The notes under the pieces were generated by a model that worked only from the letters and a program-made list of their open reading frames with translations, was not told where the DNA came from and searched no databases. The position numbers and the translations under genes were made by a program. Positions 1 to 64,000 of a stretch of 64,000 nucleotides of DNA are shown piece after piece; the stretch's first letter is position 1, and every line of letters begins with the position of its first letter. Source of the DNA: a plasmid; sequence record NZ_CP096760.1. The stretch is one strand, 5' to 3'.

Positions 1-10
1 TAGCTTAAAA

Positions 11-328
11 GGTACAAAAATTCCGTTAAATCGCTTTTAACGGTACATTTTCTCCGTTAAAAGTCCTATAAAGGTACAAAAACTCCGAATAAGTACCTTT
101 TAAAGCCATTTTTCCATTAACTTAAAGAATACATAAAAGGATTTCGGTACATTTTCTCCGTTCACACCCCTATAAAGGTACATTTTCTCCGCTAAGCAAA
201 TAGCCAAAATCAAGATAACGGTACAAAAACTCCGATAGGGGAGTCATAACGGTACATTTTCTCCGTTTAAAAACCCTATAACGGTACAAAAATTCCGAAG
301 GAATGCATATAAAGGTACAAAAACTCCG
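11..328. repeat. Iteron array (origin): 9 copies of a 15-bp repeat in two alternating variants, GGTACAAAAA(T/C)TCCG and GGTACATTTTCTCCG
   Basis: Exact 15-mers at 11, 42, 73, 146, 177, 220, 251, 283 and 314. Several are preceded by CCTATAA(A/C). An AT-rich stretch follows, then the rep gene. Confidence 0.85.
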
Positions 329-469
329 GTAATGTCATTACATTGTCATGTTTTGGTCAAAATCCTTAAATATAAATCAGCTCAATTCCTGCTGGATAAC
401 TAGATTTACAAACATTATCTAATCATGTACCTTTTACGAAAACCAATAAAACCTTTCTGAACGGAATAT

Positions 470-1591
470 ATGGCAGAACTTATTAGGAATTCAGATGTTT
501 ATAAAGCGAATGCATTGATTAATGCAAGCTACGCTTTGGACACTGCTGAGCAAAGAATAATTCTACTCGCCATTTTAGTTTCCAGAAACAAGAATGCAGA
601 TCTGACTGCCGAAACGATTATCGAGATTCCTGCTTCCTTATATGCCCAAAAATTTAATACAACAGTGAGCGCGGCATATAAAACACTGAAGGAAGCCGAA
701 GATACCTTATTTGAAAGACGTTTTTCTTACACCACAATGCGAAATGGCAAGATTGAGGTGGTTCGGTCACGTTGGGTATCACGAGTTTCATACGTTAAGG
801 ATGATGCATTATTAACGATCACCCTAGCTCCTGATGTGATTCCTCTAGTAACCAAGCTAGAAGGAACCTTTACCAAATATGCCATCGACAATTTACGCGA
901 TGTGACCAGTAAATATGGCATCCGTCTGTATGAGTTGGTCGCTAGTTGGAAAAATTCGGATATACGTAAAACTCCTGTTTATGACTTCGAGGACTTCCGT
1001 GCCAAGATGGGCCTTCTTCCTCATGAGTATAGAGACAAGAAAAATCCCGAAAGTACGGATATGACCAACTTCAATAAACGTGTATTGAAGCCGGCAATTG
1101 ATCAGATTAATAGTTTTACTGACCTGTTTATTACTGAAAAGAAAATCAAGACAGGACGTAATATCACGGGCATTTATTTTGAAGTAAGTTTAAAAACCGA
1201 TAACTTCATTGAAGGCGAAGCGAAAGAAATCCATGACAGCAAGCCTTCTTCCGATTCAGCTAAAAAGACAGGCACTCCTTTAGAAAACATTAGGCTTCCA
1301 AAAGTATCGACCCAAGAGTTTTTGGGTAGTGATCTCAGCGAAGAGGACCTTAACAAAGAGAACCCATTAAAAGAATTTATCGTTGAATCTGGCGTTTATA
1401 AGTCTGCTATTGAAAAGCCAGTAGAAGAAAAGGATGAATTTGAATTAAATGGCATAAAACGATTGTATGAGGCTCTATTAAAGCTGGATGAAGGCGTAAC
1501 CAAGGAATACGTCCGCGAATATGCCCAGATTAAAGGCGTAACTCTACAACACGCATTAATTGAACTTTATAACTCTAAAAGACCGGCTTAA
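470..1591 (+). CDS. repB: Rep_3-family plasmid replication initiator (RepB-like)
   Basis: N-terminal ...KANALINASYALDTAEQRIILLAI... is typical of Rep_3 initiators. The gene lies directly downstream of the iterons. Confidence 0.8.
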   Translation: MAELIRNSDVYKANALINASYALDTAEQRIILLAILVSRNKNADLTAETIIEIPASLYAQKFNTTVSAAYKTLKEAEDTLFERRFSYTTMRNGKIEVVRSRWVSRVSYVKDDALLTITLAPDVIPLVTKLEGTFTKYAIDNLRDVTSKYGIRLYELVASWKNSDIRKTPVYDFEDFRAKMGLLPHEYRDKKNPESTDMTNFNKRVLKPAIDQINSFTDLFITEKKIKTGRNITGIYFEVSLKTDNFIEGEAKEIHDSKPSSDSAKKTGTPLENIRLPKVSTQEFLGSDLSEEDLNKENPLKEFIVESGVYKSAIEKPVEEKDEFELNGIKRLYEALLKLDEGVTKEYVREYAQIKGVTLQHALIELYNSKRPA

Positions 1592-1707
1592 ACATTCCGG
1601 CACTTGGGTCTTTTCCGAAAACTTGGGTTTTTGAAGTGCTAACGAATAATTAAATAATACTTTCTATAATATTTAAGTTTTTATATTAATTATTCGGAAA
1701 CGATCGG

Positions 1708-2439
1708 ATGTCCCAAGTTGAAAAACAAATACCCAAGTATTTAGATTGGGCGGGTCACTTTTATGGCAATGACCTTGATTTAGAACATTACGAAATTCTC
1801 ACCATTCAATACATTCCCAAGAAAGAGCGGAAGCTAGAAACGCAGTTAATGACAACCAAGTGGTTTGACTATAGGCTGATGCATCCCATGCAAGCCACTT
1901 ATTACTTCTTTCGGCTTTTCAAAAATGAATATCGAAACTTTTATAGAAAAGCTATTGATCATAAGGCGGCCGAATTCGTTAAACCCATTAAGGAGCGAGA
2001 TTTCTTACTCAGCCGTGAGGCCTTGTCATTTTGGCGACTCAGACAGGCAATTGATGCTTTGGGAATGCGTTATGACTTCTATTTAAAAACCGCATTTGAT
2101 AAATGCTTTAAGGTGATTGCGAATGGTAGACCTTTGCCACCTAGACCTGCTCAACTAAAAAAAGAAGAACTGTTAATTGAAGTGTTCCATGAGTGGGAGT
2201 CTTATTGTCAAGCTTCGCTCCAGATCGCTAAAAGTCCATATTTTACCGCTACACTTTTTCATAACAGTCCAATGCAAGTTGATTATGAAGATTTTATTGT
2301 TAAGCAGGTGCGGATGCGTCAAGTGCAGCATTATGCATTAGGGACATGCATTTATCGCTATGATGCACTTCGCATTGAAAAAGCTTTAGAGTCTTTTGAC
2401 ATTTCGATCATCAACCAAGCTATTAAATCCAGTATTTAA
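1708..2439 (+). CDS. hypothetical protein
   Basis: 243-aa ORF in a compact same-strand array. Confidence 0.5.
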   Translation: MSQVEKQIPKYLDWAGHFYGNDLDLEHYEILTIQYIPKKERKLETQLMTTKWFDYRLMHPMQATYYFFRLFKNEYRNFYRKAIDHKAAEFVKPIKERDFLLSREALSFWRLRQAIDALGMRYDFYLKTAFDKCFKVIANGRPLPPRPAQLKKEELLIEVFHEWESYCQASLQIAKSPYFTATLFHNSPMQVDYEDFIVKQVRMRQVQHYALGTCIYRYDALRIEKALESFDISIINQAIKSSI

Positions 2440-2458
2440 TGCTTTTTTCTCTTAAAAT

Positions 2459-2480
2459 ATTAATAAGCGCTTACTATAAT
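2459..2480 (+). promoter_or_regulatory. Conserved palindrome plus TATAAT promoter-like element
   Basis: TTAATAAGCGCTTACTATAAT upstream of the 2527 gene. Confidence 0.45.
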
Positions 2481-2526
2481 TTGATAATATCGTTTTTATA
2501 GTAATTACTAATGTTTCGAGGTTTTA

Positions 2527-2958
2527 ATGAGCGAATGGCAGAAAGAACTTGCGATACAAAACAAGTTCGGCAATAGCGCTCCAATTTCAAAGGAGTCTAT
2601 TTACTTAAATACGGAAGAAAAGCAAAAACTTCAATTTCAGCCGCGTAAAACGTATGGGCGTAGGCTGCCTGCGAACGAATGCGAAATTGAAGAAATGGGC
2701 TACATGAAGTTTGTTCGCAAGCTGCAAGAGCAAGAACAGGAAATTGTAGTCATTAAAACAGACGGCGAAGTTGTGCGTGGATACATCCGTGCTGCGGATG
2801 CAGAAACGATCTCGCTTCGTTGTTATTTGAATGGTGATAAAAACGGTCGTTATCGTGCGCGTGTTCTTTTCAAACACCAAATTTCCGAGTTCTCACCAAC
2901 TAAGGGGATTGAAGACCTAGTTGATGAGCTAGAGAGAAAGTCGAAATCTAAATCTTAA
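2527..2958 (+). CDS. hypothetical protein
   Basis: 143-aa ORF. Confidence 0.5.
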   Translation: MSEWQKELAIQNKFGNSAPISKESIYLNTEEKQKLQFQPRKTYGRRLPANECEIEEMGYMKFVRKLQEQEQEIVVIKTDGEVVRGYIRAADAETISLRCYLNGDKNGRYRARVLFKHQISEFSPTKGIEDLVDELERKSKSKS

Positions 2959-2994
2959 ACGTAAGCCATCTATTTTCTATAAGGATTATCTTAT

Positions 2995-4398
2995 ATGTCT
3001 ACTGCTGTGGCCGAAATTCATGAAGAAGAGGTCGTTGATAAAGAACTCGAAGGCTTCACCGAAGAAAAGTTTGATTACGACGATGAGTTTCAATCAAAAA
3101 TTGCGGCTTTAACTTTACGTGACGATGAGTTTCTTAGAAGAGCCGCCCATATTCTGAAGCCAGAATTTTTCGAAAATCAGGGTGAAGCATGTCTGGTCGA
3201 TATTGCGCTCCAACACTTCAATAAATATGGATGTTCTCCTGATCCTGCTTCTGTTGTCCAAATTATCAAGGATAAAGCTGCTTCTAAAGTTTATAAGCGA
3301 GAAACTTTAGCGGCAATTGTGGAAGCAAGGAAGAAATTAATTGGCATCTATGTCACTGACAAGGCTTTCGTTGAAGAAAAGGTTGTTGAGTTCGCGCGAA
3401 AACAGGCGGTATCCAATGCGATTGTTAATTCTGTTCCTGATCTTGAGGCAGGGAATTACGCCAAGATTGAAGCGCGTATCAAGGAAGCTATTGCGGTCGG
3501 ATTGAATGAAGAGGGTGTTGGTTATGACTTCTTCGCTCAGGCGTTGAATCGTAAGCTGGCACGTATCGAGAAGCTGACAGGCAAAGTACCTCCGACAGGC
3601 ATTACTACTGGCTGTAAAGAACTTGATGATCTGCTGTATCACAGAGGTTGGGGACGCAAGGAGCTGTCTCTATTAATGGGCGGTGCAAAAGCAGGTAAGA
3701 CGCAAGCGCTTATTCACTTTGGCCGTATCGCAAGCTTTGCTAAATACAACGTTCTATATGTAACGCTAGAAGTTGGTAAAGACATTATTGCAGACCGTTT
3801 AGATGCCTCTATTTCAAAAGTGATCATGAAAGAATTGGCGTCGAAGGCTGCAAGTGTTGCAACTGCGGTCGAGACGGTAGCCAAGACGGCGGGCAAATTT
3901 ATTATTCATGAATTTGGTTCCGGTACATTTTCTCCGTCACAGCTAAGAGCATTAATTGATAGGTATAAGAATCCTGGGCGGAACCCTGATGGAACGATAA
4001 GACCGCCAATCAAGTTCGATATGATCATTGTGGACTATGCAGATTTGATGCGTCCAGATATTCGTACAAATGACCCAAAAGAGAACTCAAGAGTTGTCTA
4101 TGTTGATTTACGCGCGATTGCTTTTGAAGAGAATGTGGCGTTACTGACAGCTACTCAGACCAACCGTGAGGGCTTTAAGTCAACGGTAGCCAAGGCAGAG
4201 CACGTAGCTGAGGACTTTAACAAAATCAGGACCGCTGACGTTGCAATCTCCATCAACATTACAGAGGAAGAGAGAGCGAAAGGTCAGGCTCGATTGTACT
4301 TTGCAGCTTCTCGAAACCAAGAGATGGGGGTTACTGTGGTGATTAAGCAGAATGTGTCCATGATGAGGTTCTTGGAAGAAGTGATTAGCGTCGAATAA
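2995..4398 (+). CDS. DnaB-family replicative DNA helicase
   Basis: Walker A GGAKAGKTQAL. The domain order is DnaB-like, with the C-terminal RecA-like ATPase. Confidence 0.8.
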   Translation: MSTAVAEIHEEEVVDKELEGFTEEKFDYDDEFQSKIAALTLRDDEFLRRAAHILKPEFFENQGEACLVDIALQHFNKYGCSPDPASVVQIIKDKAASKVYKRETLAAIVEARKKLIGIYVTDKAFVEEKVVEFARKQAVSNAIVNSVPDLEAGNYAKIEARIKEAIAVGLNEEGVGYDFFAQALNRKLARIEKLTGKVPPTGITTGCKELDDLLYHRGWGRKELSLLMGGAKAGKTQALIHFGRIASFAKYNVLYVTLEVGKDIIADRLDASISKVIMKELASKAASVATAVETVAKTAGKFIIHEFGSGTFSPSQLRALIDRYKNPGRNPDGTIRPPIKFDMIIVDYADLMRPDIRTNDPKENSRVVYVDLRAIAFEENVALLTATQTNREGFKSTVAKAEHVAEDFNKIRTADVAISINITEEERAKGQARLYFAASRNQEMGVTVVIKQNVSMMRFLEEVISVE

Positions 4399-4413
4399 AT
4401 TTAACCCAATATT

Positions 4414-4465
4414 ATAGTAAGCGCTTATTTATAAATTTGTGCTAGTATAAATAAGCGCTAATTTT
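4414..4465 (+). promoter_or_regulatory. Two tandem copies of the palindromic promoter-like element
   Basis: TATAGTAAGCGCTTATTTATAAAT and GTATAAATAAGCGCTAATTTTATC upstream of the primase gene. Confidence 0.4.
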
Positions 4466-4470
4466 ATCTA

Positions 4471-5580
4471 ATGCGATTTTGCAATATGAGCGATCAAGAA
4501 AGTTTAGCGGAGATATTAGACCGCATTGATATGGAGTATTGGCTTAACCGCGAAGGGTTTGAATACAAAGTAACTCGCGGAAAAAACGGAATCCAGTTGA
4601 ATGTTAAGGAATGTCCGGTATGTGGTAACTCAAGCTGGAAAGTCTATCTGAATCAGGATACGGGTTTGGGTAACTGCTTTCATGGTGATTGCGAAACCAA
4701 ATTCTCGAAATGGAAGTTTATTAAGGCTGGTATAGGCGGTAATAGCCTAAGCAATAAAGAGATAGTCGAGCATGTTAAAGCAATTGCTCAGGAGCAGGGC
4801 TGGCAGCCAAAGCGCAAAAGTGAACCCACACAAACCAAAATTGGCGATCTAAAGCTTCCAAAAGCCTATGACTTGCCGATCATGGGTCAGAACCTAAAGT
4901 ACCTTAAAGAGCGAAATATAACGCTCGATACGTGTCGTGAATTTGGACTGAAATTCTGTCAAAAGGGTTGGTTTGCATACATAGGCCCAACGGGTGAAAA
5001 GCAATACCAAAACTACAGCATGAGAATCATCATTCCTGTCAGGGACCTTGAAGGCAAGCTTGTGTCTTTTCAGGGTCGGGACATTACAGGAAAGGCTGAA
5101 AAGAAGTATCTATTTCCTCCTGGTTTCGCGTCTACGGGCACTTACCTATATAACGGCCATAATGCCCTAGGTTACGTTGAAATCGTCATGGGAGAGGGTG
5201 CTTTTGACGCTATGGCGATATATCAAGCCTTCAAGGAAGACGAGTTCCTTTGCAATGTTGGAGTTGTCGCGTCATTTGGTAAGCATCTTTCGGTAGGTGG
5301 TGATGAATCTCAAATGGCTGAACTACTAAAGCTTAAAGATGAGGGATTGGAGTGCGTGACGATTATGTGGGATGGAGAGCCTGCCGCAATTCTGTCTGCG
5401 ATCGACGCATGTTTAAAGATAAATAGCTTTGGCATAAAAGCAAGGTTGGCCACGTTGCCTGCTGGATGTGACCCCAATGAAGTCGACCCTGAAATCGTTC
5501 GCACAGCGTATCGAAAAGCGATACCAATTACGCCAATTAGCGCAGTAAGTTTACGCATTAAGTATATGGGTAAAGTCTGA
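4471..5580 (+). CDS. DNA primase (zinc-ribbon plus Toprim)
   Basis: CPVCGNSSWKV...CFHGDC zinc ribbon; Toprim-like IVMGEGAFDAMAIYQ and MWDGEPAA. The true start may be the internal Met at 4486. Confidence 0.75.
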   Translation: MRFCNMSDQESLAEILDRIDMEYWLNREGFEYKVTRGKNGIQLNVKECPVCGNSSWKVYLNQDTGLGNCFHGDCETKFSKWKFIKAGIGGNSLSNKEIVEHVKAIAQEQGWQPKRKSEPTQTKIGDLKLPKAYDLPIMGQNLKYLKERNITLDTCREFGLKFCQKGWFAYIGPTGEKQYQNYSMRIIIPVRDLEGKLVSFQGRDITGKAEKKYLFPPGFASTGTYLYNGHNALGYVEIVMGEGAFDAMAIYQAFKEDEFLCNVGVVASFGKHLSVGGDESQMAELLKLKDEGLECVTIMWDGEPAAILSAIDACLKINSFGIKARLATLPAGCDPNEVDPEIVRTAYRKAIPITPISAVSLRIKYMGKV

Positions 5581-5643
5581 ATCGTATTTGATTCCAAATC
5601 ATTGTTTTTAAAATATTGTTGAAGTTTTCAAGGTGCTTTTACT

Positions 5644-6198
5644 ATGAGTTTAAAAATTGTGGTCAGAAGTGCCTACTCATTGCATACGAGTGGGACAAAA
5701 TATTATTCGATGTTCTTGTTATCGGTACAGGACGGAGCTAAACGCAACACGCAATTATTCAAAATTTATGGCTCAGCGGTAAATCAAACCGCTCAAGTCA
5801 AACACCATCAAGAAGGTAATGGTGCAACTCTTGATACCGAATTTAATAAAACACTAAAAGTAAAAGGTAAAGCAGGTGAATATAGCGATTTACGTGAAAG
5901 CGAAATCTTGCACGAATTTGATAATTTCCATGATTTTATTACTTACTTGACTCTCGACTCTCAGATTAATGCCATTAGAGCGCCTTTCGCATCAGCGATT
6001 ACCGAAAAGGGTTTTGAAAAATACTTGGAAACCTTGTCTCAAACGTTCGGGATTCCAGTTGATGACATGTACAAATTTACATTCAACTATGAATCAGAGG
6101 AAGAACGGCAACGAAAACAAGAAGAGGAAGAGCGTAAGGCAGCTCAGCTCATGGCACAACGACAAGAATTTTATGGTGAAGTTTTGGGGTCTTGGTAA
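5644..6198 (+). CDS. hypothetical protein with C-terminal tail QEFYGEVLGSW
   Basis: 184-aa ORF with a charged ER/EQ-rich C-terminal region. Its stop overlaps the next start (TAATG). Confidence 0.55.
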   Translation: MSLKIVVRSAYSLHTSGTKYYSMFLLSVQDGAKRNTQLFKIYGSAVNQTAQVKHHQEGNGATLDTEFNKTLKVKGKAGEYSDLRESEILHEFDNFHDFITYLTLDSQINAIRAPFASAITEKGFEKYLETLSQTFGIPVDDMYKFTFNYESEEERQRKQEEEERKAAQLMAQRQEFYGEVLGSW

Positions 6199-6689
6199 TG
6201 AACAGAGTAATTATTGGGGTTCCACACTGTCGGTTTATGGTGACAAAAACCACAACGAATGAAAAGGTTTTGGAGCTCACAGAATATTTTGCTGTCCACA
6301 AGCATACTCAAGATGAAGTATTAGGCTTGGCGATCAAGGCTGTTGATTACCATGATAACAAGGGCGGGTATCACCGAACGGTCGAAATTCTTGAAAAATA
6401 CGAAGGACTTTCTTACTCAACAGTAGCAGAAAGGGTAAAGAATTTAAGTAAGGCTGCTGTACGTAATCTAGTTGATGAATTGTCTACCAATTCGGATTCG
6501 ATTAATCCAATTGAATATGCTCAATCAATTTTCGGTCGCGAAGCATCCAATATTTTTGACAAAGGGCGAGAAGCTGAGATCAAGTCAATTTTTCAAAATT
6601 ATTTTGGACCTATCAGAAGCGAACTGAGCGAATTAATTCTTGATACAGATGAGTATGCTGCCTATAAAGGAGTTCAAGGATCATGGTAA
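6198..6689 (+). CDS. hypothetical protein
   Basis: Start set to ATG 6198, which overlaps the upstream stop. The ORF track began at an upstream TTG. Confidence 0.5.
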   Translation: MNRVIIGVPHCRFMVTKTTTNEKVLELTEYFAVHKHTQDEVLGLAIKAVDYHDNKGGYHRTVEILEKYEGLSYSTVAERVKNLSKAAVRNLVDELSTNSDSINPIEYAQSIFGREASNIFDKGREAEIKSIFQNYFGPIRSELSELILDTDEYAAYKGVQGSW

Positions 6690-7291
6690 CTAAAACTCTT
6701 CCTGTACTCGATTTGGAATTATCCAGAAGCGGAACAAATGCCTATTACTGCGATTTTTGCCCTCATACTGGCAACCGTCCTAATTATGCTGCATGCCTAA
6801 AGCGTATCCATAATGTTCAGGAGGGAAATGAGCGCGAGGTGGATGCAGTTTGCGTAGTCGCTATCCACAGACATCACTGTGAAGCTGCCGAAATGCGTGA
6901 ACGTGAAATTGAGGCAGGTAAGGCTCTCTATTACATTGATCGTTCAGAAATGCGAAAACAAGTTGGGAAGCGGCTGGCTAAACAAGGAATTTCTATTTCT
7001 TCTAAATTTGATTATAAGTTAGAACTTACTAATATTAATGGTGAAAAACTAGATAAAGAAATTCCAGTTAATTCAAAGGGTAATTATTCATTAAGTGATG
7101 CAATCAATACTAAACTAAAGAAAAATAGTTTGAATACCAAAGATGATCATGTAGAATCGCAACAAGAAAATAAAGTAAGCGCTAACTTATATATCGAGAG
7201 TGAGAGCTTAACTGTACCAAGTATCGAGAGCGGATTATCGCTTTTAGAAATTGCTAACCGTTTCAAAGCAAACACACAGGAAAAATTATGA
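6683..7291 (+). CDS. hypothetical protein, Cys/His-rich N-terminus (possible zinc binding)
   Basis: CDFCPH...CLKRIHN...HRHHCE; ATGGTAA overlap with the upstream gene. Confidence 0.5.
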   Translation: MVTKTLPVLDLELSRSGTNAYYCDFCPHTGNRPNYAACLKRIHNVQEGNEREVDAVCVVAIHRHHCEAAEMREREIEAGKALYYIDRSEMRKQVGKRLAKQGISISSKFDYKLELTNINGEKLDKEIPVNSKGNYSLSDAINTKLKKNSLNTKDDHVESQQENKVSANLYIESESLTVPSIESGLSLLEIANRFKANTQEKL

Positions 7292-7797
7292 GCAACGCAG
7301 AAGATTTATTAGAAGCTTTAATCAAGGCATTAAAAGAGTCAAATGTAGATGCTGAGGAATTACGCTTCATGACTTTGCTTCCTGATCACATGCGCAAGAT
7401 TCAGGATTTAACCGAAGAGTTTGTAAAAGCTCACGTTAATGGTCCACAACAGCTTGAAGTTTACATGAGAGCCATTATGGGGGTGGTTGCACAGGTTCAA
7501 GCAGCATTAGTCGTGAATACCGGCACAGAATCAATTCAGGAATATGCACAATTATTGGCTCAAAAATCAGAAGATGAATATTTGCTTGATCTAGGTCACA
7601 TGCTTCGTGATTTTACCAATCATTGGCTAGCGGTCTTTCTGCAAGCTGCAAAAGAGCATTTCGGCGAAGAAGTATTTAAAGCTCATCAAGCCCATGTTAG
7701 AGAAGTGATTAAAAACGCTAAAAGCGAAATGCTGAAATCCAAAGAAGGCGATTCCCCATTTAAAGATTCATTTATTCCTTCATTTGCAAAGCAGTAA
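7288..7797 (+). CDS. hypothetical protein
   Basis: 169-aa ORF, 4-nt overlap with the upstream gene. Confidence 0.5.
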   Translation: MSNAEDLLEALIKALKESNVDAEELRFMTLLPDHMRKIQDLTEEFVKAHVNGPQQLEVYMRAIMGVVAQVQAALVVNTGTESIQEYAQLLAQKSEDEYLLDLGHMLRDFTNHWLAVFLQAAKEHFGEEVFKAHQAHVREVIKNAKSEMLKSKEGDSPFKDSFIPSFAKQ

Positions 7798-7809
7798 TAA
7801 GGTGTAGCA

Positions 7810-9513
7810 ATGAATAGCGATCAGTTACTAGAGGCTTTAAACCAAATTGCATCTGAAAGCTCAAAAAATGAAAAACTAGCTTTACTCATGGATTTTGAAG
7901 CAGAAAAGGGGTTGTTCAGAGAAGTTCTGCGTTTGGCATATGACCCGTTTATTGTCTTTGGAATTTTGCCAAAAGCAGAAGATGCAGGAACAGGGGAGTT
8001 AATGTTTGATGAGGTTGATACCCTTGAGTTCCTATCTAAGCTTAATAACCGTGAACTAACAGGCAATGCAGCGCGCGAAGCGCTGCGTAGCCAACTGGCT
8101 CAATTATCAGAGAAGTCAGGCGAGCTTTTAATTCGAATTTTAAGAAAAGATTTACGTGCAGGTTTTAGTGATGCAACGATCAACAAAGTCGTGCCTGATT
8201 TGATTCCTGTATTTCCATACCAACGCTGTTCATTGCCTAGTGAAGTAAAGCTGAAGGCATGGCCGTGGAAAGATGGCATTTATTTGCAAGAAAAAGCTGA
8301 TGGCATGTTTGCCAACGGGACCAATTTAGAAGAGAAGTTCTTCTTGTCCTCACGCCAGGGCACGCCGTTACCTATGGAGCATTTTTCCGACCTTACTGCG
8401 GAAATGAATATGCTGATCAAAGATGTCCAATATCATGGCGAACTACTTGTCGAGCGTGATGGTGTAGTTCTGCCGCGCAAGGTAGGAAATGGCATCTTGA
8501 ATTCGGTCACAAAGGGTGGCTCATTTGCTGAAAATGAAAAACCGATCTATATGATTTGGGACTTCATTCCGCTTAGCTCTGTTAAGTCAAAGGGAAAATT
8601 TGAAGCAGCATATAAACGCCGTATTGCACTGATTAAATCGATGCTGGCCAAGTTTAAGCCTAAGTATGTGCGGCTGATTGATACGCATGTTGTCCACTCA
8701 TTGAGCGAGACTTACGATCACTTCTTTAATGTACTTATGCAGGGCAAAGAGGGGCTGGTAATCAAGCATCCAGAAGGTCACTGGAGAGACGGTACAAGTA
8801 AACACCAAGTTAAATTAAAACTTGATGCGGATTGTGAGCTGGAGGTCGTGAGCATTAATCCGGGTAAGGTGGGTTCAAAGAACCAAGGGAGAGCTGGAGC
8901 TTTGCATTGTAAATCTGCATGTGGTCAAGTCATTGTGGATGTCGCCATCAAGAATGAAAAAATGCGCGACGAGGTGGATGCAAACCCTAGTGACTGGATT
9001 GGTCGAATAATCACTGTGCGTTCAAATGCCATTATGCGTCCATCCAACAGTAACCAGAATTACTCGTTGTATTTGCCGCGTATGGTTGAGGACTGCTATC
9101 GAATCGATAAAACGGAAGCTGATGATTTAAAACGTATTGAAGAGCAATTCAAAAACGCTATCGAAGCTGCCAAGAAGCTGGCAGAAAGTGAAGCGGTGGT
9201 GGTAGCGAGAGCAGCGTCTGTATCCTCAGCTCGTCCTTCGACATCTTTTGCGCGGTCTTACAGCAGCTCGTCCACACGCGCTCCGACCACTACAAGTTTT
9301 CGTTCTAGTCCAGTTAAGACCGTGACAAAACCTAGTACGATTCGTTCTGTGAAGCCTGTTACAACGCCTGCTAAACCGATGCCTGTTTCTTCTTCATCTA
9401 CACAGAAGAAATCGCGTAAGATTGGTTTCCAATATGATTACTATGCATTTACAGATTGCATCCCTTATTCAAGCGGAAGTTTCCAAGGTTGGAAGTGTAT
9501 TGATCGGGATTAA
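7810..9513 (+). CDS. ATP-dependent DNA ligase with Ser/Thr/Pro-rich C-terminal extension
   Basis: Adenylation motif EKADGMF, motif IV EGLVIK, KLKLD. C-terminal about 90 aa are low-complexity S/T/P. Confidence 0.75.
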   Translation: MNSDQLLEALNQIASESSKNEKLALLMDFEAEKGLFREVLRLAYDPFIVFGILPKAEDAGTGELMFDEVDTLEFLSKLNNRELTGNAAREALRSQLAQLSEKSGELLIRILRKDLRAGFSDATINKVVPDLIPVFPYQRCSLPSEVKLKAWPWKDGIYLQEKADGMFANGTNLEEKFFLSSRQGTPLPMEHFSDLTAEMNMLIKDVQYHGELLVERDGVVLPRKVGNGILNSVTKGGSFAENEKPIYMIWDFIPLSSVKSKGKFEAAYKRRIALIKSMLAKFKPKYVRLIDTHVVHSLSETYDHFFNVLMQGKEGLVIKHPEGHWRDGTSKHQVKLKLDADCELEVVSINPGKVGSKNQGRAGALHCKSACGQVIVDVAIKNEKMRDEVDANPSDWIGRIITVRSNAIMRPSNSNQNYSLYLPRMVEDCYRIDKTEADDLKRIEEQFKNAIEAAKKLAESEAVVVARAASVSSARPSTSFARSYSSSSTRAPTTTSFRSSPVKTVTKPSTIRSVKPVTTPAKPMPVSSSSTQKKSRKIGFQYDYYAFTDCIPYSSGSFQGWKCIDRD

Positions 9514-9546
9514 TTGGGGCGGTTCTACCGCCTCTTCTTATGAGGT

Positions 9547-10125
9547 ATGACGATGTTTGTATTGTTATCTGGAACAACGTGCAGCGGCAAAACAGCCATT
9601 GCTGACGCGCTGACCGAGAAATATGGGTTTAATCGTATTGTTACCACAACATCACGGCCGAAACGGGAAGGTGAGGTTGATGGTTTGCACTACCACTTTA
9701 TTACTCAAACAGAGTTTGATGCACTAAAAAAGGCTGATCAGTTCCTTGAGACAAATAAACATGGTAATTATGAATATGGCGTAACGATTGATAATTTCAA
9801 AACCTTGCCAGATGATCGAAATGCCATAATTATTGTCGACCCAAATGGATATAAGAAGATTAAGCGTTATCTGAAAGCAAATGAAATTAAATATCTTGGG
9901 GTTTTTGTCGACGCTGATATTAAAAGCCGTCTACAACGTTTAATTGTTCGAGCAGATCAGAAACTTGCGGAACGTTTAGAGGTCATGATTCAGGTCGAAT
10001 CTCATTGGATAAACGAAATCAACCAGTACGATATGTTGATTCAGAATGATGAAACAATTGAAGATGCCTTAGAGCCGATTTTAGATCATGTGCGCCGTGC
10101 AGGACATTTAGATAAAATAGCCTAA
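9547..10125 (+). CDS. Guanylate-kinase-like nucleoside monophosphate kinase
   Basis: P-loop LLSGTTCSGKT followed by TTTSRPKREGEVDGLHYHF, matching the Gmk motif pattern. Confidence 0.7.
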   Translation: MTMFVLLSGTTCSGKTAIADALTEKYGFNRIVTTTSRPKREGEVDGLHYHFITQTEFDALKKADQFLETNKHGNYEYGVTIDNFKTLPDDRNAIIIVDPNGYKKIKRYLKANEIKYLGVFVDADIKSRLQRLIVRADQKLAERLEVMIQVESHWINEINQYDMLIQNDETIEDALEPILDHVRRAGHLDKIA

Positions 10126-10163
10126 GCATTTTGATGAACAATTAAAATTTCCTAAAATAGAAT

Positions 10164-10197
10164 GCTCCGATAATTTCAATAATTTCGGAGTTTTTTT
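10164..10197 (+). terminator. Candidate intrinsic terminator
   Basis: GCTCCGA...TCGGAG stem followed by a T7 run. The loop is large, so the call is weak. Confidence 0.35.
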
Positions 10198-10818
10198 ATG
10201 CTACTAAAATCTGTTCCTGGTGTTTTGCCTGCACTTAAAAATAGCGATTTGGCAACTACGAAATTATGGACCACTCACATTGAAAGAATTACAAATTATC
10301 AATTAAACGCCGTAATTGCTAAATTCAAGTTTAAAAATGAAGAAAGTCAAATTGATAAGGAAATTGAATACGCGGTTAGTCAGATTAATGACGCTATTTA
10401 TAACCGCCAAATCAACTCGGTAAAAATTGCCCGATTTAAATCAAAAAAAGATCATTCCATTACGGTGAGCAACCTAATTGCTGGTTTATTGAAGCTGAAG
10501 GAAGTTGAAAGAAAGGCTGTGTTGTTCTCATTAGAATCAGGATTAAGCCTTGATGAAGTGACAAACTTAGAAGTTAGACAAGCCAATGTGGCGGCTAGAA
10601 ACTCAAAACTAGCGAGAGAAATTATTAAAAATTGCCCTGTGAGTATCAAAACAAACTATTTATTTTGGGAATCAAATGAGGAAAAGGAGCATGAAAAGCT
10701 CAAAAATTTAGAGCAAGCTGTGTTTGAAGCCTTTGGTTTTGACTTCAAACTGCTTGCCCTAAAATACGAGAATATTATTTACGACGAATGGTTTGAATTT
10801 CTTGGTCAGACGTCGTAA
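10198..10818 (+). CDS. hypothetical protein
   Basis: 206-aa ORF. Confidence 0.5.
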   Translation: MLLKSVPGVLPALKNSDLATTKLWTTHIERITNYQLNAVIAKFKFKNEESQIDKEIEYAVSQINDAIYNRQINSVKIARFKSKKDHSITVSNLIAGLLKLKEVERKAVLFSLESGLSLDEVTNLEVRQANVAARNSKLAREIIKNCPVSIKTNYLFWESNEEKEHEKLKNLEQAVFEAFGFDFKLLALKYENIIYDEWFEFLGQTS

Positions 10819-11234
10819 TTGTCGCCGAGTTTTTTGATTCGACGAGCCGTATATTCTTCTAAAGCTTCATTGAGCATGGTTGTAAAAGTGGTCTTGTTAG
10901 AACCCATGCCAATGGAGCTGATAGATTTAAGCCAGTTCAAACGAAGGTACATTTCTTGGCTAATATTGTTGTTAAAAGGACGTTGAATTAATTTCAAGTC
11001 TTCAGGAGCAATATTAATGCCCTGACGCCAAGGCGCTTCACGGTCCTTTTTCTCTTTAGGTTTGCTTAATCCTGATAGCTCATCAAGCTTTTCAAAATCT
11101 ACAGGTTTTTCATTAGCTTCTGGCGTTGCTGTTGCAGTTTGTACTGGAGCACTCTTGGTAAAATCAGAAGCATTTGAATTTTCAGCTTGTACTTTTGCAG
11201 CTTTGCCTAATGATAATCCACCACGTCCACTCAT
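10806..11234 (-). CDS. Putative partition partner (ParB/ParG-like centromere-binding protein)
   Basis: Small protein translationally coupled downstream of parA. The assignment rests on position only. Confidence 0.4.
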   Translation of the reverse strand: MSGRGGLSLGKAAKVQAENSNASDFTKSAPVQTATATPEANEKPVDFEKLDELSGLSKPKEKKDREAPWRQGINIAPEDLKLIQRPFNNNISQEMYLRLNWLKSISSIGMGSNKTTFTTMLNEALEEYTARRIKKLGDNYDV

Positions 11235-11908
11235 TTGAACAACTCCTCAGCCAATGCATTTACTTCTTCTGCTGCCTTAGAGGCACCAATATTTAACTCA
11301 ATAACACCAAGACCCATGCCATAAGCTCTTGAATATGCAATACGGTCGTAATTTACTGAATCGAGAACTTTTGCAAAATCTTCAACTTCTTTAAACGCAT
11401 TACGCGCATCGTCTAAAGCTGTGATACGTGCATTTGTCGGGACTTGAGTGATATAGATGTAGACATGAAGTGGATCGAGGTCCCTTTCATTTACACGGAT
11501 ATTATTTGCTTCTTCAATTAATTCCAAAATTTCCCCAGTTGATTCTACGTCAGCTTGGTTAGGGCGAGTTGGAATAAGAATGGCATCGGAGCAAAGCAGC
11601 GCTTCACGGAAGCCAGAAGAGTCATAACCACCGCAATCGAGAATTACGTTGGGTGTTTCACTTTCAATTTTTGGAATGACTTTGTCAATTTCAGGTTGAC
11701 CAAACAAATGATAAGTTTTGATTGAGCCGGTCTTTTCTAAGAAAGTTTGGGCTTGACGATAAATCCCCCATTTAACCGAATTTTTATTGGCGTCAAGGTC
11801 GACAAGAGCTACATCTTGTTTTTCATTATTGGCAATCCATGCAGCCAAATTGGTAGCCGTAGTTGTTTTGCCGACGCCACCTTTTGAATTGGCGATCAAT
11901 AATTTCAT
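11231..11908 (-). CDS. parA: ParA/Soj-family partition ATPase
   Basis: Deviant Walker A KGGVGKTTTATNLA. Confidence 0.85.
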   Translation of the reverse strand: MKLLIANSKGGVGKTTTATNLAAWIANNEKQDVALVDLDANKNSVKWGIYRQAQTFLEKTGSIKTYHLFGQPEIDKVIPKIESETPNVILDCGGYDSSGFREALLCSDAILIPTRPNQADVESTGEILELIEEANNIRVNERDLDPLHVYIYITQVPTNARITALDDARNAFKEVEDFAKVLDSVNYDRIAYSRAYGMGLGVIELNIGASKAAEEVNALAEELFK

Positions 11909-11993
11909 TAAATCCTCAACATAAACGTTGGCGAAAATCGTAGTGTAATAGTAAATGCGCTAGATAACAATGTATAAACTTGTATTCATTGAT

Positions 11994-12027
11994 ATGTAGA
12001 AATCTATATAGAAATCTATATAGATTA
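11994..12027. repeat. Direct/palindromic repeats upstream of parA (candidate centromere/operator)
   Basis: ATGTAGAAATCTATATAGAAATCTATATAGATTA: TAGAAATCTATA twice, with an embedded palindrome ATCTATATAGAT. Confidence 0.45.
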
Positions 12028-12110
12028 TTAATTTAAAAATCAGATTGTATTTAACCAAAACAAAATGTTTATTAGTTCTAATTGCTTACATATAAATTCA
12101 TAGGCTTAAA

Positions 12111-12518
12111 ATGCAGAATCAAATCAGACAATTAGAAGATGGAACTTTTGAAATAGGTACTTGGATTCAGAATGCAAATGGTGAAGTTGTGTTCTTTGAT
12201 GCTACGAGTGCGAAAACTTTAGAAGAAGCAAACAAGATTGCTGATGAGTTGGATGATCAGGAATTTAAATTAGCCAAGAGCGAAATTGATATGCTTGGCG
12301 GCATTCAAGGTGCAAATAAGGTTCTGGAGCTCATGAATGAAAACGAAGCCGTTGCCGTTGAATTTGATAAAAACCGCTTTGATATTAATGAATTAAAATT
12401 CTACAACCAAAAAGATTTTGAGCAGCGAATGGATGATTACCTAGATAATGGTGAGACTGCAACTATCTATATGCAGACTTTGAAATCCAAAGCCTGCTGC
12501 ACAAAACTAGATTTTTGA
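12111..12518 (+). CDS. hypothetical protein
   Basis: 135-aa acidic ORF. Confidence 0.5.
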   Translation: MQNQIRQLEDGTFEIGTWIQNANGEVVFFDATSAKTLEEANKIADELDDQEFKLAKSEIDMLGGIQGANKVLELMNENEAVAVEFDKNRFDINELKFYNQKDFEQRMDDYLDNGETATIYMQTLKSKACCTKLDF

Positions 12519-12522
12519 AATT

Positions 12523-13143
12523 TTAATTTAACTTTTCAGCAACTTGGCGGAGCAATTCCGGATCCGATGCAAAATATTTTTGCGTGGTCAGGATTGAGCT
12601 ATGCCCCATCAATTGTTGAATTGAATAAATATCACCGCCCTTTCTTATTAGCCTTGTGGCAAAGGAACGTCGACCGGAATGGCTGGTTGCTTGAATACCA
12701 GCCTTCTTATAACAGTTATTAATCATGGTCACCATGCTATTTGGTGAGAATGGACCGCCCTTCTGCGATAAAAATAAAGGTGCGTCTGGATCCTTTGGTC
12801 TTTCTTTTGTTATGTATTCTTCTACCAGTGATCTAGCGATTGGATTGACCAGGAATACCTCTCGGTAGCGGTTGCCTTTAGTAATATTACCGAGCAATCG
12901 AATAATATCCTTCAGCTTACCCTTCTTCACCTCGTAAACATCGCCGACCTTTAACATTGATAATTCTTTAGCGCGAAGCCCAAGGAAGTGTGAGAAATAC
13001 AAAACACATTTGTTCCGTAATGCATTTACGCCCGTTTGAGTGGCCAAAGTAATCTCAAGATCATCTTCTGACACATATGGGGCTTTTCCAGTTGTTGTTC
13101 TTGCCATAAATCGACCAAATAATTTTTTATTACATTTTTCCAA
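12523..13143 (-). CDS. Short tyrosine recombinase (catalytic domain only, 206 aa)
   Basis: Catalytic residues R (LRAKEL), HSGRRS (H-x-x-R), GHSSI and terminal QKY. There is no N-terminal core-binding domain. Confidence 0.75.
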   Translation of the reverse strand: MEKCNKKLFGRFMARTTTGKAPYVSEDDLEITLATQTGVNALRNKCVLYFSHFLGLRAKELSMLKVGDVYEVKKGKLKDIIRLLGNITKGNRYREVFLVNPIARSLVEEYITKERPKDPDAPLFLSQKGGPFSPNSMVTMINNCYKKAGIQATSHSGRRSFATRLIRKGGDIYSIQQLMGHSSILTTQKYFASDPELLRQVAEKLN

Positions 13144-13402
13144 AAACGGAAAGGATATAAAAACAGTCTACCACATGTCGAAAAATAAAAAATGTAATAA
13201 AAGATACATTTTATTATATTTTTTGGGGGTGCAAAAAGGCAGGGCGTCATATCCTGTCGTATACGTACTTTTCTATTAAGAGTGGTATTTCAAAGTTTGA
13301 TTTAAATTGGTAATCTATACCAATCTTGATTTTGTAACGTTTTCAAGTTTAGGAGGAGCTATGAAAGAAAAATTTAAAAACAGTAATTTAAAGGGTATGA
13401 AT

Positions 13403-13428
13403 AGCAAAAAGCCCGAACTTGATCGGGC
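13403..13428 (-). terminator. Intrinsic terminator after the repressor gene
   Basis: GCCCGA-ACTTGA-TCGGGC hairpin followed by a T-run on the minus strand. Confidence 0.5.
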
Positions 13429-13446
13429 AGTAAGAATAAAAACAGA

Positions 13447-13866
13447 TTAGCTGGCTTTAAGTGTTTCTAGGAAAGCATCAAAGGCTTCTTTCTGTCTTGG
13501 GTTATTGAAAAACTCAAAATTATGGCCAGCGTTTGCTTCGCGAATTTGTTTAATTAAATTCGATTCTGCATCAGTAATAAGAGGTTGCTCAATCATGGCT
13601 TCCATTTCTTCAAGCAGATGAGGCATGTATTCCTCTAGGCAGCGCATGAAGAGGTCTTTAGCATCGATTTTTAAAGCATCGGCCATAGCGCGCACACGTT
13701 CAAGAGGTAATTTGCTTTTACCGCGAACAATGAAGCTAACCATGTTTTGATTGATACCCATGATCTCTGCCAATTGCGACTGATTCAGATCCGATGCATT
13801 TAGTTGAGCGTCGAGATATTGGGCGACAGTTAGTTTGCGTTTGGTGTTAGTAGCTGCTGATTTCAT
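13447..13866 (-). CDS. XRE-family HTH transcriptional regulator (putative prophage repressor)
   Basis: HTH ...QSQLAEIMGINQNMVSFIVRG... It is divergent from the + strand gene array, with a 420-bp control region. Confidence 0.7.
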   Translation of the reverse strand: MKSAATNTKRKLTVAQYLDAQLNASDLNQSQLAEIMGINQNMVSFIVRGKSKLPLERVRAMADALKIDAKDLFMRCLEEYMPHLLEEMEAMIEQPLITDAESNLIKQIREANAGHNFEFFNNPRQKEAFDAFLETLKAS

Positions 13867-14287
13867 AGTAACGTTTTCCTTAGAATATTCTTAATAGATA
13901 TAAAGTCATAATGTCGGAATGTATCCTCGATACAACATTATAGACTTAAAATATTTGCGGTTTAGGTAAATTATATCAGTAAGTGCTGATTTACCCAAGT
14001 TCAAGAAAAGTACAGATTTGTATAGGATTGGATAACATGACATCGGTCACAATTAACGGAAAAATTTAGTAAGTAAGCATTGATTAATATTTTCTTATTT
14101 TTGGGTTAAACTAATGGTCAGACTATAGGTGAGTAGATGCTCATTTTAAGTACAGGCAATTTGTTAGCTGATGCAGACAATCATACTATAATGACAACGT
14201 ATCGACTGATACCAAGAGGAAGTATAAGCCTCATTCAAGCCAATTATTTGTCAAAAAAGTATGATAGTTAGAGTATAGGAGTAAAAA

Positions 14288-14482
14288 ATGTCGAAAAGTG
14301 TTGAAGTTATTACACCTGAAACCGTAGCAGATTTCTTGGCAGAGCAGGGTTCTGAACTGATCTTTGAGGGCAATCAAATTAATGTAATTAAAGGAAAAAA
14401 TGAGGAATGCGGTGATTTTCTTGTGATTAACAATGCACTTGGCGAAAATTTGTTTATTAAACTTAGCTATATAGTCTTATGA
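14288..14482 (+). CDS. hypothetical small protein
   Basis: 64-aa ORF with an RBS (AGGAG), first gene after the switch region. Confidence 0.45.
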   Translation: MSKSVEVITPETVADFLAEQGSELIFEGNQINVIKGKNEECGDFLVINNALGENLFIKLSYIVL

Positions 14483-14643
14483 GTCTACCTAAATAATTAA
14501 AAATCCCTCACTTGACCCTTCTCTGTGGTTAGTGTCCAAGGTTTGATGCTGACCACGGTCAAAATAAACCCTCTATTAAAACTCAAAATCTCCCCAATTT
14601 CACTCTTTATTTTTCAATAAATATTTTTATAATGCTTTTTAAT

Positions 14644-14666
14644 ATTAGTAAGCACTTATTAATATA
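14644..14666 (+). promoter_or_regulatory. Palindromic promoter-like element
   Basis: ATTAGTAAGCACTTATTAATAT. Confidence 0.4.
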
Positions 14667-14722
14667 CTGTCAAGTCTGTATATAGACCTCCAATAATGAT
14701 TTTTTTAGATTGAGAATTTTCA

Positions 14723-16645
14723 ATGAATGAGCGCATACATATTTTAAGACAAGCAATTGTCGTCGTTACCCAAGCACTGACTAACTCTGATATTGCAGTA
14801 ACGCAAGAAGGTATTGAGGCAGGTGTGCATAAGGATCCAAAGACAGGCAAACCTGTGCGAATTAACCTTCCATATCTTCCGGACAATTCACCAGATTCGC
14901 TGATTGATGCGGTTCAAGGTTTTCTTGATCAAGAGGTAGCGAAGTATCTTTTTACCGATTTTTCTCTCAAGCTAAAAGGATCTGAAGAGGTAAAGACTTT
15001 AACTTCATTGTTAGAAGAAGCGCGTGTAGAACGTTGCATGGCTGAAAAATATCGCGGTTCAAATATCAATATGAAAAATGCGAGCCAATTTTTCATTGAT
15101 GAATTGATTGACGATAAATACCAAAAACTTGTAAAGGAAAAAGCTTCTGATGAAGAAATTACGCAACATTTAATGTTGCCAATGTTACGTGCGTTAAGTG
15201 GTCAGGAAGTCTTTGAACATTACTTAAAAGACAAAATGAAGCATATTAAACCTGTGTGGGACATGCTTACTCCTTTTAAGCCAGAGATTGAAAAATTAAA
15301 GTCCACAAAAGACACAATGGATTTGGCTCAGCGTATCTATAAGGTACTGAAAGATGAGCCTGAATTGCCAGAACTCCCTGACAGCGAGCATGATGAAGAT
15401 AGCGACAGCTTACCAGAGCCAAAATCGCCAGGTAAAAGCGCTGGTGTAGGCAATAGCGAAGATGAGAATGAAGAAGATGATGATGAAGGTGGTTCTCTAG
15501 GTGGAGCTGTTGGTGCCGATGAGGGCGAAGATGAAGAAGGCGAAGGCGGTAGTGGTGGAAAAGCTAAACAACGGCCTAATGCAGTTAAGCATTCACTAGA
15601 AAGTGACGATAAGAAGAGTGCCCCTCCTCGTAGTGAATTTGTGGCCGCAATTCTGGACTCGTTAAAAGACACCGAAAACAACTACAGTGAGCAACTAAGC
15701 AAGAAGATTGCACAACGCACAGCAGCGGACGTTAAAAAATCTAAATACGCAGTATTTACCAATGAAGGTGATGTCATTGAACCGCTTGAAGTTCCTAAAC
15801 TTCATTACGATGACAAGATGTTTAAACGTCTTGAAGACAAGGTAGCTTCAATGGTTGGTCCTATGCAGAAAGATATGGAGCGGGCAATTCAGGCACGAAG
15901 TAAATCTGTATGGGAAAATGGATTAAAACAAGGAAAATTAAACAGTTCATCTTTAGCACGACTGGCTTCAACTGGTGATTGTCGAATTTTTCGTAAGCGC
16001 GTTGAATCAAAAACCAAAGACGTTGCTGTGAGCTTGGTCGTCGATATGTCAGGTTCAATGTGCGGTTCTAAAATCCATACTGCCGCTGCTGCGAGTTACG
16101 CACTATCAAACGTTCTGGATCGTCTCAAGATTCCTCATGAAGTGATCTGCTTTACTACTCATACAGACTCAGCCACTTACCACAAGCGTTTAAAGCAAAT
16201 TCGTGAAGCAGAAAAAAAATATGGCGTTAGTTATTCACGCTATGAAAACCTTTATATGCCTGTCATTAAAGGCTACAACGAGCGCATTAATACTGAAACA
16301 AAACGTCGATTTGGATGGCTTCCTCACTCAGGTTTAATGGCGAGTAACATTGATGGCGAATGTGTAGAAATTGCTGCACGTCGTCTAATGGGTCGTAAGG
16401 AAGCAGGTAAAATTATGATGGTGCTATCTGATGGCTCACCTGCGGGTGGAGGTAACAGTCGAGATCTGGAATATCATTTAAAAGAAGTGGTGAAGAAAAT
16501 CGAGAAGAGCAAGGTAGACGTCATTGGTATTGGAATTGAAGATGATTCTGTTCGTAGATTCTATGACAAACATGTGGTGATTCATGACGTTGAGCAATTA
16601 CCTAGCCTTGTAATCTCGCGTTTACGCAGTATGTTGTTAGCTTAG
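14723..16645 (+). CDS. CobT-like VWA-domain protein with acidic Gly/Glu/Asp-rich insert
   Basis: C-terminal VWA MIDAS-like VVDMSGSM...SDG. Internal low-complexity EDENEEDDDEGGSLGG...GEDEEGEGGSGG. Confidence 0.7.
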   Translation: MNERIHILRQAIVVVTQALTNSDIAVTQEGIEAGVHKDPKTGKPVRINLPYLPDNSPDSLIDAVQGFLDQEVAKYLFTDFSLKLKGSEEVKTLTSLLEEARVERCMAEKYRGSNINMKNASQFFIDELIDDKYQKLVKEKASDEEITQHLMLPMLRALSGQEVFEHYLKDKMKHIKPVWDMLTPFKPEIEKLKSTKDTMDLAQRIYKVLKDEPELPELPDSEHDEDSDSLPEPKSPGKSAGVGNSEDENEEDDDEGGSLGGAVGADEGEDEEGEGGSGGKAKQRPNAVKHSLESDDKKSAPPRSEFVAAILDSLKDTENNYSEQLSKKIAQRTAADVKKSKYAVFTNEGDVIEPLEVPKLHYDDKMFKRLEDKVASMVGPMQKDMERAIQARSKSVWENGLKQGKLNSSSLARLASTGDCRIFRKRVESKTKDVAVSLVVDMSGSMCGSKIHTAAAASYALSNVLDRLKIPHEVICFTTHTDSATYHKRLKQIREAEKKYGVSYSRYENLYMPVIKGYNERINTETKRRFGWLPHSGLMASNIDGECVEIAARRLMGRKEAGKIMMVLSDGSPAGGGNSRDLEYHLKEVVKKIEKSKVDVIGIGIEDDSVRRFYDKHVVIHDVEQLPSLVISRLRSMLLA

Positions 16646-16684
16646 AATTTGGGTGGAGATTGCATCATTTGGGTATTATAAAAT

Positions 16685-16712
16685 ATTAGTAAGCACTTAC
16701 TTTATTTTTATG
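16685..16712 (+). promoter_or_regulatory. Palindromic promoter-like element
   Basis: ATTAGTAAGCACTTACTTTATTTTTATGAT. Confidence 0.4.
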
Positions 16713-16789
16713 ATGCAATCTTATAAACTTTCAATATCAGTTAGTGATACTTTTTCATAAATTATCGAATCCGTTTTTGGAGCTTATAA

Positions 16790-18034
16790 ATGTCTAACGA
16801 TCCTATTATCTGTGAAATCTGTGGTGGAAAAACTCACGTAATTGCTAAGCATTTAAAAGAAAAACATCCTGAAACTACGTATGAAGAGTACAAGAAACAG
16901 TATCCAGATAGCCCTTTATTGTCGCCTTTAGCGCAGAAAAAGATGCAAGAACAGGCTGAACTGAAAAGAGCTAAAGAAGCAGAGTTAGCAAAGGCGCAAC
17001 AAGAAAAAGCAACAGATACTTCAACATCTAAGGAAGAAACAACAGTGTCTACTAATAACCACAATGTAAAGTTAGCGCTTACTAATATTGAGGCAAAACC
17101 AAACGATATTGTGGTGTCTAAACCATTTCATGAAATCTTTGATCTGAAAGGTAAAAGCGCGCTTAGTGGTTCAGGTAAACCGATTCCAATCTCATGCATT
17201 GAGAACTCTGCCTTCCCGGAAATGATTCCAGAAATTAATGATACGTATGTATGGAACGTGAACGAGCTGAAGGATGTCATGATTGCATTGGAGCTAAACA
17301 TCAACCCTTACGTGTGGGGACACAAAGGTGCTGGTAAATCAGAAATGTTTGACCAGATCGCAGCTCGAACTGGCCGTCCTCTTGTTCGTATTCAGCACAC
17401 TTCAAATACAGAAGAATCTCACATTGTAGGTATGTGGACGGTTAAAAATGGTGAAACCATCTTTGAGCTTGGGCCATTAGCTTTAGCGATGAAGCATGGC
17501 TGGATGTATTTGGCTGACGAATATGATTTCGCGCAACCAAACGTTTTATCTGTATATCAAGCTGTACTAGAAGGTAAACCTTTATATATCAAAGAAGCAG
17601 ATGCAGCTAACCGTGTCATCAAACCACATCCAAACTTCCGTTTTGCTGCAACAGGTAACACGAACGGTTCAGGTGATGAAACTGGTCTTTATCAGGGTAC
17701 TAACTTACAGAACTCAGCGAACTACGACCGTTTTGGCTCAGTGATCTATAAGAGCTACATGAAGAAAGAAGATGAGTCCTTGATTATCCAGAAACGTGTA
17801 GGTTTATGCGCAGAGGATGCTGACAAGTTAGTGGATTATGCAAACTTGGTACGCGAGCAATATGCAAACTCTAAGATCAGCGACACCATCTCACCACGTT
17901 CATTAATCAACGCAGCAATGATTGGCTTGCGTCGTAACGATTACAAGCACGGTCTCAAATTGGCGTTTACTAACAAGCTCACTCAAGTCGATCAGCAAGT
18001 TGCGGAAGACTTGGCTCAACGAGTGTTCGGTTAA
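16790..18034 (+). CDS. CobS/MoxR-like AAA+ ATPase with N-terminal zinc ribbon
   Basis: CEICGG...HLKEKH zinc ribbon; Walker A GHKGAGKSE. Adjacent to the VWA partner. Confidence 0.7.
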   Translation: MSNDPIICEICGGKTHVIAKHLKEKHPETTYEEYKKQYPDSPLLSPLAQKKMQEQAELKRAKEAELAKAQQEKATDTSTSKEETTVSTNNHNVKLALTNIEAKPNDIVVSKPFHEIFDLKGKSALSGSGKPIPISCIENSAFPEMIPEINDTYVWNVNELKDVMIALELNINPYVWGHKGAGKSEMFDQIAARTGRPLVRIQHTSNTEESHIVGMWTVKNGETIFELGPLALAMKHGWMYLADEYDFAQPNVLSVYQAVLEGKPLYIKEADAANRVIKPHPNFRFAATGNTNGSGDETGLYQGTNLQNSANYDRFGSVIYKSYMKKEDESLIIQKRVGLCAEDADKLVDYANLVREQYANSKISDTISPRSLINAAMIGLRRNDYKHGLKLAFTNKLTQVDQQVAEDLAQRVFG

Positions 18035-18058
18035 TTCGGACACTTTTGGGGGTGGGCT

Positions 18059-18724
18059 ATGGTAAGAAATCAAGATCAGCTTTTCAGAGATCATGACAAG
18101 CTTCTTCGTCATTTGGCACACCGGAATATTAGCCGACTTACCTCAGTCGGCTATTGCATTGACGTTGAAGAGCTGTATGCCATTTTCTGTGAAGTTTTCG
18201 TGGTATCGATTCAGACTTGGGATGAAAGCAAAGGCAAATTAACGACTTATTTAACTACTGCTTGCCTCAACATGGTATCGAGATTACTGAAAAAATACCA
18301 TTTGGGCGATAACAGAACGGAATACGAGTCCGACATTTTGCATCGTATGGGTGATGGTGAAGATGACTGTGATTATGACGTTTTTGTTGATCACCAGAGC
18401 CAAAATATTTTAGGCCCATATGAGTTGATGCAGACTCTTACAGAAGAAATGCAGCAGCTTTCACCGTTCGCAAAAATTTTACTCAAATTCACCTTAAATC
18501 CGCCTGATTTCATTGAAAGAGAGTTGTTGGCACAAGAAGCCAAATATCAGCTTTCCCTCAATACGCCTGAGAAAAATGAATCGCGGGGACCAAGACGTCG
18601 CAAATTGAATCTAAGTTTTGTGGCTAATTGCATCATGAAAACAGCCGAAACAAACAAAGAAAAACGATTCATTCGTGACGCTGTGAAAGAAGTTGAAGAA
18701 GCCGTTACGCGAGTTGCTATCTAA
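18059..18724 (+). CDS. gp55-like phage late sigma factor (putative)
   Basis: TWDESKGKLTTYLTTACLNMVSRLLKK matches the pattern [27 protein letters not shown] recalled from T4 gp55 (sigma region 2-like). Confidence 0.5.
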   Translation: MVRNQDQLFRDHDKLLRHLAHRNISRLTSVGYCIDVEELYAIFCEVFVVSIQTWDESKGKLTTYLTTACLNMVSRLLKKYHLGDNRTEYESDILHRMGDGEDDCDYDVFVDHQSQNILGPYELMQTLTEEMQQLSPFAKILLKFTLNPPDFIERELLAQEAKYQLSLNTPEKNESRGPRRRKLNLSFVANCIMKTAETNKEKRFIRDAVKEVEEAVTRVAI

Positions 18725-18774
18725 ATCATTTCAACACTTTAAAAGTGTATATAGCGCAAAAGAGAGCGTTTTAA

Positions 18775-19455
18775 ATGAAATCAAACGAAAACGAAAGAAT
18801 AGATTTTATTGAAGCAAAGGCTTTTGGTTGTTTTGGTTCAATCTCATGTTTTTCGCGTGATAGCGAATATTGCCAACGATGCCCGGCATTTGAGGCTTGT
18901 GAGCAGAAATCATATGAAACGCTTAACGCGATCAAGCAGGTTGTTAATGTAAACGATTTACTCAAACAGCATGAAAAAGCTCGGATGGCGCAAGAAGCTA
19001 AACGCAGAGCCTTACGTGAAGAAATGAATGCAGCCAAAAGTCTTTCTTCGGGTGGGATCCAACCAAAGAAACCGACTCTCGTTGAACGAGCAACCAAGGT
19101 AGAGAAAGTCTTTTTTGAGCCTACACCGGAACAGCAGGAATTAATCGTGAAGCTGCCTGTAAAAGCTCAATCGTTTGCATTGACCTTAGTTAAGAGCGGT
19201 TTAGTGACCGAGATTAAGGATGGATTGGCCAAAAACGAAAATGCCATGAAAGGAAAAACTCCAGTTTGGCTCAGTCTTGCCGTCGAAAAGCTTCTTTTGG
19301 GTGGATATACGCGCAGTGAACTAAAAAAAGCGTTTATGGAAGAACTCAACTGGAAAGAAAACACTGCACAAAGCCATGTGTCGTTAGCTTTTGTTCTTTT
19401 GACCTGTTTTGGGATTGCGAAAGAAGAGTCTTCCAAATTGTTAATTTCCAAATGA
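18775..19455 (+). CDS. hypothetical Cys-rich protein
   Basis: N-terminal CFGSISCF...CQRCPAFEAC. Confidence 0.5.
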   Translation: MKSNENERIDFIEAKAFGCFGSISCFSRDSEYCQRCPAFEACEQKSYETLNAIKQVVNVNDLLKQHEKARMAQEAKRRALREEMNAAKSLSSGGIQPKKPTLVERATKVEKVFFEPTPEQQELIVKLPVKAQSFALTLVKSGLVTEIKDGLAKNENAMKGKTPVWLSLAVEKLLLGGYTRSELKKAFMEELNWKENTAQSHVSLAFVLLTCFGIAKEESSKLLISK

Positions 19456-19500
19456 TTTTTAATTTAATAGCTGTAAGAGATTAGTTGTATAGGATTCTCT

Positions 19501-21858
19501 ATGTTAAACCACGCAATGTCAGTGCAATCTGACTTTTCGATAGGAAAATCATTATTAACGGTAGACAAAATTGTCGAAGCTGCAAAAGGCTTAGGCTATT
19601 CATCGGTCGCAATCGTTGATGACATGTCCTTACATGCATTGGTAGATTTTTCGAACAAAGCCACCAAAGCCAATATCAAGCCGGTGTTTGGTTGTCGTTT
19701 GCGTGTATATGACGATTCTAAATATCGTAAGCCCCCTGCCTCATCTGGTATTGCTGAAAAACGCAACTTGATGTTCTGCCCTAAAGTCTACGTAAAAAGC
19801 GAAAAAGGCATTAAAGGCTTATTCAAACTTCTTACAGACGCAAACTCTAAAGAGCAATATTACTACCACAGCCGTACTGATCTGGATGCTCTATGCAAAT
19901 TGGAAGATGTGGTCGTAACGACTGGTGATATGTACGGTCTGTTTAGTCACCCTGATCACGAAAGAATCTTAAAAGTATTAAAAGCGAGATTTGGTGATGA
20001 TTTATATATTGAATTTAGTCCGATCAATACGCCATTGTTCGACCGCTTAAACTACTTAGGCTATTTGGCGTATGAACGCGAAAAAATTAAAACCGTTGTC
20101 ACTTATCCTTTTAACTATCTTGAGAATGAAGATGCGGACACTTTGGATGTATTGAGCGCTATCGCAACCAATACCCAACTTGATTTGCACTATCGTCCTA
20201 TTCAATACGTAAAAGATTTTGGTTTTAAAGAGCCAAAATTCATTTTAGACCATACAAAAGCTGCTATTCAGCGTATGGCTAAATATGAGCGCGTCAATTC
20301 AGCGGAAGCTTGGAAAGAAGGTCTAAAGAATATTTCTGAGCTGGTGGACAAATGCCAATATATTTTTGAGAAGCAGCCAGTTTCCCTACCTAAGCTAAGC
20401 ACTGACGAATTTAAAACACTATGCGCGAAATGCTTGGAAGGCTGGAAGAAACGCTTTTCTAAAGAGATTCTTGGATATAAGCCAACGAAAGCTGAATTAG
20501 ATACAGTATATAAATCTCGCTTAGGCTATGAGCTTTCAATATTAAAAAAGATGGGCTTTGAGTCCTACTTCCTGCTCGTTGAAGACTTGGTGATGTGGTC
20601 TAAAAACAACGGCGTGATTGTAGGCCCTGGGCGAGGTTCTGTTGGAGGTTCATTAGTCGCTTATCTGCTTGGGATCACGGACGTTGATCCTATACGTTTT
20701 GGATTGATCTTCGAACGTTTCATCAATCCTGAACGTCTTGACTTGCCTGATGCCGATCTGGACTTCGCTTCAAGCGGTCGCTACAAGGTGATTGATTACC
20801 TTGTTGAAAAATATGGTGAAGATTATGTCGCTGGTATCTCGAACTATTCAACACTAGCTTCAGCCTCAGCCCTACGTGATACAGGTCGTATCAGCGGTTT
20901 GAACAACATGCAATTAAGTGCGACCAAGCTTGTGCTTAAAGAACATGGAACGTCACTTGACCTGAATACTTCTGCGGACGCTGTGCCTGAGCTAGACAAG
21001 TTCCGCAATGAACATCCTGTTATCTGGAAGCATGCAACTAAGCTTGCAGGCACAATGAAATCGTTTGGCCAACATGCGGCAGGTATTGTTGTTGCAGGCG
21101 AACCTATCGTTAATCGAGCCGTGCTCGAGACTAGAGGAAAGTCACCAGTCGTCAATTGGGACAAGCGTGTAGTTGAGGATTGGGGCTTGATCAAGATGGA
21201 CTTGCTCGGTCTTGCCACCTTAGATGTATTAAACATTGCATGTGACTATGTAAAAGAGCGACATGGTATTGAATTGGATCTATTAAAGATTCCACTTGAT
21301 GATGAAAAAACCATGCAAGCTTTGGGTCGCGGTGAAACTGTAGGTGTGTTTCAGCTAGAAAGTAGCGGCATGCAACAACTATTGAAGAATATCTCAAACG
21401 GTGGCGCTGTAACCTTTGATGACATTTGTGCTGTTACCGCTTTGTATAGACCGGGCCCTATGGATTCAGGCATGTTGGATGACTATGTGGACTTACGAAA
21501 AGGATTAAAAGAAGTCACCTACGCACATGAAGTCCTTGAACCTGTTCTGTCTGACACTTATGGCGTTGTTGTGTATCAAGAGCAAACGATGGCGCTTGCT
21601 CGTAAGTTGGCAGGGTTCTCAATGGCTGAATCAGATCACCTCAGAAAAGCGATTGGTAAAAAAGACCTTAAGAAAATGGCTGAATTGAAACCGAAGTTTA
21701 TTGATGGTGCTAAAGCGGGGTTTGTAGAGGTTGAACTTGAAGATGGCACAAAGTTAAAAGTGCATCGAATGGAGAAGTTCAAATGCACTGATGGCGTGAT
21801 GAGAACGGTAGAAGAAGCATTCGCTGAAAGCGCTGAAATTCAATACTTTTATTCATAA
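19501..21858 (+). CDS. dnaE: DNA polymerase III alpha (DnaE-type), N-terminal part (PHP plus polymerase core)
   Basis: PHP N-terminus; GLIKMDLLGLATLDV and LRKAIGKK motifs. Homology ends near ...FIDGAKAG, then about 45 non-homologous codons before the stop. Confidence 0.85.
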   Translation: MLNHAMSVQSDFSIGKSLLTVDKIVEAAKGLGYSSVAIVDDMSLHALVDFSNKATKANIKPVFGCRLRVYDDSKYRKPPASSGIAEKRNLMFCPKVYVKSEKGIKGLFKLLTDANSKEQYYYHSRTDLDALCKLEDVVVTTGDMYGLFSHPDHERILKVLKARFGDDLYIEFSPINTPLFDRLNYLGYLAYEREKIKTVVTYPFNYLENEDADTLDVLSAIATNTQLDLHYRPIQYVKDFGFKEPKFILDHTKAAIQRMAKYERVNSAEAWKEGLKNISELVDKCQYIFEKQPVSLPKLSTDEFKTLCAKCLEGWKKRFSKEILGYKPTKAELDTVYKSRLGYELSILKKMGFESYFLLVEDLVMWSKNNGVIVGPGRGSVGGSLVAYLLGITDVDPIRFGLIFERFINPERLDLPDADLDFASSGRYKVIDYLVEKYGEDYVAGISNYSTLASASALRDTGRISGLNNMQLSATKLVLKEHGTSLDLNTSADAVPELDKFRNEHPVIWKHATKLAGTMKSFGQHAAGIVVAGEPIVNRAVLETRGKSPVVNWDKRVVEDWGLIKMDLLGLATLDVLNIACDYVKERHGIELDLLKIPLDDEKTMQALGRGETVGVFQLESSGMQQLLKNISNGGAVTFDDICAVTALYRPGPMDSGMLDDYVDLRKGLKEVTYAHEVLEPVLSDTYGVVVYQEQTMALARKLAGFSMAESDHLRKAIGKKDLKKMAELKPKFIDGAKAGFVEVELEDGTKLKVHRMEKFKCTDGVMRTVEEAFAESAEIQYFYS

Positions 21859-21906
21859 AATCAATCACTTATATTAATCAAATTGAATTAAAAACAGGTT
21901 GTTTAA

Positions 21907-22482
21907 ATGGAAAACTGGAAAGCAATTAAGAACTACGAAGGCTTGTATGAAGTTTCAGACTTAGGGCGTGTGCGGTCGCTTGACCGCATGGTCGCTGTTC
22001 CTCATGGTGGTCAACGTCTAGCAAAAGGGCAAGTGTTAAAACCTAAACAACATCGTGATGGCTACCTGTGTGTATTTTTAAGTAAGAAACAGAAGCAAAT
22101 TTGTCCAATGATTCACAAGTTGGTGCTTGAAGCATTTGTCGGAGAAAGACCAAGTGGAATGCAAGCGTGTCACGGTAATGGAGATAAGACAGACAACAGA
22201 TTGGTTAATTTACGATGGGATACCGTTAAGGCAAATCATAGAGACAAGAAAAAACATGGAACTACAGCTCGCGGAACCAAAGTAAACACAAACAAACTTA
22301 AACATGAGCAGGTAGTGGCAATTCGCGAGAAGCGGAACAATGGTGTGACATTACAAGCGCTCGCGGAAGAATATGGCATTTCTAACAATGCCGTCAGTCA
22401 CATTGTTTTGGGTAAGAACTGGCAATGGGTTGGTGGACCAATCCAAGAAAGAATTTTCAAAGATCGAGGCGCTAACCAATGA
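21907..22482 (+). CDS. HNH homing endonuclease (NUMOD4 plus HNH_3 plus C-terminal HTH), I-HmuI-like
   Basis: WKAIKNYEGLYEVSDLGRVRSL; HKLVLEAFVG...CHGNGDKTDNRLVNLRW. The gene sits between the two dnaE parts. Confidence 0.8.
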   Translation: MENWKAIKNYEGLYEVSDLGRVRSLDRMVAVPHGGQRLAKGQVLKPKQHRDGYLCVFLSKKQKQICPMIHKLVLEAFVGERPSGMQACHGNGDKTDNRLVNLRWDTVKANHRDKKKHGTTARGTKVNTNKLKHEQVVAIREKRNNGVTLQALAEEYGISNNAVSHIVLGKNWQWVGGPIQERIFKDRGANQ

Positions 22483-23744
22483 AAATTAAATCATTAAATA
22501 TTTTGAATGATGGTTTAGAAGAATCAGTTGCCGAGCGTATTTGGGAACAAACAGAAGCAAACGCCAACTACCAATTTAACAAGTCGCATTCTGTGGAGTA
22601 TTCAATCATTTCGGTTTGGTGCGCATATATTCGCGTTCATTACCCTGCTGAATACTTTGCCGCAAGTCTTAGCGTGGTTGATACAGAAGATAAGCTCACT
22701 GGACTTGTGAAAGATGCGCGTGAATGCGGCATTGAGATTCTTCCTCCTGATATTAATTATTCAGCCGATCGTTATAAGATTAAATCCAATACTGAAATCT
22801 TGGCGCCTTTCAATGCAGTCAAAGGTATTTCAGAAACGATTGCCAAAGCGATTGTGAAATTGAGAGAGAAGAATCGGGCTTGGAAAGTCGTTCGCTACAA
22901 GAAGTCGAGAAAGACAGGTGAAACCACACCGGTCTATGGTCCTGATGGTTCAGTTCCACCAAAAAAACGTTTTGATAGCTTTGACGAGTTCGAGAAAGCA
23001 GCATCTCAACCAAACTCGAAAGTGAATAAAACAATCGTTGAAAATCTCAGAGCAATTGGGGCGTTTGCAAGCATTGAACCTAGTGAGCCTTCAGCGAAAG
23101 ACCTCTCACGACGAAAGGACCAAATGAGGCTATTACCAGGATTAATTATTGATTCTGTAAAAGCAGATAGATACACAGATACCTCAGAGCCATTCCTGCG
23201 AGCTTCGTTGGTCGAGCATATGCGCGATTGCAAGCAATGTAACGGTTGCGACCTTGCTGGACAGGTTCATCCTGATATTCGTTTGGGTAAAAAGATACGA
23301 TTTATGGTTGTTTCGGACTGTCCAACTTGGGAGGAAGAAAAGAAAGGAAAACTACTCGAAGGCGAATCTGCTCAATATGTCAAAGCTGCAATTAAAGAAA
23401 ATGAATTAGCTGTTGCGGACGGTTATTACACAACGCTCGTCAAAGCCAAAAAACAAGACAAGTTCTTAACGACAGGTCAAATCAATGGATGTAGTCCTCA
23501 TTTGGCCAAAGAAATCGAGCTTCTTAAACCGCCAGTCATTGTTGCCCTTGGAAGTCAGTCAATTCGCTACTTATTACCTGACGTTAAGGTATCCCCTAGC
23601 GATCTCGTAGGCATGACTTTCTACAACCCTAAATTAGACGCAACCATTGTTTGCGGACTTAACCCACAGCAATGCCATTTTGACCCTACAAAGCTGGAAG
23701 GACTTGTAAAAGCATTCAAGGAGGTTGCTGACATTATTTCTTAA
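22479..23744 (+). CDS. dnaE: DnaE-type polymerase, C-terminal part, fused to a UDG-like domain
   Basis: YQFNKSHSVEYSIISVWCAYIRVHYPAEYF matches the E. coli DnaE segment [28 protein letters not shown]. The start overlaps the HNH stop (ATGA). Confidence 0.8.
   Translation: MKIKSLNILNDGLEESVAERIWEQTEANANYQFNKSHSVEYSIISVWCAYIRVHYPAEYFAASLSVVDTEDKLTGLVKDARECGIEILPPDINYSADRYKIKSNTEILAPFNAVKGISETIAKAIVKLREKNRAWKVVRYKKSRKTGETTPVYGPDGSVPPKKRFDSFDEFEKAASQPNSKVNKTIVENLRAIGAFASIEPSEPSAKDLSRRKDQMRLLPGLIIDSVKADRYTDTSEPFLRASLVEHMRDCKQCNGCDLAGQVHPDIRLGKKIRFMVVSDCPTWEEEKKGKLLEGESAQYVKAAIKENELAVADGYYTTLVKAKKQDKFLTTGQINGCSPHLAKEIELLKPPVIVALGSQSIRYLLPDVKVSPSDLVGMTFYNPKLDATIVCGLNPQQCHFDPTKLEGLVKAFKEVADIIS
23196..23744 (+). 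other. Degenerate family-4 UDG-like domain at the polymerase C-terminus
   Basis: CKQCNGCDL (Fe-S-like Cys motif); MVVSDCPTWEEE sits where UDG4 has GEAPGxxE; HFDPTKL near the end. Confidence 0.45.
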
Positions 23745-23833
23745 TTTCTTAATCAGTTGGATGTTTATGCTCTGCGTTTACATCCAAATGCAACTTATTA
23801 CGCTAAATAAACTTTTTAAGAGAGTAATTAAAC

Positions 23834-24922
23834 ATGTCAAAAATTGAAACTGTTGATAACTTCGACGACGAAACGCTAAACGAGTTGTTTGCAGAACTGG
23901 ACGAACAAAACCTTTTGATTGAAGAGGAAGAGCAAAAGAAAAAGGCTAAGACTGAAACTGTAAGCGCGGACGATATTCAATTGGATGAAGAGCTGCTGGA
24001 AGACGAAGAATTGCTTGCCGCTGAACTTGAAGCATCCATTGAGGGAGCCGCGCAGGTAACACCCGAAGAGATTCAGGAGCAGATCAATCAACAGCAGCGA
24101 GAGGCACAGCTTGATGCAGAACAGGAACTAGATCTGCAAGAAGCGTTTGAGCCTAAAGTGCCAGAAGCCACACCGCACGAAATCGTTAATGATTCAGTAT
24201 CAGTTGAGGACATGCTGAAGGAAGTGGAAGCAGAGCAAACCCCAATGCCACAACCGGAAGAACGCCCTATCCTCCCGCCGGTCGAAGAATCGGTGGACAC
24301 AGTATGCGAAGAGCTGCCAAATGATGTGGAACTTCAATCGAAGGACATTCCGAACTTTGAGCCTAAACAGTCTGATAAACAGGTTAAATCTGAAAAAGAA
24401 ATTGAGCGCTTCGTCTCATTGAAATATGCCCCTGATGTAGAAGCATTCAACAGGGACATTCAATTTACAGACGCCACGCTTGATGTAGCAATGAGAACTC
24501 AAGCATCGCTTGCGGCGTATCAGAATGAGCGTGCAGCGCGTGCTGTAGCGCAGGCAGCAAAGGTCAAGTTGAAGTTTGAAAGTCTTGAAGCCCTGCTCTA
24601 TGAGGCTTATCGCAAACACTTCTTGGCTAACGGTGAGAAGGTCACCGAAAAGGCGGTAGAAAACGCCGTCCGTAAAGATTCCCGCTGGATTAAAGCCAAG
24701 GAGCTGTATATCGAAGCGGAAATGTATGCCGATATTCATAAAGGATTCGTCTATGCGTTACGCGACCGTAACGACATGCTGATTCAACGGGGTGCCTATA
24801 GCCGTCAGGAACGTCAGGGCCAGCTCCGCATGAATGAATATCAGGAACAGCATATCCAGACCTTTAGCCAAGGTAGAGAAGCCGCTCAACATGCCATGAA
24901 AAAAAATCGAAATCTTTCTTAA
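23834..24922 (+). CDS. hypothetical protein with highly acidic N-terminal half
   Basis: 362-aa ORF. Confidence 0.5.
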   Translation: MSKIETVDNFDDETLNELFAELDEQNLLIEEEEQKKKAKTETVSADDIQLDEELLEDEELLAAELEASIEGAAQVTPEEIQEQINQQQREAQLDAEQELDLQEAFEPKVPEATPHEIVNDSVSVEDMLKEVEAEQTPMPQPEERPILPPVEESVDTVCEELPNDVELQSKDIPNFEPKQSDKQVKSEKEIERFVSLKYAPDVEAFNRDIQFTDATLDVAMRTQASLAAYQNERAARAVAQAAKVKLKFESLEALLYEAYRKHFLANGEKVTEKAVENAVRKDSRWIKAKELYIEAEMYADIHKGFVYALRDRNDMLIQRGAYSRQERQGQLRMNEYQEQHIQTFSQGREAAQHAMKKNRNLS

Positions 24923-24929
24923 TTCCTGA

Positions 24930-24954
24930 AATTATTAGTAAGCGCTTACTATAA
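24930..24954 (+). promoter_or_regulatory. Palindromic promoter-like element (consensus copy)
   Basis: ATTATTAGTAAGCGCTTACTATAAT. Confidence 0.5.
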
Positions 24955-24958
24955 TGAA

Positions 24959-25006
24959 ATGCACTCAAAATTTTTCTAGTTCTAAGTAATTAGGCATTTT
25001 GAGTGC
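24959..25006 (+). promoter_or_regulatory. 12-bp perfect stem-loop in the SSB gene leader
   Basis: TGCACTCAAAAT, 24-nt loop, ATTTTGAGTGCA, immediately after the -10 box. Confidence 0.45.
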
Positions 25007-25064
25007 AAAGCATGAACTTCTAGCAATTGAGCATTTAAACCTTTTGACAGTAGGACATTAAGCA

Positions 25065-25925
25065 ATGAACGTAGCAAAACTTTTAGCAAACGCAAAGAAG
25101 AACAAAGACGCCCTCAAAAGCCGTGAATCTACCATCAAACCAAAGCCGGGTAAAAACAATTACGTTTTACTGGGAGACTGGAACCAAGAACGTAACGAAG
25201 AGTTCTACAAACCCTTCTCACAGCACTTCATTAAGGATTATTCAAAAGTCACGGACGGAAAGCCAGAAACGACCGTTCATGTATGTATGTCTAAAACTTT
25301 TGATGAAGACTGTCCTATCTGCGATGCCATTGCAGAAGCAGGTCGTTTAATTGGTGCCAATGCAACTGACGAACAGATCAAAACATTGGAAGACGCGAAA
25401 GCATCAACTGTGTATTTGCTCAATGTTCTTGAAGTTGATGATTCAGGCAAGCATGACGGTCAGCCTAAAGCTCTTCAAGTCGGCAAATTAACACTTAGCT
25501 CAATTCTGGACATGATGGACGATTGGGGTGAAGCAATTTTTGTGGATCATCAAGTTGTTACCATCAACCGTGAAGGTACAGGTCTTAATACGAAATACAA
25601 CGTATTACCGGGTTCCAAAAAGGTTCACGTTGATCCAGAAGTTTTCAAACGTATGATTGACCTTGACGATTATGTCAAACAAGCAAACGAAGAGAGAAAA
25701 CGCCTTGCGTTGGGTGCAATTAGACGCGCTGCTGGACTTTATGCCCCTGCAGAGCCGACACACGTCCCTGCTGAACGAACCATTGGCACATCATCAGCCT
25801 TGGCTAGTGATGTGACAGATGTTTCATACAAAGATGTCACCACCTCATCTTTGGATGTAACTGAAATTGATTTGGGTGATGAATTGGAAGCGCTCTTAGA
25901 TGATGCGCACCAAGAAGCAAGCTAA
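25065..25925 (+). CDS. gp32-like zinc-binding ssDNA-binding protein
   Basis: H...C...CPICDA zinc motif, as in T4 gp32; acidic C-terminal tail. Confidence 0.7.
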   Translation: MNVAKLLANAKKNKDALKSRESTIKPKPGKNNYVLLGDWNQERNEEFYKPFSQHFIKDYSKVTDGKPETTVHVCMSKTFDEDCPICDAIAEAGRLIGANATDEQIKTLEDAKASTVYLLNVLEVDDSGKHDGQPKALQVGKLTLSSILDMMDDWGEAIFVDHQVVTINREGTGLNTKYNVLPGSKKVHVDPEVFKRMIDLDDYVKQANEERKRLALGAIRRAAGLYAPAEPTHVPAERTIGTSSALASDVTDVSYKDVTTSSLDVTEIDLGDELEALLDDAHQEAS

Positions 25926-25939
25926 TCCTAATCAATGAC

Positions 25940-27025
25940 TTGAAAGAAAGCCGCTATAGCTGCGGCTTTCTTTTTGGGGAGATTAACGTGGAAAATCTAA
26001 TTATTCTCGTTGACGCCAATTCAATCGGTTACGCAGCGCAGCACGCTATCAAGCTCTATTCAGGCTCAATGCAGACTCAGGCGGTGTTTAGCTTTATCAA
26101 GACAATGCGCGAGTTAAGACAACGCTATCCGCATGCAGGCATGGTTGTTTTATGGGACGGTCGTGCTGAATGGCGTTTTGAGCGTGAACCTTCATACAAG
26201 AGCAATCGCAAATCTGATCCAAGAATGCAACAAGAGCATGACGCTTACAAAGCGCAGTGCCCTTTTATTAAACGTGCTTTAAAAGCGTTGGGCATTAAGC
26301 AAATGACTAGCGCGATACATGAAGCAGATGATCTTGCTGGCATTCTTGTACAACGTTTCGCAAGCGATCCCAACAATCGTATTTTATTGATTACCGGTGA
26401 CCGTGACTGGTTACAGCTAGTTAAGCCAAACGTTTCGTGGCGTGACCCTCGTGATGAAAGCCGTTTCATTCATTGGGCTAATTTTTATGAGAAAACAGGC
26501 TTCAAATCACCTGTGGCATTTCTTCAAGGCAAAGCATTACAAGGCGATTCTTCGGACTGCATCAGCGGTGTTGGGGGAATTGGTGAAGCGACCGCAATCA
26601 AGATTCTTGCTGAATACGGTTCAGTAAATGAGTTCTGGAAACTATGCGACGCTGGATTAAAGCCACCTTCAAAAGCTTTGCGATCACTTTATGCAGGCAA
26701 TTCCCCATACACAAAAGAGGAATGGGAAAGCCAATTCATCTATGTGGAAGACAGCTCACTAACGGATGAGCAAAACGAAAAGGCGCGAAATAAAGCGCTG
26801 AAAGCACACATGGATGCATATGTAGGTCAAGGGCGCAGACTGTTCTTGAGAAACCTAGAACTTATGCAATTGCTACGTCCTGCCCCTCTTCAAAAAGAAC
26901 ACCTCGAAATCATCCAAGGCGAAATCAATCCGGATGACTTTACCGAGTTATGCGGCGAGTTAGCTTTTGGCTCGATTCTCAAAAACGTACCGAATTTCAT
27001 GAAACCTTTTTATAACGGACAATGA
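25940..27025 (+). CDS. 5'-3' exonuclease / flap endonuclease (phage RNase H-like)
   Basis: LIILVDANSIGY, ITGDRDWLQLV and the helix-hairpin-helix region. The true start may be downstream of 25940. Confidence 0.8.
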   Translation: MKESRYSCGFLFGEINVENLIILVDANSIGYAAQHAIKLYSGSMQTQAVFSFIKTMRELRQRYPHAGMVVLWDGRAEWRFEREPSYKSNRKSDPRMQQEHDAYKAQCPFIKRALKALGIKQMTSAIHEADDLAGILVQRFASDPNNRILLITGDRDWLQLVKPNVSWRDPRDESRFIHWANFYEKTGFKSPVAFLQGKALQGDSSDCISGVGGIGEATAIKILAEYGSVNEFWKLCDAGLKPPSKALRSLYAGNSPYTKEEWESQFIYVEDSSLTDEQNEKARNKALKAHMDAYVGQGRRLFLRNLELMQLLRPAPLQKEHLEIIQGEINPDDFTELCGELAFGSILKNVPNFMKPFYNGQ

Positions 27026-29226
27026 TTATGGAACCAAATTTATCTGCATTAGCTGACGACTTAGAAAAATTAATTGGCGACAACGAAGAAACGCAAACAG
27101 TGACTAACTGGCTTGATACTGGCGATCCAGAGTTAAACTTTGCGATTTCTGGACGCTATGACGGCGGTATTCCTTATGGTCGCATTGTTGAAATGTATGG
27201 TCCACCGTCATCAGGTAAAACCGCAGAGGCGACTGACTTAATGATTCGCGCCCAAGAAGCTGGCGGTATTGCCATGTTCTTTGACTGGGAACGTTCCTTT
27301 GATATTAACCTTGCGAAGAATCTAGGCTTAAAGACGGAGCGTCCATTCTGGATTTATAAAAAGCCTGAAACTTGGGAAGAAGGCAATGTTTTAGCAATGC
27401 GTGCAGTTGAGTTGATCCGCAATTCAGCAACAATTCCAGACGATGCGCCAATCATTTGCGTGTTTGACTCGGTTGCATCGGCAATTCCTCAATCTGTTTA
27501 CTATGACAATAAGGGCAAAAAGCGTGAAATCGACACATTCAATATGAGCGATAACACCGCTCTGGCTCGTGCTTCCAGTACGTCATTGAAAGTAATTGCT
27601 CAGACGGCTGAAAAGTACAATGCAACGTTCTTATATTTGAACCAACAGCGTACGAAAATTGGAGTGATGTTCGGTGATCCAACCTGTCTGAGAGCGGAAG
27701 TTCAGGTGCCATTCGTCGATGGTACGTCCGCAACCATGAAGCAAATTGTTGATGGCAAAATCAGCAAGGAAGTATGGTCTTGGAATGAAGTATCGGGTCA
27801 GCTTGAGCCAAAACGCATCATCGGTTGGCACAACAATGGCTCAATCAAAGGAACTGACAAAGAGTGGTATCACATCCGCGCTGTATGTCCTGAAACGCGC
27901 AATGGCATGGTTGCGGTATCGGGCACAAATGATCACAAAGTCCAAGTGAAAGACAAAGGTTGGATTAATTTTAGCGACGTTCGTGTAGGCGACTATGTGA
28001 TTACTCGCACCAAACGCACCTTTGCAGGAACAGCGCTTGAGTTCTTAAAGGGGTTGATCGGTTTTGACAGTCACATGGCGCGCGTGTCGTCGCAACGTCA
28101 GACAGCCGCACTGATCATTCAGGACAATGAAAACCCTGAATACGCACAGTGGAAGGTTGATCTGCTGTCACGCCACCTAAACTTCGTCAAGCGCGAAATC
28201 ACTATTAGCAAGGGCAATAAAGGGCATCGCTACGAGTCCTGTTACACCCATGAGTTGATGAAGTTTTACGACTTGTGCCGCTGTCCTCACACACTGTTCA
28301 AAGATGGCTGGACACCTATGCAATTAGCCATTGCAGTGATGGACGATGGTAATTACAAGGAGAGCAGCAAGACACTGAACCTGTCCTTTAAGCGACTGCG
28401 TGGCTGTGAGGATGAATTAGACGCAATCGGTCAATCGCTGTATCAATCATTTGGCTTAACTTATGATATTCGTTACGGTCAGGGTCGTATTGACTTTGAT
28501 GTAAAAGGTACTGCCAAGATCGCTGAATTGATCGCTCAGTACGTGCCAGACTGTATGCAGTACAAGTTACCGATTGAGTATCGCGGACGCTATGTAGCGC
28601 TCGAATTAGACGCTCCTGTTGATGAATCAGTTGTGCATTATGCAGAAGTGACAGAAATGCGCTTGGGAAGTAAAAATAAAGGCTCGGTAATGTATGACAT
28701 TACCGTTGAGGATAATCACAACTTCTTGGCAGGCAATACGCACAACGGTTTCTTGGTGCATAACTGCACACCAGGCGGTTCTTCTTTTGAATATTACGCA
28801 TCAGTACGAATTGCTCTTGGCCGTACCAAGTTAATGGAAACGGTCAACGGTAAAAAGCAGTTTGTGGGGCAGGATATTGCAACTAAAATTGTGAAAACCA
28901 AACTCACAAAACCGTTCCAAGAAACCACTATGCGTATGTGGTTTGACAAGAATGGCGTAGCGTTCTTTGACCGCCACTACAACTTAGTTGAGTTCTTAAA
29001 AGCTAAAGGCATTTTGAAACAGTCGGGCGCTTACATTGAATGGACTGACGGTAAGAAATATCACCTGAAATCGCTTTGCGACAAACTGAAAGCAGATCCA
29101 ACCGGATTGCAGCAGCTCCGCGCATTAATCCCTAAGATTTCACCAAGCGCTGATGACATTGAGGTCACACCGTTGATGAGCAATGAAGATGAAATGGAAG
29201 CTTTGTACAGTGACGATGCGTGTTAG
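27022..29226 (+). CDS. recA: RecA-family recombinase interrupted by an intein
   Basis: Walker A GPPSSGKT. Exteins join to KIGVMFGDPT/CTPGGSSFEYYASVRI, matching the E. coli RecA segment [26 protein letters not shown]. Confidence 0.85.
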   Translation: MIMEPNLSALADDLEKLIGDNEETQTVTNWLDTGDPELNFAISGRYDGGIPYGRIVEMYGPPSSGKTAEATDLMIRAQEAGGIAMFFDWERSFDINLAKNLGLKTERPFWIYKKPETWEEGNVLAMRAVELIRNSATIPDDAPIICVFDSVASAIPQSVYYDNKGKKREIDTFNMSDNTALARASSTSLKVIAQTAEKYNATFLYLNQQRTKIGVMFGDPTCLRAEVQVPFVDGTSATMKQIVDGKISKEVWSWNEVSGQLEPKRIIGWHNNGSIKGTDKEWYHIRAVCPETRNGMVAVSGTNDHKVQVKDKGWINFSDVRVGDYVITRTKRTFAGTALEFLKGLIGFDSHMARVSSQRQTAALIIQDNENPEYAQWKVDLLSRHLNFVKREITISKGNKGHRYESCYTHELMKFYDLCRCPHTLFKDGWTPMQLAIAVMDDGNYKESSKTLNLSFKRLRGCEDELDAIGQSLYQSFGLTYDIRYGQGRIDFDVKGTAKIAELIAQYVPDCMQYKLPIEYRGRYVALELDAPVDESVVHYAEVTEMRLGSKNKGSVMYDITVEDNHNFLAGNTHNGFLVHNCTPGGSSFEYYASVRIALGRTKLMETVNGKKQFVGQDIATKIVKTKLTKPFQETTMRMWFDKNGVAFFDRHYNLVEFLKAKGILKQSGAYIEWTDGKKYHLKSLCDKLKADPTGLQQLRALIPKISPSADDIEVTPLMSNEDEMEALYSDDAC
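27685..28764 (+). other. Intein (360 aa) with LAGLIDADG-type homing endonuclease motifs
   Basis: Starts with Cys (CLRAEV), ends ...VHN followed by +1 Cys. Internal LKGLIGFDSH and LAIAVMDDGN blocks. Confidence 0.8.
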
Positions 29227-29313
29227 TAATTGCCGCAATTAACTGATTAACAGCTAACAAATACGCCTCTATACTTTTGGTTCAACCTATAAGTATAGAG
29301 GCAGTTAGCCATC

Positions 29314-29673
29314 ATGAAACATGAATATGCATTAGATTTCGCACCACCTTTTGTGGGATTAGATAACGAACTTTATAACACCTTCAGATTGGGTACTTCA
29401 TGGTCCAAACGGTTGGCCAAAGGCGATGAAGTTTATATCCAATCATCAAAAGATAAACTGATATTCAGCAAAGCATGTGTAGAGGATGTGATTGTCGGTC
29501 AAATTGGAGAGCTGATGCTACTCCACGCACACAACAATCATAACGAGTTAGGGCAAGACGACGGACGCAGCGCAGAGCGTTTATACAAGACCATGCAAAA
29601 GATGTATGGACCGCAAGTCCTCAACTCACCACGTAAAAAAGCGACTGTTATTTATTTGAGGAAAATTGAATGA
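29314..29673 (+). CDS. hypothetical protein
   Basis: 119-aa ORF. Confidence 0.5.
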   Translation: MKHEYALDFAPPFVGLDNELYNTFRLGTSWSKRLAKGDEVYIQSSKDKLIFSKACVEDVIVGQIGELMLLHAHNNHNELGQDDGRSAERLYKTMQKMYGPQVLNSPRKKATVIYLRKIE

Positions 29674-30131
29674 GTTCCAAAAATATATTTAAACTAAATT
29701 CACTCCTTCCGGGTAAATACCAAGAGAACCCTCTTTTTAAAGATAAAACCATTGAGCAAATTCTGGAGGAAAACCACCCTACCGCTATCATTGAATTAAT
29801 ACGTTTTCGAGATAATACAATCAAGAATAGAATTAAATGTGGTTTAGCTACAGATCAAGCTGTAAATGCATTTCATAAAGAAGTGCATATGTGTCTTGAT
29901 CTGTACATCTATACAAATTACGACTCCTTAAAGAGATATTACATTCGATTCAAAAAAGACCGCTTAAAACTCGAATTACATGAATATAACGCTAAAAAGA
30001 AACAAGAAGATCGTGAAAAGAAAATGGCTGTAGAGATTGAACGTAGATTGGCTCAAGAAAAGGAACTGCAAGAACAGCTTCGTATTCAGGAACGACAAAA
30101 ATTCTATGGGGATGTGCTGGGGTCTTGGTAA
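29670..30131 (+). CDS. hypothetical protein with C-terminal tail QKFYGDVLGSW
   Basis: Tail is near-identical in protein and DNA to that of the 5644..6198 gene. TAATG overlap with the next gene. Confidence 0.55.
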   Translation: MSSKNIFKLNSLLPGKYQENPLFKDKTIEQILEENHPTAIIELIRFRDNTIKNRIKCGLATDQAVNAFHKEVHMCLDLYIYTNYDSLKRYYIRFKKDRLKLELHEYNAKKKQEDREKKMAVEIERRLAQEKELQEQLRIQERQKFYGDVLGSW

Positions 30132-30511
30132 TGGTCATTGAACGTCAACCGCATACAGTGAATGGCAAAAGAATTGGTACGTTTTACAGCGTCGATGGCA
30201 AATACGTGATGTATTTGCTTTTGGCGCGTGGTGAGAAGACGAAACTGCTGGATATAAAAAACAGTTCTTGGCGAATGCCCTCTATGGCTCTAATGGAAGC
30301 AAAGCGCAGAGGCTGTAAATATATTGGCGTTACACATCGGATGGGCAAGAAGTTTTTATATTACATAGCCAGATCCGCAGACTGGTACGGTGAACATTCC
30401 GCTCCTTCTAGCTTTAGAGGGGAATTTCAACGGACGCTTCGCACTGAAGCCTTCCTTTTCAATTCAACCCACACTACAAAATATATTGCAAAATCAATCA
30501 AAATTCGCTAA
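30131..30511 (+). CDS. hypothetical protein
   Basis: Start set to ATG 30131, overlapping the upstream stop. Confidence 0.5.
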   Translation: MVIERQPHTVNGKRIGTFYSVDGKYVMYLLLARGEKTKLLDIKNSSWRMPSMALMEAKRRGCKYIGVTHRMGKKFLYYIARSADWYGEHSAPSSFRGEFQRTLRTEAFLFNSTHTTKYIAKSIKIR

Positions 30512-30523
30512 AAATCCTATTGA

Positions 30524-30550
30524 TTATTAGTAAGCCCTTACTTATTTATC
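30524..30550 (+). promoter_or_regulatory. Palindromic promoter-like element (variant)
   Basis: ATTATTAGTAAGCCCTTACTTATTTATC. Confidence 0.35.
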
Positions 30551-30598
30551 TACAATTGACGTACAGTATCTTTAAGTATCTACTTCTTTGGAGCTACT

Positions 30599-30820
30599 AT
30601 GCGTCAATTGTCTAAAAACAAGGTTATTAATAAATTAGCGAACGAACTCATAGATCAATACGGCTGGACATTAAGACCAAAGCGTAATAGTCCCCATAAC
30701 GTAATAGTAGATCCGAATACACATTACTCATACCCAATACCACACTCCCCTTCATGCTGGAGAGCGGAGAAAAACTGGGTGGCTGGCATTCGTAAAATCA
30801 TGCGTGGGGTTCGTCCGTAA
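30599..30820 (+). CDS. hypothetical small protein
   Basis: 73-aa ORF. Confidence 0.45.
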   Translation: MRQLSKNKVINKLANELIDQYGWTLRPKRNSPHNVIVDPNTHYSYPIPHSPSCWRAEKNWVAGIRKIMRGVRP

Positions 30821-30846
30821 TTATTAATAAGCGCTTATTATTAAAG
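30820..30846 (+). promoter_or_regulatory. Palindromic element (variant)
   Basis: ATTATTAATAAGCGCTTATTATTAAAG; only about 10 bp upstream of the sbcD start. Confidence 0.3.
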
Positions 30847-30853
30847 GTATCTT

Positions 30854-31969
30854 ATGAGCAATTTTCCATACGCTGTCATATCCGACACACATAACCACAA
30901 CTGGTCCGCATTTAGCGAAACAACACCAGAAAATGTAAACAGTCGCCTTCAAATCATTCTGAATGAAACGATGCGAGCGGCAGAAGAAGTCAAGGCAATG
31001 GGTGGAACGCACCTGTATCACACTGGAGATTTATTCCATGTGCGCGGTTCAATTAGTCCTTCAGTATTAAATCCCACTATTGCCACTTACAAGGTAATTC
31101 AACAACTGCTGGGAATCAAAGTTCGCATTCTTGCAGGCAACCACGATTTAGAGTTTCGCGAAGCCAACCGTAATGGTTCGGCTGTTACAGCTTTAGAAGG
31201 CATTGGCTGCGAAATTATCAACGAGACGTCTTTGTTTTTAGATGAACGCGTTGCCATGATTCCGTGGTTCCAAGATGTCAACGAACTAAAAAGTGAAATT
31301 GAAAGAGTAAAACTTCAAATCAACTCTATGCCTTCTCGTTCACCATTACGAACAATTGAAACCGTAAGCGATTGGACCTTAATGATTCACGCACCTGTAG
31401 ATGGTGTAATTGCTGGCATTCCGTCGCATGGTTTAAGTGCCACATGGTTAGGTTCACAAGGCTTTAAACGAGTATTTGCAGGTCACTACCATCATCACAA
31501 AGATTTTGGCAACGGCGTTTACTCAGTTGGGGCGCTTACGCACAACAGTTGGTCGGATGTTAATTCCGATGCCGGTTTTCTACTGGTGAACGATTCAAAG
31601 GTTACTTGGCGATGCTCTCATGCTCCGCAATTTGTCGAGATTGATGGAAGCATGAGCGAAGTCGATATGGCACTCAAGGCTTCTGGTAACTACGTTCGCT
31701 GTACGGTCAATTCAAGCGCAAAGCAATCTGACATTGAAACAATCCGTCAATTTCTCATGGATAACAATGCAAAAGGCGTTGTGATTCTGTCCCAAAAGAA
31801 AATCGTAGAAGTTGAACGCGAGGAAGTGAGTTCGATCAAGGCAGGTGCTTCTCTCGAAGTGTCCATCAATGATTTCGTGAACAAAATGGGTATTGGGAGC
31901 AAGGCAGACGACCTTTCCAAATTATGTCTCTCAATCTTAGAAAAGGCACGCATGGAGGTCGTTGAATAA
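30854..31969 (+). CDS. sbcD: SbcD/Mre11-like nuclease (gp47-like)
   Basis: Calcineurin-like motifs AVISDTHNHNW, HTGDLFH, LAGNHDLE. Confidence 0.8.
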   Translation: MSNFPYAVISDTHNHNWSAFSETTPENVNSRLQIILNETMRAAEEVKAMGGTHLYHTGDLFHVRGSISPSVLNPTIATYKVIQQLLGIKVRILAGNHDLEFREANRNGSAVTALEGIGCEIINETSLFLDERVAMIPWFQDVNELKSEIERVKLQINSMPSRSPLRTIETVSDWTLMIHAPVDGVIAGIPSHGLSATWLGSQGFKRVFAGHYHHHKDFGNGVYSVGALTHNSWSDVNSDAGFLLVNDSKVTWRCSHAPQFVEIDGSMSEVDMALKASGNYVRCTVNSSAKQSDIETIRQFLMDNNAKGVVILSQKKIVEVEREEVSSIKAGASLEVSINDFVNKMGIGSKADDLSKLCLSILEKARMEVVE

Positions 31970-33909
31970 TGAAAATTCTAAAAGCCACTTTCCAGAATTT
32001 CTTAACCCTTTCAGAAGCTTGTTTGGAGCTTGATGATCGCGGTTTATTGTTAATTACAGGCAAGAATGATGACGATACATCAGCAAATTCAAATGGCGCT
32101 GGTAAATCATCACTGGTCGACGGTATCTGCTGGGCGTTATACGGTACGACGGCGCGTGATGTTACAGGGGATGACGTTGTAAATGAAACAGCCAAAAAAG
32201 ACTGCTGTGTATCTTTACAGATCGAAGATGATGGCAAGCTTTACAACATTACTCGTTATCGCAAAAGCAAAAAATTCAAGAATGCATTAATTGTCTCAAG
32301 CGTTGATAAAGCTGGCGTTGAAACCAACCTGACCAAAGGGACCGACAAGGAAACTCAGCTTCTCGTGAATGCCATTGTCGGATGCTCAGCAGACGTATTC
32401 ACATCAGCCGTCTATGCAGGGCAAGAACGAATGCCTGACCTTCCATCGATGACAGATAAGACCTTAAAAATGTTAATCGAGGAAGCTGCTGGGATTGAAG
32501 TGCTAGAAGCAGCTCATGCCATTGCTCGAAAAAACTTGAACGAAGCCAAGCTTGAGCATAGCGAAGCGCTGCATAAGGTTAGTTTGATTGACGCTCACAT
32601 TGCCAATGTTGAGGCATCTCTGCTTACGGTCGAGAAACAGTCTTTAGATTTTGAAATTACCAAAAAAGACCGAGCCAAAGAGCATCTTAAACTTTGCTTA
32701 CCGCATCTTGCGACCATTCGTGAATGTGAGGCTCAGCTCGACCTAGAATCCCCTGCCAAAGAAATTGAACAAATCAACGAGCAAATTGAACAGTTAAAGG
32801 AAATCCAGAAACAGCACACAGCCAAAAGCCTTGAGCTTCGCAAAATTTACGTGGACTTCAATGCACGCGTCCATTTGGCCAAAGTCGAAAAACAGAACAT
32901 CGAAAAGTTAAAAGCTGAAATTGCTAACTCTCAATCACTAGTGGGAACGCCGTGCAATGAATGTGGCAAGCAATATTGTGCAGAAGATTTGCATGACGCC
33001 ATTCAGGCCCGCGAAACACTGGTTAAAAGCAAAATTAAACAAAACAATGAAATCATCCTGAAAGCTAGGGAGATTGATGAACAAAGGAAAAATCTTGAGG
33101 CTGAGATTTCAGAGCTTGAGGATCAGTTAAAGCAGTTACCGACTCTTCAAGCGAAACTGGAAAAACTAAAACAGGATGCACAAGCCCAGTCATTAGCGGA
33201 AGAACGCAAGAAAATCGCAGAAGAGGCTGTGGCGCGCATCAAGGCGGAATCTCGCGAGAAGCTTAATGAAGTCAGTCCATTTGTCGCTCAGTTAAAAGAC
33301 TTGAATGACAAAAAGGTTAAATACCTTAAAGCCAGAGAAGACAAGCAGAAAGCCGCAGATTCAGCACTTGAGAAAGTTGAGCTTGCAAATATGGCGGTGA
33401 ATATTTTCGGTCCTGCTGGTGTACGCGCTCACATTCTCGATACCGTCACTCCATTCCTGAATAGCCGCACATCCGAATACTTGGGCGCATTGTCTGACGG
33501 CAACATTCATGCAACTTGGTCAACGCTATCTGCTACGGCCAAAGGTGAGCTGAAGGAGAAATTCAGCATCACGGTTGCAAATGATTCAGGCGGTTCTTCA
33601 TTCAAGAAATTATCAGGCGGAGAAAAACGTAAGGTTCGTCTGGCTACAGCTCTTGCCCTTCAAGATTTAGTGATGAGCCGTGCAACCAAGCCAATCAATC
33701 TATGGATTGCCGATGAAATTGATTATGCGCTCGATGAAAGTGGATTAGAACGACTTATGGTCGTGCTGGACAGAAAGGCTCGTGAGCGCGGAACAGTGCT
33801 GATCATTTCTCATCAGAGCGGGTTAAAGGACTGGGTAGATTTGGTCATCGAAGTGACCAAGAAAGAAGGTACTTCAACGGTTTCAGGAGACAACCTCAAG
33901 GCAGCATAA
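31969..33909 (+). CDS. sbcC: SbcC/Rad50-like ATPase (gp46-like)
   Basis: Walker A GKNDDDTSANSNGAGKSS, central coiled coil with CxxC hook (CNECGKQYC), signature LSGGEKRKVRLA, Walker B LWIADEID. Confidence 0.85.
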   Translation: MKILKATFQNFLTLSEACLELDDRGLLLITGKNDDDTSANSNGAGKSSLVDGICWALYGTTARDVTGDDVVNETAKKDCCVSLQIEDDGKLYNITRYRKSKKFKNALIVSSVDKAGVETNLTKGTDKETQLLVNAIVGCSADVFTSAVYAGQERMPDLPSMTDKTLKMLIEEAAGIEVLEAAHAIARKNLNEAKLEHSEALHKVSLIDAHIANVEASLLTVEKQSLDFEITKKDRAKEHLKLCLPHLATIRECEAQLDLESPAKEIEQINEQIEQLKEIQKQHTAKSLELRKIYVDFNARVHLAKVEKQNIEKLKAEIANSQSLVGTPCNECGKQYCAEDLHDAIQARETLVKSKIKQNNEIILKAREIDEQRKNLEAEISELEDQLKQLPTLQAKLEKLKQDAQAQSLAEERKKIAEEAVARIKAESREKLNEVSPFVAQLKDLNDKKVKYLKAREDKQKAADSALEKVELANMAVNIFGPAGVRAHILDTVTPFLNSRTSEYLGALSDGNIHATWSTLSATAKGELKEKFSITVANDSGGSSFKKLSGGEKRKVRLATALALQDLVMSRATKPINLWIADEIDYALDESGLERLMVVLDRKARERGTVLIISHQSGLKDWVDLVIEVTKKEGTSTVSGDNLKAA

Positions 33910-34001
33910 GGCATAAAGCGCTAGAAGCTACAAATACGTAGTTTTTAGCGCCTTTTCATAGTCAAACGTACATTTGAGTCATTTAATTCAAGAGGCGCAA
34001 C

Positions 34002-34838
34002 ATGACGCAAAAAGATGAGCAATTAGATGCATTCGAGCAAATGCTTGAGAGTGAATTTTCAGATGAAGATTTGCAAATGCTGGAAGATTCCATCGAAGAA
34101 GAAATCAGACAAGACGCTTTGCTGAAGGAGGAAATGGAAGGCGAGATTTTTGTCGTCCTCAACGAGTTTGCTGAACAAGCCGAACATTACATCAAAGAGA
34201 TTTATGACAAGGTAAAAATTACACGCGAAATCGACTCTACGGGCAACAGACACAGTAATTTCATGCATTACATTTCTGATGCCCTATCAGCAGAGACGGA
34301 TCCATATAACCTGATTTTTTCAGTTCCTCGACCGATGATCTTTGACGGTGAGCGCGTCCTTAATTCGCACAGCGCTTATTTCAAAGATCATGTGCCCATG
34401 ACGGCAATAGGCGGGGAAAATATGCTGTTGTGGGATTTACGGGTCAATGCCGACAACAATGCGTTAATCATCAGATTTTTAGCTGAACCAAATGTATATG
34501 CGCCAACAGCTACCGTGCAACTCGATTTAACGGATAGGAACATTACCCATCATTTTTTAGACCCGCTACCGCAAACACAATCAAATAATTCAGCCAACGT
34601 TCAGCGTGCAGTCTTGGAATTCCTAGTCCGGTTCTTTTCCTATCGAGAAACCGAAGATGATTACATCCTAGATTCGGAAGATTACCAGGAACTAATTCTG
34701 CGGAAGATTGATACGGACTCCAATGATCTCGTCAATGCCATCGTGTCAATTAACCTGATCATGGACAAATACGCCGAGATAAAACGCAGAGAGGAATTTA
34801 AAAGAGCGTATGCAAACCGTGGTATTGAATCATGGTAA
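34002..34838 (+). CDS. hypothetical protein, acidic N-terminus
   Basis: 278-aa ORF. Confidence 0.5.
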   Translation: MTQKDEQLDAFEQMLESEFSDEDLQMLEDSIEEEIRQDALLKEEMEGEIFVVLNEFAEQAEHYIKEIYDKVKITREIDSTGNRHSNFMHYISDALSAETDPYNLIFSVPRPMIFDGERVLNSHSAYFKDHVPMTAIGGENMLLWDLRVNADNNALIIRFLAEPNVYAPTATVQLDLTDRNITHHFLDPLPQTQSNNSANVQRAVLEFLVRFFSYRETEDDYILDSEDYQELILRKIDTDSNDLVNAIVSINLIMDKYAEIKRREEFKRAYANRGIESW

Positions 34839-34969
34839 GCCGCAACTTGGGTGACATGGGTAATTCCGTCACTAACGAATATATAAATATCTTTAACCGA
34901 GAATATTTTAATTATTTATTTAATTAATTTATTCGAAAACGTCGGAACATATCAGACTTGGGAGTTTGT

Positions 34970-35572
34970 ATGAAAATTAAAGCCATCGGAATCGATCCAT
35001 CTTTAAGAAACTTCGGATTAGTCGTTGCTGAAATCGACATTTCAAACGATGACTATCCTTTCGAAATTAAGGACATGATGTTGGCCCAAACCGAAAGCAG
35101 CAAGGAAACCAAAAAGACTGTACGTAAGAACTCGGATGATCTAAGACGTGCCAAAATCCTGCATGACGGCATGATGCATATGATCAACAAACATAAGGTG
35201 ACATTTGCTTTCGTAGAGATACCAACTGGATCACAAACCGCAAGAGCCATGTCTTCTTATGGAATTTGCATCGGTATTTTGTCAGCTTGTCCAGTGCCGA
35301 TGATTCAATTAACCCCGTTTGAAGTAAAACTCGCCGGTACGGGCATTAAAACAGCCACCAAGCACGAAATGATTGAAGCTGCCTTTACAGAACATCCAGA
35401 AGCCAAGTGGCTAATGCACAAGCGAAATGGGGAAATGGTATTGAAAGAAAGTAATGAGCATTTGGCTGACGCGACATTTGCGATCAAGGCTGGCATTAAT
35501 ACCGATGAATTTAGATTTTCTGCTGGCATGATGCGGAATGCATTTTTAGCTACTCGTGCAGAAAAAATTTAA
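34970..35572 (+). CDS. RuvC-like Holliday junction resolvase
   Basis: MKIKAIGIDPSLRNFGLVV resembles the RuvC N-terminus GIDPGSRVTGYGV. Start moved to ATG 34970. Confidence 0.6.
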   Translation: MKIKAIGIDPSLRNFGLVVAEIDISNDDYPFEIKDMMLAQTESSKETKKTVRKNSDDLRRAKILHDGMMHMINKHKVTFAFVEIPTGSQTARAMSSYGICIGILSACPVPMIQLTPFEVKLAGTGIKTATKHEMIEAAFTEHPEAKWLMHKRNGEMVLKESNEHLADATFAIKAGINTDEFRFSAGMMRNAFLATRAEKI

Positions 35573-35583
35573 ATTTTGCATTT

Positions 35584-35632
35584 AATTATTAGTAAGCGCT
35601 TACTATAATTGCATGAGTAAGCGCTTATGATC
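35584..35632 (+). promoter_or_regulatory. Palindromic promoter-like element plus a second half-copy
   Basis: AATTATTAGTAAGCGCTTACTATAAT ... GAGTAAGCGCTTATGATC. Confidence 0.45.
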
Positions 35633-35645
35633 TTTCGAGGTTCAC

Positions 35646-36026
35646 ATGAGCAAAGATTTTTCTAGTTTAGAGGGGATGGCGAGAGCTACGAAGGAAGCAA
35701 TGCAGGGCATAAACTGGAACAAGGTTGCTGAACATGCTCGCCGAATTAATACCGAAATACAGCGTGAACAATTCAAAGACTCATCGCGCGAAGATATTTT
35801 GCTAACTATCAGAAAAGCCGCAGAGAAAGCGAGGATAGAAGCAGAGATCAACAAGGTGGCTGACGCAATGAAGAAGCGTGTAATCAATAAGTTTTATGCA
35901 AATGAATACACTGATCACTCAGACATTGCGAAAAAACCACAAGCAAAGCAAGACACGAATTTAGAACCAAAAGAAGAGAAATCTTCTAAACCAAAAACCC
36001 CACTAAACGGCATCGTTGAGTGGTAA
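35646..36026 (+). CDS. hypothetical protein
   Basis: 126-aa charged ORF. Confidence 0.5.
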   Translation: MSKDFSSLEGMARATKEAMQGINWNKVAEHARRINTEIQREQFKDSSREDILLTIRKAAEKARIEAEINKVADAMKKRVINKFYANEYTDHSDIAKKPQAKQDTNLEPKEEKSSKPKTPLNGIVEW

Positions 36027-36047
36027 TTCACTAACTAAGGAAACGAT

Positions 36048-38420
36048 ATGAACGTAACCAAGCGAAATGGCGCGACAGAACCTTTTTCACCATCAAAAAT
36101 TGAAAAAGCAGTCAACTGGGCTGTAGATGGAACGTCGGTCGAATCGCAAGAAGTGATTGATAAGGCAATTTTACTAATTTATGACGGTATCAAAACCAGT
36201 GACATTCAACAGGCATTAATTAAAGGCGCTGCTAAGTTAGTGTCTGCAACCAAAGCTGATGCATCTTTGGTGTCTGCGCGTTTATTGCTGTTAGATTTAT
36301 ATAAAACCGTATGCGGTGTAAACGGCAAAGTCAGCGGTGGTGGCTTTCAGTATCCTCATATCAAAGATTATTTAGAAAAAGGCGTTTCTTTAAAACTGCT
36401 GGACCCTGAACTTTTAAACTATGACCTTGAGCGCATTAATGCCGCTATCAAGCCTGAGCGGGACTTATCATTCCACTACTTAGGGCTTGATACATTAGCC
36501 GACCGTTACTTTATTCGTGCCAATCGCGATATTCGCCTAGAGAAAGAAACAGGCAATATGTCGGGTAATATTATCGAATTGCCACAGCATTTCTGGATGC
36601 GTGTAGCAATGGGTGTTGCCTTAAAAGAAAAACCTGAAATCCGTACTTCTGTAGCGCTGGCTTATTATGAGCTTTATTCGAAATTAGAATACGTCTCCTC
36701 TACCCCAACCCTATTTAATGCTGGTACGTTACATCCTCAGTTATCAAGCTGTTACCTGAACCAAGTCTCAGACACCATTGCTGCTGATGAAGGTGATAAC
36801 CGCTTTGCTTCTATTTTTGGAGCAATTGAAGAAACGGCGTTACTTTCTAAGTTTGCGGGCGGTATTGGTACAGACTGGACGCCAGTACGCGGTGAAAATG
36901 AATTAATTTTTGGAACCAATGGTATTTCAAGTGGTGTAGTTCCATATATCAAGGTCCAGAACAATACCGCAGTTGCCGTAAACCAAGGCGGTAAACGTAA
37001 GGGTTCGGTTGCCCCATACTTAGAAGCTTGGCATCCAGACTTTATGGCGTTTTGTGAGCTTAAAAGAGAATCTGGTGACGACCGCCGCCGTGCTCATGAC
37101 GTATTCCCTGCCGCTTGGGTTCCTGATCTCTTGATCGAACGCAAAGAAGATCCAAATGCCATGTGGTCTTTCTTCTCGCCTAAACGCTTCCCTGAATTGC
37201 ATGAACTTTACGGCGAAGATTTCGTTAAACGCTATGAAGAACTAGAAGCCGCTGGTGAATATGATTTCCAACTTCCGGCTATTCAGGTATGGCGCCATTT
37301 GTTGACCAATTTATTTGAAACAGGTCATCCTTGGATCACTTACAAAGATGAATGTAACCGCCGTAATCCTCAACAACATGCAGGCGTTATTCATCACAGT
37401 AACTTGTGTACTGAAATTACGTTAAATACATCTAAAGACGAAACAGCGGTATGCAATTTAGGTTCTATTAACCTTTCACAAGTAATGTCAGCTCCAAATC
37501 CTTTAGAAAGATTACGTGAAGTTATCCGCTTGGCTATTCGTAATTTGGATTCTGTAATTGACGTGAATTACTACCCTAGCGACCGCGCATCCAACTCTAA
37601 CTTCAAACACCGCCCTATCGGCTTGGGTGTGATGGGTTATTACGAATGGCTGGTAAAACAAGGTGTGGATTTCGAAAGCGAAGAACACTTAAAGCAAGCT
37701 GACGCATTGTTTGAGGCAATTTCTTACTTTGCTATCGAGGCTTCAGCAGACTTGGCTCAAGAACGCGGTTCATATCCATCATTTGAAGGTTCTAACTGGT
37801 CTAAAGGTATCTTGCCAATCGATAACGCCAAATTGATGGAAGACGGCAAACCATTCTTTGATCAACCTCGTCGATTCGACTGGGAGGCTTTACGTGAAAA
37901 AGTCAAAAAAGGGATGCGTAACTCGAACGTTATGGCGATTGCGCCGACTGCAACGATTTCGAATATTGCAGGAACAACTCAATGCACAGAACCGCCGTTC
38001 TTGCTTGAATACTTCAAGTCTAACCTAGGTGGTACTTACCAAGTCGTCGATCCTGCAATTGCTCATGTCGGTGACAAATATCACTTGCTCAAAGAATCGT
38101 ATTATGTCGACCAACTCTACATCATTAAGGCAGCCGCAGTTCGTCAAAAGTGGATTGACCAGTCTCAATCAACTAACCTCTTTGCAAAACAAGGTACAAC
38201 TGGTCGTGATTTAGATTTGTGGTATACAACAGCTAAAAAACTTGGCTTGAAAACCACTTACTACTTACGCAATCAATCTGATGCAGAGAAGAGCGCTTCA
38301 ATGCGAACCAAAGTTATTGCGGAATTAGCTAACGCAGCTTTAGGCAAACTTTCAGAACCAACTGAAAGCGCACCAAAGATGTGTTCAATTCTCGATCCAG
38401 ATTGTGAAAGCTGCCAGTAA
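36048..38420 (+). CDS. nrdA: Ribonucleotide reductase class I large subunit
   Basis: N-terminal ATP-cone VTKRNGATEPFS; catalytic-core motifs; C-terminal CxxC. Confidence 0.9.
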   Translation: MNVTKRNGATEPFSPSKIEKAVNWAVDGTSVESQEVIDKAILLIYDGIKTSDIQQALIKGAAKLVSATKADASLVSARLLLLDLYKTVCGVNGKVSGGGFQYPHIKDYLEKGVSLKLLDPELLNYDLERINAAIKPERDLSFHYLGLDTLADRYFIRANRDIRLEKETGNMSGNIIELPQHFWMRVAMGVALKEKPEIRTSVALAYYELYSKLEYVSSTPTLFNAGTLHPQLSSCYLNQVSDTIAADEGDNRFASIFGAIEETALLSKFAGGIGTDWTPVRGENELIFGTNGISSGVVPYIKVQNNTAVAVNQGGKRKGSVAPYLEAWHPDFMAFCELKRESGDDRRRAHDVFPAAWVPDLLIERKEDPNAMWSFFSPKRFPELHELYGEDFVKRYEELEAAGEYDFQLPAIQVWRHLLTNLFETGHPWITYKDECNRRNPQQHAGVIHHSNLCTEITLNTSKDETAVCNLGSINLSQVMSAPNPLERLREVIRLAIRNLDSVIDVNYYPSDRASNSNFKHRPIGLGVMGYYEWLVKQGVDFESEEHLKQADALFEAISYFAIEASADLAQERGSYPSFEGSNWSKGILPIDNAKLMEDGKPFFDQPRRFDWEALREKVKKGMRNSNVMAIAPTATISNIAGTTQCTEPPFLLEYFKSNLGGTYQVVDPAIAHVGDKYHLLKESYYVDQLYIIKAAAVRQKWIDQSQSTNLFAKQGTTGRDLDLWYTTAKKLGLKTTYYLRNQSDAEKSASMRTKVIAELANAALGKLSEPTESAPKMCSILDPDCESCQ

Positions 38421-38443
38421 AACTTTTTTAATTTAGGCGCAAA

Positions 38444-38467
38444 TATTAGTAAGCGCTTACTATAATT
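38444..38467 (+). promoter_or_regulatory. Palindromic promoter-like element (consensus copy)
   Basis: ATATTAGTAAGCGCTTACTATAAT, followed by the stem-loop GGGATGAA-AAG-TTCATCCC. Confidence 0.5.
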
Positions 38468-38499
38468 ATAGGGATGAAAAGTTCATCCCTATTTTATTT

Positions 38500-39507
38500 G
38501 TGAGTATTAAAGAAATTATGACTTACGCAAATCGTATTAATGACCGACGTCTAATTTTAGGTCCCAAGGATGACCTAATGGCAATTAGCCCGATGAAGCA
38601 TACATGGGCAAAAGGCATTCTCGACCGCATGGAAAATAATACGTGGTTTCCGCATGTCGTAAATATGGCAGATGATGTTGCCAGTTATAACCGCTTAAAT
38701 GCCGCAGATCGTTTCATGTTTGATAAAGCATTAGCTTTCTTGTCAAACCTAGACGGCATTCAATTCAACAACATCAACCAGAATATTGCAAAACACGTAA
38801 CCTCTCCGGAAGTTTCCATGTGTTTGTCACGTCAAGCATGGGAAGAAGCGCTACACGTCAAATCATACGCCACGATCATTGAGACAGTCAGTCTTGATCC
38901 AATGAGCGTTTACATGACATTTGAACGTGATGGGTTATTGGCTCAAAAAAACCAGTTCATTCTCAAACAGTCGCGATTACTCGGTGAAAAATTCTCGGCT
39001 GAAGGTTTTGCCCTTTCATGTGTATCAAACGTCTTGCTTGAAGGTGTTTATTTCTTCTCAGGTTTCCTTTCGTTCTATCTGCTTGCCGATAAGGGTGAAA
39101 TGTTAGGTTCAGCCGACATGATTCGCTATATCCAACGTGATGAAGAAGGAACGCACCTAGATTTGTTCGCACATATGCTAGACACCCTTCGTCACGAAAA
39201 TAAAGACGTCTTTACCCAATCCTTCTGGAATAAAGCTCTTGAAGTGTTCCTGACTTCATCAGAAATGGAAATCAGTTGGGGGAAATACATTACTAAAGGC
39301 GTAACGAATCCTAAAGCTATTGAGGATTACATCAAGCATCTTGCAAACCTCCGTGCTGAACAAATTCAAGCGCCGTTTGTGCCATATCCAGGCGTAAAAA
39401 ATCCATTCCCTTGGGTTGAGCAGTTCTCTAAACCTAATACGTCAGAAAAGAACTTCTTCGAAACCCGCGTCACTGACTACAAAGTTGGCGGTGCTTTGGT
39501 TTGGTAA
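38500..39507 (+). CDS. nrdB: Ribonucleotide reductase class I small subunit
   Basis: Di-iron ligand motifs (EEALH, EEGTH). Start is GTG 38500 or ATG 38518. Confidence 0.85.
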   Translation: MSIKEIMTYANRINDRRLILGPKDDLMAISPMKHTWAKGILDRMENNTWFPHVVNMADDVASYNRLNAADRFMFDKALAFLSNLDGIQFNNINQNIAKHVTSPEVSMCLSRQAWEEALHVKSYATIIETVSLDPMSVYMTFERDGLLAQKNQFILKQSRLLGEKFSAEGFALSCVSNVLLEGVYFFSGFLSFYLLADKGEMLGSADMIRYIQRDEEGTHLDLFAHMLDTLRHENKDVFTQSFWNKALEVFLTSSEMEISWGKYITKGVTNPKAIEDYIKHLANLRAEQIQAPFVPYPGVKNPFPWVEQFSKPNTSEKNFFETRVTDYKVGGALVW

Positions 39508-39519
39508 GGAGGAACTAAA

Positions 39520-40431
39520 TTGCAAATTACTAATTTCGACCTCGTACACCTCATTGATAAAGCAATTGAGGAAGGTCAAATCAAAGTAAAAATCTTGGCA
39601 GACAGCATCAATGAATACGGCGATCGCCTTGTCACCTTTGAGCTTATGTATTGGTTACCAATACATGCCGAAATGATGACTCATCGTGTATTCAGCCGTA
39701 ATGCCGCATCTAACCGCGCCATTCCTATTTCAAAGATCATTCAGCAAGTCTGGAACAATCCGGCATATCCAATCTTTTGGGGCAAAAACAAGGCTGGCAT
39801 GCAAGCGAATGAACAGTTTTCAAAACGCAAGATTCGCTTGTGCCGATTTGCATGGAAATGGTCAGGTCGCCTGATGTGCGGTGTTGTATGGTCCTTAATG
39901 AAATTAGGACTGCACAAGCAAACGGCCAACCGCTTATTGATGCCTTGGCAATTTATGCATGTGGTTCTTAGCTCTACGGAAATGGATAACTTTTTCGATC
40001 TCCGTATCCATGAGGACGCACAGTTCGAAATCTTCGCTGTTGCTTATCTCATTGAAAAAGCAATGCGTACTTCAACACCTAAAAAGCTCAAATTTGGTGA
40101 ATGGCACTTGCCATATATCACAGACGAGGAACGGAAGCAGCACAAAATCGAGGTATTAAAAAAGGTATCTGGTGCCCGTTGTTGCCGCGTCTCTTTCATG
40201 AACCATTACGGCAATAAATCAAATGTTGGTGAAGATTTAAAACTTTGCGAACGCTTGGTCGGAGCTGAACCTTTGCATGCTTCACCTTTTGAGCACCAAG
40301 CAACACCTGACAGCTTTGATCACCGCACGGAAAAGTATGCCAACCCAACAATGCACGGAAATCTAAAAGGCTGGTTACAACATCGCAAATTCATTGAAGC
40401 AGAAATCTTCTTATCGAAAAACAAGGAGTAA
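39520..40431 (+). CDS. thyX: Flavin-dependent thymidylate synthase
   Basis: ThyX-like THRVFSRNAASNRA; TTG start with a strong AAGGAGG RBS. Confidence 0.7.
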   Translation: MQITNFDLVHLIDKAIEEGQIKVKILADSINEYGDRLVTFELMYWLPIHAEMMTHRVFSRNAASNRAIPISKIIQQVWNNPAYPIFWGKNKAGMQANEQFSKRKIRLCRFAWKWSGRLMCGVVWSLMKLGLHKQTANRLLMPWQFMHVVLSSTEMDNFFDLRIHEDAQFEIFAVAYLIEKAMRTSTPKKLKFGEWHLPYITDEERKQHKIEVLKKVSGARCCRVSFMNHYGNKSNVGEDLKLCERLVGAEPLHASPFEHQATPDSFDHRTEKYANPTMHGNLKGWLQHRKFIEAEIFLSKNKE

Positions 40432-40434
40432 GTC

Positions 40435-40719
40435 ATGAATATTTTTGGAATCGGACAAAGTAAAGCTACCGAACATCTTGAAGAAAAAGTTGGCATGGGC
40501 CAAGTCAAGCCTAAAACAGTTCGCCATATCACGGCTGATCTTGAGCAAAAGCTGAGTGAGCTTTTCGATTTAGAAGAGCGCCTGTTAGAGGACAACGATG
40601 TTCAAAATGAATTAATTCGATCCGCTACAACTCGCATTGAAGATAACAATGTCGAAATTGCGCGCGCTATCAAAACACGAAAAGCATTAACGGAAGTCTT
40701 TCAGGAGATGAACGGGTAA
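40435..40719 (+). CDS. hypothetical protein
   Basis: 94-aa ORF. Confidence 0.45.
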   Translation: MNIFGIGQSKATEHLEEKVGMGQVKPKTVRHITADLEQKLSELFDLEERLLEDNDVQNELIRSATTRIEDNNVEIARAIKTRKALTEVFQEMNG

Positions 40720-40946
40720 TGAGTAAAACGAAGGTAAATCCTAAGTGGTTCAGACATGAGGCATTACATACATCTTATGTCCTTTTAAGCATGGTGAATG
40801 ACCACCTGACTAGGCATCAGTATTACCTAGAGCGCATCAATCCTGAATTTAATCGCCACATTGATGCCGCAATTGAGCATTTGACCGCAGCTTATCAAGC
40901 CGCAGGTAATGAAGGCCTTGAGGTCAAAAAGAAAATAAAAGTCTAA
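40719..40946 (+). CDS. hypothetical protein
   Basis: 75-aa ORF. Confidence 0.45.
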   Translation: MSKTKVNPKWFRHEALHTSYVLLSMVNDHLTRHQYYLERINPEFNRHIDAAIEHLTAAYQAAGNEGLEVKKKIKV

Positions 40947-40976
40947 ACCGTCTATGTCATTAACAGGAGATAGCAC

Positions 40977-41234
40977 ATGACTATGACTAACGAACAGATC
41001 GAAATGGAAATTAACAACCTTAAGAGCCAATTGACTCAAAAGGCTGATGTTGCTTCCGTTAATACTCTTGCTAATCGCGTTACAAATGTTGAAAACACTA
41101 ACGCTAGTCAAAGCACCTCAATTTCAACTTTGACAAGCCGCATGAATAATGCAGAAGGAGTGAATGTCACTCAAGGCAATTCAATCAATAGCTTGAATTC
41201 GCGTGTAACTAACTTGGAGAACAAAGTTGGCTGA
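40977..41234 (+). CDS. small protein with three tandem repeats of about 19 aa (coiled-coil-like)
   Basis: VNTLANRVTNVEN / ISTLTSRMNNAEG / INSLNSRVTNLEN. Confidence 0.5.
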   Translation: MTMTNEQIEMEINNLKSQLTQKADVASVNTLANRVTNVENTNASQSTSISTLTSRMNNAEGVNVTQGNSINSLNSRVTNLENKVG

Positions 41235-41592
41235 TCAAATCATTTTTAGCGAAATGGTCACGGCTTTGGTGAAAAAAGGTCAGGACATCCTGAATGATAT
41301 GACACCAGAGCAAGCCGATTTACTTCACATGGGTGTCGGTGTTTCAGGTGAATCTGGTGAACTTCTTGACGCAATCAAGAAACATGCAATTTACGGCAAA
41401 CCGCTAGATCGTGAAAACGTGATTGAAGAACTTGGTGATTTAGAGTTCTACATGGAACGTATTCGCCAAATCATCGGGGTAAGCCGTGAGGAAACGATTG
41501 CGGCGAATATGGCAAAATTGGGTAAGCGCTATAGCAAAGGCACTTATTCAAATGAGCAAGCCCAAGCTCGTGCGGATAAGGTGGAAGCATGA
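41227..41592 (+). CDS. mazG: MazG-like nucleotide pyrophosphohydrolase
   Basis: EELGDLEFYMERIRQ motif. Confidence 0.7.
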   Translation: MADQIIFSEMVTALVKKGQDILNDMTPEQADLLHMGVGVSGESGELLDAIKKHAIYGKPLDRENVIEELGDLEFYMERIRQIIGVSREETIAANMAKLGKRYSKGTYSNEQAQARADKVEA

Positions 41593-42260
41593 TTTTTGCA
41601 TTATGTGGCAGTCATAGAACCGGCAAGACTACTTTGGCTCAAGAATTTGCCAGAGTTTCAGGGGCAAAATTTATCCCTATGTCGATTACTAGATTGCAAA
41701 AGGAAATTGGCTTTAATTCAGCTAATCAGAGCTATAGCTTTGATGAGCGAATGAAAGTTCAGGAACACCTCATTGAGCGCCTGAATGACATTTATGAAGC
41801 CAATTACCACATCGATGCAGTAGCGGATCGCTCCCCTATTGATCTTATGGCATATGCGTTGATACATGCTGGACCTGATATTACTGAGGAACAGTCTAAG
41901 CGTCTTATGCGCTATATCGACCGCTGTGCGCAGGTAGCACGAGATCACTGTATCGGCATCTTGCTGGTTCAGCCGGGCATCGAACTTAAAGAGGATGAAA
42001 AATCTGCACCCGCCGCTTTAGGGTTTATTGAACATCTAAATTCGCTTATTTTGGGTCTGATTAATGATGAACGAGTAAACGAAGTACCGATGTTTTATAT
42101 CCCAAGAAATGTGACCAATTTAAAACGTCGAGTTGCCGTATGTTCAGACGCATTGGCCCGTTCAATGTTACGAAATATGGATAATGATCGTGTCTTTAAC
42201 TGGAACAGTTCGGAAAGTGGTTTTAATGCATACTTCACCCCTTCAAGTCTCCCGCAATAA
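41589..42260 (+). CDS. P-loop nucleotide/nucleoside kinase-like protein
   Basis: Walker A CGSHRTGKTTLAQ. Confidence 0.55.
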   Translation: MIFALCGSHRTGKTTLAQEFARVSGAKFIPMSITRLQKEIGFNSANQSYSFDERMKVQEHLIERLNDIYEANYHIDAVADRSPIDLMAYALIHAGPDITEEQSKRLMRYIDRCAQVARDHCIGILLVQPGIELKEDEKSAPAALGFIEHLNSLILGLINDERVNEVPMFYIPRNVTNLKRRVAVCSDALARSMLRNMDNDRVFNWNSSESGFNAYFTPSSLPQ

Positions 42261-42276
42261 TTTTTATTTGGGGCTA

Positions 42277-42316
42277 TATTATTAGTAAGCACTTACTTTA
42301 TTATTGTGCTTATAAT
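42277..42316 (+). promoter_or_regulatory. Palindromic promoter-like element, two partial copies
   Basis: TATTATTAGTAAGCACTTACTTTATTATTGTGCTTATAAT. Confidence 0.4.
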
Positions 42317-42340
42317 TAATTGAGTTGCCCTACTCAGAGA

Positions 42341-42366
42341 GAGCCACCTTCGGGTGGCTTTCATTT
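42341..42366 (+). terminator. Intrinsic terminator with UUCG tetraloop
   Basis: AGCCACC-TTCG-GGTGGCT then TTCATTT. Confidence 0.6.
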
Positions 42367-42794
42367 ACTGGATAAATTTCACGAACAGTTTTGTTCCAAA
42401 AGAAAATCATTACTATCTATTTGTAAGTAAAGTTTAAATGAGTTTTTTCTCATGATGAAAGCTTTTGGTTCTGCAATGATTTCTAGTGAAGAAGGCGGAA
42501 TTATTGAGCAAGCTATCAAATGGTTCAAAGAATCAGTTGATGATTTAGAAAATATTATTGGAACGAAAGATTTTGTATTAACAGCTAAAGAGGGATAATG
42601 CGATGAATAGTTGTTTTATTTTTCCATTAAAAATTCATTGGCTAATGCTATTCGATAAATTCCTGACAGGAGCAATGTTAGGACTTGGTTTTATCGTTGC
42701 AATTTGGACAGTAATTAAACTCACTCAAAAACCAAAGAAAGAGCGAAAACCGCATCGTATTTAGACCGCATTAAATGAATTTTTAAGAATCAAG

Positions 42795-42819
42795 ATTATT
42801 AGTAATAGCTTACTATAAT
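42795..42819 (+). promoter_or_regulatory. Palindromic promoter-like element
   Basis: ATTATTAGTAATAGCTTACTATAAT, then the inverted repeat TTTCAGG...CCTGAAA. Confidence 0.45.
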
Positions 42820-42922
42820 ATATTTCAGGAATATAAATATATATCCCTGAAATATCCTTATTTATCAATGCTATATTTCAAAACGAAAGTTAAATAACTG
42901 CTTATATTTCGGAGTGTTAGCT

Positions 42923-43462
42923 ATGATTCCATATATTCTTGGAGTCGATACTGAAACGACAGGGCTAGAAGTAGATAATGGCGACAAGATTATTGAAATC
43001 GCTCTCATTAAATATGACTTGGACGGCGCAAAGCTAGAGGAATTCGTACAGCGAATTGATCCTGAACGAAACATTGATCCAAAAGCTCAAGCGGTGCATG
43101 GCATTTCCTATTCAGACCTTATCGGTTGTCCAAAATTTGTAGATATAGCAGAAGAAGTTGCCTCAATCGTAAATCACGCCTCTTTGTTAGTGGCTCATAA
43201 CTTTGCATTTGATGGCCCTTTTATCGCAACTGAACTGAAACGTGCAGGCATGACGCCTAAGAAAGTTTCTTCTTTCTGCACGATGGAATATGGCCGTTGG
43301 GCAACGTTTGATGGCAAATACCCAAAGTTAGCAGATTTGTGTTTTTCGTTAGGCGTTGAATATGACGCATTAGCAGCACACGCTGCATCGTATGACGTAG
43401 ACGTGATGATGCAGTGCTTCTTTAAGGCAAGAGAGCGAGGTTTCTTTCAGGTGGAAGTATGA
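42923..43462 (+). CDS. dnaQ: DnaQ-like 3'-5' exonuclease (DEDD family)
   Basis: ILGVDTETTGL (Exo I), HNFAFDGPF (Exo II), YDVDVM (Exo III). Start moved to ATG 42923, which has a GGAG RBS. Confidence 0.8.
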   Translation: MIPYILGVDTETTGLEVDNGDKIIEIALIKYDLDGAKLEEFVQRIDPERNIDPKAQAVHGISYSDLIGCPKFVDIAEEVASIVNHASLLVAHNFAFDGPFIATELKRAGMTPKKVSSFCTMEYGRWATFDGKYPKLADLCFSLGVEYDALAAHAASYDVDVMMQCFFKARERGFFQVEV

Positions 43463-43701
43463 AAGAAAAACTACCTAGATTCATCTATACGGACTTAGGA
43501 AAGGAGAAGTTATGCATCGAATGCAAATCTTACTTCCCCTTGGATGAAGAGTTCTTTTACTGGCAGTGGCACACCAACAAAAACGGTAGATCAAAACGAT
43601 TCACCGCCACATGTAAGGGCTGTTACGACATCAGATATAGACCTTGGCGTCTCGCAAAACGCAAAAAAGCTATTAAATCAAGCTATGAGGAAAGACTATG
43701 A
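43459..43701 (+). CDS. hypothetical zinc-ribbon protein
   Basis: CIECKS...CKGCYD. Confidence 0.45.
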   Translation: MKEKLPRFIYTDLGKEKLCIECKSYFPLDEEFFYWQWHTNKNGRSKRFTATCKGCYDIRYRPWRLAKRKKAIKSSYEERL

Positions 43702-44018
43702 ATCGAAAGCAACGTAAACGTAAATTACAGCGAGCAAAGGCTCATCAGGCACAGTCAAAAGGACACCTTGAAAAGGCTCCATTAAGTCTAAAAGATTGCC
43801 AACAAATCATTAAAGAAATGAATACCAAATATGGCTCTAATTCTCAAACCCTTCCTAAAGAGTTTGGAAATGAACGCATTGCTAAGGCTGCTAATTCAGC
43901 AGGTCACTTAGGAAATCGCCTCCCTCTCACTAGGAGACTTACTTGGTATTACGCAGCTTATTTAAGACTTTTAACTTTCTGGAGACTTATTTGTGGCCGT
44001 TCTACATCAGTTAAATAA
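43698..44018 (+). CDS. hypothetical basic protein
   Basis: 106-aa ORF. Confidence 0.45.
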   Translation: MNRKQRKRKLQRAKAHQAQSKGHLEKAPLSLKDCQQIIKEMNTKYGSNSQTLPKEFGNERIAKAANSAGHLGNRLPLTRRLTWYYAAYLRLLTFWRLICGRSTSVK

Positions 44019-44472
44019 TCATCTTTGCTCATTGCGAAGATGGCAGGATATTTTAAAAGGGCTTCTGCTACTTGGATTAGCAGCAGCAGCTTTAGCTTCT
44101 GCATATTCATTCTACAAAGCCTTCTTCGAGTTAAAAGATTACCTCCTCTCTATACTCTATTTTTTTATAGGGTTTGCCAATTTTTGCTATTTCCTGAAAT
44201 ACAGGAAATATAAAGTGAAGATTACATATCGTTTTAATGTTTATTGCGAAGACATGGAAGAATATTTTGAATGTTCTTTTATTGGCGAAAACTTCGAAAA
44301 GTCACTGATAATGGCTTATGAAAAGGAATTGGAGGGAGTGAAGTATTCCTCCTTTGACAATGTGGTCTTAAACATTCTCGTTCAAAAAAATGAAATTCCC
44401 TATAAAGGTGGAGCTGATGCAGTTTTTGTAAGGCGCAAGCTGAATGGTCTAAAACTGTTTAAGATGGATTAA
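43993..44472 (+). CDS. hypothetical membrane protein
   Basis: Two N-terminal hydrophobic segments. Confidence 0.5.
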   Translation: MAVLHQLNNHLCSLRRWQDILKGLLLLGLAAAALASAYSFYKAFFELKDYLLSILYFFIGFANFCYFLKYRKYKVKITYRFNVYCEDMEEYFECSFIGENFEKSLIMAYEKELEGVKYSSFDNVVLNILVQKNEIPYKGGADAVFVRRKLNGLKLFKMD

Positions 44473-44525
44473 AAGGCGTTCAATTGAACGCCTTTATTAA
44501 TGCCCTGATCATACAGGGCTTTTTA
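44473..44525 (+). terminator. Tandem intrinsic terminators
   Basis: AAGGCGTTCAATTGAACGCCTTT and GCCCTGATCATACAGGGCTTTTT. Confidence 0.6.
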
Positions 44526-44752
44526 TGATTATGATTGAAGAAACAAAACGAGCTTTGTATTACCAACCAACGTACTTAAGAAAGCTTAAATCAAAAAGAG
44601 GACATTTCTTATGCTTAAATCTAAAGTAATAAGTTGGCAGCCTTAATTTATCAGTTCTTCGGGTAAGTCATGCCGCCTTTGCTTTTTCCAATCAACTTAA
44701 CAATTAGCTGACTAAAATAACTTAACGTTTTGCTAATTAAGAAATGAATTGA

Positions 44753-45535
44753 TTGGATATGAAAATTTTATTGATGAATGACTCAAGTGTGACAACCGTT
44801 AGAAAAACACATGAGGCTTTAAAAGGTAGAAAACTCATTGCAAGTGGCATGTTTTCAGGTGTCTTTGAAAGCGGAAATCCCAATACCGTTCTTAAATTGA
44901 CTGTCTGTCCAGCCACTTATTACATGCTTAACGACGAAGCAATTAAGATTGATGACATTCACTCACCTAAATTAATCAAAAACTATGGCCAAGTTGGTGA
45001 ATACCTGGTTGGCAAGAATGTGAAAGAAACAAACCTCACAAAACCAAATAAAAAATTAGTTCCATTATTTCTGTTTGAAGTAGAGCGCCTTGAGAAGATT
45101 TCAAAAGGTCCTAATCGCAGCCTTGCCTTAAACCTTACATATGAATTGCGCCGCCGTCTTGCAGGGTTAGAGCACGGTATAAGTGTTCGAGGTGCCACAG
45201 CTAAAATTCTCATTGAAATGGCAAATCAGCTTCCTCAACTGAAGGACGTTCCTACCCTTCTACCTTACTTCGAAAAACTAAATAATTTCGTAGGCAGTTA
45301 CGGTGATGCGTTTTATGACATCCATGCGGCAAATCTAATGCAACGTAGTGATGGAACCATTGTTTTTTCAGATCCAGTTGGCTCAATTGATATTTACACT
45401 TCCGGGCATGGCGAATTTAAACCGATCGTTAGCCTTTCGGACGTGAAGTGGACCGACGTCAAAGACCGACACCGTAAAGAGTTCCAAGCGCTTATTAATA
45501 AAATCAAACCCAATCAGAAAGCATTGAATGCCTAA
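44753..45535 (+). CDS. hypothetical protein with protein-kinase/APH-like motifs
   Basis: Gly-rich GMFSGVFESG then VLKL; catalytic-loop-like DIHAANLM; SDP in the DFG position. Confidence 0.4.
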   Translation: MDMKILLMNDSSVTTVRKTHEALKGRKLIASGMFSGVFESGNPNTVLKLTVCPATYYMLNDEAIKIDDIHSPKLIKNYGQVGEYLVGKNVKETNLTKPNKKLVPLFLFEVERLEKISKGPNRSLALNLTYELRRRLAGLEHGISVRGATAKILIEMANQLPQLKDVPTLLPYFEKLNNFVGSYGDAFYDIHAANLMQRSDGTIVFSDPVGSIDIYTSGHGEFKPIVSLSDVKWTDVKDRHRKEFQALINKIKPNQKALNA

Positions 45536-45546
45536 TTTTGATTGCA

Positions 45547-45573
45547 ATAATAAGTAAGCACTTATTTATAATT
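45547..45573 (+). promoter_or_regulatory. Palindromic promoter-like element
   Basis: AATAATAAGTAAGCACTTATTTATAAT. Confidence 0.4.
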
Positions 45574-45588
45574 AATGGGTATTACGTT

Positions 45589-46032
45589 ATGATTATTGCT
45601 GAAAGTATTTTTAGCCGTATTGGCAATCTGCGCAAAGTTATGTCAGACCATCAAATCGCCTGCCTTCTATCAGGAACCAAAGGTGTTGAGAGTGAGCATT
45701 ACAAAGACTTGATTATCAAAGTCGATGACATCGTAGCCAAATGCCCTCTTACCTATCAAACAGACGGCCAAGGCGACAACGCAATATGCCAAATGCATTA
45801 CTTCAAGGGAGATAGCGACGTTTACATCGTTGAATTAGACGTTGCTGGTCCACCTCATACTCAAGCATATGGAGTAATCAGACTTAATGGCGGTTATCCG
45901 GAGCTTGGATATATCGATTTAGATGAATTGATCAAATATGGGTTTGAGCTTGATTTGTATTACGCCCAACAGACAGTTGGCGAAGTTATGAGAAAACTTA
46001 CCTATGAGCAAACACGACGATACCGTAAATGA
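45589..46032 (+). CDS. hypothetical protein
   Basis: Start moved to ATG 45589 so the promoter element stays outside the ORF. Confidence 0.5.
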   Translation: MIIAESIFSRIGNLRKVMSDHQIACLLSGTKGVESEHYKDLIIKVDDIVAKCPLTYQTDGQGDNAICQMHYFKGDSDVYIVELDVAGPPHTQAYGVIRLNGGYPELGYIDLDELIKYGFELDLYYAQQTVGEVMRKLTYEQTRRYRK

Positions 46033-46044
46033 AGGAGAAAAATA

Positions 46045-46557
46045 ATGGCGCGTTACTTTGACATGTTTAGCAAAGAGATTTCTAAGGAAGAATATGAAAA
46101 GTTACGTGCCCATTTTGAGGAAGTTTTTAGAAAGCATGCCGAAAACGAACCAGACACTTTGCCGCTAAACATGTTTTCGGTGCGCGAATTTCAAAATGAA
46201 AACCTATGTGTGCAATTAATATGGCTCGGCGAAATCAGCGACAAGATAGTTTCCAGCCACTACAAGTCACAATATCCTATCTTTAAAATTGCGATCTTAA
46301 ATAAACGGAATGATGACCGATGGTATGAAGAACCTTTATCCAAGACGCACAACCGGCGGTCATCAGCCGATGCGGAATACGAAGACATCCTCTTGAAATA
46401 CTCCAAATGTTATTACGATGAAGAAGGTAACTTTACCTATAGTGAGGACAATCTTTCCAAGTGCATTCATGAACAAATTACGGTCGAGGGACTAATAGAA
46501 GAAAATCTCCCGTCAATTACCTTCAAACCGAAGACCAATTTCGATTCAGTGTGGTAA
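46045..46557 (+). CDS. hypothetical protein
   Basis: 170-aa ORF. Confidence 0.5.
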   Translation: MARYFDMFSKEISKEEYEKLRAHFEEVFRKHAENEPDTLPLNMFSVREFQNENLCVQLIWLGEISDKIVSSHYKSQYPIFKIAILNKRNDDRWYEEPLSKTHNRRSSADAEYEDILLKYSKCYYDEEGNFTYSEDNLSKCIHEQITVEGLIEENLPSITFKPKTNFDSVW

Positions 46558-46689
46558 CACACTGAATCTTATTATTTTACTTTACCTACAACATCGCCAT
46601 CATTTCGCTTCTTATCCACACGGCGCTCAATAAACTACATACAGCAGCAAGAAAACTGCAATAACTTCAACTAATAAAGGTATGTAAGT

Positions 46690-47553
46690 ATGAACGCAAA
46701 AGCTACTAATCAAGTAAAAGATGATGAATTACTTATATCTAATCTTTTTGATCAACTTGATATTGATGAATCAGAACTCGACATGGCTTTAGAGCCAACA
46801 GCCGAATCTGCTGCTGTTCAAGATGAAAAGCTAATCGATGAAGAGTTGCATGATGTTGAGTTATTAGACGACTTAAATAACACTGAACTTGAAACACTCA
46901 TTAATGATGAAGAATTAGATTTAAGCCTTGAAGCAGAAGAAGTTGAAAATTCTGTTGTTTCAGATAAGAAAGTTACAGAGCCTGAGAAGTTAAAAACTGA
47001 GAATGTAACTGAAAAACAAGTACCTAAATCTACACAGCAACGTGTAACGCACTACAACTCTAAGAAGTCGGAAGTTTTACTAGACCGTCTAGGCGGTAGT
47101 GCAGACATGATTCTTCTTGAAGCGAGTGATATTGATTTACCAAATGACAAGCTTAAAGAAAAACAAGAAAACCTGTTACGTATCCTGAACAACCAACCGA
47201 CGGTAATTGGTACACGAGGTAATGTTGAGACAGTTCAAAAGAAAGTAGCTGAGAAGGTCATTATCTTGTTCACCTATTTCAAGAACGGTGGAAACTTAAA
47301 TAAGGTCATGAGAATCGCATTTGAGACGATTATTACAGATGGTTATATTACAACTGGTAAAGGTGGCAATCTATATAACAACCTGTTGAATGCACATTAC
47401 TCAGAAGGTACAGCGCGAGCGCAGGCGGGACAGATGCTCCAAATGTTCCCCCTATTGAAAATTGCAACAAAAGAAGGAAATAAGCTAATTCCAAATGAGC
47501 AGTCGCTAATTTTAGCCAAGATGAAAGCTGATCTCTTTCCAAGTGAAAAGTAA
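46690..47553 (+). CDS. hypothetical protein, acidic N-terminal half
   Basis: 287-aa ORF. Confidence 0.5.
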   Translation: MNAKATNQVKDDELLISNLFDQLDIDESELDMALEPTAESAAVQDEKLIDEELHDVELLDDLNNTELETLINDEELDLSLEAEEVENSVVSDKKVTEPEKLKTENVTEKQVPKSTQQRVTHYNSKKSEVLLDRLGGSADMILLEASDIDLPNDKLKEKQENLLRILNNQPTVIGTRGNVETVQKKVAEKVIILFTYFKNGGNLNKVMRIAFETIITDGYITTGKGGNLYNNLLNAHYSEGTARAQAGQMLQMFPLLKIATKEGNKLIPNEQSLILAKMKADLFPSEK

Positions 47554-47570
47554 TAGAAAAAAGCGGTAAA

Positions 47571-47599
47571 AAGGGAGTGTCAAACTCCCTTTATTTTTG
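47571..47599 (+). terminator. Intrinsic terminator
   Basis: AGGGAGT-GTCAA-ACTCCCT then TTATTTTTG. Confidence 0.6.
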
Positions 47600-47727
47600 C
47601 CTATGTCAAAAACACTATTTTCCTGCTTCTAATTTGCGCGCTAATTACGTTAAAAAAATTTTTATAAAGAAACACTCACGCTGAAAATAAAATTAAATCT
47701 AGCGCTTTACAACGCAAAATAGCACTT

Positions 47728-47825
47728 CTTATATATAAGCGCTTACTTATAAATATTGTTATACTCTTTTAAAAATATAAAACAGTAGATAGAATCCATA
47801 TTATTAGTTATCGCTTACTATATAT
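47728..47825 (+). promoter_or_regulatory. Two palindromic promoter-like elements just upstream of the IS insertion
   Basis: CTTATATATAAGCGCTTACTTATAAAT and ATTATTAGTTATCGCTTACTATATAT. Confidence 0.4.
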
Positions 47826-47861
47826 TTCCAGATAATTACATTTACTATTCACTCAACACTG

Positions 47862-48899
47862 GCTTTGTTGCACAAACCTAGCCTATAAGGTTTATTCAGT
47901 CCTATATTTCAAAATGAATAAACCTACTCCTAAAACTTATCGTACAACCAACTGGTCTTCCTATAATCGCGCTCTCATTAATCGGGGTAACATTTCCATT
48001 TGGTTTGATCCAAACACTCAGTGGTATGCACAACCACAAGACAAGCAAGGTCGAAATCAAACTTACTCCGATAAGGCTATTCAATGCTGTTTAATGATCA
48101 AATCTTTATTTAGACTCTCTTTACGCATGGTCACAGGTTTTGTTCAAAGTCTGATTAAACTTTGTGGATTAAATTGGACCGCACCAGATTACAGTACGCT
48201 TTGTCGAAGACAAAAACATATTAATATTGCGATTAGCTATCAAAAAAGTAGTGATGGGCTACATCTACTCGTCGACTCAACTGGCTTAAAGTTTCTAGGT
48301 GAAGGCGAGTGGAAACGTAAGAAACATGAACCTGAATATCGTTGCCAATGGCGTAAGCTTCATATTGGCATCGATGCTGAAACCTTGCAAATACGTGCAG
48401 TACAGCTTACTATAAATAATGTGAGCGATTCGCAAGTACTCGGTGATTTACTTGATCAAATCCCGTTGAATGAGCAGATTGATTCGGTCTATACCGATGG
48501 TGCTTATGACACGAAGCACTGCAGACAAGTCATTCTAGATCGAGATGCACATGCGGTCATTCCGCCAAGAAAAAATGCAAAACCATGGAAAGATCAGAAA
48601 TTGAGATCTTTAGAGCGGAATGAGTTACTGAAAACAGTTAAACGTTTAGGAAGAACGCTTTGGAAAAAATGGGCAGGCTATCATCGTCGAAGTTTAGTTG
48701 AAACCAAGATGCATTGCATCAAACTATTGGGGGATAAACTCAGTGCGAGAAACTTTCAGAGCCAAGTGAATGAGATTCATGCTCGTGTGGCAGTATTAAA
48801 TAAATTTACAGAATTAGGTCGTCCTCATACCCAAGTTGTCACTTGAATTCTGTTCAAATGAGCAGAGTGTTGTCTTTTAAATCTTTGTGCAACAAAGCC
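47862..48899 (+). mobile_element. IS5-family (IS903-group) insertion sequence, intact
   Basis: Terminal inverted repeats GGCTTTGTTGCACAAA / TTTGTGCAACAAAGCC. Single 310-aa transposase. No 9-bp direct repeat at the flanks. Confidence 0.8.
47914..48846 (+). CDS. IS5-family transposase
   Basis: Full-length DDE transposase inside the inverted repeats. Confidence 0.85.
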   Translation: MNKPTPKTYRTTNWSSYNRALINRGNISIWFDPNTQWYAQPQDKQGRNQTYSDKAIQCCLMIKSLFRLSLRMVTGFVQSLIKLCGLNWTAPDYSTLCRRQKHINIAISYQKSSDGLHLLVDSTGLKFLGEGEWKRKKHEPEYRCQWRKLHIGIDAETLQIRAVQLTINNVSDSQVLGDLLDQIPLNEQIDSVYTDGAYDTKHCRQVILDRDAHAVIPPRKNAKPWKDQKLRSLERNELLKTVKRLGRTLWKKWAGYHRRSLVETKMHCIKLLGDKLSARNFQSQVNEIHARVAVLNKFTELGRPHTQVVT

Positions 48900-49380
48900 G
48901 CTAACGACTAAAGTTTCACCGGCTTTAGGCTGACCAATGTCTAACAACCCCATATAAGCAGTAAATCCTGGCATTCCCAAAATATCCAATGCCCAAGATG
49001 GATGTTCAGGTTGCATACCTAAGCTTTGACATACAGTCCCATTAGAAATTGCGTAGCCCTGCCAGCCATTTCCTGAAAGAACCCACTCGCCTTCTTTGAA
49101 TTTTGGGTTTTTAGAGGCCACTACTTGACTGACTCTTCCACCGACCATCACTTCGCCAATTTCAACCGGTGCTGCATATGAGGGAGCATCACTCATGCGA
49201 CCACACATATAAGGATCGAGTGACAAGTAAATGGTCTTTAACAATATCTCGCCTTATTTAAGTTCATTGAGTTCAACTTGCTCAATACGAAAATCGCTGT
49301 GTTTTGGCTCACCGAGTGGCCGTTTAGCTAAAACGATGCGTTGGTTAATAACTGTTTCCACTCGCATAACTCCATGTTTT
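48900..49380 (-). pseudogene. NADPH-dependent oxidoreductase (CurA/YncB-like) N-terminal remnant, frameshifted and truncated by the IS
   Basis: MRVETVINQRIVLAKRPLGEP... reaches a stop, then continues in another frame (LYLSLDPYMCGRM...) up to the IS boundary. Confidence 0.55.
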
Positions 49381-49503
49381 GTATAAAAGTATTTCTATTG
49401 ATAATTGAGACTGTTGATTAAAACGTCTTTACATCAATTGTAGATGAGTTATAATAAAAAAAATACGACTGGTCTATTTTTTACAATAGAGTAAATAATT
49501 AAT

Positions 49504-50112
49504 ATGAAGCCTAATCCTATTAAAAAGTCTGAAGCGAAGCGCTTACACATTCTTAACACTAGTTCAGACCTGATTTTGCATAAAGGTTTTACCGGTGTAG
49601 GATTACAGGAAATTTTACAGAACTGTGAGATCCCCAAAGGCTCGTTTTATCATTACTTCCAATCCAAGGAAGCTTTCGGATGTGAATTGGTACAGCATTA
49701 TGTAGACAATTACCAAGTCCGTTTAAATGATGTATGGCGTAGTGATAAATCCCCTTATCAAAAGCTAATTGAGTATTTTAATTTATGGATAGAAGATCCT
49801 GTAACACAGTGTGGTTGGGCGGATAGCTGTTTAATTGTGAAACTTGCCGCAGAAGTTGCCGATCTATCTGAAGATATGCGCTCGATTATGTCCGCTGGCG
49901 TCGATGATGTAATCGAACGTATTGCTGGTTTAATTGATTTGGGAAAACAGGATCAGTCTATCCAGGCAGATACTGAGGCCTCGACGTTGGCACAAGTACT
50001 TTACCAAATGTGGTTAGGTGCAGCATTACTGAGTAAATTGCAAAAAGATAAAACACCATTACATCAAGCTCTGAGAGCAACTAAATTTCTATTAAAAAGT
50101 GAAGATTCATAA
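49504..50112 (+). CDS. TetR-family transcriptional regulator
   Basis: N-terminal TetR HTH. Confidence 0.8.
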   Translation: MKPNPIKKSEAKRLHILNTSSDLILHKGFTGVGLQEILQNCEIPKGSFYHYFQSKEAFGCELVQHYVDNYQVRLNDVWRSDKSPYQKLIEYFNLWIEDPVTQCGWADSCLIVKLAAEVADLSEDMRSIMSAGVDDVIERIAGLIDLGKQDQSIQADTEASTLAQVLYQMWLGAALLSKLQKDKTPLHQALRATKFLLKSEDS

Positions 50113-50530
50113 AAATTAGATTAAATATCAATTACATAATTAATGACAGCAGCCCAATGATTACTTATTAATGTGTTGCTATTAGATCAATTTACAATCC
50201 ATGAGTATAGCGCACAATGAATTCTCCTTCTAAAGCCCTCATGTCTCGTATTTTAGTCGGATATTTAGGCTTATATCCCACACTATTACTGGTACTTACT
50301 TTATTAAAGCCAATTACTCAGCATCAAAGTTTCCCGATGATGGTGTTGATTGAAGTCATAGTATTAGTGCCAGTAACGCAACTGATTTCTTTCCCACTGG
50401 CAGGTTGGCTCATTACACAGCTAAAAAATTTTAAGAATTTGTTTTAAGAAGAATTTATGCTGGCAACAGCAATCCTAAGTCCTTATTTTGCCAACCACAA
50501 CGGTTGGCAAAATAACTCACTTAGTCAATA

Positions 50531-51658
50531 CTAATCTGCGTAAGCTGGATAATCAATATAGCCTTTTTCTGTCCCACCATACATAGTGCTTGCATCTACT
50601 GGATTCAATGGCCAGCCATTGGCGATGCGATCGGGTAAATCTGGATTCGCAATAAATGGGCGTCCAAATGCAATTAAATCGGCCAGTCCTGCCTCTAAAA
50701 TTCGAGTCCCTCTTTCTGCCGTATATCGACCTGCATAAATAATCCGACCACTGAAAGTGTCTCTGACATCTCTACGAAAATCATGAGGAAGTTCTGGTGC
50801 ATTATCCCAATCAGCTTCTGCAATCGATAAATAGGCAATCCCAACTTCTTCAAGTATTTTTATGGCTTCAATATAAGTCACATGTGGATCATCTTCAACC
50901 AACCCTATGTAAACACGATCTTCCTCTGTACTTTCAAATAGCGGGGCAAAACGCACTCCTAAACGATCTGCACCAACCACCTCAGCAACTGCCTCTACTA
51001 CTTCACGTAAAAAACGCAAACGATTGTTTAGTGATCCACCATATTCATCTTCACGGTGGTTACTATGTGCAGAGATAAATTGATTCACCAAATAACCATT
51101 TGCACAATGAATTTCAACTCCATCAAAACCAGCAGCCAAGGCATTGCGTGCTGCTTGAGCATAGAGTTGCACTAATTCTTTAACTTCTGCATTGCTTAAA
51201 GCACGTGGCATTGAAGGATCAGCCAAGGTCCCAGCATTAGGCCCGGTCTCAATAAACACTTTAACATTACTATCAGCCCTAATAGCCGAGGGTGCGACCG
51301 GTGATGCATGATTAGGTTGCAAAGATGTATGTGAAACACGCCCAACATGCCAAAGTTGTGCAAAAATAATGCCTCCTTTAGCATGCACTGCTTCAGTCAC
51401 TTTACGCCATCCAGCAATCTGTTCAGGGCTGTAAATACCGGGAGTCCAAGCATAGCCTTGACCACGTGGCTCGATTTGCGTACCTTCGGTGACCATAAAT
51501 CCTGCCCCGGCACGCTGTTGATAATAGGTTGCCATCAGTTCATTTGGAATATTCCCTGGCTGAGTACTGCGCGACCGCGTTAATGGTGGCAATACAATAC
51601 GGTTTCGCAAAACATAAGGGCCTAAGCTTAAGTTTTGAAAAAGTATGCTGTCTTTCAT
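50531..51658 (-). CDS. Old-yellow-enzyme NADH:flavin oxidoreductase (NemA-like)
   Basis: OYE TIM-barrel motifs. Confidence 0.85.
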   Translation of the reverse strand: MKDSILFQNLSLGPYVLRNRIVLPPLTRSRSTQPGNIPNELMATYYQQRAGAGFMVTEGTQIEPRGQGYAWTPGIYSPEQIAGWRKVTEAVHAKGGIIFAQLWHVGRVSHTSLQPNHASPVAPSAIRADSNVKVFIETGPNAGTLADPSMPRALSNAEVKELVQLYAQAARNALAAGFDGVEIHCANGYLVNQFISAHSNHREDEYGGSLNNRLRFLREVVEAVAEVVGADRLGVRFAPLFESTEEDRVYIGLVEDDPHVTYIEAIKILEEVGIAYLSIAEADWDNAPELPHDFRRDVRDTFSGRIIYAGRYTAERGTRILEAGLADLIAFGRPFIANPDLPDRIANGWPLNPVDASTMYGGTEKGYIDYPAYAD

Positions 51659-51858
51659 TTCATTGTATCCAAGTAATCATGACTTAATTGATCTAAATTA
51701 AAAAATACCCTTCCTTCCTGTATATAGAAAAATAAAGGAAAGAAAGCTATTAACTCAGACCCTCCACCATTAAGTGAGGGTTATTTTGCTTATTGCACCC
51801 GTTGCTCAGAGTCAGAAGTTATTCACTGCTAAGCACCACAACAGACGCTAGCTACTCT

Positions 51859-52536
51859 TTATTTCAACAATTGAAGTAATGCTGTAGCAGTTGCAGCAGA
51901 AGAGGCTGGATTTTGTCCAGTAACCAGCAAGCCATCTACTTGAACATGTACTTGCCAATCATCTACTTTAGAATAATGACCACCATTTTCTTTAAGCATG
52001 TCTTCGACTAAAAATGGTACAATTTCAGTCAAGCCTACAGCAGCCTCCTCAGTATTGCTAAAACCAGTGACTAATTTACCGCTGACTAAAGGCGCTCCAT
52101 TACTCGCTTTCACATGACGAAGAACACCTGGGGCATGACACACTGCTGCAACAGGTTTGCCAGACTGAATCGCCTGTTCAATCAGAGAAATTGAAATCGG
52201 ATCTTCTGCTAAATCCCACAATGGACCATGCCCGCCTGGATAAAACACCGCATCATAATCAGCTACAGAAATTTCGCTAAGTTTATGCGTCTGTGCCAAT
52301 GCTTGCATTGCAGTTGGATCAGCTTCAAAACGATGAGTGGCTTCAGTTTGCGCATCGGCTAAATTACTTTTAGGATCTAGTGGTGGCTGCCCACCTTGAG
52401 GCGACGCCAGCGTAACTTCAGCACCAGAGTCAATAAAGATGTAATACGGTGCAGCAAGTTCTTCTAGCCAGAAACCTGTTTTCTTACCAGTATTGCCAAG
52501 TTGAACATGTGAGGTTAAAACGACTAAAATTTTCAT
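51859..52536 (-). CDS. DJ-1/PfpI-family protein
   Basis: Start set at MKILVVLTSH, which has a GGAG RBS; conserved Cys in AAVCHAPG. Confidence 0.75.
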   Translation of the reverse strand: MKILVVLTSHVQLGNTGKKTGFWLEELAAPYYIFIDSGAEVTLASPQGGQPPLDPKSNLADAQTEATHRFEADPTAMQALAQTHKLSEISVADYDAVFYPGGHGPLWDLAEDPISISLIEQAIQSGKPVAAVCHAPGVLRHVKASNGAPLVSGKLVTGFSNTEEAAVGLTEIVPFLVEDMLKENGGHYSKVDDWQVHVQVDGLLVTGQNPASSAATATALLQLLK

Positions 52537-52620
52537 GTTATTTCTCCGATAATTTTCATGATTGAGGAGCATTGTTGCATGATCACTTGCTGTGTGGCGT
52601 GAGCATGCCAGATAGCTTAT

Positions 52621-53778
52621 TTAGATGCTCGTCGCAAGAATTTGGCGACTGATCTCTAATGAAACATTTTTGTGTTCGCCTAGCCGTGTCAGATTGTGTG
52701 ATTTAAGTTGCGTAATGATGATCTCAATATCTGTCTCCCCCAGTCCATAATCGCTAAGACGAGTCGGCAATCCAAGTTGCTCAAAGAAGGCTCGAGTACG
52801 AGCAATAGCCGTATCAATACGTTGTTCTTCATCACCTTCGACAATCTGCCAGACACGAGCTGCATACTGTAGTAATTTTTCTCGCTTCTCTTGACGACGC
52901 ACTTGTAGATTGGCCGGCAACACAATGGCCAAGGTACGAGCATGATCAATACCATGTAAAGCCGTGAGCTCATGTCCAATCAAATGGGTTGACCAATCTT
53001 GTGGTACACCAGCTCCAATCAGCCCATTCAGTGCCATGCTAGCAGACCACATCAAATTCGCACGCGTGTCATAATCTGCTGAATCTTCCAAGATTTTCGG
53101 TCCAATCTCAATCAGAGTTTGCAATAGACCTTCGGCAAAACGATCTTGTACTTGTGCATTCACAGGGTAAGTTAAGTACTGTTCAATGACATGAACAAAT
53201 GCATCCACCACGCCATTAGCCAACTGGCGCGTCGGCAAGCTAAAGCTTTTATTCGGATCTAGTACGGAAAATTGCGGAAAAACATAGGGACTGCTAAATG
53301 ACAATTTGGCTTGGGTCGATTTTCTGGTTACTACACCACCGCTATTCATTTCTGAACCAGTTGCCGGAAGGGTGAGTACACTCGCAAAAGGCAAAGCTTG
53401 AGTAATTTTAGTACCATGGGTTTCTAAAATCTCCCATGTATCCCCTGTATAATTGACTGCTGCTGCAATAAATTTAGTACCATCAATTACCGATCCACCA
53501 CCGACAGCCATCAAGAAATCAATCTTTTGTTCTCGAATCAGCTCTACAGCTTTCATGAGGGTTTCATAACTCGGATTCGGCTCAATTCCGCCAAATTCAT
53601 GAATTTCTCTTGCACCTAATGCTTCACGCACTTCAGCTAAAGTACCATTCTTACGTGCACTTTCACCACCAAATAACATTAACACTTTTGCTTCTGTAGG
53701 CACATAGTCATTGATTTCAGCTATTGTATCGCCACCAAAAATAATGCGGGTCGGATTATAAAAGTTAAAATTCAGCAT
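52621..53778 (-). CDS. Iron-containing (group III) alcohol dehydrogenase
   Basis: Fe-ADH fold motifs GGGSVIDGTK and His-rich metal site. Confidence 0.85.
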   Translation of the reverse strand: MLNFNFYNPTRIIFGGDTIAEINDYVPTEAKVLMLFGGESARKNGTLAEVREALGAREIHEFGGIEPNPSYETLMKAVELIREQKIDFLMAVGGGSVIDGTKFIAAAVNYTGDTWEILETHGTKITQALPFASVLTLPATGSEMNSGGVVTRKSTQAKLSFSSPYVFPQFSVLDPNKSFSLPTRQLANGVVDAFVHVIEQYLTYPVNAQVQDRFAEGLLQTLIEIGPKILEDSADYDTRANLMWSASMALNGLIGAGVPQDWSTHLIGHELTALHGIDHARTLAIVLPANLQVRRQEKREKLLQYAARVWQIVEGDEEQRIDTAIARTRAFFEQLGLPTRLSDYGLGETDIEIIITQLKSHNLTRLGEHKNVSLEISRQILATSI

Positions 53779-54374
53779 ATTTTTATCCTAGGATGATCAG
53801 CTAATTGATTTGAAAAGCCACCGTTATTCATCAAATAAACTTTAAAAAATTGGACAATACTGTGGCTTTTGCCTACACCATGTGCTAACTATACATAAAA
53901 ATAGACCAGTCGTCTATTTTTTTAAAAAAATTATTTCAGCTTGCCAACTTGAGTGATGCTTAAACAAATTCAGGCTTGTTCTATACCACTTTTATTATTG
54001 ATGTATTTTCACGAGCGATTGTTGGATGGAAGATATCAACACGTATGACTATTGACATGGTCGTGAACGCATTGGCTGAAACAGTGAATGGCTCATAGAA
54101 AATAGCAATGATTAAATATTTTAAAAGCAGATTGGCAAGGTTTAGCAGATGTACAAATGCAGCGCTAAATTAGATAGATTGGTTCAATATAAGGCATGTG
54201 GATTCATTCGTTTATTTACCCTGTTTTGGATATTGACCCATGTAAACGATGAGATTAAGCCAATAAATAAAGTAGCCCAACTTGAATAAAAAGCCTCTGA
54301 CAAACATCATAGGGTTGAAGTGCTGCCTTACATTCAAAATTTCAGACAGCACCCTCATACATTTAAGCATAGGT

Positions 54375-54677
54375 TTAAGCTGGTAGTTTACTCGCCAAAA
54401 CATCTACTTTTTCAATAGATGGTGGCTCTGAAAATAGCTCTTCGGCCTGAGCCATCAACGCAGCTGCAACCTTGCCAGATAAATGCGCTTGGCGACCCGC
54501 CTCATCAGGAAATGCATCAAAAATACCAAATGTTGTAGGACCAAGACGAAGGCCAAACCACGCAACTGTCGCAGGTTCTTCCATTACAATAGGTAAACCG
54601 GCTTTAAGAAAAGCTTCCACTTCGTCTTCTTTACCCGGTTTAGCTTCAAGACGGACATATAAAGCTGTTTTAAGCAT
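54375..54677 (-). CDS. ABM-family (antibiotic biosynthesis monooxygenase-like) protein
   Basis: 100-aa ferredoxin-like fold family. Confidence 0.6.
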   Translation of the reverse strand: MLKTALYVRLEAKPGKEDEVEAFLKAGLPIVMEEPATVAWFGLRLGPTTFGIFDAFPDEAGRQAHLSGKVAAALMAQAEELFSEPPSIEKVDVLASKLPA

Positions 54678-55000
54678 GACTAAAACTCCATAATTGATTA
54701 GAATTCAAACTGAATCTGACATTGCTAATGTATGCATGTCAGAAAGTTTTGTTGTATAAAAGTTAAAAAAATTTCCCATAGCTGAGCCAAAATTTAGATT
54801 TTTATTTCGACATAATGCTATGAATTTATTCAAGTTAATATCATTAACATTTGAATCAAAAATCAAGATATGAGATGATTAAATTCAATCTTAGTTATAT
54901 AAGGATCAATTGACTCTACCTTAGATTTATAAGCTGACCTCTTCATCTGGAGATTATATTGCTCAAGAAGCATTCAAGAACAACATGTATATCCTCATAT

Positions 55001-55846
55001 CTATGAAAGTTTTTTTGCTAGGAATTTGCTGTGAAACTCTATATGTTTCTCTATAAAGCTCGCAATGAAGTAATAGCTATGGTCATACCCTTCTCTTAGG
55101 TTAAGTGTAAGAGGATATTCTTGTTCCAAACAAATATCACTAAGCAGCTTAGGTCTTAACTGTTCTTCAAGAAAATCATCAGCTGTTCCCTGATCGACTA
55201 AAATAGGTAAATGAACTTCCGCGTTTTTGATTAATTCAATCGCATCATAGCTTTTCCATAAAGTTTCGTTTTCACCTAGGTAGTGTGTGAAAGCCTTTTT
55301 CCCCCAAGGTACTTGGCTAGGTGCAACAATTGGTGCAAAAGCAGAAATACTTTTATACAGCTCAGGGTTTTTTAACCCAATGACTAATGCACCATGACCA
55401 CCCATGCTATGCCCCATAATGCTTTGGACTTGGTTGGTCGGAAAATTCAGGTCAATCAGATTTCTGAGCTCTTCCACAATATAATCATACATTTTGAAAT
55501 GCTGTGACCAGGGTGCTTGTGTTGCATTCACATAGAATCCTGCACCTTGGCCTAAATCATAATCTGCATGATCTGGTACATCTTCTCCACGTGGGCTGGT
55601 ATCTGGTGCAACAATAATGACTTTATGTTCAGCCGCATACTTTTGTGCTCCGGCTTTAGTAATAAAGTTCTGTTCGTTGCAAGTCAGCCCTGATAACCAA
55701 TATAAAACTGGCAACCGCTCATCTTTGTCATGAGGTGGCAGATATATTGAGAATTTCATTGAACAGTTTAATGCTGTTGACTGATGGCAATACACTTCTT
55801 GCGATCCACCAAAAGAAGCATGTTTCTCAATTATTTCCATAATCAA
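55001..55846 (-). CDS. frmB: S-formylglutathione hydrolase (esterase D)
   Basis: GHSMGGHGAL serine hydrolase motif and overall FrmB/FghA similarity. Confidence 0.85.
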   Translation of the reverse strand: MIMEIIEKHASFGGSQEVYCHQSTALNCSMKFSIYLPPHDKDERLPVLYWLSGLTCNEQNFITKAGAQKYAAEHKVIIVAPDTSPRGEDVPDHADYDLGQGAGFYVNATQAPWSQHFKMYDYIVEELRNLIDLNFPTNQVQSIMGHSMGGHGALVIGLKNPELYKSISAFAPIVAPSQVPWGKKAFTHYLGENETLWKSYDAIELIKNAEVHLPILVDQGTADDFLEEQLRPKLLSDICLEQEYPLTLNLREGYDHSYYFIASFIEKHIEFHSKFLAKKLS

Positions 55847-56068
55847 TTACCTATGTTGAGCAAGACTTCATGAGAAATCGAGTAAACAAAGAGTCTGTCA
55901 TTCTCCACAGAGAATAGTGATTAAGATTTAAAATGTAGGCAGGTTTGTTGAACCTATACACGATGCCTACACAGATAGATGGGTTTTACAGATAATGTGC
56001 CGTTTTAGAGGATTCCATGCATGTCATTCATGATGCACATGCATGGAAAACTATAAGGTCTGACGGAA

Positions 56069-57202
<1,134 letters not shown>

Positions 57203-57478
57203 CTATTTTAAATATGATTTTAGAATCTTGGCGATTTCAGCCAATTCTTCTTTTCGTTGTTGTTCTGTGGTTTCACCTGATACTAAAGTGTCCTTTAAAT
57301 GAACCTCTAACATCTCATTCATTAGACCATTAATAGCACCACGCACAGAGCATATTTGTTGCAGAATCGCACCACATTCCACATTGTCTTCTAGCGCTTT
57401 TTCAATCGCTTGTGTCTGACCTTTGATCTTTCTGACGCGTAGAAGAATCTTTTTTTTGTCTTCAACCTGATTAGGCAT
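57203..57478 (-). CDS. frmR: FrmR/RcnR-family formaldehyde-responsive repressor
   Basis: 91-aa CsoR-like protein upstream of frmA. Confidence 0.8.
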   Translation of the reverse strand: MPNQVEDKKKILLRVRKIKGQTQAIEKALEDNVECGAILQQICSVRGAINGLMNEMLEVHLKDTLVSGETTEQQRKEELAEIAKILKSYLK

Positions 57479-57668
57479 CAGACCTCCTTATTTGCTAGCA
57501 TTGATACTATAGTACCCCATAGTATAAGAAAAGCAATATTTTTTATAAATCGAAAATCAAAAAGACCTTTAGCGAAAATTTTCTATCCCTGTTTTTAGTT
57601 TTTTTAAATTAACATCGTAGAGCTGATGATGTGTGCTGAAATAACAGAACACTTTCACTTAGGATATT

Positions 57669-58538
57669 CTAGGCAACCAACTTATAAAAGTCCTCTGCCA
57701 TTTGATTTGGTGTCTTAAAATCCAGTCCTTTCTGAATTCTCTGCTGATTATAAAATAGCTCTATGTATTTTGTAATATCTGCTTTGGCTTCTTCCCTCGT
57801 TTTATAATTGCGATGATGCACCAATTCGTTCTTTAATATTCCCCAGAAACTTTCAATTGGAGCATTATCATAACAGTCTCCTTTCTTACTCATCGAACCA
57901 TGAAATCCATATTTTTCAATCATGTTACGATATTCATGACTGCAATATTGACTGCCTCTGTCTGAGTGAACAATTAATCCTTGTGGTGGTTTGCGATTCC
58001 TAATTGCCATATTCAGTGCATTGCAGACAAGTTGGGCTGTCATACGTTCACTTAAGCTATAACCAACCACTTGTTTGGTACAAAGGTCTTTTAAAGCCGC
58101 TAGATACAGCCATCCTTCAGCTGTCCATATGTATGTAATGTCACTTACCCACGCAATGTTGGGAGTAGTCGCTGTAAAGTTTTGCTCTAACAAATTGTTG
58201 TAAACAGAACGACTGTGATCGCTATTTGTTGTCCTTTTAAAACGTTTATGACGTTTACAATACAGTTGATTTAGCCTTTTTATACAACGGACTGCATACG
58301 CGCTAATTTGAGTGCCTTGTGACTGTAAGTACTTCGTTAAGCGAATATGACCATAACTTTCTTTAGTTTCTTGATGGGCTATTTTGACAAAGATTGTCTG
58401 TTGGTTTCTTTGAATAGCTCGTTTACTTAAGCCTTGCTTTACCCAATCATAAAACCTTGATATTGAAACTTTAAGCAGTCTAGCCATCATCGTTGTTGGG
58501 TAGGTGTTTTTGTACTCTTTCATGTAAGCGTACCTCAC
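57669..58538 (-). CDS. IS3 transposase OrfB (DDE integrase core)
   Basis: rve-type catalytic core. Confidence 0.8.
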   Translation of the reverse strand: MRYAYMKEYKNTYPTTMMARLLKVSISRFYDWVKQGLSKRAIQRNQQTIFVKIAHQETKESYGHIRLTKYLQSQGTQISAYAVRCIKRLNQLYCKRHKRFKRTTNSDHSRSVYNNLLEQNFTATTPNIAWVSDITYIWTAEGWLYLAALKDLCTKQVVGYSLSERMTAQLVCNALNMAIRNRKPPQGLIVHSDRGSQYCSHEYRNMIEKYGFHGSMSKKGDCYDNAPIESFWGILKNELVHHRNYKTREEAKADITKYIELFYNQQRIQKGLDFKTPNQMAEDFYKLVA

Positions 58539-58833
58539 TGATTTTCCTTGGCAAAGTACGCTGCTGCTTTTTTAGAAACTCTTTCTCCATTTCGGCAGTT
58601 TTGAGTTGTTGTTTGAGCTTTTTATTTTCTTCGAGCAGAGCAACGAGGTCAGGTGAATATTGTTGTGTTCCCTCTAATGTTCCTGCTTTTGCTTTATTAT
58701 ACCAATTCGACAGCGTTTGCATGGAAACACCAAGTTGTCGTGCTGTTTCCGAGACATTTCCTTGATTTAACTCAATAGCCTTGATTGCTTCAGCTTTAAA
58801 TTCTGCCGTATAAATCTTTTGTTTTTTGCTCAT
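58480..58833 (-). CDS. IS3 transposase OrfA (HTH)
   Basis: HTH plus leucine-zipper-like region; ends in the frameshift window. Confidence 0.8.
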   Translation of the reverse strand: MSKKQKIYTAEFKAEAIKAIELNQGNVSETARQLGVSMQTLSNWYNKAKAGTLEGTQQYSPDLVALLEENKKLKQQLKTAEMEKEFLKKQQRTLPRKISEVRLHERVQKHLPNNDDG

Positions 58834-58925
58834 GGTAAACTCCTGATGAGTATGTTTAGCTTACCAAGTTAAAGTCTCCGTTTTTGTCAGCACACATCAC
58901 ATTCAGAAGGTTACTTATAATTAAA

Positions 58926-59387
58926 ATGGATTTCTCCATACATACTGATCATACAGTCACGCTTGAATTATTAAAAACCTACCTTCGAATGTTCATCAAA
59001 AAACTTCATGCACCGAATGATAAAGTTCCACCCATTGTCGGTTTTGTTTGGAAATTAGAATACTCAGTATTAAAAAGTTACCACTATCATTTCCTATTTT
59101 TCATGGATGCGAATACTTTTACAGAAGATAAAAACTTTGCCTATAAACTTGGTGAATTATGGCAAAAAATAACCTTAAAAAAAGGAATCTATCAAAGCTT
59201 CAATCATGAAGAGCAAGTACGTAAAAATCTTGCTATTGGTATACTCACTCATGATGATCAAGAAAAAATTGACTCTCTAAATAAGATGATTTATCACATA
59301 ACCAAAACAGAGCAGTTCATTCTTGAAAGAAGCCAAATTAATCAACGAACATTTGGCTACAGCACCCGCAAGTATGCAACAAGGTAA
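58926..59387 (+). CDS. hypothetical protein
   Basis: The ORF-track start 58884 lies inside the IS terminal repeat, so the start was moved to the internal Met. Confidence 0.4.
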   Translation: MDFSIHTDHTVTLELLKTYLRMFIKKLHAPNDKVPPIVGFVWKLEYSVLKSYHYHFLFFMDANTFTEDKNFAYKLGELWQKITLKKGIYQSFNHEEQVRKNLAIGILTHDDQEKIDSLNKMIYHITKTEQFILERSQINQRTFGYSTRKYATR

Positions 59388-59634
59388 GTTGAATACTTTA
59401 TAAAGATTTAGCTAGATGTTTCTTTAATTCTGTTCTTTTCTATTCATTCGACACATAAGGTCACGAATTACGTAAACCCTATATAAGTTTATTTTTTAAA
59501 CAGTTGAATACCTTATTTCATACATTAATTTACAGCGTGCCGTTTCATCCTAAGGCTCTAATACAAGTGTTTTTTAATTCTTGGCAGCCTTGCTAGGAGT
59601 CTGTTTAATGTTGAACTAGAAAGAGGAAATCCGC

Positions 59635-60798
59635 ATGCGTGCTCTTACCTATCATGGTGCTAGGGATGTACGAGTTGAATCTGTTCCAGATCCAGTGATT
59701 CAGGAACCAGATGACGTTATTTTAAGGGTGACAGCCACCGCCATCTGTGGCTCAGATCTGCATTTATACCGGGGAAAAATCCCGGCCACTGAAGACGGTG
59801 ATATTTTCGGCCATGAATTTATGGGAATTGTAGAAGAAGTCGGCCCAGAAGTAACCGAAGTCAAAAAAGGTGATCGGGTAATTATTCCCTTTGTGATTGC
59901 ATGCGGTCACTGTTTTTTCTGTGAACATGAACTCATGGCTGCCTGTGAAAATACCAATACCGGCCGTGGTGCAATTCTCAATAAAAAACAGATCCCACCA
60001 GGGGCAGCTTTATTTGGCTTTAGCCATTTGTATGGTGGTATACCGGGTGGTCAAGCTGAATATGTGCGGATCCCCAAGGGCAATGTCGGACCATTTAAAG
60101 TGCCAGGCTCCCTGCCTGATGAAAAAGTATTATTCCTGACCGATATTCTACCAACCGCCTGGCAAGCAGTAAACAATGCCCAAGTTGGTCGAGGTTCCAG
60201 TGTGGCGATTTATGGTGCTGGCCCAGTCGGTCTGCTGGCTGCTGCCTGTGCGCGGATGCTCGGTGCCGAGCAGATTTTTATGGTCGATCACCATCCTTAT
60301 CGTCTGCGTTTCGCACATCAAACCTATGGAGTGATTCCGGTCAATTTTGATGAAGTCGATGCCGCTGAATTTATCATTCAAAATACCACGGGTTATCGTG
60401 GAGTCGATGCCGTCATTGATGCGGTCGGTTTTGAAGCCAAAGGCAGCATGCTGGAAACCGTAATGACTAACCTGAAATTAGAAGGTTCGAGTGGTTCAGC
60501 GTTAAGACAATGTATTGCAGCGGTCCGCCGCGGCGGTGTGGTGAGTGTACCTGGAGTTTATGCCGGTCCAATTCATGGCTTCCTGTTTGGTGATGCCTTT
60601 GACAAAGGTTTAACCTTTAAAATGGGACAAACTCATGTGCATAATTACTTGCCGCAGTTGCTAGAACATATTGAAAATGGAGATCTGTCTCCAGATCTGA
60701 TCATTACCCATCGCATGAAACTGGAAGATGCTGCGGAAGGTTACCGTATTTTTGATAAAAAAGAAGAAGACTGTCGTAAAGTGATTCTGACGCCATAA
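59635..60798 (+). CDS. fdhA: Zinc-dependent dehydrogenase, glutathione-independent formaldehyde dehydrogenase-like
   Basis: [30 protein letters not shown]; similar along its length to FdhA-type enzymes. Confidence 0.7.
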
Positions 60799-60811
60799 AT
60801 ATGATTAAATG

Positions 60812-60841
60812 AAAGCGCCGTCAGGCGCTTTTTTATTTTTT
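60812..60841 (+). terminator. Intrinsic terminator
   Basis: AAGCGCC-GTCA-GGCGCTT then a T-run. Confidence 0.65.
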
Positions 60842-60878
60842 ATCATCATTTTATCAATCCTCTTTTTCTTGTTTTTAA

Positions 60879-61926
60879 GGGCTTTGTTGCACAAAGATTT
60901 GAAATGCAAAGCGCCCCTAATTGAGCCAAATTTAAGGCGTAACTTGGGTAAGTGGTCGACCTAATTCCGTAAATCTGTTAAGGACTGCTACACGTGCATG
61001 GATCTCATTCACTTGGCTATCAAAACTCCTTGCACTGAGTTTATCCCCTAATAATTTAATGCAGTTCATCTTAGTTTCAACCAAACTTCGCCGATGATAG
61101 CCTGACCATTTTTTCCATAGTGTCCTGCCTAAACGCTTAACTGTTCGAAGTAATTCATTTCGCTCTAGCGAGCTACTCTTTGTATCTTTCCATGGTTTCG
61201 CATTTTTTCTAGGTGGAATCACCGCATGCGCTTGCCGATCTGCAATGACCTGACGGCATTGCTTGGTGTCATAAGCTCCATCGGTATAAACAGAGTCAAT
61301 CCTCTCATCTTGTGGAATCTGATTAAGTAAATCACCAAGCACCTGTGAATTACTGACATTATTGGTTGTAAGCTGAACTGCTCGTATTTGTAGGGTTTTA
61401 GAATCTATGCCAATATGAAGTTTACGCCATTGGCGACGATATTCAGGTCCATGTTTCTTGCGTTTCCATTCGCTCTCACCTAGAAACTTCATGCCTGTAG
61501 AGTCCATGAGTAGATGCAGCCCATCGCTACTTTTTTGGTAGCTGATTACAATATCAATATGCTTTTGTCTTCTACAAAGCGTGGTGTACGAATATCACTG
61601 ATATTCGGGGCTGCTCATCCGCAAAGTTTAATCAGACTTTGCAAAAAGCCAGTAACCATACGTAAAGTCAGACGGAATAAGGATTTAATCATTAAGCAGC
61701 ATTCGATGGCTGCGTCGGAGTATGTTTGATTTCGCCCTTGTTTGCCTTTTGATGGAGCATACCATTGCGTAGCAGGATCAAACCAAATGGCAATATTTCT
61801 GCGACTCATGAGTGCTCGGTTATATGCTGGCCAATTGGTTGTGCGGTAGATTTTCTGTGTAGGCTTCTTCATTTGAAAATTATATCGCTGAAAAAGCCGT
61901 TACAGATAGGTTTGTGCAACAAAGCC
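60879..61926 (-). mobile_element. IS5-family (IS903-group) element, second copy, degenerate
   Basis: Same terminal repeats as the first copy. Transposase about 80% identical to copy 1 but broken. Inverted orientation relative to copy 1. No flanking direct repeat. Confidence 0.75.
60932..61872 (-). pseudogene. IS5-family transposase, disrupted (in-frame TGA after ...LIKLCG plus indel)
   Basis: Two ORF fragments, 61615..61872 and 60932..61507, collinear with the copy-1 transposase. Confidence 0.7.
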
Positions 61927-62108
61927 CATCGAGTGCTAAATTGCTTGCATTACTTGCAATGGCATCTGCCAAACGCCCTCTTCAATATAATTATACTCCC
62001 ATATTACAAGCTTTATATCTATCTAGTTATCTACATTTCTATATTCCTATATTACTACATAACAATATTGAAAGTTACTTATAAAACAATATAATATCCT
62101 AACTATAT

Positions 62109-62184
62109 TGCGTAGTAGCTCAGTAGGTAGAGCAGCGGACTGTTAATCCGTTGGTCACTGGTTCGAACCCAGTCTACGCAGCCA
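62109..62184 (+). tRNA. tRNA-Asn: tRNA-Asn (anticodon GUU)
   Basis: Cloverleaf: acceptor TGCGTAG/CTACGCA, D-arm GCTC...GAGC, anticodon stem GCGGA/TCCGT with loop CTGTTAA, T-arm ACTGG-TTCGAAC-CCAGT, encoded CCA. Confidence 0.85.
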
Positions 62185-62194
62185 ATCTCCTTAT

Positions 62195-62467
62195 ATGCTC
62201 CTCTTGTACTCAGGGACCGAAATGTCATACGCCGACAGAACACCGATGGCAAAATTCTTTGATGCGCTGGCTTATGAAAAGAATGAAGTAAAAGTTACGC
62301 ACACAAAGGATAAAAAGGGCGTCCATGAGTCGATTCATGTGAAGTTAAGTAGTGGTTTTGCAAAATTTGAAAAGAACAATCAAAAATATGAATTTGTCTT
62401 TAATCATCAACACCAAGAAATTAATGAAGATTGCTTTACTTCCGTAAAAGAAAAGTTAGTTAAATAA
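62195..62467 (+). CDS. hypothetical protein
   Basis: 90-aa ORF. Confidence 0.4.
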   Translation: MLLLYSGTEMSYADRTPMAKFFDALAYEKNEVKVTHTKDKKGVHESIHVKLSSGFAKFEKNNQKYEFVFNHQHQEINEDCFTSVKEKLVK

Positions 62468-62700
62468 TTAACAATATTAATGGCTTATAATCTATGTAGA
62501 TTTCTATCTATATTTCTATATTTCTACATAAATTTGTAATTGTTGATGCAAATTCACCGTTTGCACGTTTTTAAAATAGAAACGGCTATTTTGCATTTTG
62601 AAACGATTGCATTGCTTTTCGAGTAGTAAGCGTTTATATTCTCAATAGTAAAGTATTTTTATACATTTCTATTTATCACAGGCAGAATAGGTGCAGCGAA

Positions 62701-63027
62701 ATGTTCACAAGAACGGTTCAAACCCTTAAAAATAGCACAGATCTTGTTCAAAGATTTGCTATGCCTGAAATTCATGAAGATTTTGAATTACGCCGTCTTT
62801 CTAATAAAGACCGCTATAAACACTACATTCTTATCTTCAAGAATGTAATCAACCAAAAGAAAGATTGGGAAGATGTAAAGGTCGTTGCTGAGATTCAGGA
62901 ACGCAACCATAATCTTCGATTCAATATTAAGATTTCTAAACAGTATCCAGAACTTGCAGATTATGAAAAGCTTTTAGAAGCTAAAATTAATGCTATCATT
63001 AACAATAGCTCATTAGTAATTTCATAA
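62701..63027 (+). CDS. hypothetical protein
   Basis: 108-aa ORF. Confidence 0.45.
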   Translation: MFTRTVQTLKNSTDLVQRFAMPEIHEDFELRRLSNKDRYKHYILIFKNVINQKKDWEDVKVVAEIQERNHNLRFNIKISKQYPELADYEKLLEAKINAIINNSSLVIS

Positions 63028-63042
63028 GAAACAAGGATAACT

Positions 63043-63765
63043 GTGTCTCCTAGTCTTTTAACTCAAGATAATTATCAAAAACTTCTTGATCCGCTACCCC
63101 TAGACTTTGACTATGAAAAACCTATTGAAACTAGGTTTTTCTTTAATCAAGTATCTGATTCTATTTTTAAGTTTGTAGAACTTAAAGGCAATCCTGGCTG
63201 CGATTATAGTGGCTGCATTGAGGTGCATTATTGCCATTATAATGAAATGGCGAAAGGTGCCATGCTAGCGATAGCTGAAGACCATTGTGATCCTTATGAA
63301 GTTGCAGCCGAGGTATTTAAAGCCGGCTTGGACTACGATTATGAAAAACTAATAGGTCGATATACTTATAAGGATTTCACATTTCAGGATCATGAAGAGA
63401 CCAAATTTGGCAAACAGATCAGAGGGGCATATATTGAAAAAGAATTTCAACAATTTAAAATTGCCACTTTCATTTATCAATTTCTGGCGAATAAATATTC
63501 ACATTTAATAAGCGACAACCAACAAACCTATCAGGGACACAATTTATGGGTTTTAAGTGTTCTTAAATGGGGGAAGGTAAAAGCTTATGATTGTATTGAG
63601 CAAAAATTTATCAGTTCCTTCCATCCTATAGACGAGTCGAAAGGTTTCAAGCCGTGGTCAATTCCTTATAACTTTCCTGAGGAAAATGAAAAGTTTTTAA
63701 TCATGGATTTTTGCGTGCGAACAGATGTTCCTCTTGCCAACGTAGTGTTAATCGCTCATGGTTAG
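63043..63765 (+). CDS. hypothetical protein
   Basis: 240-aa ORF. Confidence 0.5.
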   Translation: MSPSLLTQDNYQKLLDPLPLDFDYEKPIETRFFFNQVSDSIFKFVELKGNPGCDYSGCIEVHYCHYNEMAKGAMLAIAEDHCDPYEVAAEVFKAGLDYDYEKLIGRYTYKDFTFQDHEETKFGKQIRGAYIEKEFQQFKIATFIYQFLANKYSHLISDNQQTYQGHNLWVLSVLKWGKVKAYDCIEQKFISSFHPIDESKGFKPWSIPYNFPEENEKFLIMDFCVRTDVPLANVVLIAHG

Positions 63766-63789
63766 AAATTTGATGAAGTTGCTTAAAAT

Positions 63790-63817
63790 AAAGCTCGCTT
63801 ATTGCGAGCTTTTTTGT
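63790..63817 (+). terminator. Intrinsic terminator, possibly bidirectional
   Basis: AAGCTCGC-TTAT-TGCGAGCTT then TTTTTG. Confidence 0.6.
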
Positions 63818-63840
63818 TTGGATGGCTTGATAACCGATTT

Positions 63841-64000
63841 CTAAAACTGCTGATCCAAGTAATCGGCGTATTCCACAGATTTTCTACTTTTCTCTTTAAG
63901 AAGCAAAATAATCTCATTTCTTATGCCTGCAGGAATTGGGCGCTCTCTTGTTATCCATTGTCTAACTCTGCGTGGATCCACATCAATAGCGCGAGCCAAT
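63841..64000 (-). CDS. partial CDS (C-terminus only) of an HTH-like protein running off the window end
   Basis: Reverse frame reads ...LARAIDVDPRRVRQWITRERPIPAGIRNEII... Confidence 0.4.
   Translation of the reverse strand, partial: LARAIDVDPRRVRQWITRERPIPAGIRNEIILLLKEKSRKSVEYADYLDQQF

Follow-up and report, generated by a model that had tools for sequence, protein, structure and literature searches.

The plasmid-maintenance and DNA-metabolism arm of a probable SSU5-related phage-plasmid of Acinetobacter

What kind of element combines the replication and partition genes of a plasmid with genes resembling those of T4-like phages? The question is raised by a 64,000-nt stretch of the plasmid record NZ_CP096760.1, hereafter the window. 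For positions 1-47861, the original prediction was an unusual P1-style plasmid prophage with a T4-like core, forming half of a larger genome. Profile searches supported the mix of plasmid and phage genes, but not its novelty: since the block belongs to a described phage-plasmid family, the mix is real and is the normal design of that family. Of the predicted gene identities, almost all were upheld, the gp55-like label being the exception. We assign a probability of about 0.9 to the reading that positions 1-47860 and 61927-64000 belong to an AB_1-type (pABTJ2-like, R3-T3/GR24) Acinetobacter phage-plasmid, of which they form the arm for plasmid maintenance and DNA metabolism. The sequence comparisons also make it highly probable that the whole element is a temperate siphovirus-type phage-plasmid of ~110 kb, remotely related to Salmonella phage SSU5.

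The window was 99-100% identical to Acinetobacter plasmids. Its backbone is common to 78 PLSDB records, mostly of ~104-118 kb and all of them Acinetobacter plasmids; positions 1-14000 matched each of the top 25 plasmids at a nucleotide identity of 98.5% or more, nearly all of these plasmids being in the same size range. NZ_CP033864 was 100% identical over window positions 1-39000 (in the stretches searched); it is a 68-kb linear assembly, circularity and completeness being seen in a relative, NZ_CP038645, and not in the window's own match. This nearest complete relative is a circular plasmid of 116,047 bp, with 99.0-99.9% identity over the entire window. As predicted, profile searches found no virion, packaging or lysis gene within 1-47861, and the other half of the genome was located in NZ_CP038645, which carries outside the window genes for lysozyme, a 3727-aa tail protein, tape measure, gpL/K/I-type tail proteins, major capsid, portal and large terminase. 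The virion module is found in relatives and also directly upstream of the window start.

The element is already known, and is not unusual: at least 1000 public contigs carry its exact Rep protein, and at least 1000 its exact sigma protein. The pABTJ2 family was published by Huang in 2014 (PMC4411360), the AB phage-plasmid group by Pfeifer in 2021 (PMC7969092), and AB_1 in tyPPing in 2026 (Table 1, PMC12977533); the R3-T3/GR24 Rep type accounts for 45 of 621 typed A. baumannii plasmids (PMC9927589). Our link to pABTJ2 is drawn from what has been published on it and from other members of the family, among them ZW85p2. The likeness extends to the host genus, a 373-aa Rep_3 initiator with iterons (the pABTJ2 Rep has the same length and family, PMC4411360), tRNA-Asn(GTT), nrdAB and a polymerase gene, and in complete relatives to the ~110-kb size and SSU5-like virion genes. 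The window copy differs by its IS5-bracketed 12-kb island of dehydrogenase and formaldehyde-detoxification genes, at a hotspot where others carry type I restriction-modification genes (as ZW85p2 does at the same site). Position 47861, initially taken as the end of the block, coincides with the left edge of an IS5-family element that opens the cargo island, beyond which the backbone returns:

47861-61926: cargo island outside the phage-plasmid backbone
47861-48899: IS5-family element, left end of the island
between the IS elements, 12 kb: TetR, alkene reductase, alcohol dehydrogenase and formaldehyde-detoxification genes
60880-61926: inverted IS5-family relative, 79% identical
61927 (approximately) to 64000, plus strand: resumed backbone, including tRNA-Asn(GTT) at 62109-62184

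The plasmid-type functions of the original prediction (Rep_3 with nine iterons, ParA with a small partner) and its short tyrosine recombinase, placed there on the lysogeny-type side, were all confirmed:

11-328, plus strand: oriV iteron array, nine exact direct copies of GGTACAWWWWNTCCG, which come in two flavours (AAAAN and TTTTC)
470-1591, plus strand: Rep_3 initiator (RepM), 373 aa (Rep3_N E 4.8e-29, Rep3_C E 1.1e-15), annotated repM in RefSeq
3922-3936, plus strand: lone exact iteron copy, within the dnaB-like gene
10806-12026, minus strand: partition operon, ParA (11231-11908, ParA profile) and a 142-aa downstream partner (10806-11234)
11995-12018: tandem pair of the 12-bp repeat TAGATTTCTAYA in the partition operon's promoter region
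12523-13143, minus strand: short tyrosine recombinase, 206 aa, catalytic domain only (Phage_integrase E 1.4e-26)

There are 10 matches to GGTACAWWWWNTCCG in the window against 0.16 expected, and at least six further degenerate iteron-like copies upstream of window position 1 (NZ_CP033864, 14557-14775). The lone copy at 3922-3936 could serve as a handcuffing or titration site. The TAGATTTCTAYA 12-mer recurs at 62032 and 62497-62528 (8 matches, 0.89 expected). The recombinase, whose best partial matches were XerA/XerC/XerD and Fim-type invertases, all far under their cutoffs, is a putative multimer-resolution enzyme.

Candidate regulators of the phage functions are found in an immunity-type region, a sigma factor gene and a dispersed palindrome:

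13447-14482, both strands: immunity-type region (XRE gene, control region, 64-aa ORF)
13447-13866, minus strand: XRE/HTH_3 regulator
beside the XRE gene: divergent control region, ~420 bp
14288-14482, plus strand: 64-aa ORF
18059-18724, plus strand: divergent sigma-70-family factor, 221 aa
2461-47820, plus strand: palindrome TAGTAAGCGCTTACTA (extended consensus ATTAT-core-TAAT), 15 copies with at most 3 mismatches, starting at 2461, 4415, 7173, 14646, 16687, 17069, 24936, 30528, 30825, 35590, 35615, 38447, 42283, 42800 and 47805

The XRE repressor-type gene with its divergent control region was correctly recognized; the protein matches HTH_3 alone, an S24 peptidase domain not being found by profile search. 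The sigma factor, predicted to be a gp55-like late sigma, does show the sigma-2 fold of sigma-70-type factors, yet it resembles gp55 no more closely than it resembles ECF sigmas, and its similarity to T4 gp55 is weak (BLASTP E 4e-4 over 44 aa). The 15 TAGTAAGCGCTTACTA matches compare with 0.19 expected, and 13 are intergenic, although intergenic DNA makes up 10% of the sequence (P = 8.6e-12). Fourteen more copies occur elsewhere in the replicon, in the virion/packaging arm and in the backbone past the cargo island. At ~29 mostly intergenic sites spread over the lytic genes, a 24-bp palindrome overlaps a TATAAT box; relatives keep a palindrome at equal positions with co-varied half-sites. The 24-bp palindrome is absent from the maintenance region (7.3-14.6 kb) and the rep region, and the XRE control region has related sequences at 13975-13992 and 14066-14090. 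We read the palindrome-TATAAT unit, which may be undescribed, as a putative common promoter/operator module for one dimeric regulator. The roles suggested here for the XRE protein, sigma factor, recombinase and palindrome are proposed from position and family.

The DNA-metabolism genes include replisome parts:

2995-4398, plus strand: DnaB-like helicase (DnaB_C; 38% identity to SSU5_039)
4471-5580, plus strand: DnaG-type primase (40% identity to SSU5_040)
7810-9513, plus strand: ATP-dependent DNA ligase
14723-16645, plus strand: CobT-like VWA protein (34% identity to SSU5_049)
16790-18034, plus strand: MoxR/CbbQ AAA+ ATPase (38% identity to SSU5_050; CobT-MoxR order as in SSU5)
19501-21858, plus strand: DnaE N-terminal piece, 785 aa, with PHP, palm and fingers, aligned to residues 223-740 of E. 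coli DnaE
21907-22482, plus strand: free-standing NUMOD4 and HNH homing endonuclease, splitting dnaE
22479-23744, plus strand: DnaE C-terminal piece (fingers end and HhH) with a family-4 UDG-like domain, 421 aa
25065-25925, plus strand: gp32-family zinc SSB (PF08804 52.7 bits, cutoff 26.8)
25940-27025, plus strand: PolA-type 5'-3' exonuclease (FEN)
42914-43462, plus strand: stand-alone DnaQ-family 3'-5' exonuclease (TIGR00573 72.5 bits, cutoff 71.5)

Profile searches upheld the predicted helicase-primase pair, FEN and gp32-like zinc SSB, the latter with an H-x-C-x8-C-x2-C motif and an acidic tail. They also upheld DnaE and its DnaQ-like proofreader, but not DnaE as a single gene, which lies in two pieces around the HNH gene. 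The split point is ~20 codons upstream of the FNKSHS motif, and the downstream piece begins at about E. coli DnaE residue 734. The cassette provides the upstream piece with its stop codon and the downstream piece with its start codon, the endonuclease ORF overlapping the latter in an ATGA at 22479-22482. Split-intein halves are absent: the extra tail is 42 aa long and the extra head 11 aa, and a Pfam intein match was not obtained. The cassette is polymorphic among relatives, 30 of the 78 backbone plasmids carrying it, and the DnaE-UDG fusion also occurs in the single-ORF DnaE of SSU5 and in unsplit 1148-aa relatives. This HNH-split dnaE with a C-terminal UDG-like fusion may be undescribed. No clamp or clamp loader (gp45, gp44/62) was found in the block by profile searches, so the host beta clamp is probably used.

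Genes for recombination and nucleotide supply accompany the replisome:

9547-10125, plus strand: guanylate kinase
23834-24922, plus strand: protein of 362 aa, acidic in its N-terminal half, with a UvsY-like fold in the C-terminal domain
27022-29226, plus strand: RecA, 734 aa, with an intein inside
27685-28764: RecA intein, 360 aa, LAGLIDADG endonuclease, intact (Cys1, C-terminal HN, +1 Cys)
30854-31969, plus strand: SbcD
31969-33909, plus strand: SbcC (SbcCD profiles phrog_100 and phrog_77)
between SbcC and the RuvC-like gene, plus strand: 278-aa ORF
34958-35572, plus strand: RuvC-like resolvase
36048-42260, plus strand: nucleotide-supply genes, NrdA, NrdB and onward
39520-40431, plus strand: ThyX-type thymidylate synthase
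41227-41592, plus strand: MazG
41589-42260, plus strand: AAA ATPase

SbcCD and a bacterial-type RecA were predicted and found by profile search; the length of RecA is due to its intein, whose DNA occurs in 33 of the 78 backbone plasmids, alleles without it (L007, L008) having 373 aa. Both the intact intein and the UvsY-like-fold protein may be undescribed. The recent presence/absence polymorphism of the homing endonuclease and the intein, with a co-conversion tract, implies co-residence of and exchange between elements. SbcD, SbcC and the RuvC-like protein are 37%, 40% and 43% identical to their SSU5 homologues, in unchanged order.

Could the plasmid be defective or domesticated, keeping phage-derived replication and recombination genes for plasmid fitness only, with the phage cycle lost? 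Pointing this way, and against our preferred reading, the authors of the pABTJ2 study saw no lysis with mitomycin C or UV (PMC4411360), AB is the sole phage-plasmid group without a known phage (Pfeifer et al., PMC7969092), and virion production has been demonstrated in the literature for no AB-group member. The XRE regulator without a self-cleavage domain and the backbone broken by cargo islands and IS elements fit as well. However, we consider this unlikely: the ~110-kb relatives conserve a full head, tail, terminase and lysis module in collinear order, 94 protein families are kept across AB_1 (PMC12977533), the lytic genes of both arms keep the promoter-associated palindrome, and the polymorphic homing elements speak for exchange between co-resident elements. 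Absent SOS induction would be expected if the trigger were an antirepressor or another signal.

It is very improbable that a replication, recombination and late-transcription core from a T4-like phage (Straboviridae) was recently grafted onto a plasmid. The gp32-family SSB, the SbcCD/gp46-47-type nuclease, the UvsY-like fold and the faint gp55 similarity would suit such a chimera, but the entire arm is collinear with the replication arm of SSU5 (19 of 51 ORFs, 21-51% protein identity), so that "T4-like" here means "SSU5-like". Among phages, the closest homologues of DnaE and of the SSB all belong to ~105-120-kb SSU5, RHEph10 and nickie-type siphoviruses, with none T4-like, and by tblastn the SSB matched only 24 phage records, again none T4-like. 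The polymerase is DnaE and not family B, T4-type clamp genes were not found, RecA is bacterial-type, in structure the sigma factor lies nearer to ECF sigmas than to gp55, GC content is uniform over the block, and the T4-type late-promoter signal TATAAATA shows no clear enrichment (8 matches, 3.9 expected). Also very improbable is a prophage or island integrated in the chromosome, flanked by att duplications and retaining only remnants of rep/par. One sigma-cluster member does lie on a 4.55-Mb contig, and a tRNA-Asn gene lies inside the element; this gene is, however, shared with SSU5, and thus belongs to the element itself and is no remnant of an att site. The matching PLSDB records, 78 in all, are plasmids without exception, the nearest complete one circular; Rep, ParA and iterons are intact; and what looked like a right-hand boundary is an IS insertion, the cargo being flanked by backbone on either side. 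An att-flanked chromosomal setting, which would have refuted the original prediction, is not seen, and rep/par are intact in the 78 plasmid records.

Under the phage-plasmid reading, the carrier state would be replicated from the iteron origin by the Rep_3 initiator, partitioned through the 12-bp repeats by ParA together with its small partner, and freed of multimers by the tyrosine recombinase, while the XRE-type regulator would hold the lytic genes silent. Induction would bring in the element's own helicase, primase, two-piece DnaE-UDG, proofreader, SSB, FEN and ligase, probably with the recruited host beta clamp; a set for recombination-dependent replication and repair (RecA once its intein is spliced out, the UvsY-like mediator, SbcCD, RuvC); a dNTP-supply set (NrdAB, ThyX, guanylate kinase, MazG); and the divergent sigma factor. 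The palindrome/TATAAT module shared by lytic genes of both arms would be under one dimeric regulator. Gene identities and architecture are observed; the activities are predicted from them.

Among known systems, SSU5, whose supergroup includes pHCM2, pMT1, pKpn and pSLy3, shares the order lysis, ParA, DnaB, primase, ligase, tRNA-Asn, CobT, MoxR, DnaE-UDG, gp32-like SSB, FEN, RecA, SbcD, SbcC, RuvC, NrdA, NrdB and AAA ATPase, and has an analogous palindrome at equivalent intergenic positions. Its DnaE is unsplit and its RecA lacks the intein. Within the SSU5 region compared (25-75 kb), we detected no homologue of the Rep_3 initiator, sigma factor, tyrosine recombinase, XRE protein, DnaQ-like exonuclease or ThyX; the sigma factor was additionally searched against whole phage genomes. 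The mean wGRR between AB and the SSU5 supergroup is only 0.08 (Pfeifer et al., PMC7969092). The split dnaE resembles the "genes in pieces" created by free-standing homing endonucleases (Aeh1 nrdA; "fractured genes", Dassa 2009, PMC2677866) in having an HNH ORF between co-oriented halves of an essential replication gene, in the stop and start codons that the cassette provides and in the overlap of its ORF with the downstream piece, but here the host gene is a phage-plasmid dnaE and there are no split-intein halves.

With T4 the element shares the gp32-family SSB, Mre11/Rad50-type SbcCD (gp47/gp46), FEN, a DnaB-family helicase with primase, the UvsY-like fold, NrdAB and homing endonucleases within replication genes; it differs in having DnaE in place of gp43 and RecA in place of UvsX, and neither gp33 nor gp59 was detected in the block. 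The P1-style label stands as a lifestyle analogy only: like P1, the element would be a low-copy plasmid prophage that replicates from iterons, is partitioned and encodes a tyrosine recombinase, but it has a Rep_3 initiator, its own DnaE replisome and siphovirus/lambda-type tail genes, whereas the P1 tail is contractile. The dispersed palindrome sites recall the scattered C1 operators of P1, and their overlap with TATAAT boxes is similar to the layout of P1 late promoters, a -10 box with an upstream inverted repeat.

Judged by nucleotide identity and by its Rep_3/iteron origin, the window is a member of the AB_1, or pABTJ2-type, phage-plasmids of Acinetobacter, and it is known here as a phage-plasmid from its genes. 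We searched with the 25-kb slice 14001-39000 using megablast. The slice matched 78 PLSDB plasmids, all 78 from Acinetobacter and the majority ~104-118 kb long, and in 51 of the 78 identity was at least 90% over 25 kb. It reached 99.0% in ZW85p2 (NC_023031) and 100% in NZ_CP033864, and the first 14 kb of the window gave the same match pattern. Among 50,697 phage genomes the slice had no megablast match; at the DNA level, phage collections do not hold the family of this element. The exact Rep protein is present on at least 1000 public contigs, as is the exact sigma protein.

A 2014 paper described plasmid pABTJ2 (110,967 bp) as "carrying many phage-like elements", with a 373-aa Rep_3 replicase beside iterons, a tRNA-Asn(GTT), nrdAB and structural genes like those of Salmonella phage SSU5 (PMC4411360). 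In 2021 Pfeifer et al. set out an AB group confined to Acinetobacter (AB-g1, n=19; AB-g2, n=5; ~110 kb), whose phage and recombination genes relate it to the SSU5 supercommunity, and reported it as the sole phage-plasmid group without a known phage (PMC7969092). In the tyPPing paper of 2026, AB_1 elements are of siphovirus type, measure 101-122 kb and share 94 conserved protein families, the key example named being "SSU5 (distant)" (PMC12977533), and Lam et al. typed the replicon as R3-T3/GR24, n=45 in their set (PMC9927589). On gene content the original prediction of a phage-plasmid was right, and the observation behind it was largely right too. The claim that such an element would be unusual did not survive: the family is well populated and already published, with a design that matches SSU5. 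The headline finding, a chimera of plasmid and phage with a T4-like core, was already in print in 2014 and 2021 and as such adds little; the remaining interest lies in details, none of which alters the classification.

As predicted, no virion, packaging or lysis gene was found in 1-47861, and the expectation that it is half of a large genome was borne out by records that carry such genes outside the window. NZ_CP038645, a circular 116,047-bp plasmid of A. baumannii ACN21, is 99.0-99.9% identical across the entire window. Its other arm encodes lysozyme, a giant tail protein, a tail assembly protein, a C40 peptidase, minor tail protein L and the tape measure; an HK97-gp10-type protein, the major capsid, portal and large terminase; and two ParB-family proteins and a DEAD-box helicase. 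The complete siphovirus-type virion, packaging and lysis module is thus seen in the 99%-identical plasmid, whereas the 100%-identical NZ_CP033864 is a 68,135-bp linear record, an incomplete assembly. Position 14788 of the latter corresponds to window position 1, and directly upstream lie a lysozyme gene and the gene for a 3727-aa tail protein.

Gene calls in the window were checked with Pfam, PHROGs and NCBIfam scans. Most predicted assignments were confirmed by them: ParA, the short tyrosine recombinase, the XRE regulator, DnaB with primase, FEN, SbcCD, RecA, DnaE and a DnaQ-like exonuclease.

Genes and mobile elements of the window (position given where one was recorded)
Rep_3 initiator, 373 aa, Rep3_N and Rep3_C domains; adjoins the iteron origin and fits the pABTJ2 description (PMC4411360) and R3-T3 (PMC9927589)
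DnaB_C helicase and DnaG-type primase, from domain scans
ATP-dependent ligase and guanylate kinase, from domain scans
ParA, from domain scans
Tyrosine recombinase, 206 aa, catalytic domain only; best partial matches XerA/C/D and Fim-type invertases
13447-13866, XRE-type regulator, HTH_3
CobT-like VWA protein and MoxR AAA+ ATPase, from domain scans
gp32-family SSB, PF08804 at 52.7 bits (cutoff 26.8), H-x-C-x8-C-x2-C and acidic C-terminus
5'-3' exonuclease/FEN, SbcD, SbcC and RuvC-like resolvase, from domain scans
RecA, PF00154
NrdA, NrdB, ThyX-type thymidylate synthase, MazG and DnaQ-family exonuclease, from domain scans
47861-48899, IS5-family element with an inverted-repeat end at 47861
60880-61926, IS5-family relative, 79% identical, inverted

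The gp32-like SSB has the zinc-ligand motif expected of it, and the predicted Rep_3 origin with nine iterons was confirmed. Nine copies of the iteron GGTACAWWWWNTCCG lie at 11-328 and one in the dnaB-like gene (0.16 expected). This lone exact copy, at 3922-3936, lies 3.6 kb from the origin array. At least six more degenerate iterons precede window position 1 (NZ_CP033864 14557-14775), so the origin array extends beyond the nine that the window shows; for pABTJ2, only four 22-bp repeats were reported (PMC4411360). A 12-bp repeat, TAGATTTCTAYA, is found in the parA promoter region (11995-12018), at 62032-62043 and at 62497-62528 (8 matches against 0.89 expected), and again in NZ_CP038645 at 17760-18389, with clusters beyond the cargo island. 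These repeats are candidate centromere or operator sites of the partition system. Two further proteins had weak matches: a 143-aa protein (2527-2958) to Hfq/Sm-like proteins, at 21.1 bits with a cutoff of 27, and a 260-aa protein (44753-45535) to the phage protein kinase family phrog_15752 (E 3.3e-7). An Rfam scan returned tRNA only, with no P1 c4-type antisense RNA and no intron.

The predicted block end, 47861, does not bound the backbone: an IS5-family element has its inverted-repeat terminus there, and the backbone resumes at ~61927 with a tRNA-Asn. Between the two IS5-family copies lie 12 kb with TetR, alkene reductase, alcohol dehydrogenase and formaldehyde-detoxification genes, a set also found on many non-phage Acinetobacter plasmids. 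At the same site ZW85p2 has a type I restriction-modification system; at 15345-15510 that plasmid retains just the two ~80-bp ends of such an IS, as a MITE-like remnant, with a full copy nearby. A second cargo hotspot falls inside an AAA ATPase gene (41589-42260), intact in the window; it holds sul2, tet(B) and IS1008 in ZW85p2 (62421-67979), and a phosphoethanolamine-lipid A transferase gene with IS1008 in ACN21 (NZ_CP038645 43730-46314). Phage-plasmids of this family are among the commonest large plasmid types of A. baumannii and carry resistance and other cargo at defined hotspots, which gives them clinical weight.

The 221-aa protein at 18059-18724 had been predicted to be a gp55-like late sigma factor. 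Of the predicted assignments, this alone did not stand as worded. The protein belongs to the sigma-70 family; its Sigma70_r2 match scores 17.9 bits, below the cutoff of 24, and the "gp55-like" label is unproven. Against T4 gp55, hhalign gave a probability of 22%, and pairwise BLASTP an E of 4e-4 over 44 aa of a generic region-2 segment. Searches of PDB sequences returned nothing relevant with either the single sequence or a profile, tblastn found no match in phage genomes at E up to 0.01, and only nine homologues were present among 5.8 billion proteins. Domain scans detected no clamp or clamp-loader domain in any ORF (in T4, gp55 works with the sliding clamp gp45 and the co-activator gp33), and the T4 late-promoter motif TATAAATA occurred 8 times where 3.9 are expected, no clear enrichment. 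A near-identical sigma variant occurs on 950 contigs, the longest of 4.55 Mb, which could reflect occasional chromosomal integration or an assembly artefact.

A palindrome with the core TAGTAAGCGCTTACTA recurs in both arms of the replicon, replication/recombination and virion. Allowing up to 3 mismatches, we found 15 copies in the window between 2461 and 47820, where 0.19 are expected. Thirteen of these fall in intergenic sequence, which makes up 10% of the block (P = 8.6e-12), and for most the next start codon is 13-113 nt downstream. Another 14 copies (~29 in all) lie in the remainder of the replicon, as represented by NZ_CP038645: some precede the lysis cassette and the genes for tail, major capsid, portal, terminase and ParB, and others fall in the backbone shortly after the cargo island. 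In gene orientation the extended consensus is ATTAT-TAGTAAGCGCTTACTA-TAAT (24 bp), with TATAAT as its 3' edge; no conserved -35 element accompanies it. The same gaps keep a palindrome in SSU5 and in two relatives found through the sigma protein (L006 and L008), with both half-sites changed together: TAAGTAAGTACTTACTTA in L006, AAGTCAGCGCTGACTT followed by ATAAT in L008, and AAGTAATCACTTACT and GGTAAGTACTTATCT in SSU5. The palindrome is absent around rep and from 7.3-14.6 kb (ligase, gmk, the parA operon, recombinase and XRE), and related sequences occur in the XRE control region, at 13975-13992 in the window and also in L006. A full-text literature search for the motif returned nothing relevant.

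These palindromes may be lytic promoters whose -10 box would be overlapped by the predicted binding site of a single dimeric regulator. The regulator might be the XRE repressor, in the manner of the dispersed C1 operators of P1, or an Lpa-like activator, as at P1 late promoters. The palindromes may instead act as RNA hairpins. As for the sigma factor, it is unlikely that the palindrome is its site; no sigma homologue is detectable in SSU5 even though a similar motif is present there, which is weak evidence. We give a probability of roughly 35% to the promoter/operator reading in its full form: a previously undescribed genome-wide network in which one dimeric regulator would switch the whole lytic programme of AB- and SSU5-type phage-plasmids; the network would accompany a sigma factor that is divergent and specific to the element, a mediator resembling UvsY that cooperates with a bacterial-type RecA, and a DnaE able to function in two pieces. 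AB is the only major phage-plasmid group still without a demonstrated virion, and mitomycin C or UV caused no lysis with pABTJ2 (PMC4411360). Domain scans found no S24 peptidase or self-cleavage domain in the XRE regulator, which would fit that reported non-induction. The palindrome, the element-specific sigma factor and this XRE protein are concrete handles on how, and whether, induction happens.

The polymerase gene is in two pieces within 19501-23744, encoding 785 aa and 421 aa. In an alignment with E. coli DnaE, the first piece reaches residue 740 and the second begins at ~734; a NUMOD4/HNH endonuclease gene separates them, its stop codon sharing bases with the start codon of the second piece. 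DnaE is an unsplit 1148-aa protein in L006 and L008, and is split in L007, a further relative found through the sigma protein. L007 and L008 encode an identical sigma protein, and their DNA is ~100% identical at a distance upstream of the insertion and 98.6% identical beyond it, but over the 400 bp that directly precede the insertion identity falls to 57-71%, as is typical of a co-conversion tract. In the split allele 881 bp take the place of 96 bp; the cassette occurs in 30 of the 78 backbone plasmids. A split intein at this position was ruled out: the 42-aa tail and 11-aa head are too short, lack the catalytic Cys/HN and have no Pfam intein match. The arrangement is an intein-less "gene in pieces", like nrdA of Aeh1 and step Ia of Dassa et al. 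(PMC2677866). The C-terminal piece (22479-23744) ends in a family-4 UDG-like domain (aa ~240-421) that takes the place of the usual OB and tau-binding region, a fusion common to SSU5 and the unsplit relatives. Its motif A reads SDCPT in place of the usual GEAPG, so catalytic activity of the domain is doubtful. The 362-aa protein after dnaE was considered as a beta clamp, pABTJ2 having been reported with a 'dnaN', and rejected as all-helical.

RecA is interrupted by an intact intein of 360 aa that includes a LAGLIDADG endonuclease (nt 27685-28764). The intein has the class 1 features Cys1, block B TxxH, C-terminal HN and +1 Cys (CLRAE...TNDH...VHN, then C) and is inserted between FGDPT and TPGGS. 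The intein-less FGDPTTTPGGS is found in L008 and SSU5, L007 also lacks the intein, and 33 of the 78 backbone plasmids have it. Homing elements have invaded replication genes of a plasmid-borne phage here in two clean natural examples, the split DnaE and the intein of RecA. The match to the T4 protein UvsY had no support from sequence methods; an hhalign alignment did pair ALRDRNDMLIQRG with UvsY ALKARLDYYSGRG, and the assignment is probable but unproven.

Finally, the core described as T4-like in the original prediction is really SSU5-like. By tblastn, 19 of the 51 window ORFs have collinear homologues in SSU5 25-75 kb, at 21-51% identity. The shared order runs from the SSU5_038 homologue through DnaB, primase, ligase, CobT, MoxR and DnaE with its UDG-like end to the gp32-like SSB, FEN, RecA, SbcD, SbcC, RuvC, NrdA, NrdB and the AAA ATPase; ParA also has an SSU5 homologue. 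The nearest phage homologues of DnaE are in Rhizobium RHEph10-type, SSU5-type, Stenotrophomonas and Xanthomonas phages of 105-120 kb, and the gp32-like SSB matches just 24 phage records by tblastn, of the RHEph10, SSU5, Stenotrophomonas and Xanthomonas types plus Pseudomonas phage nickie, with no T4-like phage among them. GC content is even across the block. As read from the sequence, the gene combination is an old, conserved architecture rather than a recent graft. The tRNA-Asn(GTT) at 62109-62184 has a counterpart in SSU5 (17525-17596) and therefore looks like an ancestral gene of the element, not the chromosomal fragment gained through faulty excision that the pABTJ2 authors proposed (PMC4411360). 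Persistent genes in conserved order are common to the window and the SSU5 supergroup; the mean wGRR between AB and that supergroup is 0.08 (Pfeifer 2021, PMC7969092), which makes AB a relative of the supergroup and not a member. T4 differs at the core itself: its polymerase is the family-B gp43 and its recombinase UvsX, whereas the window encodes DnaE and a PF00154 RecA.

Follow-up and report, generated by a model that had tools for sequence, protein, structure and literature searches.

A 16-bp palindrome repeated across an Acinetobacter phage-plasmid: candidate promoter-overlapping operators of a prophage master repressor

What reads a short palindrome that recurs, next to TATAAT-like hexamers, from one gene boundary to the next of a plasmid? 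The window (the whole 64,000-nucleotide stretch analysed here) is that of an Acinetobacter AB-group phage-plasmid, and its 16-bp repeat, first described as a family of promoter-like elements, could mark promoters, operators or something else again.

The repeated palindrome is a genuine, non-random element. With up to two mismatches, TAGTAAGCGCTTACTA has 13 matches in the window against 0.01 expected from shuffles, and with up to four it has 20 against 4.2 expected. A position-weight-matrix scan of the window likewise found the family enriched: at 10 bits or more there are 19 matches on the plus strand, against 1.3 per shuffled window on both strands. Each of the 16 start positions given by that annotation holds a copy (Table 1, all copies except those at 13977, 14071 and 17069); its coordinates took in 2–6 nt of left flank, and the table gives the 16-mers proper. 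The claim that copies are only intergenic is nearly true, the exception being the strong copy inside the CobS/MoxR-like gene; ORF 6683-7291 also contains two weak copies (7016 and 7173), and the repressor/cro-like intergenic region holds two extra degenerate ones (13977 and 14071). The plus-strand orientation ascribed to every copy is carried by the flanks; the core is itself palindromic, so the assignment rests on the flanks. As had been noted, the element is absent past the IS at 47.9 kb, because the region consists of accessory cargo that many Acinetobacter plasmids share; complete relatives have structural and lysis modules, missing from the window, and there the motif runs on through these.

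Table 1. Palindrome copies and candidate regulatory genes in the window.
Feature	Position	Strand	Sequence	Context
Copy	2461..2476	+	TAATAAGCGCTTACTA	TATAAT at 2475-2480; 50 nt 5' of ORF 2527 (Hfq-like), upstream of DnaB
Copy	4415..4430	+	TAGTAAGCGCTTATTT	Followed by TATAAA; DnaB-primase gap
Degenerate secondary copy	4449..4464	+	AAATAAGCGCTAATTT	34 bp downstream of 4415 copy, centre to centre
HTH_3/XRE-type regulator, 139 aa	13447..13866	-		Pfam HTH_3 7e-9; proposed master repressor
Degenerate immunity-region copy	13977..13992	-	CAGTAAGTGCTGATTT (on + strand)	Co-varies in L005 and L006
Second immunity-region copy	14071..14086	+	AAGTAAGCATTGATTA	Followed by TAATAT (14085-14090)
64-aa ORF	14288..14482	+		Divergent from repressor gene, cro-like position
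Copy	14646..14661	+	TAGTAAGCACTTATTA	Followed by TAATAT; 61 nt 5' of CobT-like gene
Copy	16687..16702	+		CobT-CobS gap
CobS/MoxR-like AAA+ ATPase	16790..18034	+		N-terminal Ros/MucR-type zinc finger; core protein in all lineages
Intragenic copy	17069..17084	+		CobS/MoxR-like gene, codons 94-99, K-L-A-L-T
Sigma-70-family-like protein, 221 aa	18059..18724	+		RefSeq name; Pfam Sigma70_r2 E=0.0026, below threshold
Perfect copy with TATAAT	24936..24951	+		113 nt 5' of SSB (gp32-like) gene
Copy	30528..30543	+	TAGTAAGCCCTTACTT	55 nt 5' of ORF 30599
Symmetric G3A/C14T variant	30825..30840	+	TAATAAGCGCTTATTA	13 nt 5' of SbcD ATG
Perfect copy with TATAAT	35590..35605	+		40 nt 5' of ORF 35646
Secondary copy	35615..35630	+	GAGTAAGCGCTTATGA	25 bp downstream of 35590 copy
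Perfect copy with TATAAT	38447..38462	+		RNR alpha-beta gap
Copy	42283..42298	+	TAGTAAGCACTTACTT	Within phage block
Copy with TATAAT	42800..42815	+	TAGTAATAGCTTACTA	98 nt 5' of 3'-5' exonuclease gene
Copy	45552..45567	+	AAGTAAGCACTTATTT	Followed by TATAAT
Copy	47733..47748	+	ATATAAGCGCTTACTT	Followed by TATAAA
Copy	47805..47820	+	TAGTTATCGCTTACTA	Final copy ahead of IS and cargo insertion

Most copies overlap a -10-like hexamer, with TATAAT beginning at palindrome position 15 or 16, and (A/T)TAT on their left side hardly varies. Of 28 intergenic copies in the complete relative pA1296_1, 7 have a perfect TATAAT on the right and 2 on the left, one of the latter facing a minus-strand gene; on average the flanks are nearly symmetric, with -10-like hexamers on both sides (4.75 vs 4.71 matches). 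The reported lack of a TTGACA-like -35 is borne out by eye at the copies, and a σ70 -35/-10 scan shows no enrichment. The dyad centre lies about 18–19 bp upstream of the presumed start (about -18.5), where it overlaps the -10 (-12/-11) instead of lying at -30.

Terminator-like hairpins come after, not before, the motif in at least four intergenic regions; such a hairpin (38468-38492) lies directly 3' of the 38447 copy, and by eye a GC-rich one with a T-rich tail, AGCCACCTTCGGGTGGCTTTCATTT, follows the 42283 copy by about 40 nt. The next ATG is within 15 nt of two copies and within about 20 nt of several more. Because of these hairpins and close start codons, not every copy can be a working promoter. 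At 30825 the distance to the SbcD ATG leaves no space for a start site plus Shine-Dalgarno sequence. At 4449 ATTTTATCT stands where the main copies have the -10 hexamer, and this copy, like the -10-less one at 35615, therefore looks like an auxiliary operator. The intragenic copy, also without a usable -10, is kept in the Acinetobacter-type relatives examined (L005, L006, L007, L008, L009 and L011), in each case matching the lineage's own motif type. Together, the -10-less copies and the tracking of motif type by the intragenic one indicate that the palindrome by itself constitutes a site.

The complete relative has about 33 copies, 29/33 of them intergenic against 12% non-coding DNA (p=7e-23); they stand before ParB-like genes and terS, in the terL-portal and scaffold-MCP gaps, and at replication, packaging, head, tail and lysis genes. 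The suggested analogy with MotA/AsiA-type middle promoters finds no support in this distribution, since a class that also serves structural and lysis genes is not a 'middle' class, or in the position of the dyad. Homologous palindromes, about 25–32 per genome, occupy orthologous spots in Salmonella phage SSU5 (AGGTAAGTACTTACCT, about 25 copies) and Rhizobium phage RHEph10 (CAGTMAATATTKACTG), and an SSU5-type site is found in the immunity regions of E. coli Cyrano and Klebsiella pJN2-26. The terL-portal, DEAD helicase-ParB and CobT-CobS gaps hold copies in all three groups (the last in L005-L011, SSU5 and RHEph10 as well as in the window), and both the Acinetobacter relative and SSU5 have one after the major capsid gene.

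The half-sites are TAGTAAGC and GCTTACTA in the window, AAGTAAGT and ACTTACTT in L005, AAGTCAGC and GCTGACTT in L006, L007, L008 and L011, AGGTAAGT and ACTTACCT in SSU5, Cyrano and pJN2-26, and CAGTMAAT and ATTKACTG in RHEph10; between lineages both change together, symmetrically. Within genomes, compensatory pairing at variable mirror positions was not found among the RHEph10 and pA1296_1 sites. In RHEph10 pair 5/12 is C-G in 14 sites, A·G in 11, C·T in 5 and A-T in 0, and pair 3/14 is G-C in 7, A-T in 4, G·T in 12 and A·C in 7; in pA1296_1 pair 5/12 is T·T in 6 sites and T-A in none. Co-change between lineages combined with the lack of compensation within genomes speaks for a dimeric protein and not a hairpin, and points to half-sites that are read independently, as a protein dimer would read them. 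The earlier proposal of a single dimeric factor controlling a whole regulon agrees with both observations and with the copies at the candidate regulator's own gene.

Judged from sequence comparison, the HTH protein encoded at 13447-13866 is the best candidate and most likely reader of the palindrome. It is homologous to RHEph10 gp041 (hhalign probability 98.9, E=3e-17); as a tblastn query it matches genes of SSU5-like phage-plasmids of E. coli, among them Cyrano CYRAN_45 ('putative repressor'), and a search with the Cyrano protein brought up the Klebsiella homologues. In Acinetobacter-type and enterobacterial loci the HTH gene adjoins the integrase gene and is divergent from a small ORF, beyond which lie CobT-CobS-DnaE; its RHEph10 counterpart is on the plus strand, just 5' of CobT. 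In Cyrano and pJN2-26 a σ70-like promoter (TTTACA, 16–17 nt spacer, TAATAT) is immediately followed by a strong palindrome, which stands about 30 nt 5' of the repressor ATG, and the corresponding region of the window holds the two co-varying degenerate copies. The 13977 copy reads ..GCACTTACTG-ATATAAT on the minus strand (TATAAT being the reverse complement of 13970-13975), aimed at the repressor gene; the 14071 copy aims at the 64-aa ORF and the CobT-CobS-sigma-DnaE genes.

Expression of CYRAN_45 in lysogens is 10-fold above the prophage background and the protein is listed as master repressor; Cyrano shows 39-fold induction by ciprofloxacin (PMC9928086). Repression is likelier than activation, given that the conserved switch copy adjoins a regulator whose family is annotated, and expressed, as a lysogeny repressor (PMC9928086). 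In the four lineages whose half-site is AGTAAG the recognition helix begins NQNM(V/I)S (SQNMIS in L005); in the one with AGTCAG it begins RPTMVS. This covariation is weak evidence for the HTH protein as reader and is confounded by phylogeny. In SSU5 an HTH homologue was not detected, though its palindrome copies are kept, so for this phage the HTH reading has to assume a derivative that lacks the repressor, comparable with D29 in the cluster A mycobacteriophages (PMC5712189).

On balance we favour the view that the palindromes are promoter-overlapping operators of a prophage master repressor, a single phage-plasmid-encoded dimeric protein that is likely the HTH regulator. On binding, the repressor would occlude approximately -26 to -11 at some 30 lytic transcription units, shutting all of them while the element lives as a plasmid. 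Copies without a usable -10 (4449, 35615, 17069 and 30825) would be auxiliary operators or roadblocks, and the weaker copy in the repressor gene's own promoter region would provide autoregulation. After derepression, host RNA polymerase would presumably use the -10-like hexamers despite the missing -35; that absence is unusual for lytic promoters that need derepression alone, and hints at an additional positive factor.

A dimer bound to the palindrome might instead be an activator, encoded by the phage-plasmid, that replaces the -35 contact and recruits host RNA polymerase to -10-only promoters, a model built on Lpa at 11 late promoters of P1. Consistent with this are the fixed distance of the -10-like hexamer from the dyad, the lack of a -35 at every copy, and the SSB site, whose TATAAT is strictly kept at the orthologous place in 7/7 diverged relatives despite drift of the half-sites. 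We nonetheless regard activation as unlikely: a dimer centred at about -18.5 should clash with sigma region 2 at -12/-11, and in RHEph10 the palindrome, which ends 11–33 nt 5' of the ATG, would take in both -10 and start site. The element is moreover not confined to late genes, some copies lack a -10 and one is intragenic, and lysogens, whose lytic genes are silent, express the conserved neighbouring regulator.

Another core protein might bind the sites and serve mainly some end other than promoter control, such as DNA organisation, partition, packaging or KorB-like long-range silencing; candidates are the CobS/MoxR-like ATPase, with its zinc finger, and one of two ParB_N proteins. CobS and ParB_N proteins occur in every motif-bearing lineage including SSU5, unlike the HTH and sigma-like proteins; the N-terminal part of CobS has a match to Ros87 (2jsp, E=0.0027), with CxxC..H..H retained, and the CobS gene itself contains a conserved copy. 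Proteins of the ParB, Noc and KorB families bind 13–16-bp palindromes at many sites. However, a Ros-type finger binds AT-rich DNA as a single domain, not obviously a GC-centred dyad, and the short ParB_N proteins show no evidence of DNA sequence specificity. This explanation appears improbable, since no context is stronger or better conserved than the repressor switch region, and since the rigid coupling of the sites to a -10-like hexamer and to gene starts is in keeping with control of transcription.

Unusual sigma specificity, also raised by the first-pass annotation, would make the copies promoters for the sigma-like factor that the element itself encodes, which is conceivable as a reader but unlikely. 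Its gene is located in the early operon, sigma factors dominate the match list of a fold search with the protein, RHEph10 has a syntenic bona fide sigma (Sigma70_r2 1.4e-8), and a σ70-type -35 is absent. However, sigma factors are not known to read dyad-symmetric sites, and a -35/-10 pair does not fit into the conserved block, where the candidate parts are 7–11 nt apart. The palindrome system is kept in SSU5, where a homologue of the sigma-like protein was not detected, and in Cyrano and pJN2-26, where no gene occupies the CobS-DnaE gap that holds the sigma-like gene in the window; such promoters are accordingly very improbable. Equally hard to credit is an element that acts by folding, either as a cruciform in supercoiled DNA or as a hairpin that serves polycistronic mRNA as terminator, processing signal or stabiliser: copies usually begin 10–26 nt past a stop codon, some L006-type copies sit inside longer GC-flanked inverted repeats, and G·U exceeds A·C among mismatches at pairs 2–6 of the Acinetobacter set (12 vs 3), but apart from the lack of compensatory covariation within genomes, pair 5/12 is a mid-stem mismatch in 16/30 RHEph10 and 8/32 pA1296_1 sites, the stem is A-U-rich with no U-tract, and several copies have a separate terminator-like hairpin beside them, GC-rich in the stem and T-rich in the tail.

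Control by a master repressor acting at many operators is a known style, and for this large, widespread phage-plasmid family it is apparently undescribed so far. P1 is a phage-plasmid with a plasmid prophage of roughly 100 kb; its C1 operators are dispersed, one at the repressor's own gene, and are asymmetric 17-bp sites with a monomeric, non-XRE reader, and its structural genes depend on Lpa. As with C1, one prophage repressor would here silence many separate lytic units through scattered operators; unlike in P1, the site is a 16-bp dyad, the candidate is a small XRE-type HTH protein, and sites also lie over structural genes. C1 controls early expression and the lysis-lysogeny decision (PMC10695390). 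Cluster A mycobacteriophages such as L5 and Bxb1 have about 25–35 repressor sites per genome, the stoperators, which are asymmetric, orientation-dependent and 13–14 bp long, and at which a bound monomer blocks elongation (PMC9283540, PMC6550527). Like the palindromes, stoperators lie in short intergenic gaps of early and late genes and co-evolve with the repressor between lineages, and a lytic derivative may keep its sites after repressor loss (D29, PMC5712189; compare SSU5). The sites described here differ in being symmetric and mostly overlapping a -10-like hexamer.

The Lpa element of P1 has its dyad centred near -22. Lpa-dependent promoters resemble the present ones in having a -10, no -35 and a conserved inverted repeat just upstream at many promoters, these being 11 late promoters only, bound by the activator (PMC10695390). 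Here, by contrast, the element is spread genome-wide, with a dyad near -18.5 that overlaps -12, and the regulator linked to it resembles a repressor. In the conjugative IncP-1 plasmids, KorA and KorB (the latter of the ParB family) act at short palindromic operators at most promoters, which have normal -35 boxes, and one operator class overlaps the -10. Recurrence of short palindromic operators across a mobile element is thus shared, whereas the proteins differ and the present element is a phage-plasmid with promoters that lack a -35. Streptomyces phage φC31 carries more than 12 intergenic copies of a 17-bp inverted repeat (CIRs), which are bound by the c repressor and adjoin repeated, non-canonical early promoters. 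The φC31 arrangement is alike in its many intergenic inverted repeats beside non-canonical promoters, and unlike in that phage lineage, host and repressor family are unrelated.

The repeated element is a 16-bp dyad that reaches 20-22 bp in some copies, and in the window it occurs as 17 copies and two degenerate ones. Matches to TAGTAAGCGCTTACTA with at most two mismatches number 13, against 0.01 expected, and those with at most four mismatches number 20, against 4.2 expected; a position-weight scan at 10 bits or more gives 19 matches on the plus strand, compared with 1.3 in shuffles (both strands). A copy is present at every start position listed in the first-pass annotation, to which further copies, strong, weak and degenerate, are added here (see table). 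The motif ends at 47.9 kb, as had been proposed, because an IS and metabolic cargo common on Acinetobacter plasmids begin there. An exact 16-mer scan of genome contigs (596 Gb) yielded scattered single matches in unrelated taxa, at about chance frequency by estimate.

Palindrome copies and other features of the window and of the complete relative pA1296_1 (single numbers are starts of the 16-mer)
Feature	Coordinates	Remarks
Palindrome copies	2461, 4415, 4449, 14646, 16687, 24936, 30528, 30825	
Palindrome copies, continued	35590, 35615, 38447, 42283, 42800, 45552, 47733, 47805	
Added strong copy	17069	within the CobS/MoxR-like gene
Added weak copies	7016, 7173	within ORF 6683-7291
Added degenerate copies	13977-13992, 14071-14086	intergenic region of the regulator
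143-aa ORF	2527-2958	weak match to Hfq (Sm-like), Pfam 2.4e-4; a strong motif copy lies immediately upstream
HTH protein gene	13447-13866, minus strand	XRE-type
CobS/MoxR-like ATPase gene	16790-18034	
Sigma-like protein gene	18059-18724	221 aa; follows CobS
Split DnaE gene	19501-23744	
DnaE, PHP/polymerase part	19501-21858	
Free-standing NUMOD4/HNH-type ORF	21907-22482	
DnaE, HHH/UDG part	22479-23744	
Inverted repeat in SSB leader	24955-25060	GCACTCAAAAT...ATTTTGAGTGC
RecA gene	27022-29226	734 aa with an intein bearing a LAGLIDADG endonuclease domain
TATAAT and hairpin, RNR alpha/beta gap	38461-38492	terminator-like hairpin (ATAGGGATGAAAAGTTCATCCCTAT and T-run) right after the TATAAT of the copy
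Copy with downstream hairpin	42283-42365	GC-rich terminator-like hairpin and T-rich tail AGCCACCTTCGGGTGGCTTTCATTT about 40 nt after the copy (by eye)
Second repeat family, window	1592-1707, 34839-34957	
Second repeat family, pA1296_1	32215-32335	third copy
pA1296_1 copies		before ParB-like genes and terS
pA1296_1 copy before terS	32744	leader of about 95 nt, then a hairpin resembling a terminator, with a long T run
pA1296_1 copy		in the 45-nt terL/portal gap
pA1296_1 copies		in the scaffold/major capsid gap; two after the capsid gene
pA1296_1 copies		before tail genes and lysis genes

The window is part of an AB-group phage-plasmid in the sense of an earlier classification (PMC7969092). Its large ORFs encode DnaB, primase, ligase, CobT-like and CobS/MoxR-like proteins, and DNA polymerase III alpha, as well as UDG, an intein-containing RecA, SbcCD, and ribonucleotide reductase (RNR). 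Genes on ~110 kb Acinetobacter plasmids match the polymerase at 99-100% identity, and those of the Salmonella phage SSU5 and of Rhizobium phages at ~41-44%. Only plasmid forms of the element are known; a 24-kb megablast query had no match in a phage collection, and PLSDB contained no close complete plasmid of the type of either L005 or L006, two diverged loci syntenic with the window. Three further features of the element are recorded here. Its split DnaE gene looks like the product of a homing-endonuclease insertion; a single DnaE-UDG fusion of 1146-1149 aa is found in L005, L006 and four other diverged loci (L008, L009, L010, and L011), and on some Acinetobacter plasmids, too, DnaE matches in two pieces over 3.6 kb. 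RecA is intein-free, with 373-374 aa, in L006, L007, L008, and L010. A second repeat family of ~115-130 bp has the pattern TCCGnCACTTGGGT..ACTTGGGTTTT..CTAACGAATA, followed by an AT-rich core and TTATTCGGAAAACG; one copy comes immediately after repM, a palindrome copy sits at the centre of the late-region copy, and the family could be origin-like or another regulatory module.

Most copies of the palindrome overlap a -10-like hexamer, which is perfect in five window copies, at palindrome position 15; the TATAAT of the copy before the SSB gene is kept in all seven relatives. The first-pass annotation had noted the absence of a -35, and indeed no conserved -35 is seen: the canonical σ70 arrangement, in which a TTGACA-like -35 precedes a TATAAT-like -10 by 16-18 bp, does not characterize the element, and a σ70 consensus scan shows no enrichment, singling out only two copies. 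The mean match to TATAAT is equal on both flanks, which are near-symmetric, so not every copy is taken to be a promoter; directionality is seen only for the perfect TATAAT and for the SSB orthologues.

The distribution across a whole element is seen in pA1296_1 (NZ_CP018333.1), which carries ~33 motif copies, all oriented as the lytic genes. Twenty-nine of the 33 sites are intergenic in a plasmid with 12% non-coding DNA (p=7e-23), which agrees with the earlier observation that copies are intergenic; the claim that they are only intergenic does not extend to the window copies at 17069, 7016, and 7173. Copies precede replication, packaging, head, tail, and lysis genes alike, and similar numbers are present in SSU5 (~25) and in the Rhizobium phage RHEph10 (~30), against at most 1.3 expected for any of these genomes. 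The upstream stop codon is usually 10-26 nt before the start of a copy, the next ATG is 13 to several hundred nt away, and a terminator-like hairpin follows the copy in at least four gaps; given this variable distance to the ATG and the order of motif then terminator, not every copy can be a productive promoter.

Several gaps have individual features. The copy at 42283 could give rise to a short (~50 nt) RNA or leader, and the copy, leader, and hairpin before terS in pA1296_1 recall the layout of λ PR'-tR'. In the RNR alpha/beta gap, a start 7 nt past the -10 would fall in the 5' arm of the stem, so that read-through transcripts would stop while transcripts started at the copy could escape. 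The 113-nt leader of the gp32-like SSB gene contains a long inverted repeat that may be a translational operator, by analogy to T4 gp32.

Diverged syntenic loci, retrieved via homologues of the sigma-like protein, contain sites at the same places with altered sequence. The motif is AAGTAAGTACTTACTT in L005 and, with a symmetric change of A5→C plus T12→G, AAGTCAGCGCTGACTT in L006, L007, L008, and L011; SSU5 has copies of (G)AT-AGGTAAGTACTTACCT-AT(C), and RHEph10 has copies of CAGTMAATATTKACTG (0.35 expected for this form). In both SSU5 and RHEph10 the terL/portal, DEAD helicase/ParB, and CobT/CobS gaps hold copies, and SSU5 also has a copy after the capsid gene, as in the Acinetobacter relative. 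Five of the eight mirror position pairs vary between lineages, always in concert. Inside a genome, the variable mirror positions show no compensation: in RHEph10, pair 5/12 is C-G in 14 copies, A·G in 11, C·T in five, and A-T in none, and pair 3/14 is G-C in seven, A-T in four, G·T in 12, and A·C in seven; in pA1296_1, pair 5/12 is T·T in six copies and T-A in none. Half-sites that change symmetrically from lineage to lineage but do not compensate inside a genome are what a dimeric protein of evolving specificity predicts. The proposal that one dimeric factor controls one regulon stands.

The same pair counts argue against an RNA or cruciform hairpin, and reading the dyad as an RNA hairpin or terminator is rejected on the lack of compensation, the A-U-rich stem, and the missing U-tract; terminator-like hairpins with a GC-rich stem and a T-rich tail are separate structures nearby. 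In relatives of the AAGTCAGC type, two copies lie within longer GC-flanked inverted repeats (L006 8604-8660 and 14874-14915; also in L007 and L011), for instance CTAGGGAAGA..palindrome..TCTTCCCTAG, then a T-rich run; operator and terminator-like stem appear merged at those copies. The copy within the CobS gene tracks the motif type of each lineage, down to the Leu codon (CTT versus CTG). This copy, the copies without a -10 (4449 and 35615), and the copy at 30825, where the ATG is only 13 nt downstream, show that the dyad is a self-standing site.

We lean, at somewhat better than even confidence, toward reading the dyads as operators of a prophage master repressor, for which the 139-aa HTH protein is proposed. 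Most of these operators would overlap -10-like hexamers of lytic transcription units, so that the repressor would silence the whole lytic genome during plasmid carriage; the extra copies would be auxiliary operators or roadblocks. The near-symmetric flanks and the order of motif then terminator in several gaps are points against this model, and the missing -35 hints at a further positive factor.

The HTH gene adjoins the integrase gene and is divergent from a 64-aa ORF, which is followed by CobT, CobS, the sigma-like gene, and DnaE. A clear homologue, gp041, is encoded by RHEph10 (hhalign probability 98.9, E=3e-17) just upstream of CobT, and others are found in E. coli and Klebsiella SSU5-like phage-plasmids, including Cyrano, PhiR41_1, CMS-2020a, and pJN2-26, with gene synteny in the enterobacterial elements as in the window. 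A search of the SSU5 proteins found no homologue of the HTH protein and none of the sigma-like protein; given the homologues in Cyrano, PhiR41_1, the Klebsiella phage-plasmids, and RHEph10, SSU5 is the exception. SSU5 is without the integrase and repressor block and would be a repressor-less derivative that retained its operators, a case comparable to that of D29 among the cluster A mycobacteriophages (PMC5712189).

A copy of the dyad lies at the repressor promoter or switch region in the window, in Cyrano, and in pJN2-26. In the latter two, a σ70-like promoter (TTTACA, a 16-17 nt spacer, TAATAT) is immediately followed by a strong palindrome, CGGTAAGCACTTACCA in Cyrano and CGGTAAGTACTTACCA in pJN2-26, which precedes the repressor ATG by ~30 nt; autoregulated repressors classically show this order. 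In the opposite direction, this dyad is laid out like the lytic copies. The switch region of the window has two degenerate copies, which change together in L005 and L006. The copy that faces the HTH gene reads GCACTTACTG-ATATAAT on the minus strand, and the other is directed toward the lytic genes and followed by TAATAT. In published transcriptomes, CYRAN_45, the Cyrano homologue, is listed as the master repressor, with expression in lysogens 10-fold above the prophage background, and Cyrano is induced 39-fold by ciprofloxacin (PMC9928086). The recognition helix begins NQNM(V/I)S where the half-site is AGTAAG (four lineages, with SQNMIS in L005) and RPTMVS in the one lineage where it is AGTCAG; this covariation of helix and half-site is weakly consistent with the HTH protein as the reader, but is confounded by phylogeny.

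Other core proteins remain as DNA-binding candidates for the reader, namely the zinc-finger CobS-like AAA+ ATPase and two ParB_N proteins. The latter are encoded by core genes of the complete relatives, located outside the window, and a 16-bp palindrome is in the size range of ParB/KorB sites (13-16 bp). Residues 2-55 of the CobS/MoxR-like ATPase form a Ros/MucR-type zinc finger (CxxC..H..H), with Ros87 as the best PDB match (2jsp, E=0.0027) and a Pfam ROS_MUCR match of 1.6e-4; the finger is kept in L005, L006, and SSU5 and is CxxD in RHEph10. The presence of this putative DNA-binding domain points to a function on DNA for the phage 'cobalamin' ATPase.

A more far-reaching alternative is a dedicated initiation system common to AB-group, SSU5-like, and Rhizobium phage-plasmids, in which a core protein replaces -35 recognition at every lytic promoter and the HTH repressor competes for the same dyad. 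The core protein may be the Ros-type zinc-finger CobS ATPase, with its CobT/VWA partner, or a Cro-like repressor partner. We regard this system as improbable; if it were real, these promoters would have an architecture new to phages, and the enigmatic CobS/CobT pair of phages would gain a function.

The unusual sigma specificity raised in the first-pass annotation is unlikely to explain the element. The sigma-like protein matches sigma region 2 in Pfam only weakly, at E=0.0026, and its structure model and fold search, with a hit list dominated by sigma factors, weakly support a sigma-like fold; RHEph10 has a bona fide sigma at the syntenic position. An hhalign comparison of the window protein with that sigma was not significant, no homologue was detected in SSU5, and the CobS/DnaE gap of Cyrano and pJN2-26 holds no gene, yet all three elements keep the dyad system; a cognate sigma was thus not detected wherever the motif occurs, and the sigma-like protein is unlikely to be the reader.

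The analogy to MotA/AsiA-type middle promoters fails, since the element does not mark one temporal class, does not sit at -30, and has dyad symmetry. The MotA box, (a/t)(a/t)TGCTT(t/c)A, is centred near -30, 11-13 bp upstream of the -10, whereas the conserved block of the phage-plasmids abuts or overlaps the -10 and is centred near -18.5; no member of the MotA or AsiA families was found among the ~40 proteins scanned (part of the ORFs). LacI/GalR-type operators have the cre-like form TGTAAGCGCTTACA, and the window core GTAAGCGCTTAC fits the idealised site, but the resemblance is rejected because relatives do not keep the central CG: L005 and SSU5 have GTAC or TTAC there, and RHEph10 has TATT. 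No LacI-family protein was seen. CTTACTATA superficially resembles T7 CTCACTATA, from a promoter type with ~23 conserved bp, but the large ORFs include no gene for a single-subunit RNA polymerase, and the genes of the window are those of SSU5/AB-type phage-plasmids; the T7-like promoter is rejected.

Acinetobacter, Klebsiella, E. coli, Salmonella, and Yersinia are common hosts of AB-group and SSU5-like phage-plasmids. With all groups taken together, Escherichia and Klebsiella have more than 200 phage-plasmids, ~7.3% of the phages and plasmids of these genera (PMC7969092), and phage-plasmids often carry resistance genes (PMC9600943). One 16-bp operator family with a named candidate repressor provides a testable model of silence and induction, and a ready map of transcription units for these clinically relevant and widespread elements. 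Motif variants may act as immunity types, in which case TAGTAAGC, AAGTAAGT, and AAGTCAGC in Acinetobacter-type relatives predict heteroimmune groups. Conservation from the Alphaproteobacteria to the Gammaproteobacteria makes the system a useful case of repressor/operator co-evolution.

In the library searched, the motif strings did not occur in phage or plasmid literature, with one string appearing in unrelated papers only, and nothing was found on the regulatory circuitry of AB-group/SSU5-like phage-plasmids. Among known systems, the functionally closest are the dispersed C1 operators of P1, cluster A mycobacteriophage stoperators (PMC9283540, PMC6550527), the CIRs of φC31, and the KorA/KorB regulon of IncP plasmids. 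Closest in layout are the P1 Lpa late promoters, which likewise have a -10 hexamer and, where a -35 would be, a conserved inverted repeat, but are Lpa-dependent and confined to late (morphogenesis and lysis) operons (PMC10695390), whereas the element described here occurs throughout the genome, at early replication genes and the repressor gene too. Mycobacteriophage stoperators are asymmetric 13-14-bp sites, bound by a monomer and found in one orientation to transcription, in contrast to a 16-bp dyad. The element belongs to none of these families; it combines a 16-bp dyad, a small XRE candidate reader, and sites at early and late genes alike.

Follow-up and report, generated by a model that had tools for sequence, protein, structure and literature searches.

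The window analysed here is the whole stretch of 64,000 nucleotides taken from plasmid record NZ_CP096760.1. Its positions 1-6000 are 100% identical to plasmid NZ_CP033864.1 of Acinetobacter sp. FDAARGOS_560 and 95-99.8% identical to about 50 plasmids of A. baumannii, A. pittii and A. nosocomialis, which mostly measure 90-134 kb (range 68-159 kb). Genes for phage tail, capsid, portal and terminase proteins are present on these related plasmids, and their helicase shares 37-38% identity with that of Salmonella phage SSU5 and its plasmid relatives. A megablast of positions 1-6000 against phages gave no match, and a scan of genome contigs for the locus returned one identical locus only. The element is an SSU5-like Acinetobacter phage-plasmid of the pABTJ2/ZW85p2 type with the Rep_3 initiator RepM, and it has in common with the family described under these names (PMC4411360; PMC7969092) a 373-aa Rep_3 replicase, direct repeats at the origin and, over the compared region, an identity of 95-100% to about 50 plasmids. 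One member, ZW85p2, carries the resistance genes sul2 and tet(B).

The region opens with an array of nine iterons (11-328, + strand), followed on the same strand by repM (470-1591), which encodes the 373-aa Rep_3-family initiator (Pfam Rep3_N and Rep3_C); this protein, called RepB in an earlier reading made from the sequence only, is annotated as RepM in PLSDB records. Between repM and the helicase gene lie orf243 (1708-2439, +) and an Hfq-like gene (2527-2958, +), with a sigma-70-like promoter at 2452-2480 marking the start of an hfq-like/helicase operon. The DnaB-like (phage T4 gp41-like) helicase gene occupies 2995-4398 (+; Pfam DnaB_C), a primase gene (4471-5580, +; Pfam DNAG_N and Toprim_2) follows on its 3' side, and an ATP-dependent ligase is encoded further along the window (7810-9513). 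The gene order of this region is conserved in four other groups of loci, L001, L006, L008 and L005/L010.

RepM is the presumed binder of the iterons, which follow one another at about 31 bp in the interval from the minimal origin to repM. They are of two flavours, a T-type, GGTACATTTTCTCCG, at 42, 146, 177 and 251, and an A-type, GGTACAAAAA[T/C]TCCG, at 11, 73, 220, 283 and 314. The T-type origin copies are confined to this 31-bp-spaced array. The copies at 41, 145 and 250 to which the sequence-only reading had drawn attention are part of it, but the edge of the window cuts the array, and a further six iterons are found in the source record at -229 to -28 (counted from position 1), which brings the origin to 15 iterons with the consensus GGTACA-N5-TCCG. 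In the source record and its relatives, the iteron at -229 adjoins a DnaA box, TGTGGATAA, and five A-type iterons with a 22-bp spacing occupy -115 to -28. Among 13 close relatives, GGTACA and TCCG are invariant in all nine iterons of the array, and 22 of the 340 positions of the origin region are variable (6.5%), nearly all of them in the spacers. The positions directly outside the iteron core vary from one origin iteron to the next, with C or A at -1 and any base at +1. The pABTJ2 paper reports only four imperfect 22-bp iterons (PMC4411360), and the part of its text that was searched is silent on the 31-bp array with its two kinds of iteron and on the helicase gene; a literature search brought up no further account of these iterons.

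Besides the nine copies in 11-328, the relaxed consensus GGTACA-N5-TCCG occurs a tenth time at 3922, inside the helicase gene, and a scan of the 64 kb revealed no other perfect copy outside the origin. The 17-mer CGGTACATTTTCTCCGT is found exactly at 41-57, 145-161, 250-266 and 3921-3937, as the sequence-only reading had reported, always on the + strand, and with two mismatches at 176. The helicase copy thus matches the origin iterons at 15 of 15 positions in the core (3922-3936) and at 17 of 17 when the flanking C and T are included, and has the orientation of all origin copies; since positions -1 and +1 vary among the origin iterons, the meaningful match is the 15-nt core. In the complete sequence of ZW85p2 (113,866 bp), the helicase site is the sole sequence outside the origin with at most two mismatches to either flavour. 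It occurs once, 3.6 kb beyond the final iteron of the array (314-328) and outside its regular spacing, and the helicase gene contains no second iteron copy. The site is read in frame as tcC GGT ACA TTT TCT CCG Tca, that is, S-G-T-F-S-P-S, codons S309 to S315.

The protein in which the site is embedded is a DnaB-family replicative helicase (Pfam DnaB_C, 1.3e-11) with a RecA-type domain whose Walker A, Walker B and H3 motifs are confirmed by the conserved GGAKAGKT, DYADLM and TATQTNRE, and its closest solved structures are 8due and 8dtp (phage DnaB-like helicase). The SGTFSP segment forms a strand-loop between Walker A/H1a and Walker B and aligns with KQYPTGGA of these structures. S309, G310 and T311 are invariant in 27 helicase homologues, and the following [FLMC][ST]P is nearly invariant in homologues down to 50% identity, so that the conserved peptide determines 10 of the 15 core bases.

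This constraint bears directly on how improbable the match is. Dinucleotide shuffles predicted 0.07 matches at three or fewer mismatches versus six found. Letter-permuted iterons matched the rest of the window at a rate of 1.1e-4 per 15-mer and 2.5e-6 per 17-mer, and real 15-mers from an unrelated plasmid did so at 8e-4; given the three distinct iteron 15-mers, the chance of any remote copy of the core is about 1e-3 or less. Once the peptide GTFSP and the codon usage of the window are taken as given, the exact 15-mer has P = 0.0029. The earlier statement that a chance match is very unlikely is therefore correct in the naive sense, but its figure of 17 nt makes the match look more informative than it is, because the peptide sets 10 core bases and the two flanking bases, variable among the origin iterons, add little. 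The real surprise lies in five synonymous bases.

Protein searches yielded helicases at intermediate distances (82%, 79% and 68% identity) and RepM homologues at 73% and 55%. Two RepM-type phage-plasmid lineages were present in the databases searched, the family of the window and that of loci L005 and L010, both on contig SRR24882459_14 (107,963 bp), where RepM is 73% identical at the amino acid level and the helicase 82% (73% at the nucleotide level). The L010 origin contains about 13 iterons with the consensus AACGGTACATTTTCTCC, also given as GGTACATTTTCTCC. The L005 helicase gene reads tcG GGT ACA TTT TCT CCG Acc at the site, a 15/15 match to the core, with differences beginning directly on both sides. 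Loci L006/L007, with a helicase at 79% identity, have a different Rep_3 protein (30% identical) and other iterons, GGTGTACAAATCCGACAG; their helicase site, GGTACGTTTTCTCCT, retains 13 of 15 bases, one of the changes falling within the invariant GGTACA, and the locus carries no copy of their own iteron. In L008 (helicase 68%, iterons GGGTGAGCAGATATAGCGTG) the site is GGTACATTCAGCCCA, matching at 10 of 15 positions, and in L001 (NZ_CP026705; helicase 57%, iterons CGGTAGTTAAAAATTCC) the peptide is ASGTLTG, 9 of 15 bases match and no remote copy of its own iterons was found. In about 100 further homologues from viral and metagenome contigs the synonymous positions vary freely and the 15-mer occurs in none, and an exact 14-mer scan of viral contigs returned scattered single chance matches only.

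The core thus co-occurs with its cognate Rep in both RepM-type lineages and is decayed where the Rep differs, with one independent origin only. The sequence-only reading had named, as what would refute it, a lack of the repeat in the helicase genes of related elements together with a lack of initiator binding; the repeat is there in L005/L010, and degraded or absent in lineages with another Rep. An 11-mer scan of the other lineages detected no remote copies of their own iterons, which argues that a remote copy is not a general design of these phage-plasmids. The same scan gave matches in L161 at 0.2-1.2 kb upstream of the repeat cluster of that locus, assumed here to be part of an extended origin. 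The converse relationship, in which the iterons would derive from helicase DNA, was considered and rejected: an ordinary plasmid with ParA and RelBE and no helicase encodes a RepM at 55% identity and has the T-type iteron CGGTACATTTTCTTTA, so the iteron predates its association with the helicase. The L005 primase gene contains a 14/15 near-iteron on the reverse strand that is absent from the window, and chance near-matches therefore do arise in these AT-rich genes.

Whether the DNA itself is held constant can be judged from the codons. At conserved residues, the helicase genes of the window and L005 use the same codon in a fraction of 0.456, which is close to the 0.40 found at 57% amino acid identity, so that synonymous sites are near saturation. 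Accordingly few stretches stay identical: only 2 of the 199 in-frame, amino-acid-identical windows of five codons in this helicase pair are codon-identical, and 9 of 438 when helicase, primase and ligase are taken together. With amino-acid-specific same-codon frequencies from 1,495 conserved codons in eight gene pairs, the neutral expectation for retention of G-T-F-S-P is 0.0086. These codon-identity frequencies put full retention at a pre-specified site at p of about 0.01 under neutral drift, and as the two RepM lineages represent one evolutionary event, this is a single comparison. The 15-nt run shared by the window and L005 is one of seven identical runs of at least 14 nt in the helicase gene; the objection that it is no outlier was dropped, since for a pre-specified site it is the fraction of windows fully retained (about 1%) that applies. 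The window, L005 and L006 lineages are roughly equidistant, with 71-82% amino acid identity in four genes, a lower 50-63% in the Hfq-like gene and no consistent sister pair. Drift at the site has altered two of the five codons, as expected, in the lineage whose Rep was exchanged (L006) versus none of five in the RepM lineage (L005), a contrast from one evolutionary event that is suggestive of retention linked to RepM.

Within the close family, 126 positions in 1-4400 vary among 13 loci, and the helicase gene contains 29 synonymous and 5 non-synonymous variants. A single variant falls within the 17-mer, G3936T (CCG>CCT), which is synonymous and affects the last base of the core. In PLSDB, 11 of 50 plasmids differ by one base in a 47-nt probe around the site, and the change was G>T in the four of four checked. 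The array iterons of plasmids with G>T still end in TCCG, so there is no co-variation with the helicase site. On the other hand, the variant yields GGTACATTTTCTCCT, the commonest iteron form in the L010 origin, which also resembles degenerate copies in the 22-bp array; as CTCCT is thus a regular iteron ending, the substitution need not abolish binding, and its use as evidence of drift is weakened. The bearing of G3936T on function appears neutral to mildly negative. Plasmid pML4_1 (NZ_CP118934, 99 kb, circular) has kept the origin and repM at 98% identity; beyond an IS-associated breakpoint at about 1905-1913, other DNA stands in place of the helicase region, and the 47-nt site probe did not match this plasmid. 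The site is hence not needed for plasmid maintenance, as would follow if replication from the RepM origin relied on the host DnaB. ISAba46 sits at the same point in several relatives, and records H138-H141, at first candidates for exchanged origin or helicase modules, proved to be ISAba46 insertions or an IS-associated deletion.

Because coincidence would require a match of about 1e-3 combined with a retention of about 1e-2, and because known systems use remote iterons, a selected site is favoured. We consider it reasonably probable that the core at 3922 is a selected remote RepM site when all modes of action are taken together, and the evidence for a function is suggestive, not decisive. Looping or handcuffing, which the sequence-only reading had put forward among other roles, would be its most plausible action by analogy with other replicons. 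The site can be viewed as a regulatory partner of the origin, not an origin itself and dispensable for maintenance. That it pairs with the origin array by looping and acts as a negative or coordinating element is a more specific proposal, to which we give somewhat less than an even chance.

In this mechanism, selection would have exploited a peptide motif that was already compatible with the iteron at 10 of 15 positions. The following steps draw on the established behaviour of Rep_3/iteron replicons, among them R6K, P1, F and RK2. A RepM monomer would occupy the 3922 core and, through Rep-Rep contacts, pair with RepM molecules on the 15-iteron array, which lies 3.6 kb upstream. The DNA looped out in this way would comprise repM, orf243, the Hfq-like gene and the first two-thirds of the helicase gene, and the loop could serve as a handcuff in cis that dampens initiation, the expression of the enclosed replication genes, or both, in the plasmid state.

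The strongest competitor is coincidence built on coding constraint, in which the fit between SGTFSP and the iteron is accidental and the five synonymous bases match through chance and shared ancestry; RepM may then bind incidentally, with no selected role. We regard this as a serious possibility, though distinctly short of even. Much of the evidence given above is compatible with it: the peptide dictates two-thirds of the core, the non-RepM lineage L006 already has 13/15 by descent, identical runs of comparable length exist elsewhere between the window and L005 helicase genes, the L005 primase gene offers a 14/15 near-match, and unspecified exact 16-mers recur by chance in the window. The G>T polymorphism in 22% of relatives (11/50; 4 checked), the dispensability of the site in pML4_1, the single evolutionary origin of the core and the fact that the finding was picked post hoc from a scan point in the same direction. 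Against coincidence stand the low joint probability of match and retention (about 1e-3 or less times about 0.01 for L005) and the ease with which a synonymous change could remove a bound site from an expressed gene, which has nevertheless been kept in both RepM lineages.

A selected RepM site could also act locally, as a transcriptional roadblock or operator in the hfq-like/helicase operon for which no looping is required. Less full-length helicase and less of the downstream primase would then be made while RepM is abundant in the plasmid state. The retention evidence applies to this reading as it does to looping, the site lies two-thirds into the helicase ORF of an operon read from the promoter at 2452-2480, and a plasmid-mode initiator and phage-type replisome genes may plausibly need coordination. 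Single bound monomers are, however, usually leaky roadblocks, and a weak promoter-like match at 3878-3905 does not exceed chance; promoter, terminator and DnaA-box scans around the site likewise gave nothing above chance. Overall, such a local effect seems unlikely. Slightly more doubtful still is a physical link between the two replication modules, in which a RepM loop would bring the DnaB-like helicase of the plasmid, through coupled transcription and translation, close to the complex of RepM with the origin, or in which RepM occupancy would gate the helicase-primase operon. If the gating were true, it would amount to a switch between low-copy plasmid replication and lytic replication, and if the link were true, the synonymous codon choice in an invariant helicase motif would spell out a regulatory DNA site.

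The sequence-only reading also put forward a secondary origin within the helicase gene. Such an origin, which could be of the R6K alpha/beta kind, triggered remotely by the main iteron array and perhaps used in lytic replication, is not supported. A lone iteron kilobases from the main array does reproduce the layout of R6K ori-alpha, and an AT-rich stretch, AAATTTATTATTCATGAATTT, lies directly 5' of the site. However, the codons for KFIIHEF account for this stretch, no AT-rich unwinding region in non-coding DNA lies near the site, the helicase gene (2995-4398) contains no DnaA box with one mismatch or less, the nearest ones being at 6719 and beyond, and the site is a single copy, with no repeat array, within conserved coding sequence. 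Such an origin is highly improbable. The same holds for a functionless recombination scar, in which short-patch gene conversion would have copied an origin iteron into helicase DNA that resembled it beforehand: fifteen donor copies are nearby and the helicase ancestor matched the iteron at 13 or more of 15 bases, but no homology beyond 17 nt could prime conversion, the flanks diverge at once in L005, and either repeated conversion or an ancient event with later preservation would be needed, which brings constraint back in. Titration of the initiator, a further role suggested from the sequence, would be negligible with one site versus 15 at the origin.

To our knowledge, the way in which phage-plasmids coordinate plasmid and lytic replication modes is poorly understood. 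A functional site at 3922 would be a lone remote iteron accommodated by the synonymous positions within an essential enzyme motif, a variant of the remote-iteron theme, and would tie a plasmid-type initiator to phage-type replication genes in widespread A. baumannii phage-plasmids, some of which carry resistance genes. Its five synonymous bases offer a simple experimental handle on the coordination of replication modes. If the match is a coincidence, it illustrates that conserved peptide motifs can mimic regulatory DNA sites and that exact-match statistics should be conditioned on coding constraint.

In R6K, ori-alpha and ori-beta are reportedly served by a single or half iteron located kilobases from the seven-iteron gamma array, through looping mediated by pi. 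The arrangement described here is similar in that a Rep_3-type (winged-helix) initiator has, besides its main array, an isolated iteron several kb distant, and in that this iteron overlaps a coding sequence, as ori-beta overlaps pir; looping would be the expected physical consequence. Unlike in R6K, the site is in a helicase gene instead of the rep gene, with no DnaA or IHF sites or unwinding element, and its function is more likely regulatory. The iteron clusters P1 incA and F incC, which act by Rep-mediated handcuffing (reviewed in PMC5043065 and PMC5397158), resemble the site as iterons outside the minimal origin acting through Rep pairing with origin iterons, but they are multi-copy clusters adjoining rep, whereas the site stands alone in a different gene at a distance of 3.6 kb. 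As in the origin of phage lambda in gene O, an initiator repeat lies over the coding sequence of a phage replication gene; lambda has four repeats and an AT-rich region forming an origin in the initiator's own gene, in contrast to one repeat in a helicase gene, far from the origin. The crtS locus of Vibrio cholerae, a checkpoint site, is likewise a remote single binding locus for an iteron-type initiator, RctB, and modulates initiation elsewhere, but it is situated on another replicon, is not iteron-like and is a positive trigger (PMC8565311; PMC11711613). The 31-bp-spaced array at 11-328 is itself unusual; it lies between the 22-bp-spaced array and repM and resembles an incA- or incC-type control locus.

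The replication origin combines two architectures and is split by the window edge, with one part at window positions 1-328 and the other in the preceding 230 bp (14559-14787 of NZ_CP033864.1; L296). The upstream part carries one iteron adjoining a DnaA box and five A-type iterons at 22-bp spacing, while window 1-328 holds nine iterons at 31-bp spacing, in which A-type (A5) and T-type (T4C) centres alternate. Within the origin, T-type iterons are confined to this 31-bp array, which may represent a copy-control (inc-like) locus. Four 22-bp repeats are all that is described in the searched text of the pABTJ2 paper (PMC4411360). Besides, inverted half-iteron-like elements lie at 421-470, directly 5' of the repM start region and overlapping it, namely cgtaaaAGGTACAtg at ~425-439 on the minus strand and, at ~460-467, AACGGAAT (reverse complement: ATTCCGTT). 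These elements could constitute an operator for RepM autorepression.

Comparison of the regions upstream of rep in lineages with other Reps (L001, L006 and L008), in L021 and in the RepM-type locus L010 indicated that the Rep/iteron module has been swapped repeatedly between Acinetobacter SSU5-like phage-plasmids whose gene order is otherwise conserved. This set contained at least five iteron types, i.e., GGTACA-N5-TCCG, CGGTAGTTAAAAATTCC, GGTGTACAAATCCGACAG, GGGTGAGCAGATATAGCGTG and TTTCGGTGACT. Across the set, orf243 and the genes for the Hfq-like protein, the helicase and the primase keep their place. A recurrent IS breakpoint is located at ~1905-1913, within orf243 (1708-2439). In pAbNCIMB8209_134 it is occupied by an ISAba46 insertion (confirmed in L004), NZ_CP028569, NZ_CP077239 and NZ_CP139271 either break at the same coordinates or have ISAba46 annotated, and pML4_1 lacks everything downstream of it, including the helicase.

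The gene at 2527-2958 is Hfq-like (Pfam Hfq E = 2.4e-4, under the gathering score), and its homologue in the L001 lineage is annotated as 'RNA chaperone Hfq'. In every Acinetobacter lineage examined it is conserved as the gene directly preceding the helicase, and it diverges fast, with 47-63% amino acid identity where the helicase retains ~80%. A palindromic motif around TAATAAGCGCTTA(C/T)TATAAT is dispersed in intergenic positions before many operons of the window, with copies at 2451-2483 and 4411-4433 and near 14646, 24926, 30819, 35581, 38441, 42797, 45486 and 47802. The top sigma-70-like promoter match within 1-5700 is the copy at 2452-2480 (10/12). The copies are probably related phage promoters that include an operator; a sigma-70-type factor is also encoded by the plasmid family itself, as seen in ZW85p2.

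A near-iteron, GGTACTTTTTCTCC(G), matching at 14/15 on the reverse strand, occurs at 2883-2896 (-) of L005, the relative with an 82% identical helicase, where it lies in the primase gene and is encoded by the peptide A-E-K-K-Y. The window primase gene reads GCTGAAAAGAAGTATC at the homologous place, so the near-iteron is not conserved and probably arose by chance. Positions 1029-1044 and 22238-22253 of the window share an exact 16-nt repeat that has no obvious meaning and serves as an example of how unspecified 16-mers can recur by chance within 64 kb.

Follow-up and report, generated by a model that had tools for sequence, protein, structure and literature searches.

A DnaE polymerase gene in two pieces on an Acinetobacter phage-plasmid, with a free-standing endonuclease gene between the pieces and a putative split-intein relic at the break

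The polymerase gene and the gene in its gap

The DNA analysed here (the window; 64,000 nucleotides of plasmid record NZ_CP096760.1) is part of a ~110-kb SSU5-related phage-plasmid of Acinetobacter, and its dnaE gene consists of two ORFs with an endonuclease gene in the gap between them (Table 1). The polymerase combines DnaE with a UDG-like domain and is encoded as two polypeptides, one of 785 and one of 421 aa. Pfam finds PHP, Pol III alpha NTPase and finger domains in ORF1, and across the two ORFs the PHP, palm/NTPase, fingers and helix-hairpin-helix segments of DnaE follow one another in order; in the PDB the polymerase matches Pol III alpha (2e-61), and Foldseek gives TM 0.66-0.75. ORF1 ends in ...KFIDGAKAGFVEVELEDG...AEIQYFYS and ORF2 begins MKIKSLNILNDGLEESVAERIW...YQFNKSHS; together the two cover the whole of a protein that is contiguous in relatives (1151 aa in P0241, 1172 aa in SSU5), and each has translation signals of its own, as in other genes in pieces. 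Both are conserved at the protein level, with pN of 0.12-0.25 in ORF1 (comparison with L017 and L016) and 0.21-0.28 in ORF2 against saturated pS. The overlap between the endonuclease stop and the ORF2 start recurs in L016, L017, L179 and L183, and ORF2 translation is, to judge from the sequence, probably coupled to the endonuclease gene through this overlap, with the GAGG motif assisting. In the spacer between ORF1 and the endonuclease gene, we found no stable fold (z=+1.17) and no promoter or terminator signals above chance.

Table 1. Features of the dnaE locus (positions in the window)
Feature	Position	Strand	Description
dnaE N-terminal ORF1	19501..21858	+	785 aa; PHP, palm/NTPase, first part of fingers, then the putative relic tail
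Mosaic patch	21245..22595	+	~55-65% nt identity plus 788-nt indel versus endonuclease-less (HEG-less) sister allele, elsewhere ~100% identical (sliding identity)
Putative intein relic, N part (ORF1 tail GFVEVELEDGTKLKVHRMEKFKCTDGVMRTVEEAFAESAEIQYFYS)	21718..21855	+	46 aa; four short beta strands and a helix; net charge -4
ORF1 stop TAA and spacer	21856..21906	+	48-nt A+T-rich spacer; more in-frame stops; weak AGG ribosome-binding motif for the endonuclease gene
Free-standing I-HmuI-like HNH homing endonuclease gene	21907..22482	+	191 aa; NUMOD4-HNH_3-HTH
ORF2 translation start	22466..22481	+	GAGG 9 nt upstream of ATG; ATG overlaps endonuclease stop (ATGA)
dnaE C-terminal ORF2	22479..23744	+	421 aa; remaining fingers (FNKSHS), helix-hairpin-helix, UDG-superfamily domain
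Putative intein relic, C part (ORF2 head MKIKSLNILN)	22479..22508	+	predicted 10-residue beta strand; net charge +2

The product of the gene in the gap matches NUMOD4 (4.3e-18) and HNH_3 (2.2e-10) in Pfam and aligns over residues 3-170, almost end to end, with the structure of I-HmuI (1U3E; E=5.6e-11), the aligned H...N...N...N of the HNH motif being kept. Orthologues at the same site share 72-78% aa identity, and pN/pS is ~0.25. The gene is an ORF in its own right: several stop codons separate it from ORF1, no intron model fits, and its flanks are coding. The preliminary description of this locus, which had reported two ORFs, a complete NUMOD4/HNH gene and the ATGA overlap, is borne out in these respects, and of its two suggestions, our results support the one of two polypeptides with a homing endonuclease standing free between their ORFs.

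Alleles of the locus and spread of the split

Among Acinetobacter plasmid alleles, 18 are full, 12 carry a 391-nt internal deletion that leaves both dnaE ORFs in place, and 11 are uninterrupted and 788 nt shorter; this difference in length equals the distance between the junction points of the ~790-nt intron proposed in the preliminary description. ORF1 is ~100% identical to that of the intact allele L015 up to ~21240. Within the mosaic patch the window groups phylogenetically with L017 and the endonuclease-less allele with L016, and sharp patch boundaries are also seen in Klebsiella (p4727 versus pJN2-26). The endonuclease gene is polymorphic for presence or absence at a single site, and its flanks are co-converted. 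It stands free, has its own translation and is mobile; as a homing endonuclease, its product would be expected to nick or cleave the endonuclease-less (L015/P0241-type) allele site-specifically.

The same split is found without an endonuclease gene, which the preliminary description had named beforehand as an observation that would speak against its reading: a 70-nt spacer separates the halves in L052 and in a Cronobacter plasmid, and in L182 the two dnaE ORFs overlap (TAATG) with nothing in between. The break position is shared by loci with at least two HNH architectures, with several HNH lineages, or with none, and it is therefore doubtful that the gene was split by the endonuclease now present. 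We count ~25 clusters (50% identity) of N-fragments of 745-791 aa, which end 2-10 aa past a conserved module that corresponds to the ORF1 tail. No split dnaE lacking the module was seen, and unsplit forms that carry it number just one or two (SSU5, P0275); since these keep it, the module is not strictly tied to the break. The architecture of stop, ribosome-binding site and ATG is conserved in nine lineages. Purifying selection on both halves and persistence of the split in ~25 clusters are indirect evidence that the two polypeptides may come together again as a working polymerase.

Among ~110-kb phage-plasmids, such loci are common in those of Acinetobacter baumannii and Klebsiella. The record of Klebsiella phage vB_KpnS_p4727 has a split allele, and ISAba26 truncates one allele. 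Annotation pipelines label the pieces 'dnaE', 'NUMOD4 protein' and 'uracil-DNA glycosylase family protein', or seem to drop the N-terminal part, probably as a pseudogene. In PLSDB gene tables, this part is absent from many records.

The peptides flanking the break

The ~45 codons that follow ...AKAG had been described as non-homologous to DnaE. They are in fact conserved, both in uninterrupted SSU5-type DnaE and in the ~25 clusters of split N-fragments, and in the window the tail has a pN of 0.20-0.27 versus a pS of 0.75-0.95, the same as the gene body and the endonuclease gene. In an AlphaFold2 (AF2) model of the fused polypeptide, the tail has a pLDDT of ~80-90, and the ORF2 head forms a strand (E211-220, pLDDT ~85) beside the four strands of the tail, confidence being lowest precisely where the break falls; a tail-head contact may be inferred from this single-chain model. 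Heads of the MK[IV]K type are conserved in nine lineages, in which tails have net charges of -2 to -7 and heads of +1 to +4. This acidic/basic polarity is that described for the capture step of split inteins (PMC11766414).

Sequence and fold searches point to one intein family. Searched against 177,635 PDB sequences, the module profile matches 13 DnaE-intein sequences (E 1.6e-4 to 1.6e-3) and nothing else below E=0.067; the match spans residues ~59-96 of the cyanobacterial DnaE intein. Alignments to genuine IntN ends from the FNK|C site extend across ~40 residues and score 20-34 bits; for two of these ends, E is still ~1.4e-3 when a space of 1.84 billion sequences is assumed. In Foldseek searches with the fused model (pLDDT 91), inteins rank directly after Pol III/PolC; with a model of the module only, the top 15 matches are DnaE inteins. 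The Foldseek alignment covers ~59 columns for contiguous inteins versus ~41 for IntN alone. None of 28 module sequences matches a Pfam Hint or intein family, even at E<=10, and the module profile does not match the true split intein found at another position in the dnaE of relatives; the homology claim is therefore one of 24-34 bits over ~40 residues to a single intein family. The IntC-type assignment of the head comes from the model and the sequence pattern. Taken on these terms, the evidence suggests that the tail and the ORF2 head are homologous to the region of a DnaE-type split intein that flanks its natural break. The preliminary description had placed the break close to the cyanobacterial split-intein site, an apt remark, as the flanks of the break themselves appear to be a relic of that family.

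What is left of such an intein is small. Only ~55 of the ~135 residues of the Hint fold are present; block A with Cys1, the block B His, blocks F and G, the terminal Asn and the +1 nucleophile are all absent. The module starts with G-[FWY], the block B T-x-x-H position aligns as H-x-x-R/K, and canonical DnaE sequence resumes immediately on both sides, ORF2 running straight from ...ILN into DGLEES. Splicing is impossible because every catalytic element of an intein is missing. The DnaE intein family has its classical site at FNK|C, ~23-25 residues downstream of where the relic would lie, and a separate insertion or a rearrangement must therefore be assumed.

Readings of the break

Several other explanations deserve consideration. 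The preliminary description had also offered a ~790-nt group I intron, with the HNH gene as its ORF, that is spliced from the mRNA. The insertion is indeed 788 nt long relative to the canonical allele, I-HmuI itself is intron-encoded, and a U/G-bounded in-frame junction can be drawn: the letters are there, with GCGGGGT ending at 21721, a G at 22509 and ATGGTTTAGAA from 22510. The U(-1)/omega-G rule is easily met by chance. Rfam, the scan of which the preliminary description had called for, yields no group I or II intron in 21400..22800 at E<=10, nor in the related loci L001, L016 and L017 at E<=1, and the spacers show no structure. Moreover, the non-coding part of the insertion amounts to 48 nt (0-21 nt in p4727), and the proposed intron would excise 45 + 10 codons under purifying selection, whose 5' 135 nt belong to the reading frame of the unsplit SSU5 DnaE. 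The arrangement also survives the loss of 391 nt, and there is no intervening sequence at all in L182. We regard an intron as barely credible, and RNA splicing was rejected on the basis of the missing intron model, the coding flanks, the 48-nt non-coding space and the splits that lack an endonuclease gene. Joining of the halves at the protein level by a functional, atypical split intein is hardly more probable: the intein-like flanks, and the use by relatives of a true split intein at another place in this gene, would favour trans-splicing, but the flanks retain too little of the Hint fold, with no Cys or Ser at position 1, no Cys, Ser or Thr at +1 and the other losses listed above, and DnaE resumes at once on both sides. 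On our reading, there is neither RNA splicing nor protein splicing at this locus.

Could both ORFs be decaying remnants in an element that replicates with the host polymerase? The omission of the N-terminal part from PLSDB tables suggests pseudogene calls, and the ISAba26 truncation is of the same tenor; however, purifying selection acts on each half even though synonymous change is saturated, their translation signals are kept in nine lineages, a phage record has the split allele, and the split outlasts decay of the endonuclease gene, making a pseudogene very unlikely. Somewhat less so, though still unlikely, is an ordinary de novo split in which an HNH gene cut an intact dnaE, as with mobE in Aeh1 nrdA, and in which the tail is a lineage-specific surface insertion unrelated to inteins or to assembly. 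Uninterrupted alleles in sister plasmids and SSU5, the mobility of the endonuclease gene with its co-conversion patches, and the absence of a Pfam Hint match all fit such a history, but it does not fit that ~25 diverged clusters share the exact residue of the break although their HNH architectures differ or an HNH gene is missing; nor do the absence of module-less splits and the resemblance of the module to DnaE inteins in both sequence and fold.

We consider it likely, on the whole, that the locus encodes a two-ORF polymerase with a free-standing endonuclease and a splicing-dead split-intein relic at its broken ends, through which the halves would dock. The acidic tail (46 aa) and basic head (~10 aa) would together be a ~55-aa remnant of a DnaE-type split intein, namely ~40 residues from the end of IntN together with the opening strand of IntC, flanking the natural break and the endonuclease site; with its catalytic parts all gone, the locus looks like a decayed 'fractured gene'. 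The relic now probably only holds the polymerase pieces together, and may keep the behaviour of live split inteins, electrostatic capture followed by beta-strand pairing. Docking would be non-covalent, with the palm (ORF1) and the FNKSHS fingers (ORF2) making one active site. The intercistronic gap would serve as a landing pad for free-standing endonuclease genes, which may come and go by gene conversion, taking the flanks along. A stronger version, in which the remnant is an exapted, splicing-dead split intein selected as a heterodimerisation handle for a non-covalent two-subunit polymerase, its minimal IntN-end/IntC-start pair being a natural 'capture' module and a previously unrecognised end stage of intein evolution, strikes us as evenly poised between right and wrong. 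The series that we propose would run from intein to fractured gene to relic-bridged split gene, with occasional re-fusion as in SSU5.

Related systems and what the locus may mean

In cyanobacteria, the genes for the halves of DnaE lie at a distance from each other, and trans-splicing of the Ssp/Npu DnaE intein links the halves covalently at FNK|C. The protein considered here is the same, has its break in the fingers within ~25-32 residues of the cyanobacterial one, and shares the acidic IntN end and basic IntC start; its halves, however, are adjacent, its break lies upstream of FNKSHS, and the splicing chemistry is absent. I-HmuI is an SPO1 endonuclease encoded inside a group I intron of a family A DNA polymerase gene; its NUMOD4-HNH_3-HTH architecture and its place in a phage DNA polymerase gene are shared by the endonuclease described here, which differs in standing free between two DnaE ORFs.

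The closest parallels are the fractured genes of Dassa et al. 2009 (PMC2677866), hosts of which include DnaE, in which one of two adjacent halves ends, and the other starts, with split-intein sequence, a free-standing endonuclease gene lying between them. Here, too, the halves of a replication gene are adjacent in a phage context, the endonuclease gene sits exactly between putatively IntN-like and IntC-like peptides, and endonuclease-less derivatives with adjacent halves exist (gp41-7 in PMC2677866; L052 and L182 here). The differences are that the putative intein is cut to ~55 residues with all catalytic residues lost, so that the halves are not ligatable, and that the endonuclease is I-HmuI-like HNH instead of Vsr-like or GIY-YIG; the insertion point is not among comparable sites, the text of PMC2677866 not giving its three DnaE sites. 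Genes in pieces are also described in T4-like phages (PMC2988022): Aeh1 nrdA with mobE, T4 genes 39/60 with mobA, and gene 43A/43B of Aeromonas phage 25. There, as here, an essential enzyme of DNA metabolism is encoded in two parts, an HNH gene lies between these parts and relatives have uninterrupted genes, and for gene 43 it is likewise doubtful whether the endonuclease caused the split or invaded an existing gap. Those genes, however, lack intein-derived ends, whereas the host here is a C-family (DnaE) polymerase of phage-plasmids, split in ~25 sequence clusters.

The locus suggests what may happen to a fractured gene when its intein no longer splices, a stage so far missing from the life cycle of selfish elements: the host may keep the break and retain just that part of the intein that lets the halves find each other. 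The natural acidic/basic pair of ~45+10 residues, apparently derived from the most thoroughly studied split inteins, is a candidate small, non-splicing protein-association tag, and the capture-and-collapse model could be tested with it. If our reading is true, a C-family replicative polymerase works although it is cut through the fingers, a few residues from the cyanobacterial cut, which would bear on how much breakage this fold tolerates.

Two reading frames across the dnaE break

The split of dnaE reported in the preliminary description is confirmed, and its ORF layout and the letters of its proposed splice junction are present in the sequence as described (see table). The endonuclease protein resembles the I-HmuI structure 1U3E over nearly its full length (E=5.6e-11), and the ATG of ORF2, the C-terminal part of dnaE, overlaps the endonuclease stop codon (ATGA) and has a GAGG 9 nt upstream; a promoter and terminator scan gave no signal above chance. 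Neither the endonuclease nor the probable intein relic at the break has a paralogue elsewhere in the window. The polymerase C-terminus, for which Pfam gives no OB-fold and no tau-binding region, is a UDG-superfamily domain, a fusion that is the rule among relatives of ~1150 aa on 100-112-kb contigs.

Features of the window and of related dnaE loci (L-handles)
Feature	Location	Strand	Size	Remarks
ORF1, dnaE N-part	window 19501..21858	+	785 aa	Pfam: PHP, Pol III alpha NTPase domain, finger domain
Intein site GPGRGS/VGGSLVAY in ORF1	window ~20643/20644			empty
Endonuclease ORF	window 21907..22482	+	191 aa	Pfam: NUMOD4, HNH_3
ORF2, dnaE C-part	window 22479..23744	+	421 aa	Pfam: helix-hairpin-helix, UDG-superfamily domain
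UDG-superfamily domain	window ~23292..23612			ORF2 residues 272-378
RecA gene	window 27022..29226	+	734 aa	in-frame intein with LAGLIDADG endonuclease domain
Uninterrupted allele, L015 (NZ_CP027182.1)	4890..6150			dnaE 3' end (UDG-like part) removed by ISAba26 insertion
Split intein, L014	416-4059
Split intein, L016	1260-4921
Hairpin just 5' of endonuclease gene, L016	4930..4975			-30 kcal/mol, z=-4.05
Annotation of split gene, L014	2750..4108
Endonuclease-less form, 70-nt spacer, L052	4234..4319			also L053, L061, L069, L070, L074, L076, L077; Cronobacter sp. JZ38 plasmid NZ_CP017663.1
Endonuclease-less form, TAATG overlap, L182	5355

How is such a gene expressed; as two polypeptides with an endonuclease gene in the gap, or as one, after removal of a group I intron of ~790 nt? 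The Rfam scan suggested for the intron reading found no group I or group II family at E<=10 in 21400..22800, nor at E<=1 in three related loci. The non-coding part of the insertion is just a 48-nt spacer, which is unstructured in the window and folds no better than its shuffles (z=+1.17); its counterparts in the Klebsiella phage p4727 measure 0 and 21 nt. Additionally, the 45 codons that end ORF1, which would lie inside the intron, are in frame and uninterrupted in the DnaE of SSU5 and pJN2-26, and when the window is compared with two diverged relatives of the same arrangement (L016 from A. brisouii and the metagenomic L017), pN in this tail is 0.20-0.27 against saturated synonymous sites (pS 0.75-0.95), like that in the gene body and the endonuclease gene. 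In 12 plasmids, a 391-nt deletion inside the endonuclease gene has left the two dnaE ORFs in place, along with the stop and the start; in L182, nothing separates the ORFs, which overlap (TAATG). On this evidence the intron is rejected, and the two-polypeptide option is supported. In other words, the gene structures show a dnaE predicted to be made as two polypeptides, with a free-standing endonuclease gene and no intron.

A probable DnaE-intein relic at the break

The 45 codons, previously described as non-homologous, are of greatest interest at this locus. They form an extra module of the gene and, with the first ~10 codons of ORF2, a probable intein relic. Independently of any structural model, the entire set of 177,635 PDB sequences was searched with a profile built from 28 module sequences; 13 DnaE-intein sequences scored E=1.6e-4 to 1.6e-3, and the best match after them had 0.067. 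In the Ssp DnaE intein, the match covers residues 59-96. The fused region was modelled with AlphaFold (342 aa, 59-sequence alignment, mean pLDDT 91); in this model the tail is made of four short strands and a helix, with confidence lowest over the last ten residues of ORF1, and the first ten residues of ORF2 are one long strand. A Foldseek search of the PDB with the model returned Pol III alpha and PolC first, followed almost exclusively by inteins (Npu and Ssp DnaE, MchDnaB-1, gp41-1 and others; 57-60 aligned columns, probability ~1), and with a model of the module only, the top 15 structural matches were DnaE inteins. Among the proteins retrieved by the search of cluster representatives (see below), genuine inteins at the classical FNK/C site occur in the DnaE N-fragments P0434, P0435, P0437, P0441, P0442, P0408, P0416 and P0460 and in the contiguous P0424 and P0448. 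The last ~40 residues of their intein N-parts (e.g. EIELDNGMIIKCTLDHKFYCSDGKPHTVKEIMEKELEII) align to the module with 20-34 bits, and two of these ends are significant even for a 1.84-billion-sequence space.

The T-x-x-H of intein block B aligns with H-x-x-R/K in the module, which is without blocks A, F and G, the terminal Asn and the +1 nucleophile, and canonical DnaE sequence resumes at once on either side. Two results count against the homology: the Pfam Hint families do not match the module, nor does its profile match the genuine split intein of Acinetobacter dnaE, which is unrelated and lies elsewhere in the gene. As judged from these comparisons, the module is probably homologous to DnaE inteins, and no splicing-competent intein is present.

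Of the known systems, the 'fractured gene' described by Dassa et al. 2009 (PMC2677866) comes closest. Their paper covers DnaE hosts and endonuclease-less derivatives; the inteins there are complete and active, unlike the probable relic in the window. In T4-like phages, endonuclease-associated split genes (PMC2988022) likewise yield two subunits but have no intein-derived ends. No paper reporting a split dnaE in phage-plasmids, or an intein relic where a gene is split, was found in our literature search.

The ORF1 intein site that is empty in the window holds a genuine split intein (IntN CFLAGH..., IntC ...GIPVHN/CGGS) in many sister plasmids, as in the relatives L013, L014 and L016; DnaE there is in three pieces, and between the intein halves lies a free-standing 295-aa ORF with no Pfam or PDB match. 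The RecA intein (Intein_splicing 8.6e-9, residues 231-581; LAGLIDADG_2, residues 342-488) gives the replication/recombination module of the window a second selfish element.

Mobility of the endonuclease gene and spread of the split

A plasmid of Acinetobacter sp. FDAARGOS_560 matches the window at 100% identity, and A. baumannii plasmids of ~110 kb match it at ~99%; a near-identity DNA search in phages gave no match. The DnaE of the window shares 40-44% identity with those of Salmonella phage SSU5 and of phages of Klebsiella, Rhizobium and Pseudomonas, and the neighbors of dnaE (an AAA_5/CbbQ-type ATPase, a gp32-like protein, a 5'-3' exonuclease and RecA) are typical of the SSU5 group. The usual form of the polymerase is a single DnaE-UDG fusion of ~1150 aa, and canonical GKK-to-FNKSH spacing or ordinary length is found in 119 of the 120 best database relatives, all unsplit.

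Among Acinetobacter plasmids, the full endonuclease gene is present in 18 records, the internally deleted gene in 12 and an uninterrupted dnaE, 788 nt shorter, in 11. Up to ~21240 and again from ~22596 onward, the uninterrupted allele is ~100% identical to the window; in the patch between these points, identity is only 55-65%. The gene-body tree is ((window, uninterrupted), L017), L016, but in the patch tree L017 is the partner of the window and L016 that of the uninterrupted allele. The uninterrupted allele therefore most likely arose by patch replacement. The opposite event is visible in Klebsiella; p4727 and pJN2-26 are 98-100% identical except beside a 233-aa HNH gene, where identity drops to 68-73% over ~355 nt on its upstream side and ~175 nt on its downstream side. 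Orthologues of the window endonuclease, with 72-78% aa identity and under purifying selection, occupy the same site with the same ATGA overlap. The endonuclease gene is free-standing and mobile. The L016 hairpin, a strong one, resembles the regulatory hairpins described for mobE and fractured-gene endonucleases; the window is without one.

Did this endonuclease split dnaE, as the preliminary description had it? The split stands, and the causal role is doubtful, as the same residue is broken with other HNH genes or none. Among 80 IMG/VR loci carrying the module, ~52 are unsplit (SSU5-like) and the remainder are broken at one same residue. The gap holds the Acinetobacter HNH gene (full in 4 loci, degenerate in 3), the p4727 HNH gene (9 loci), a third NUMOD4/HNH_3 gene (L033), an HNH gene built differently, its nuclease being C-terminal (L026 and L092; also L181), or no gene but a 70-nt spacer with AAGAGG before the ATG (8 loci; also the Cronobacter plasmid). 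The two-ORF arrangement without an endonuclease, which the preliminary description had named as refuting its reading, is found in the L052 group, the Cronobacter plasmid and L182. A search of the ORF1 end against 1.84 billion cluster representatives gave ~25 clusters of 745-791-aa proteins ending 2-10 residues past the module, and only one clearly unsplit module cluster, P0397 (SSU5 type), plus P0275. No split dnaE without the module was seen among the loci and clusters surveyed, and the ORF2 start is MK[IV]K-like in nine lineages. The split appears to be older and wider than this endonuclease. The internal Met of SSU5 DnaE, an unsplit form, might be read as a fossil start codon; this idea is weakened by the Ile found there in many unsplit alleles.

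A polymerase predicted in two chains

In the gene tables of many plasmid records (L014 and PLSDB rows), the CDS of the dnaE N-part is absent or ORF2 is named only 'uracil-DNA glycosylase family protein'; in such records, the split gene is probably annotated as a pseudogene. The intein relic probably still docks the two polymerase halves. In nine lineages, the net charge of the tails is -2 to -7 and that of the heads +1 to +4, an acidic/basic polarity that is the one reported in PMC11766414, which cites Shah et al. 2013, for the capture step of split-intein assembly. The module falls between residues 790 and 792 of Taq Pol III alpha (E. coli ~733/734); as this insertion point belongs to the fingers and precedes F756 of FNKSHS by 22 residues, the polymerase active site would need both chains.
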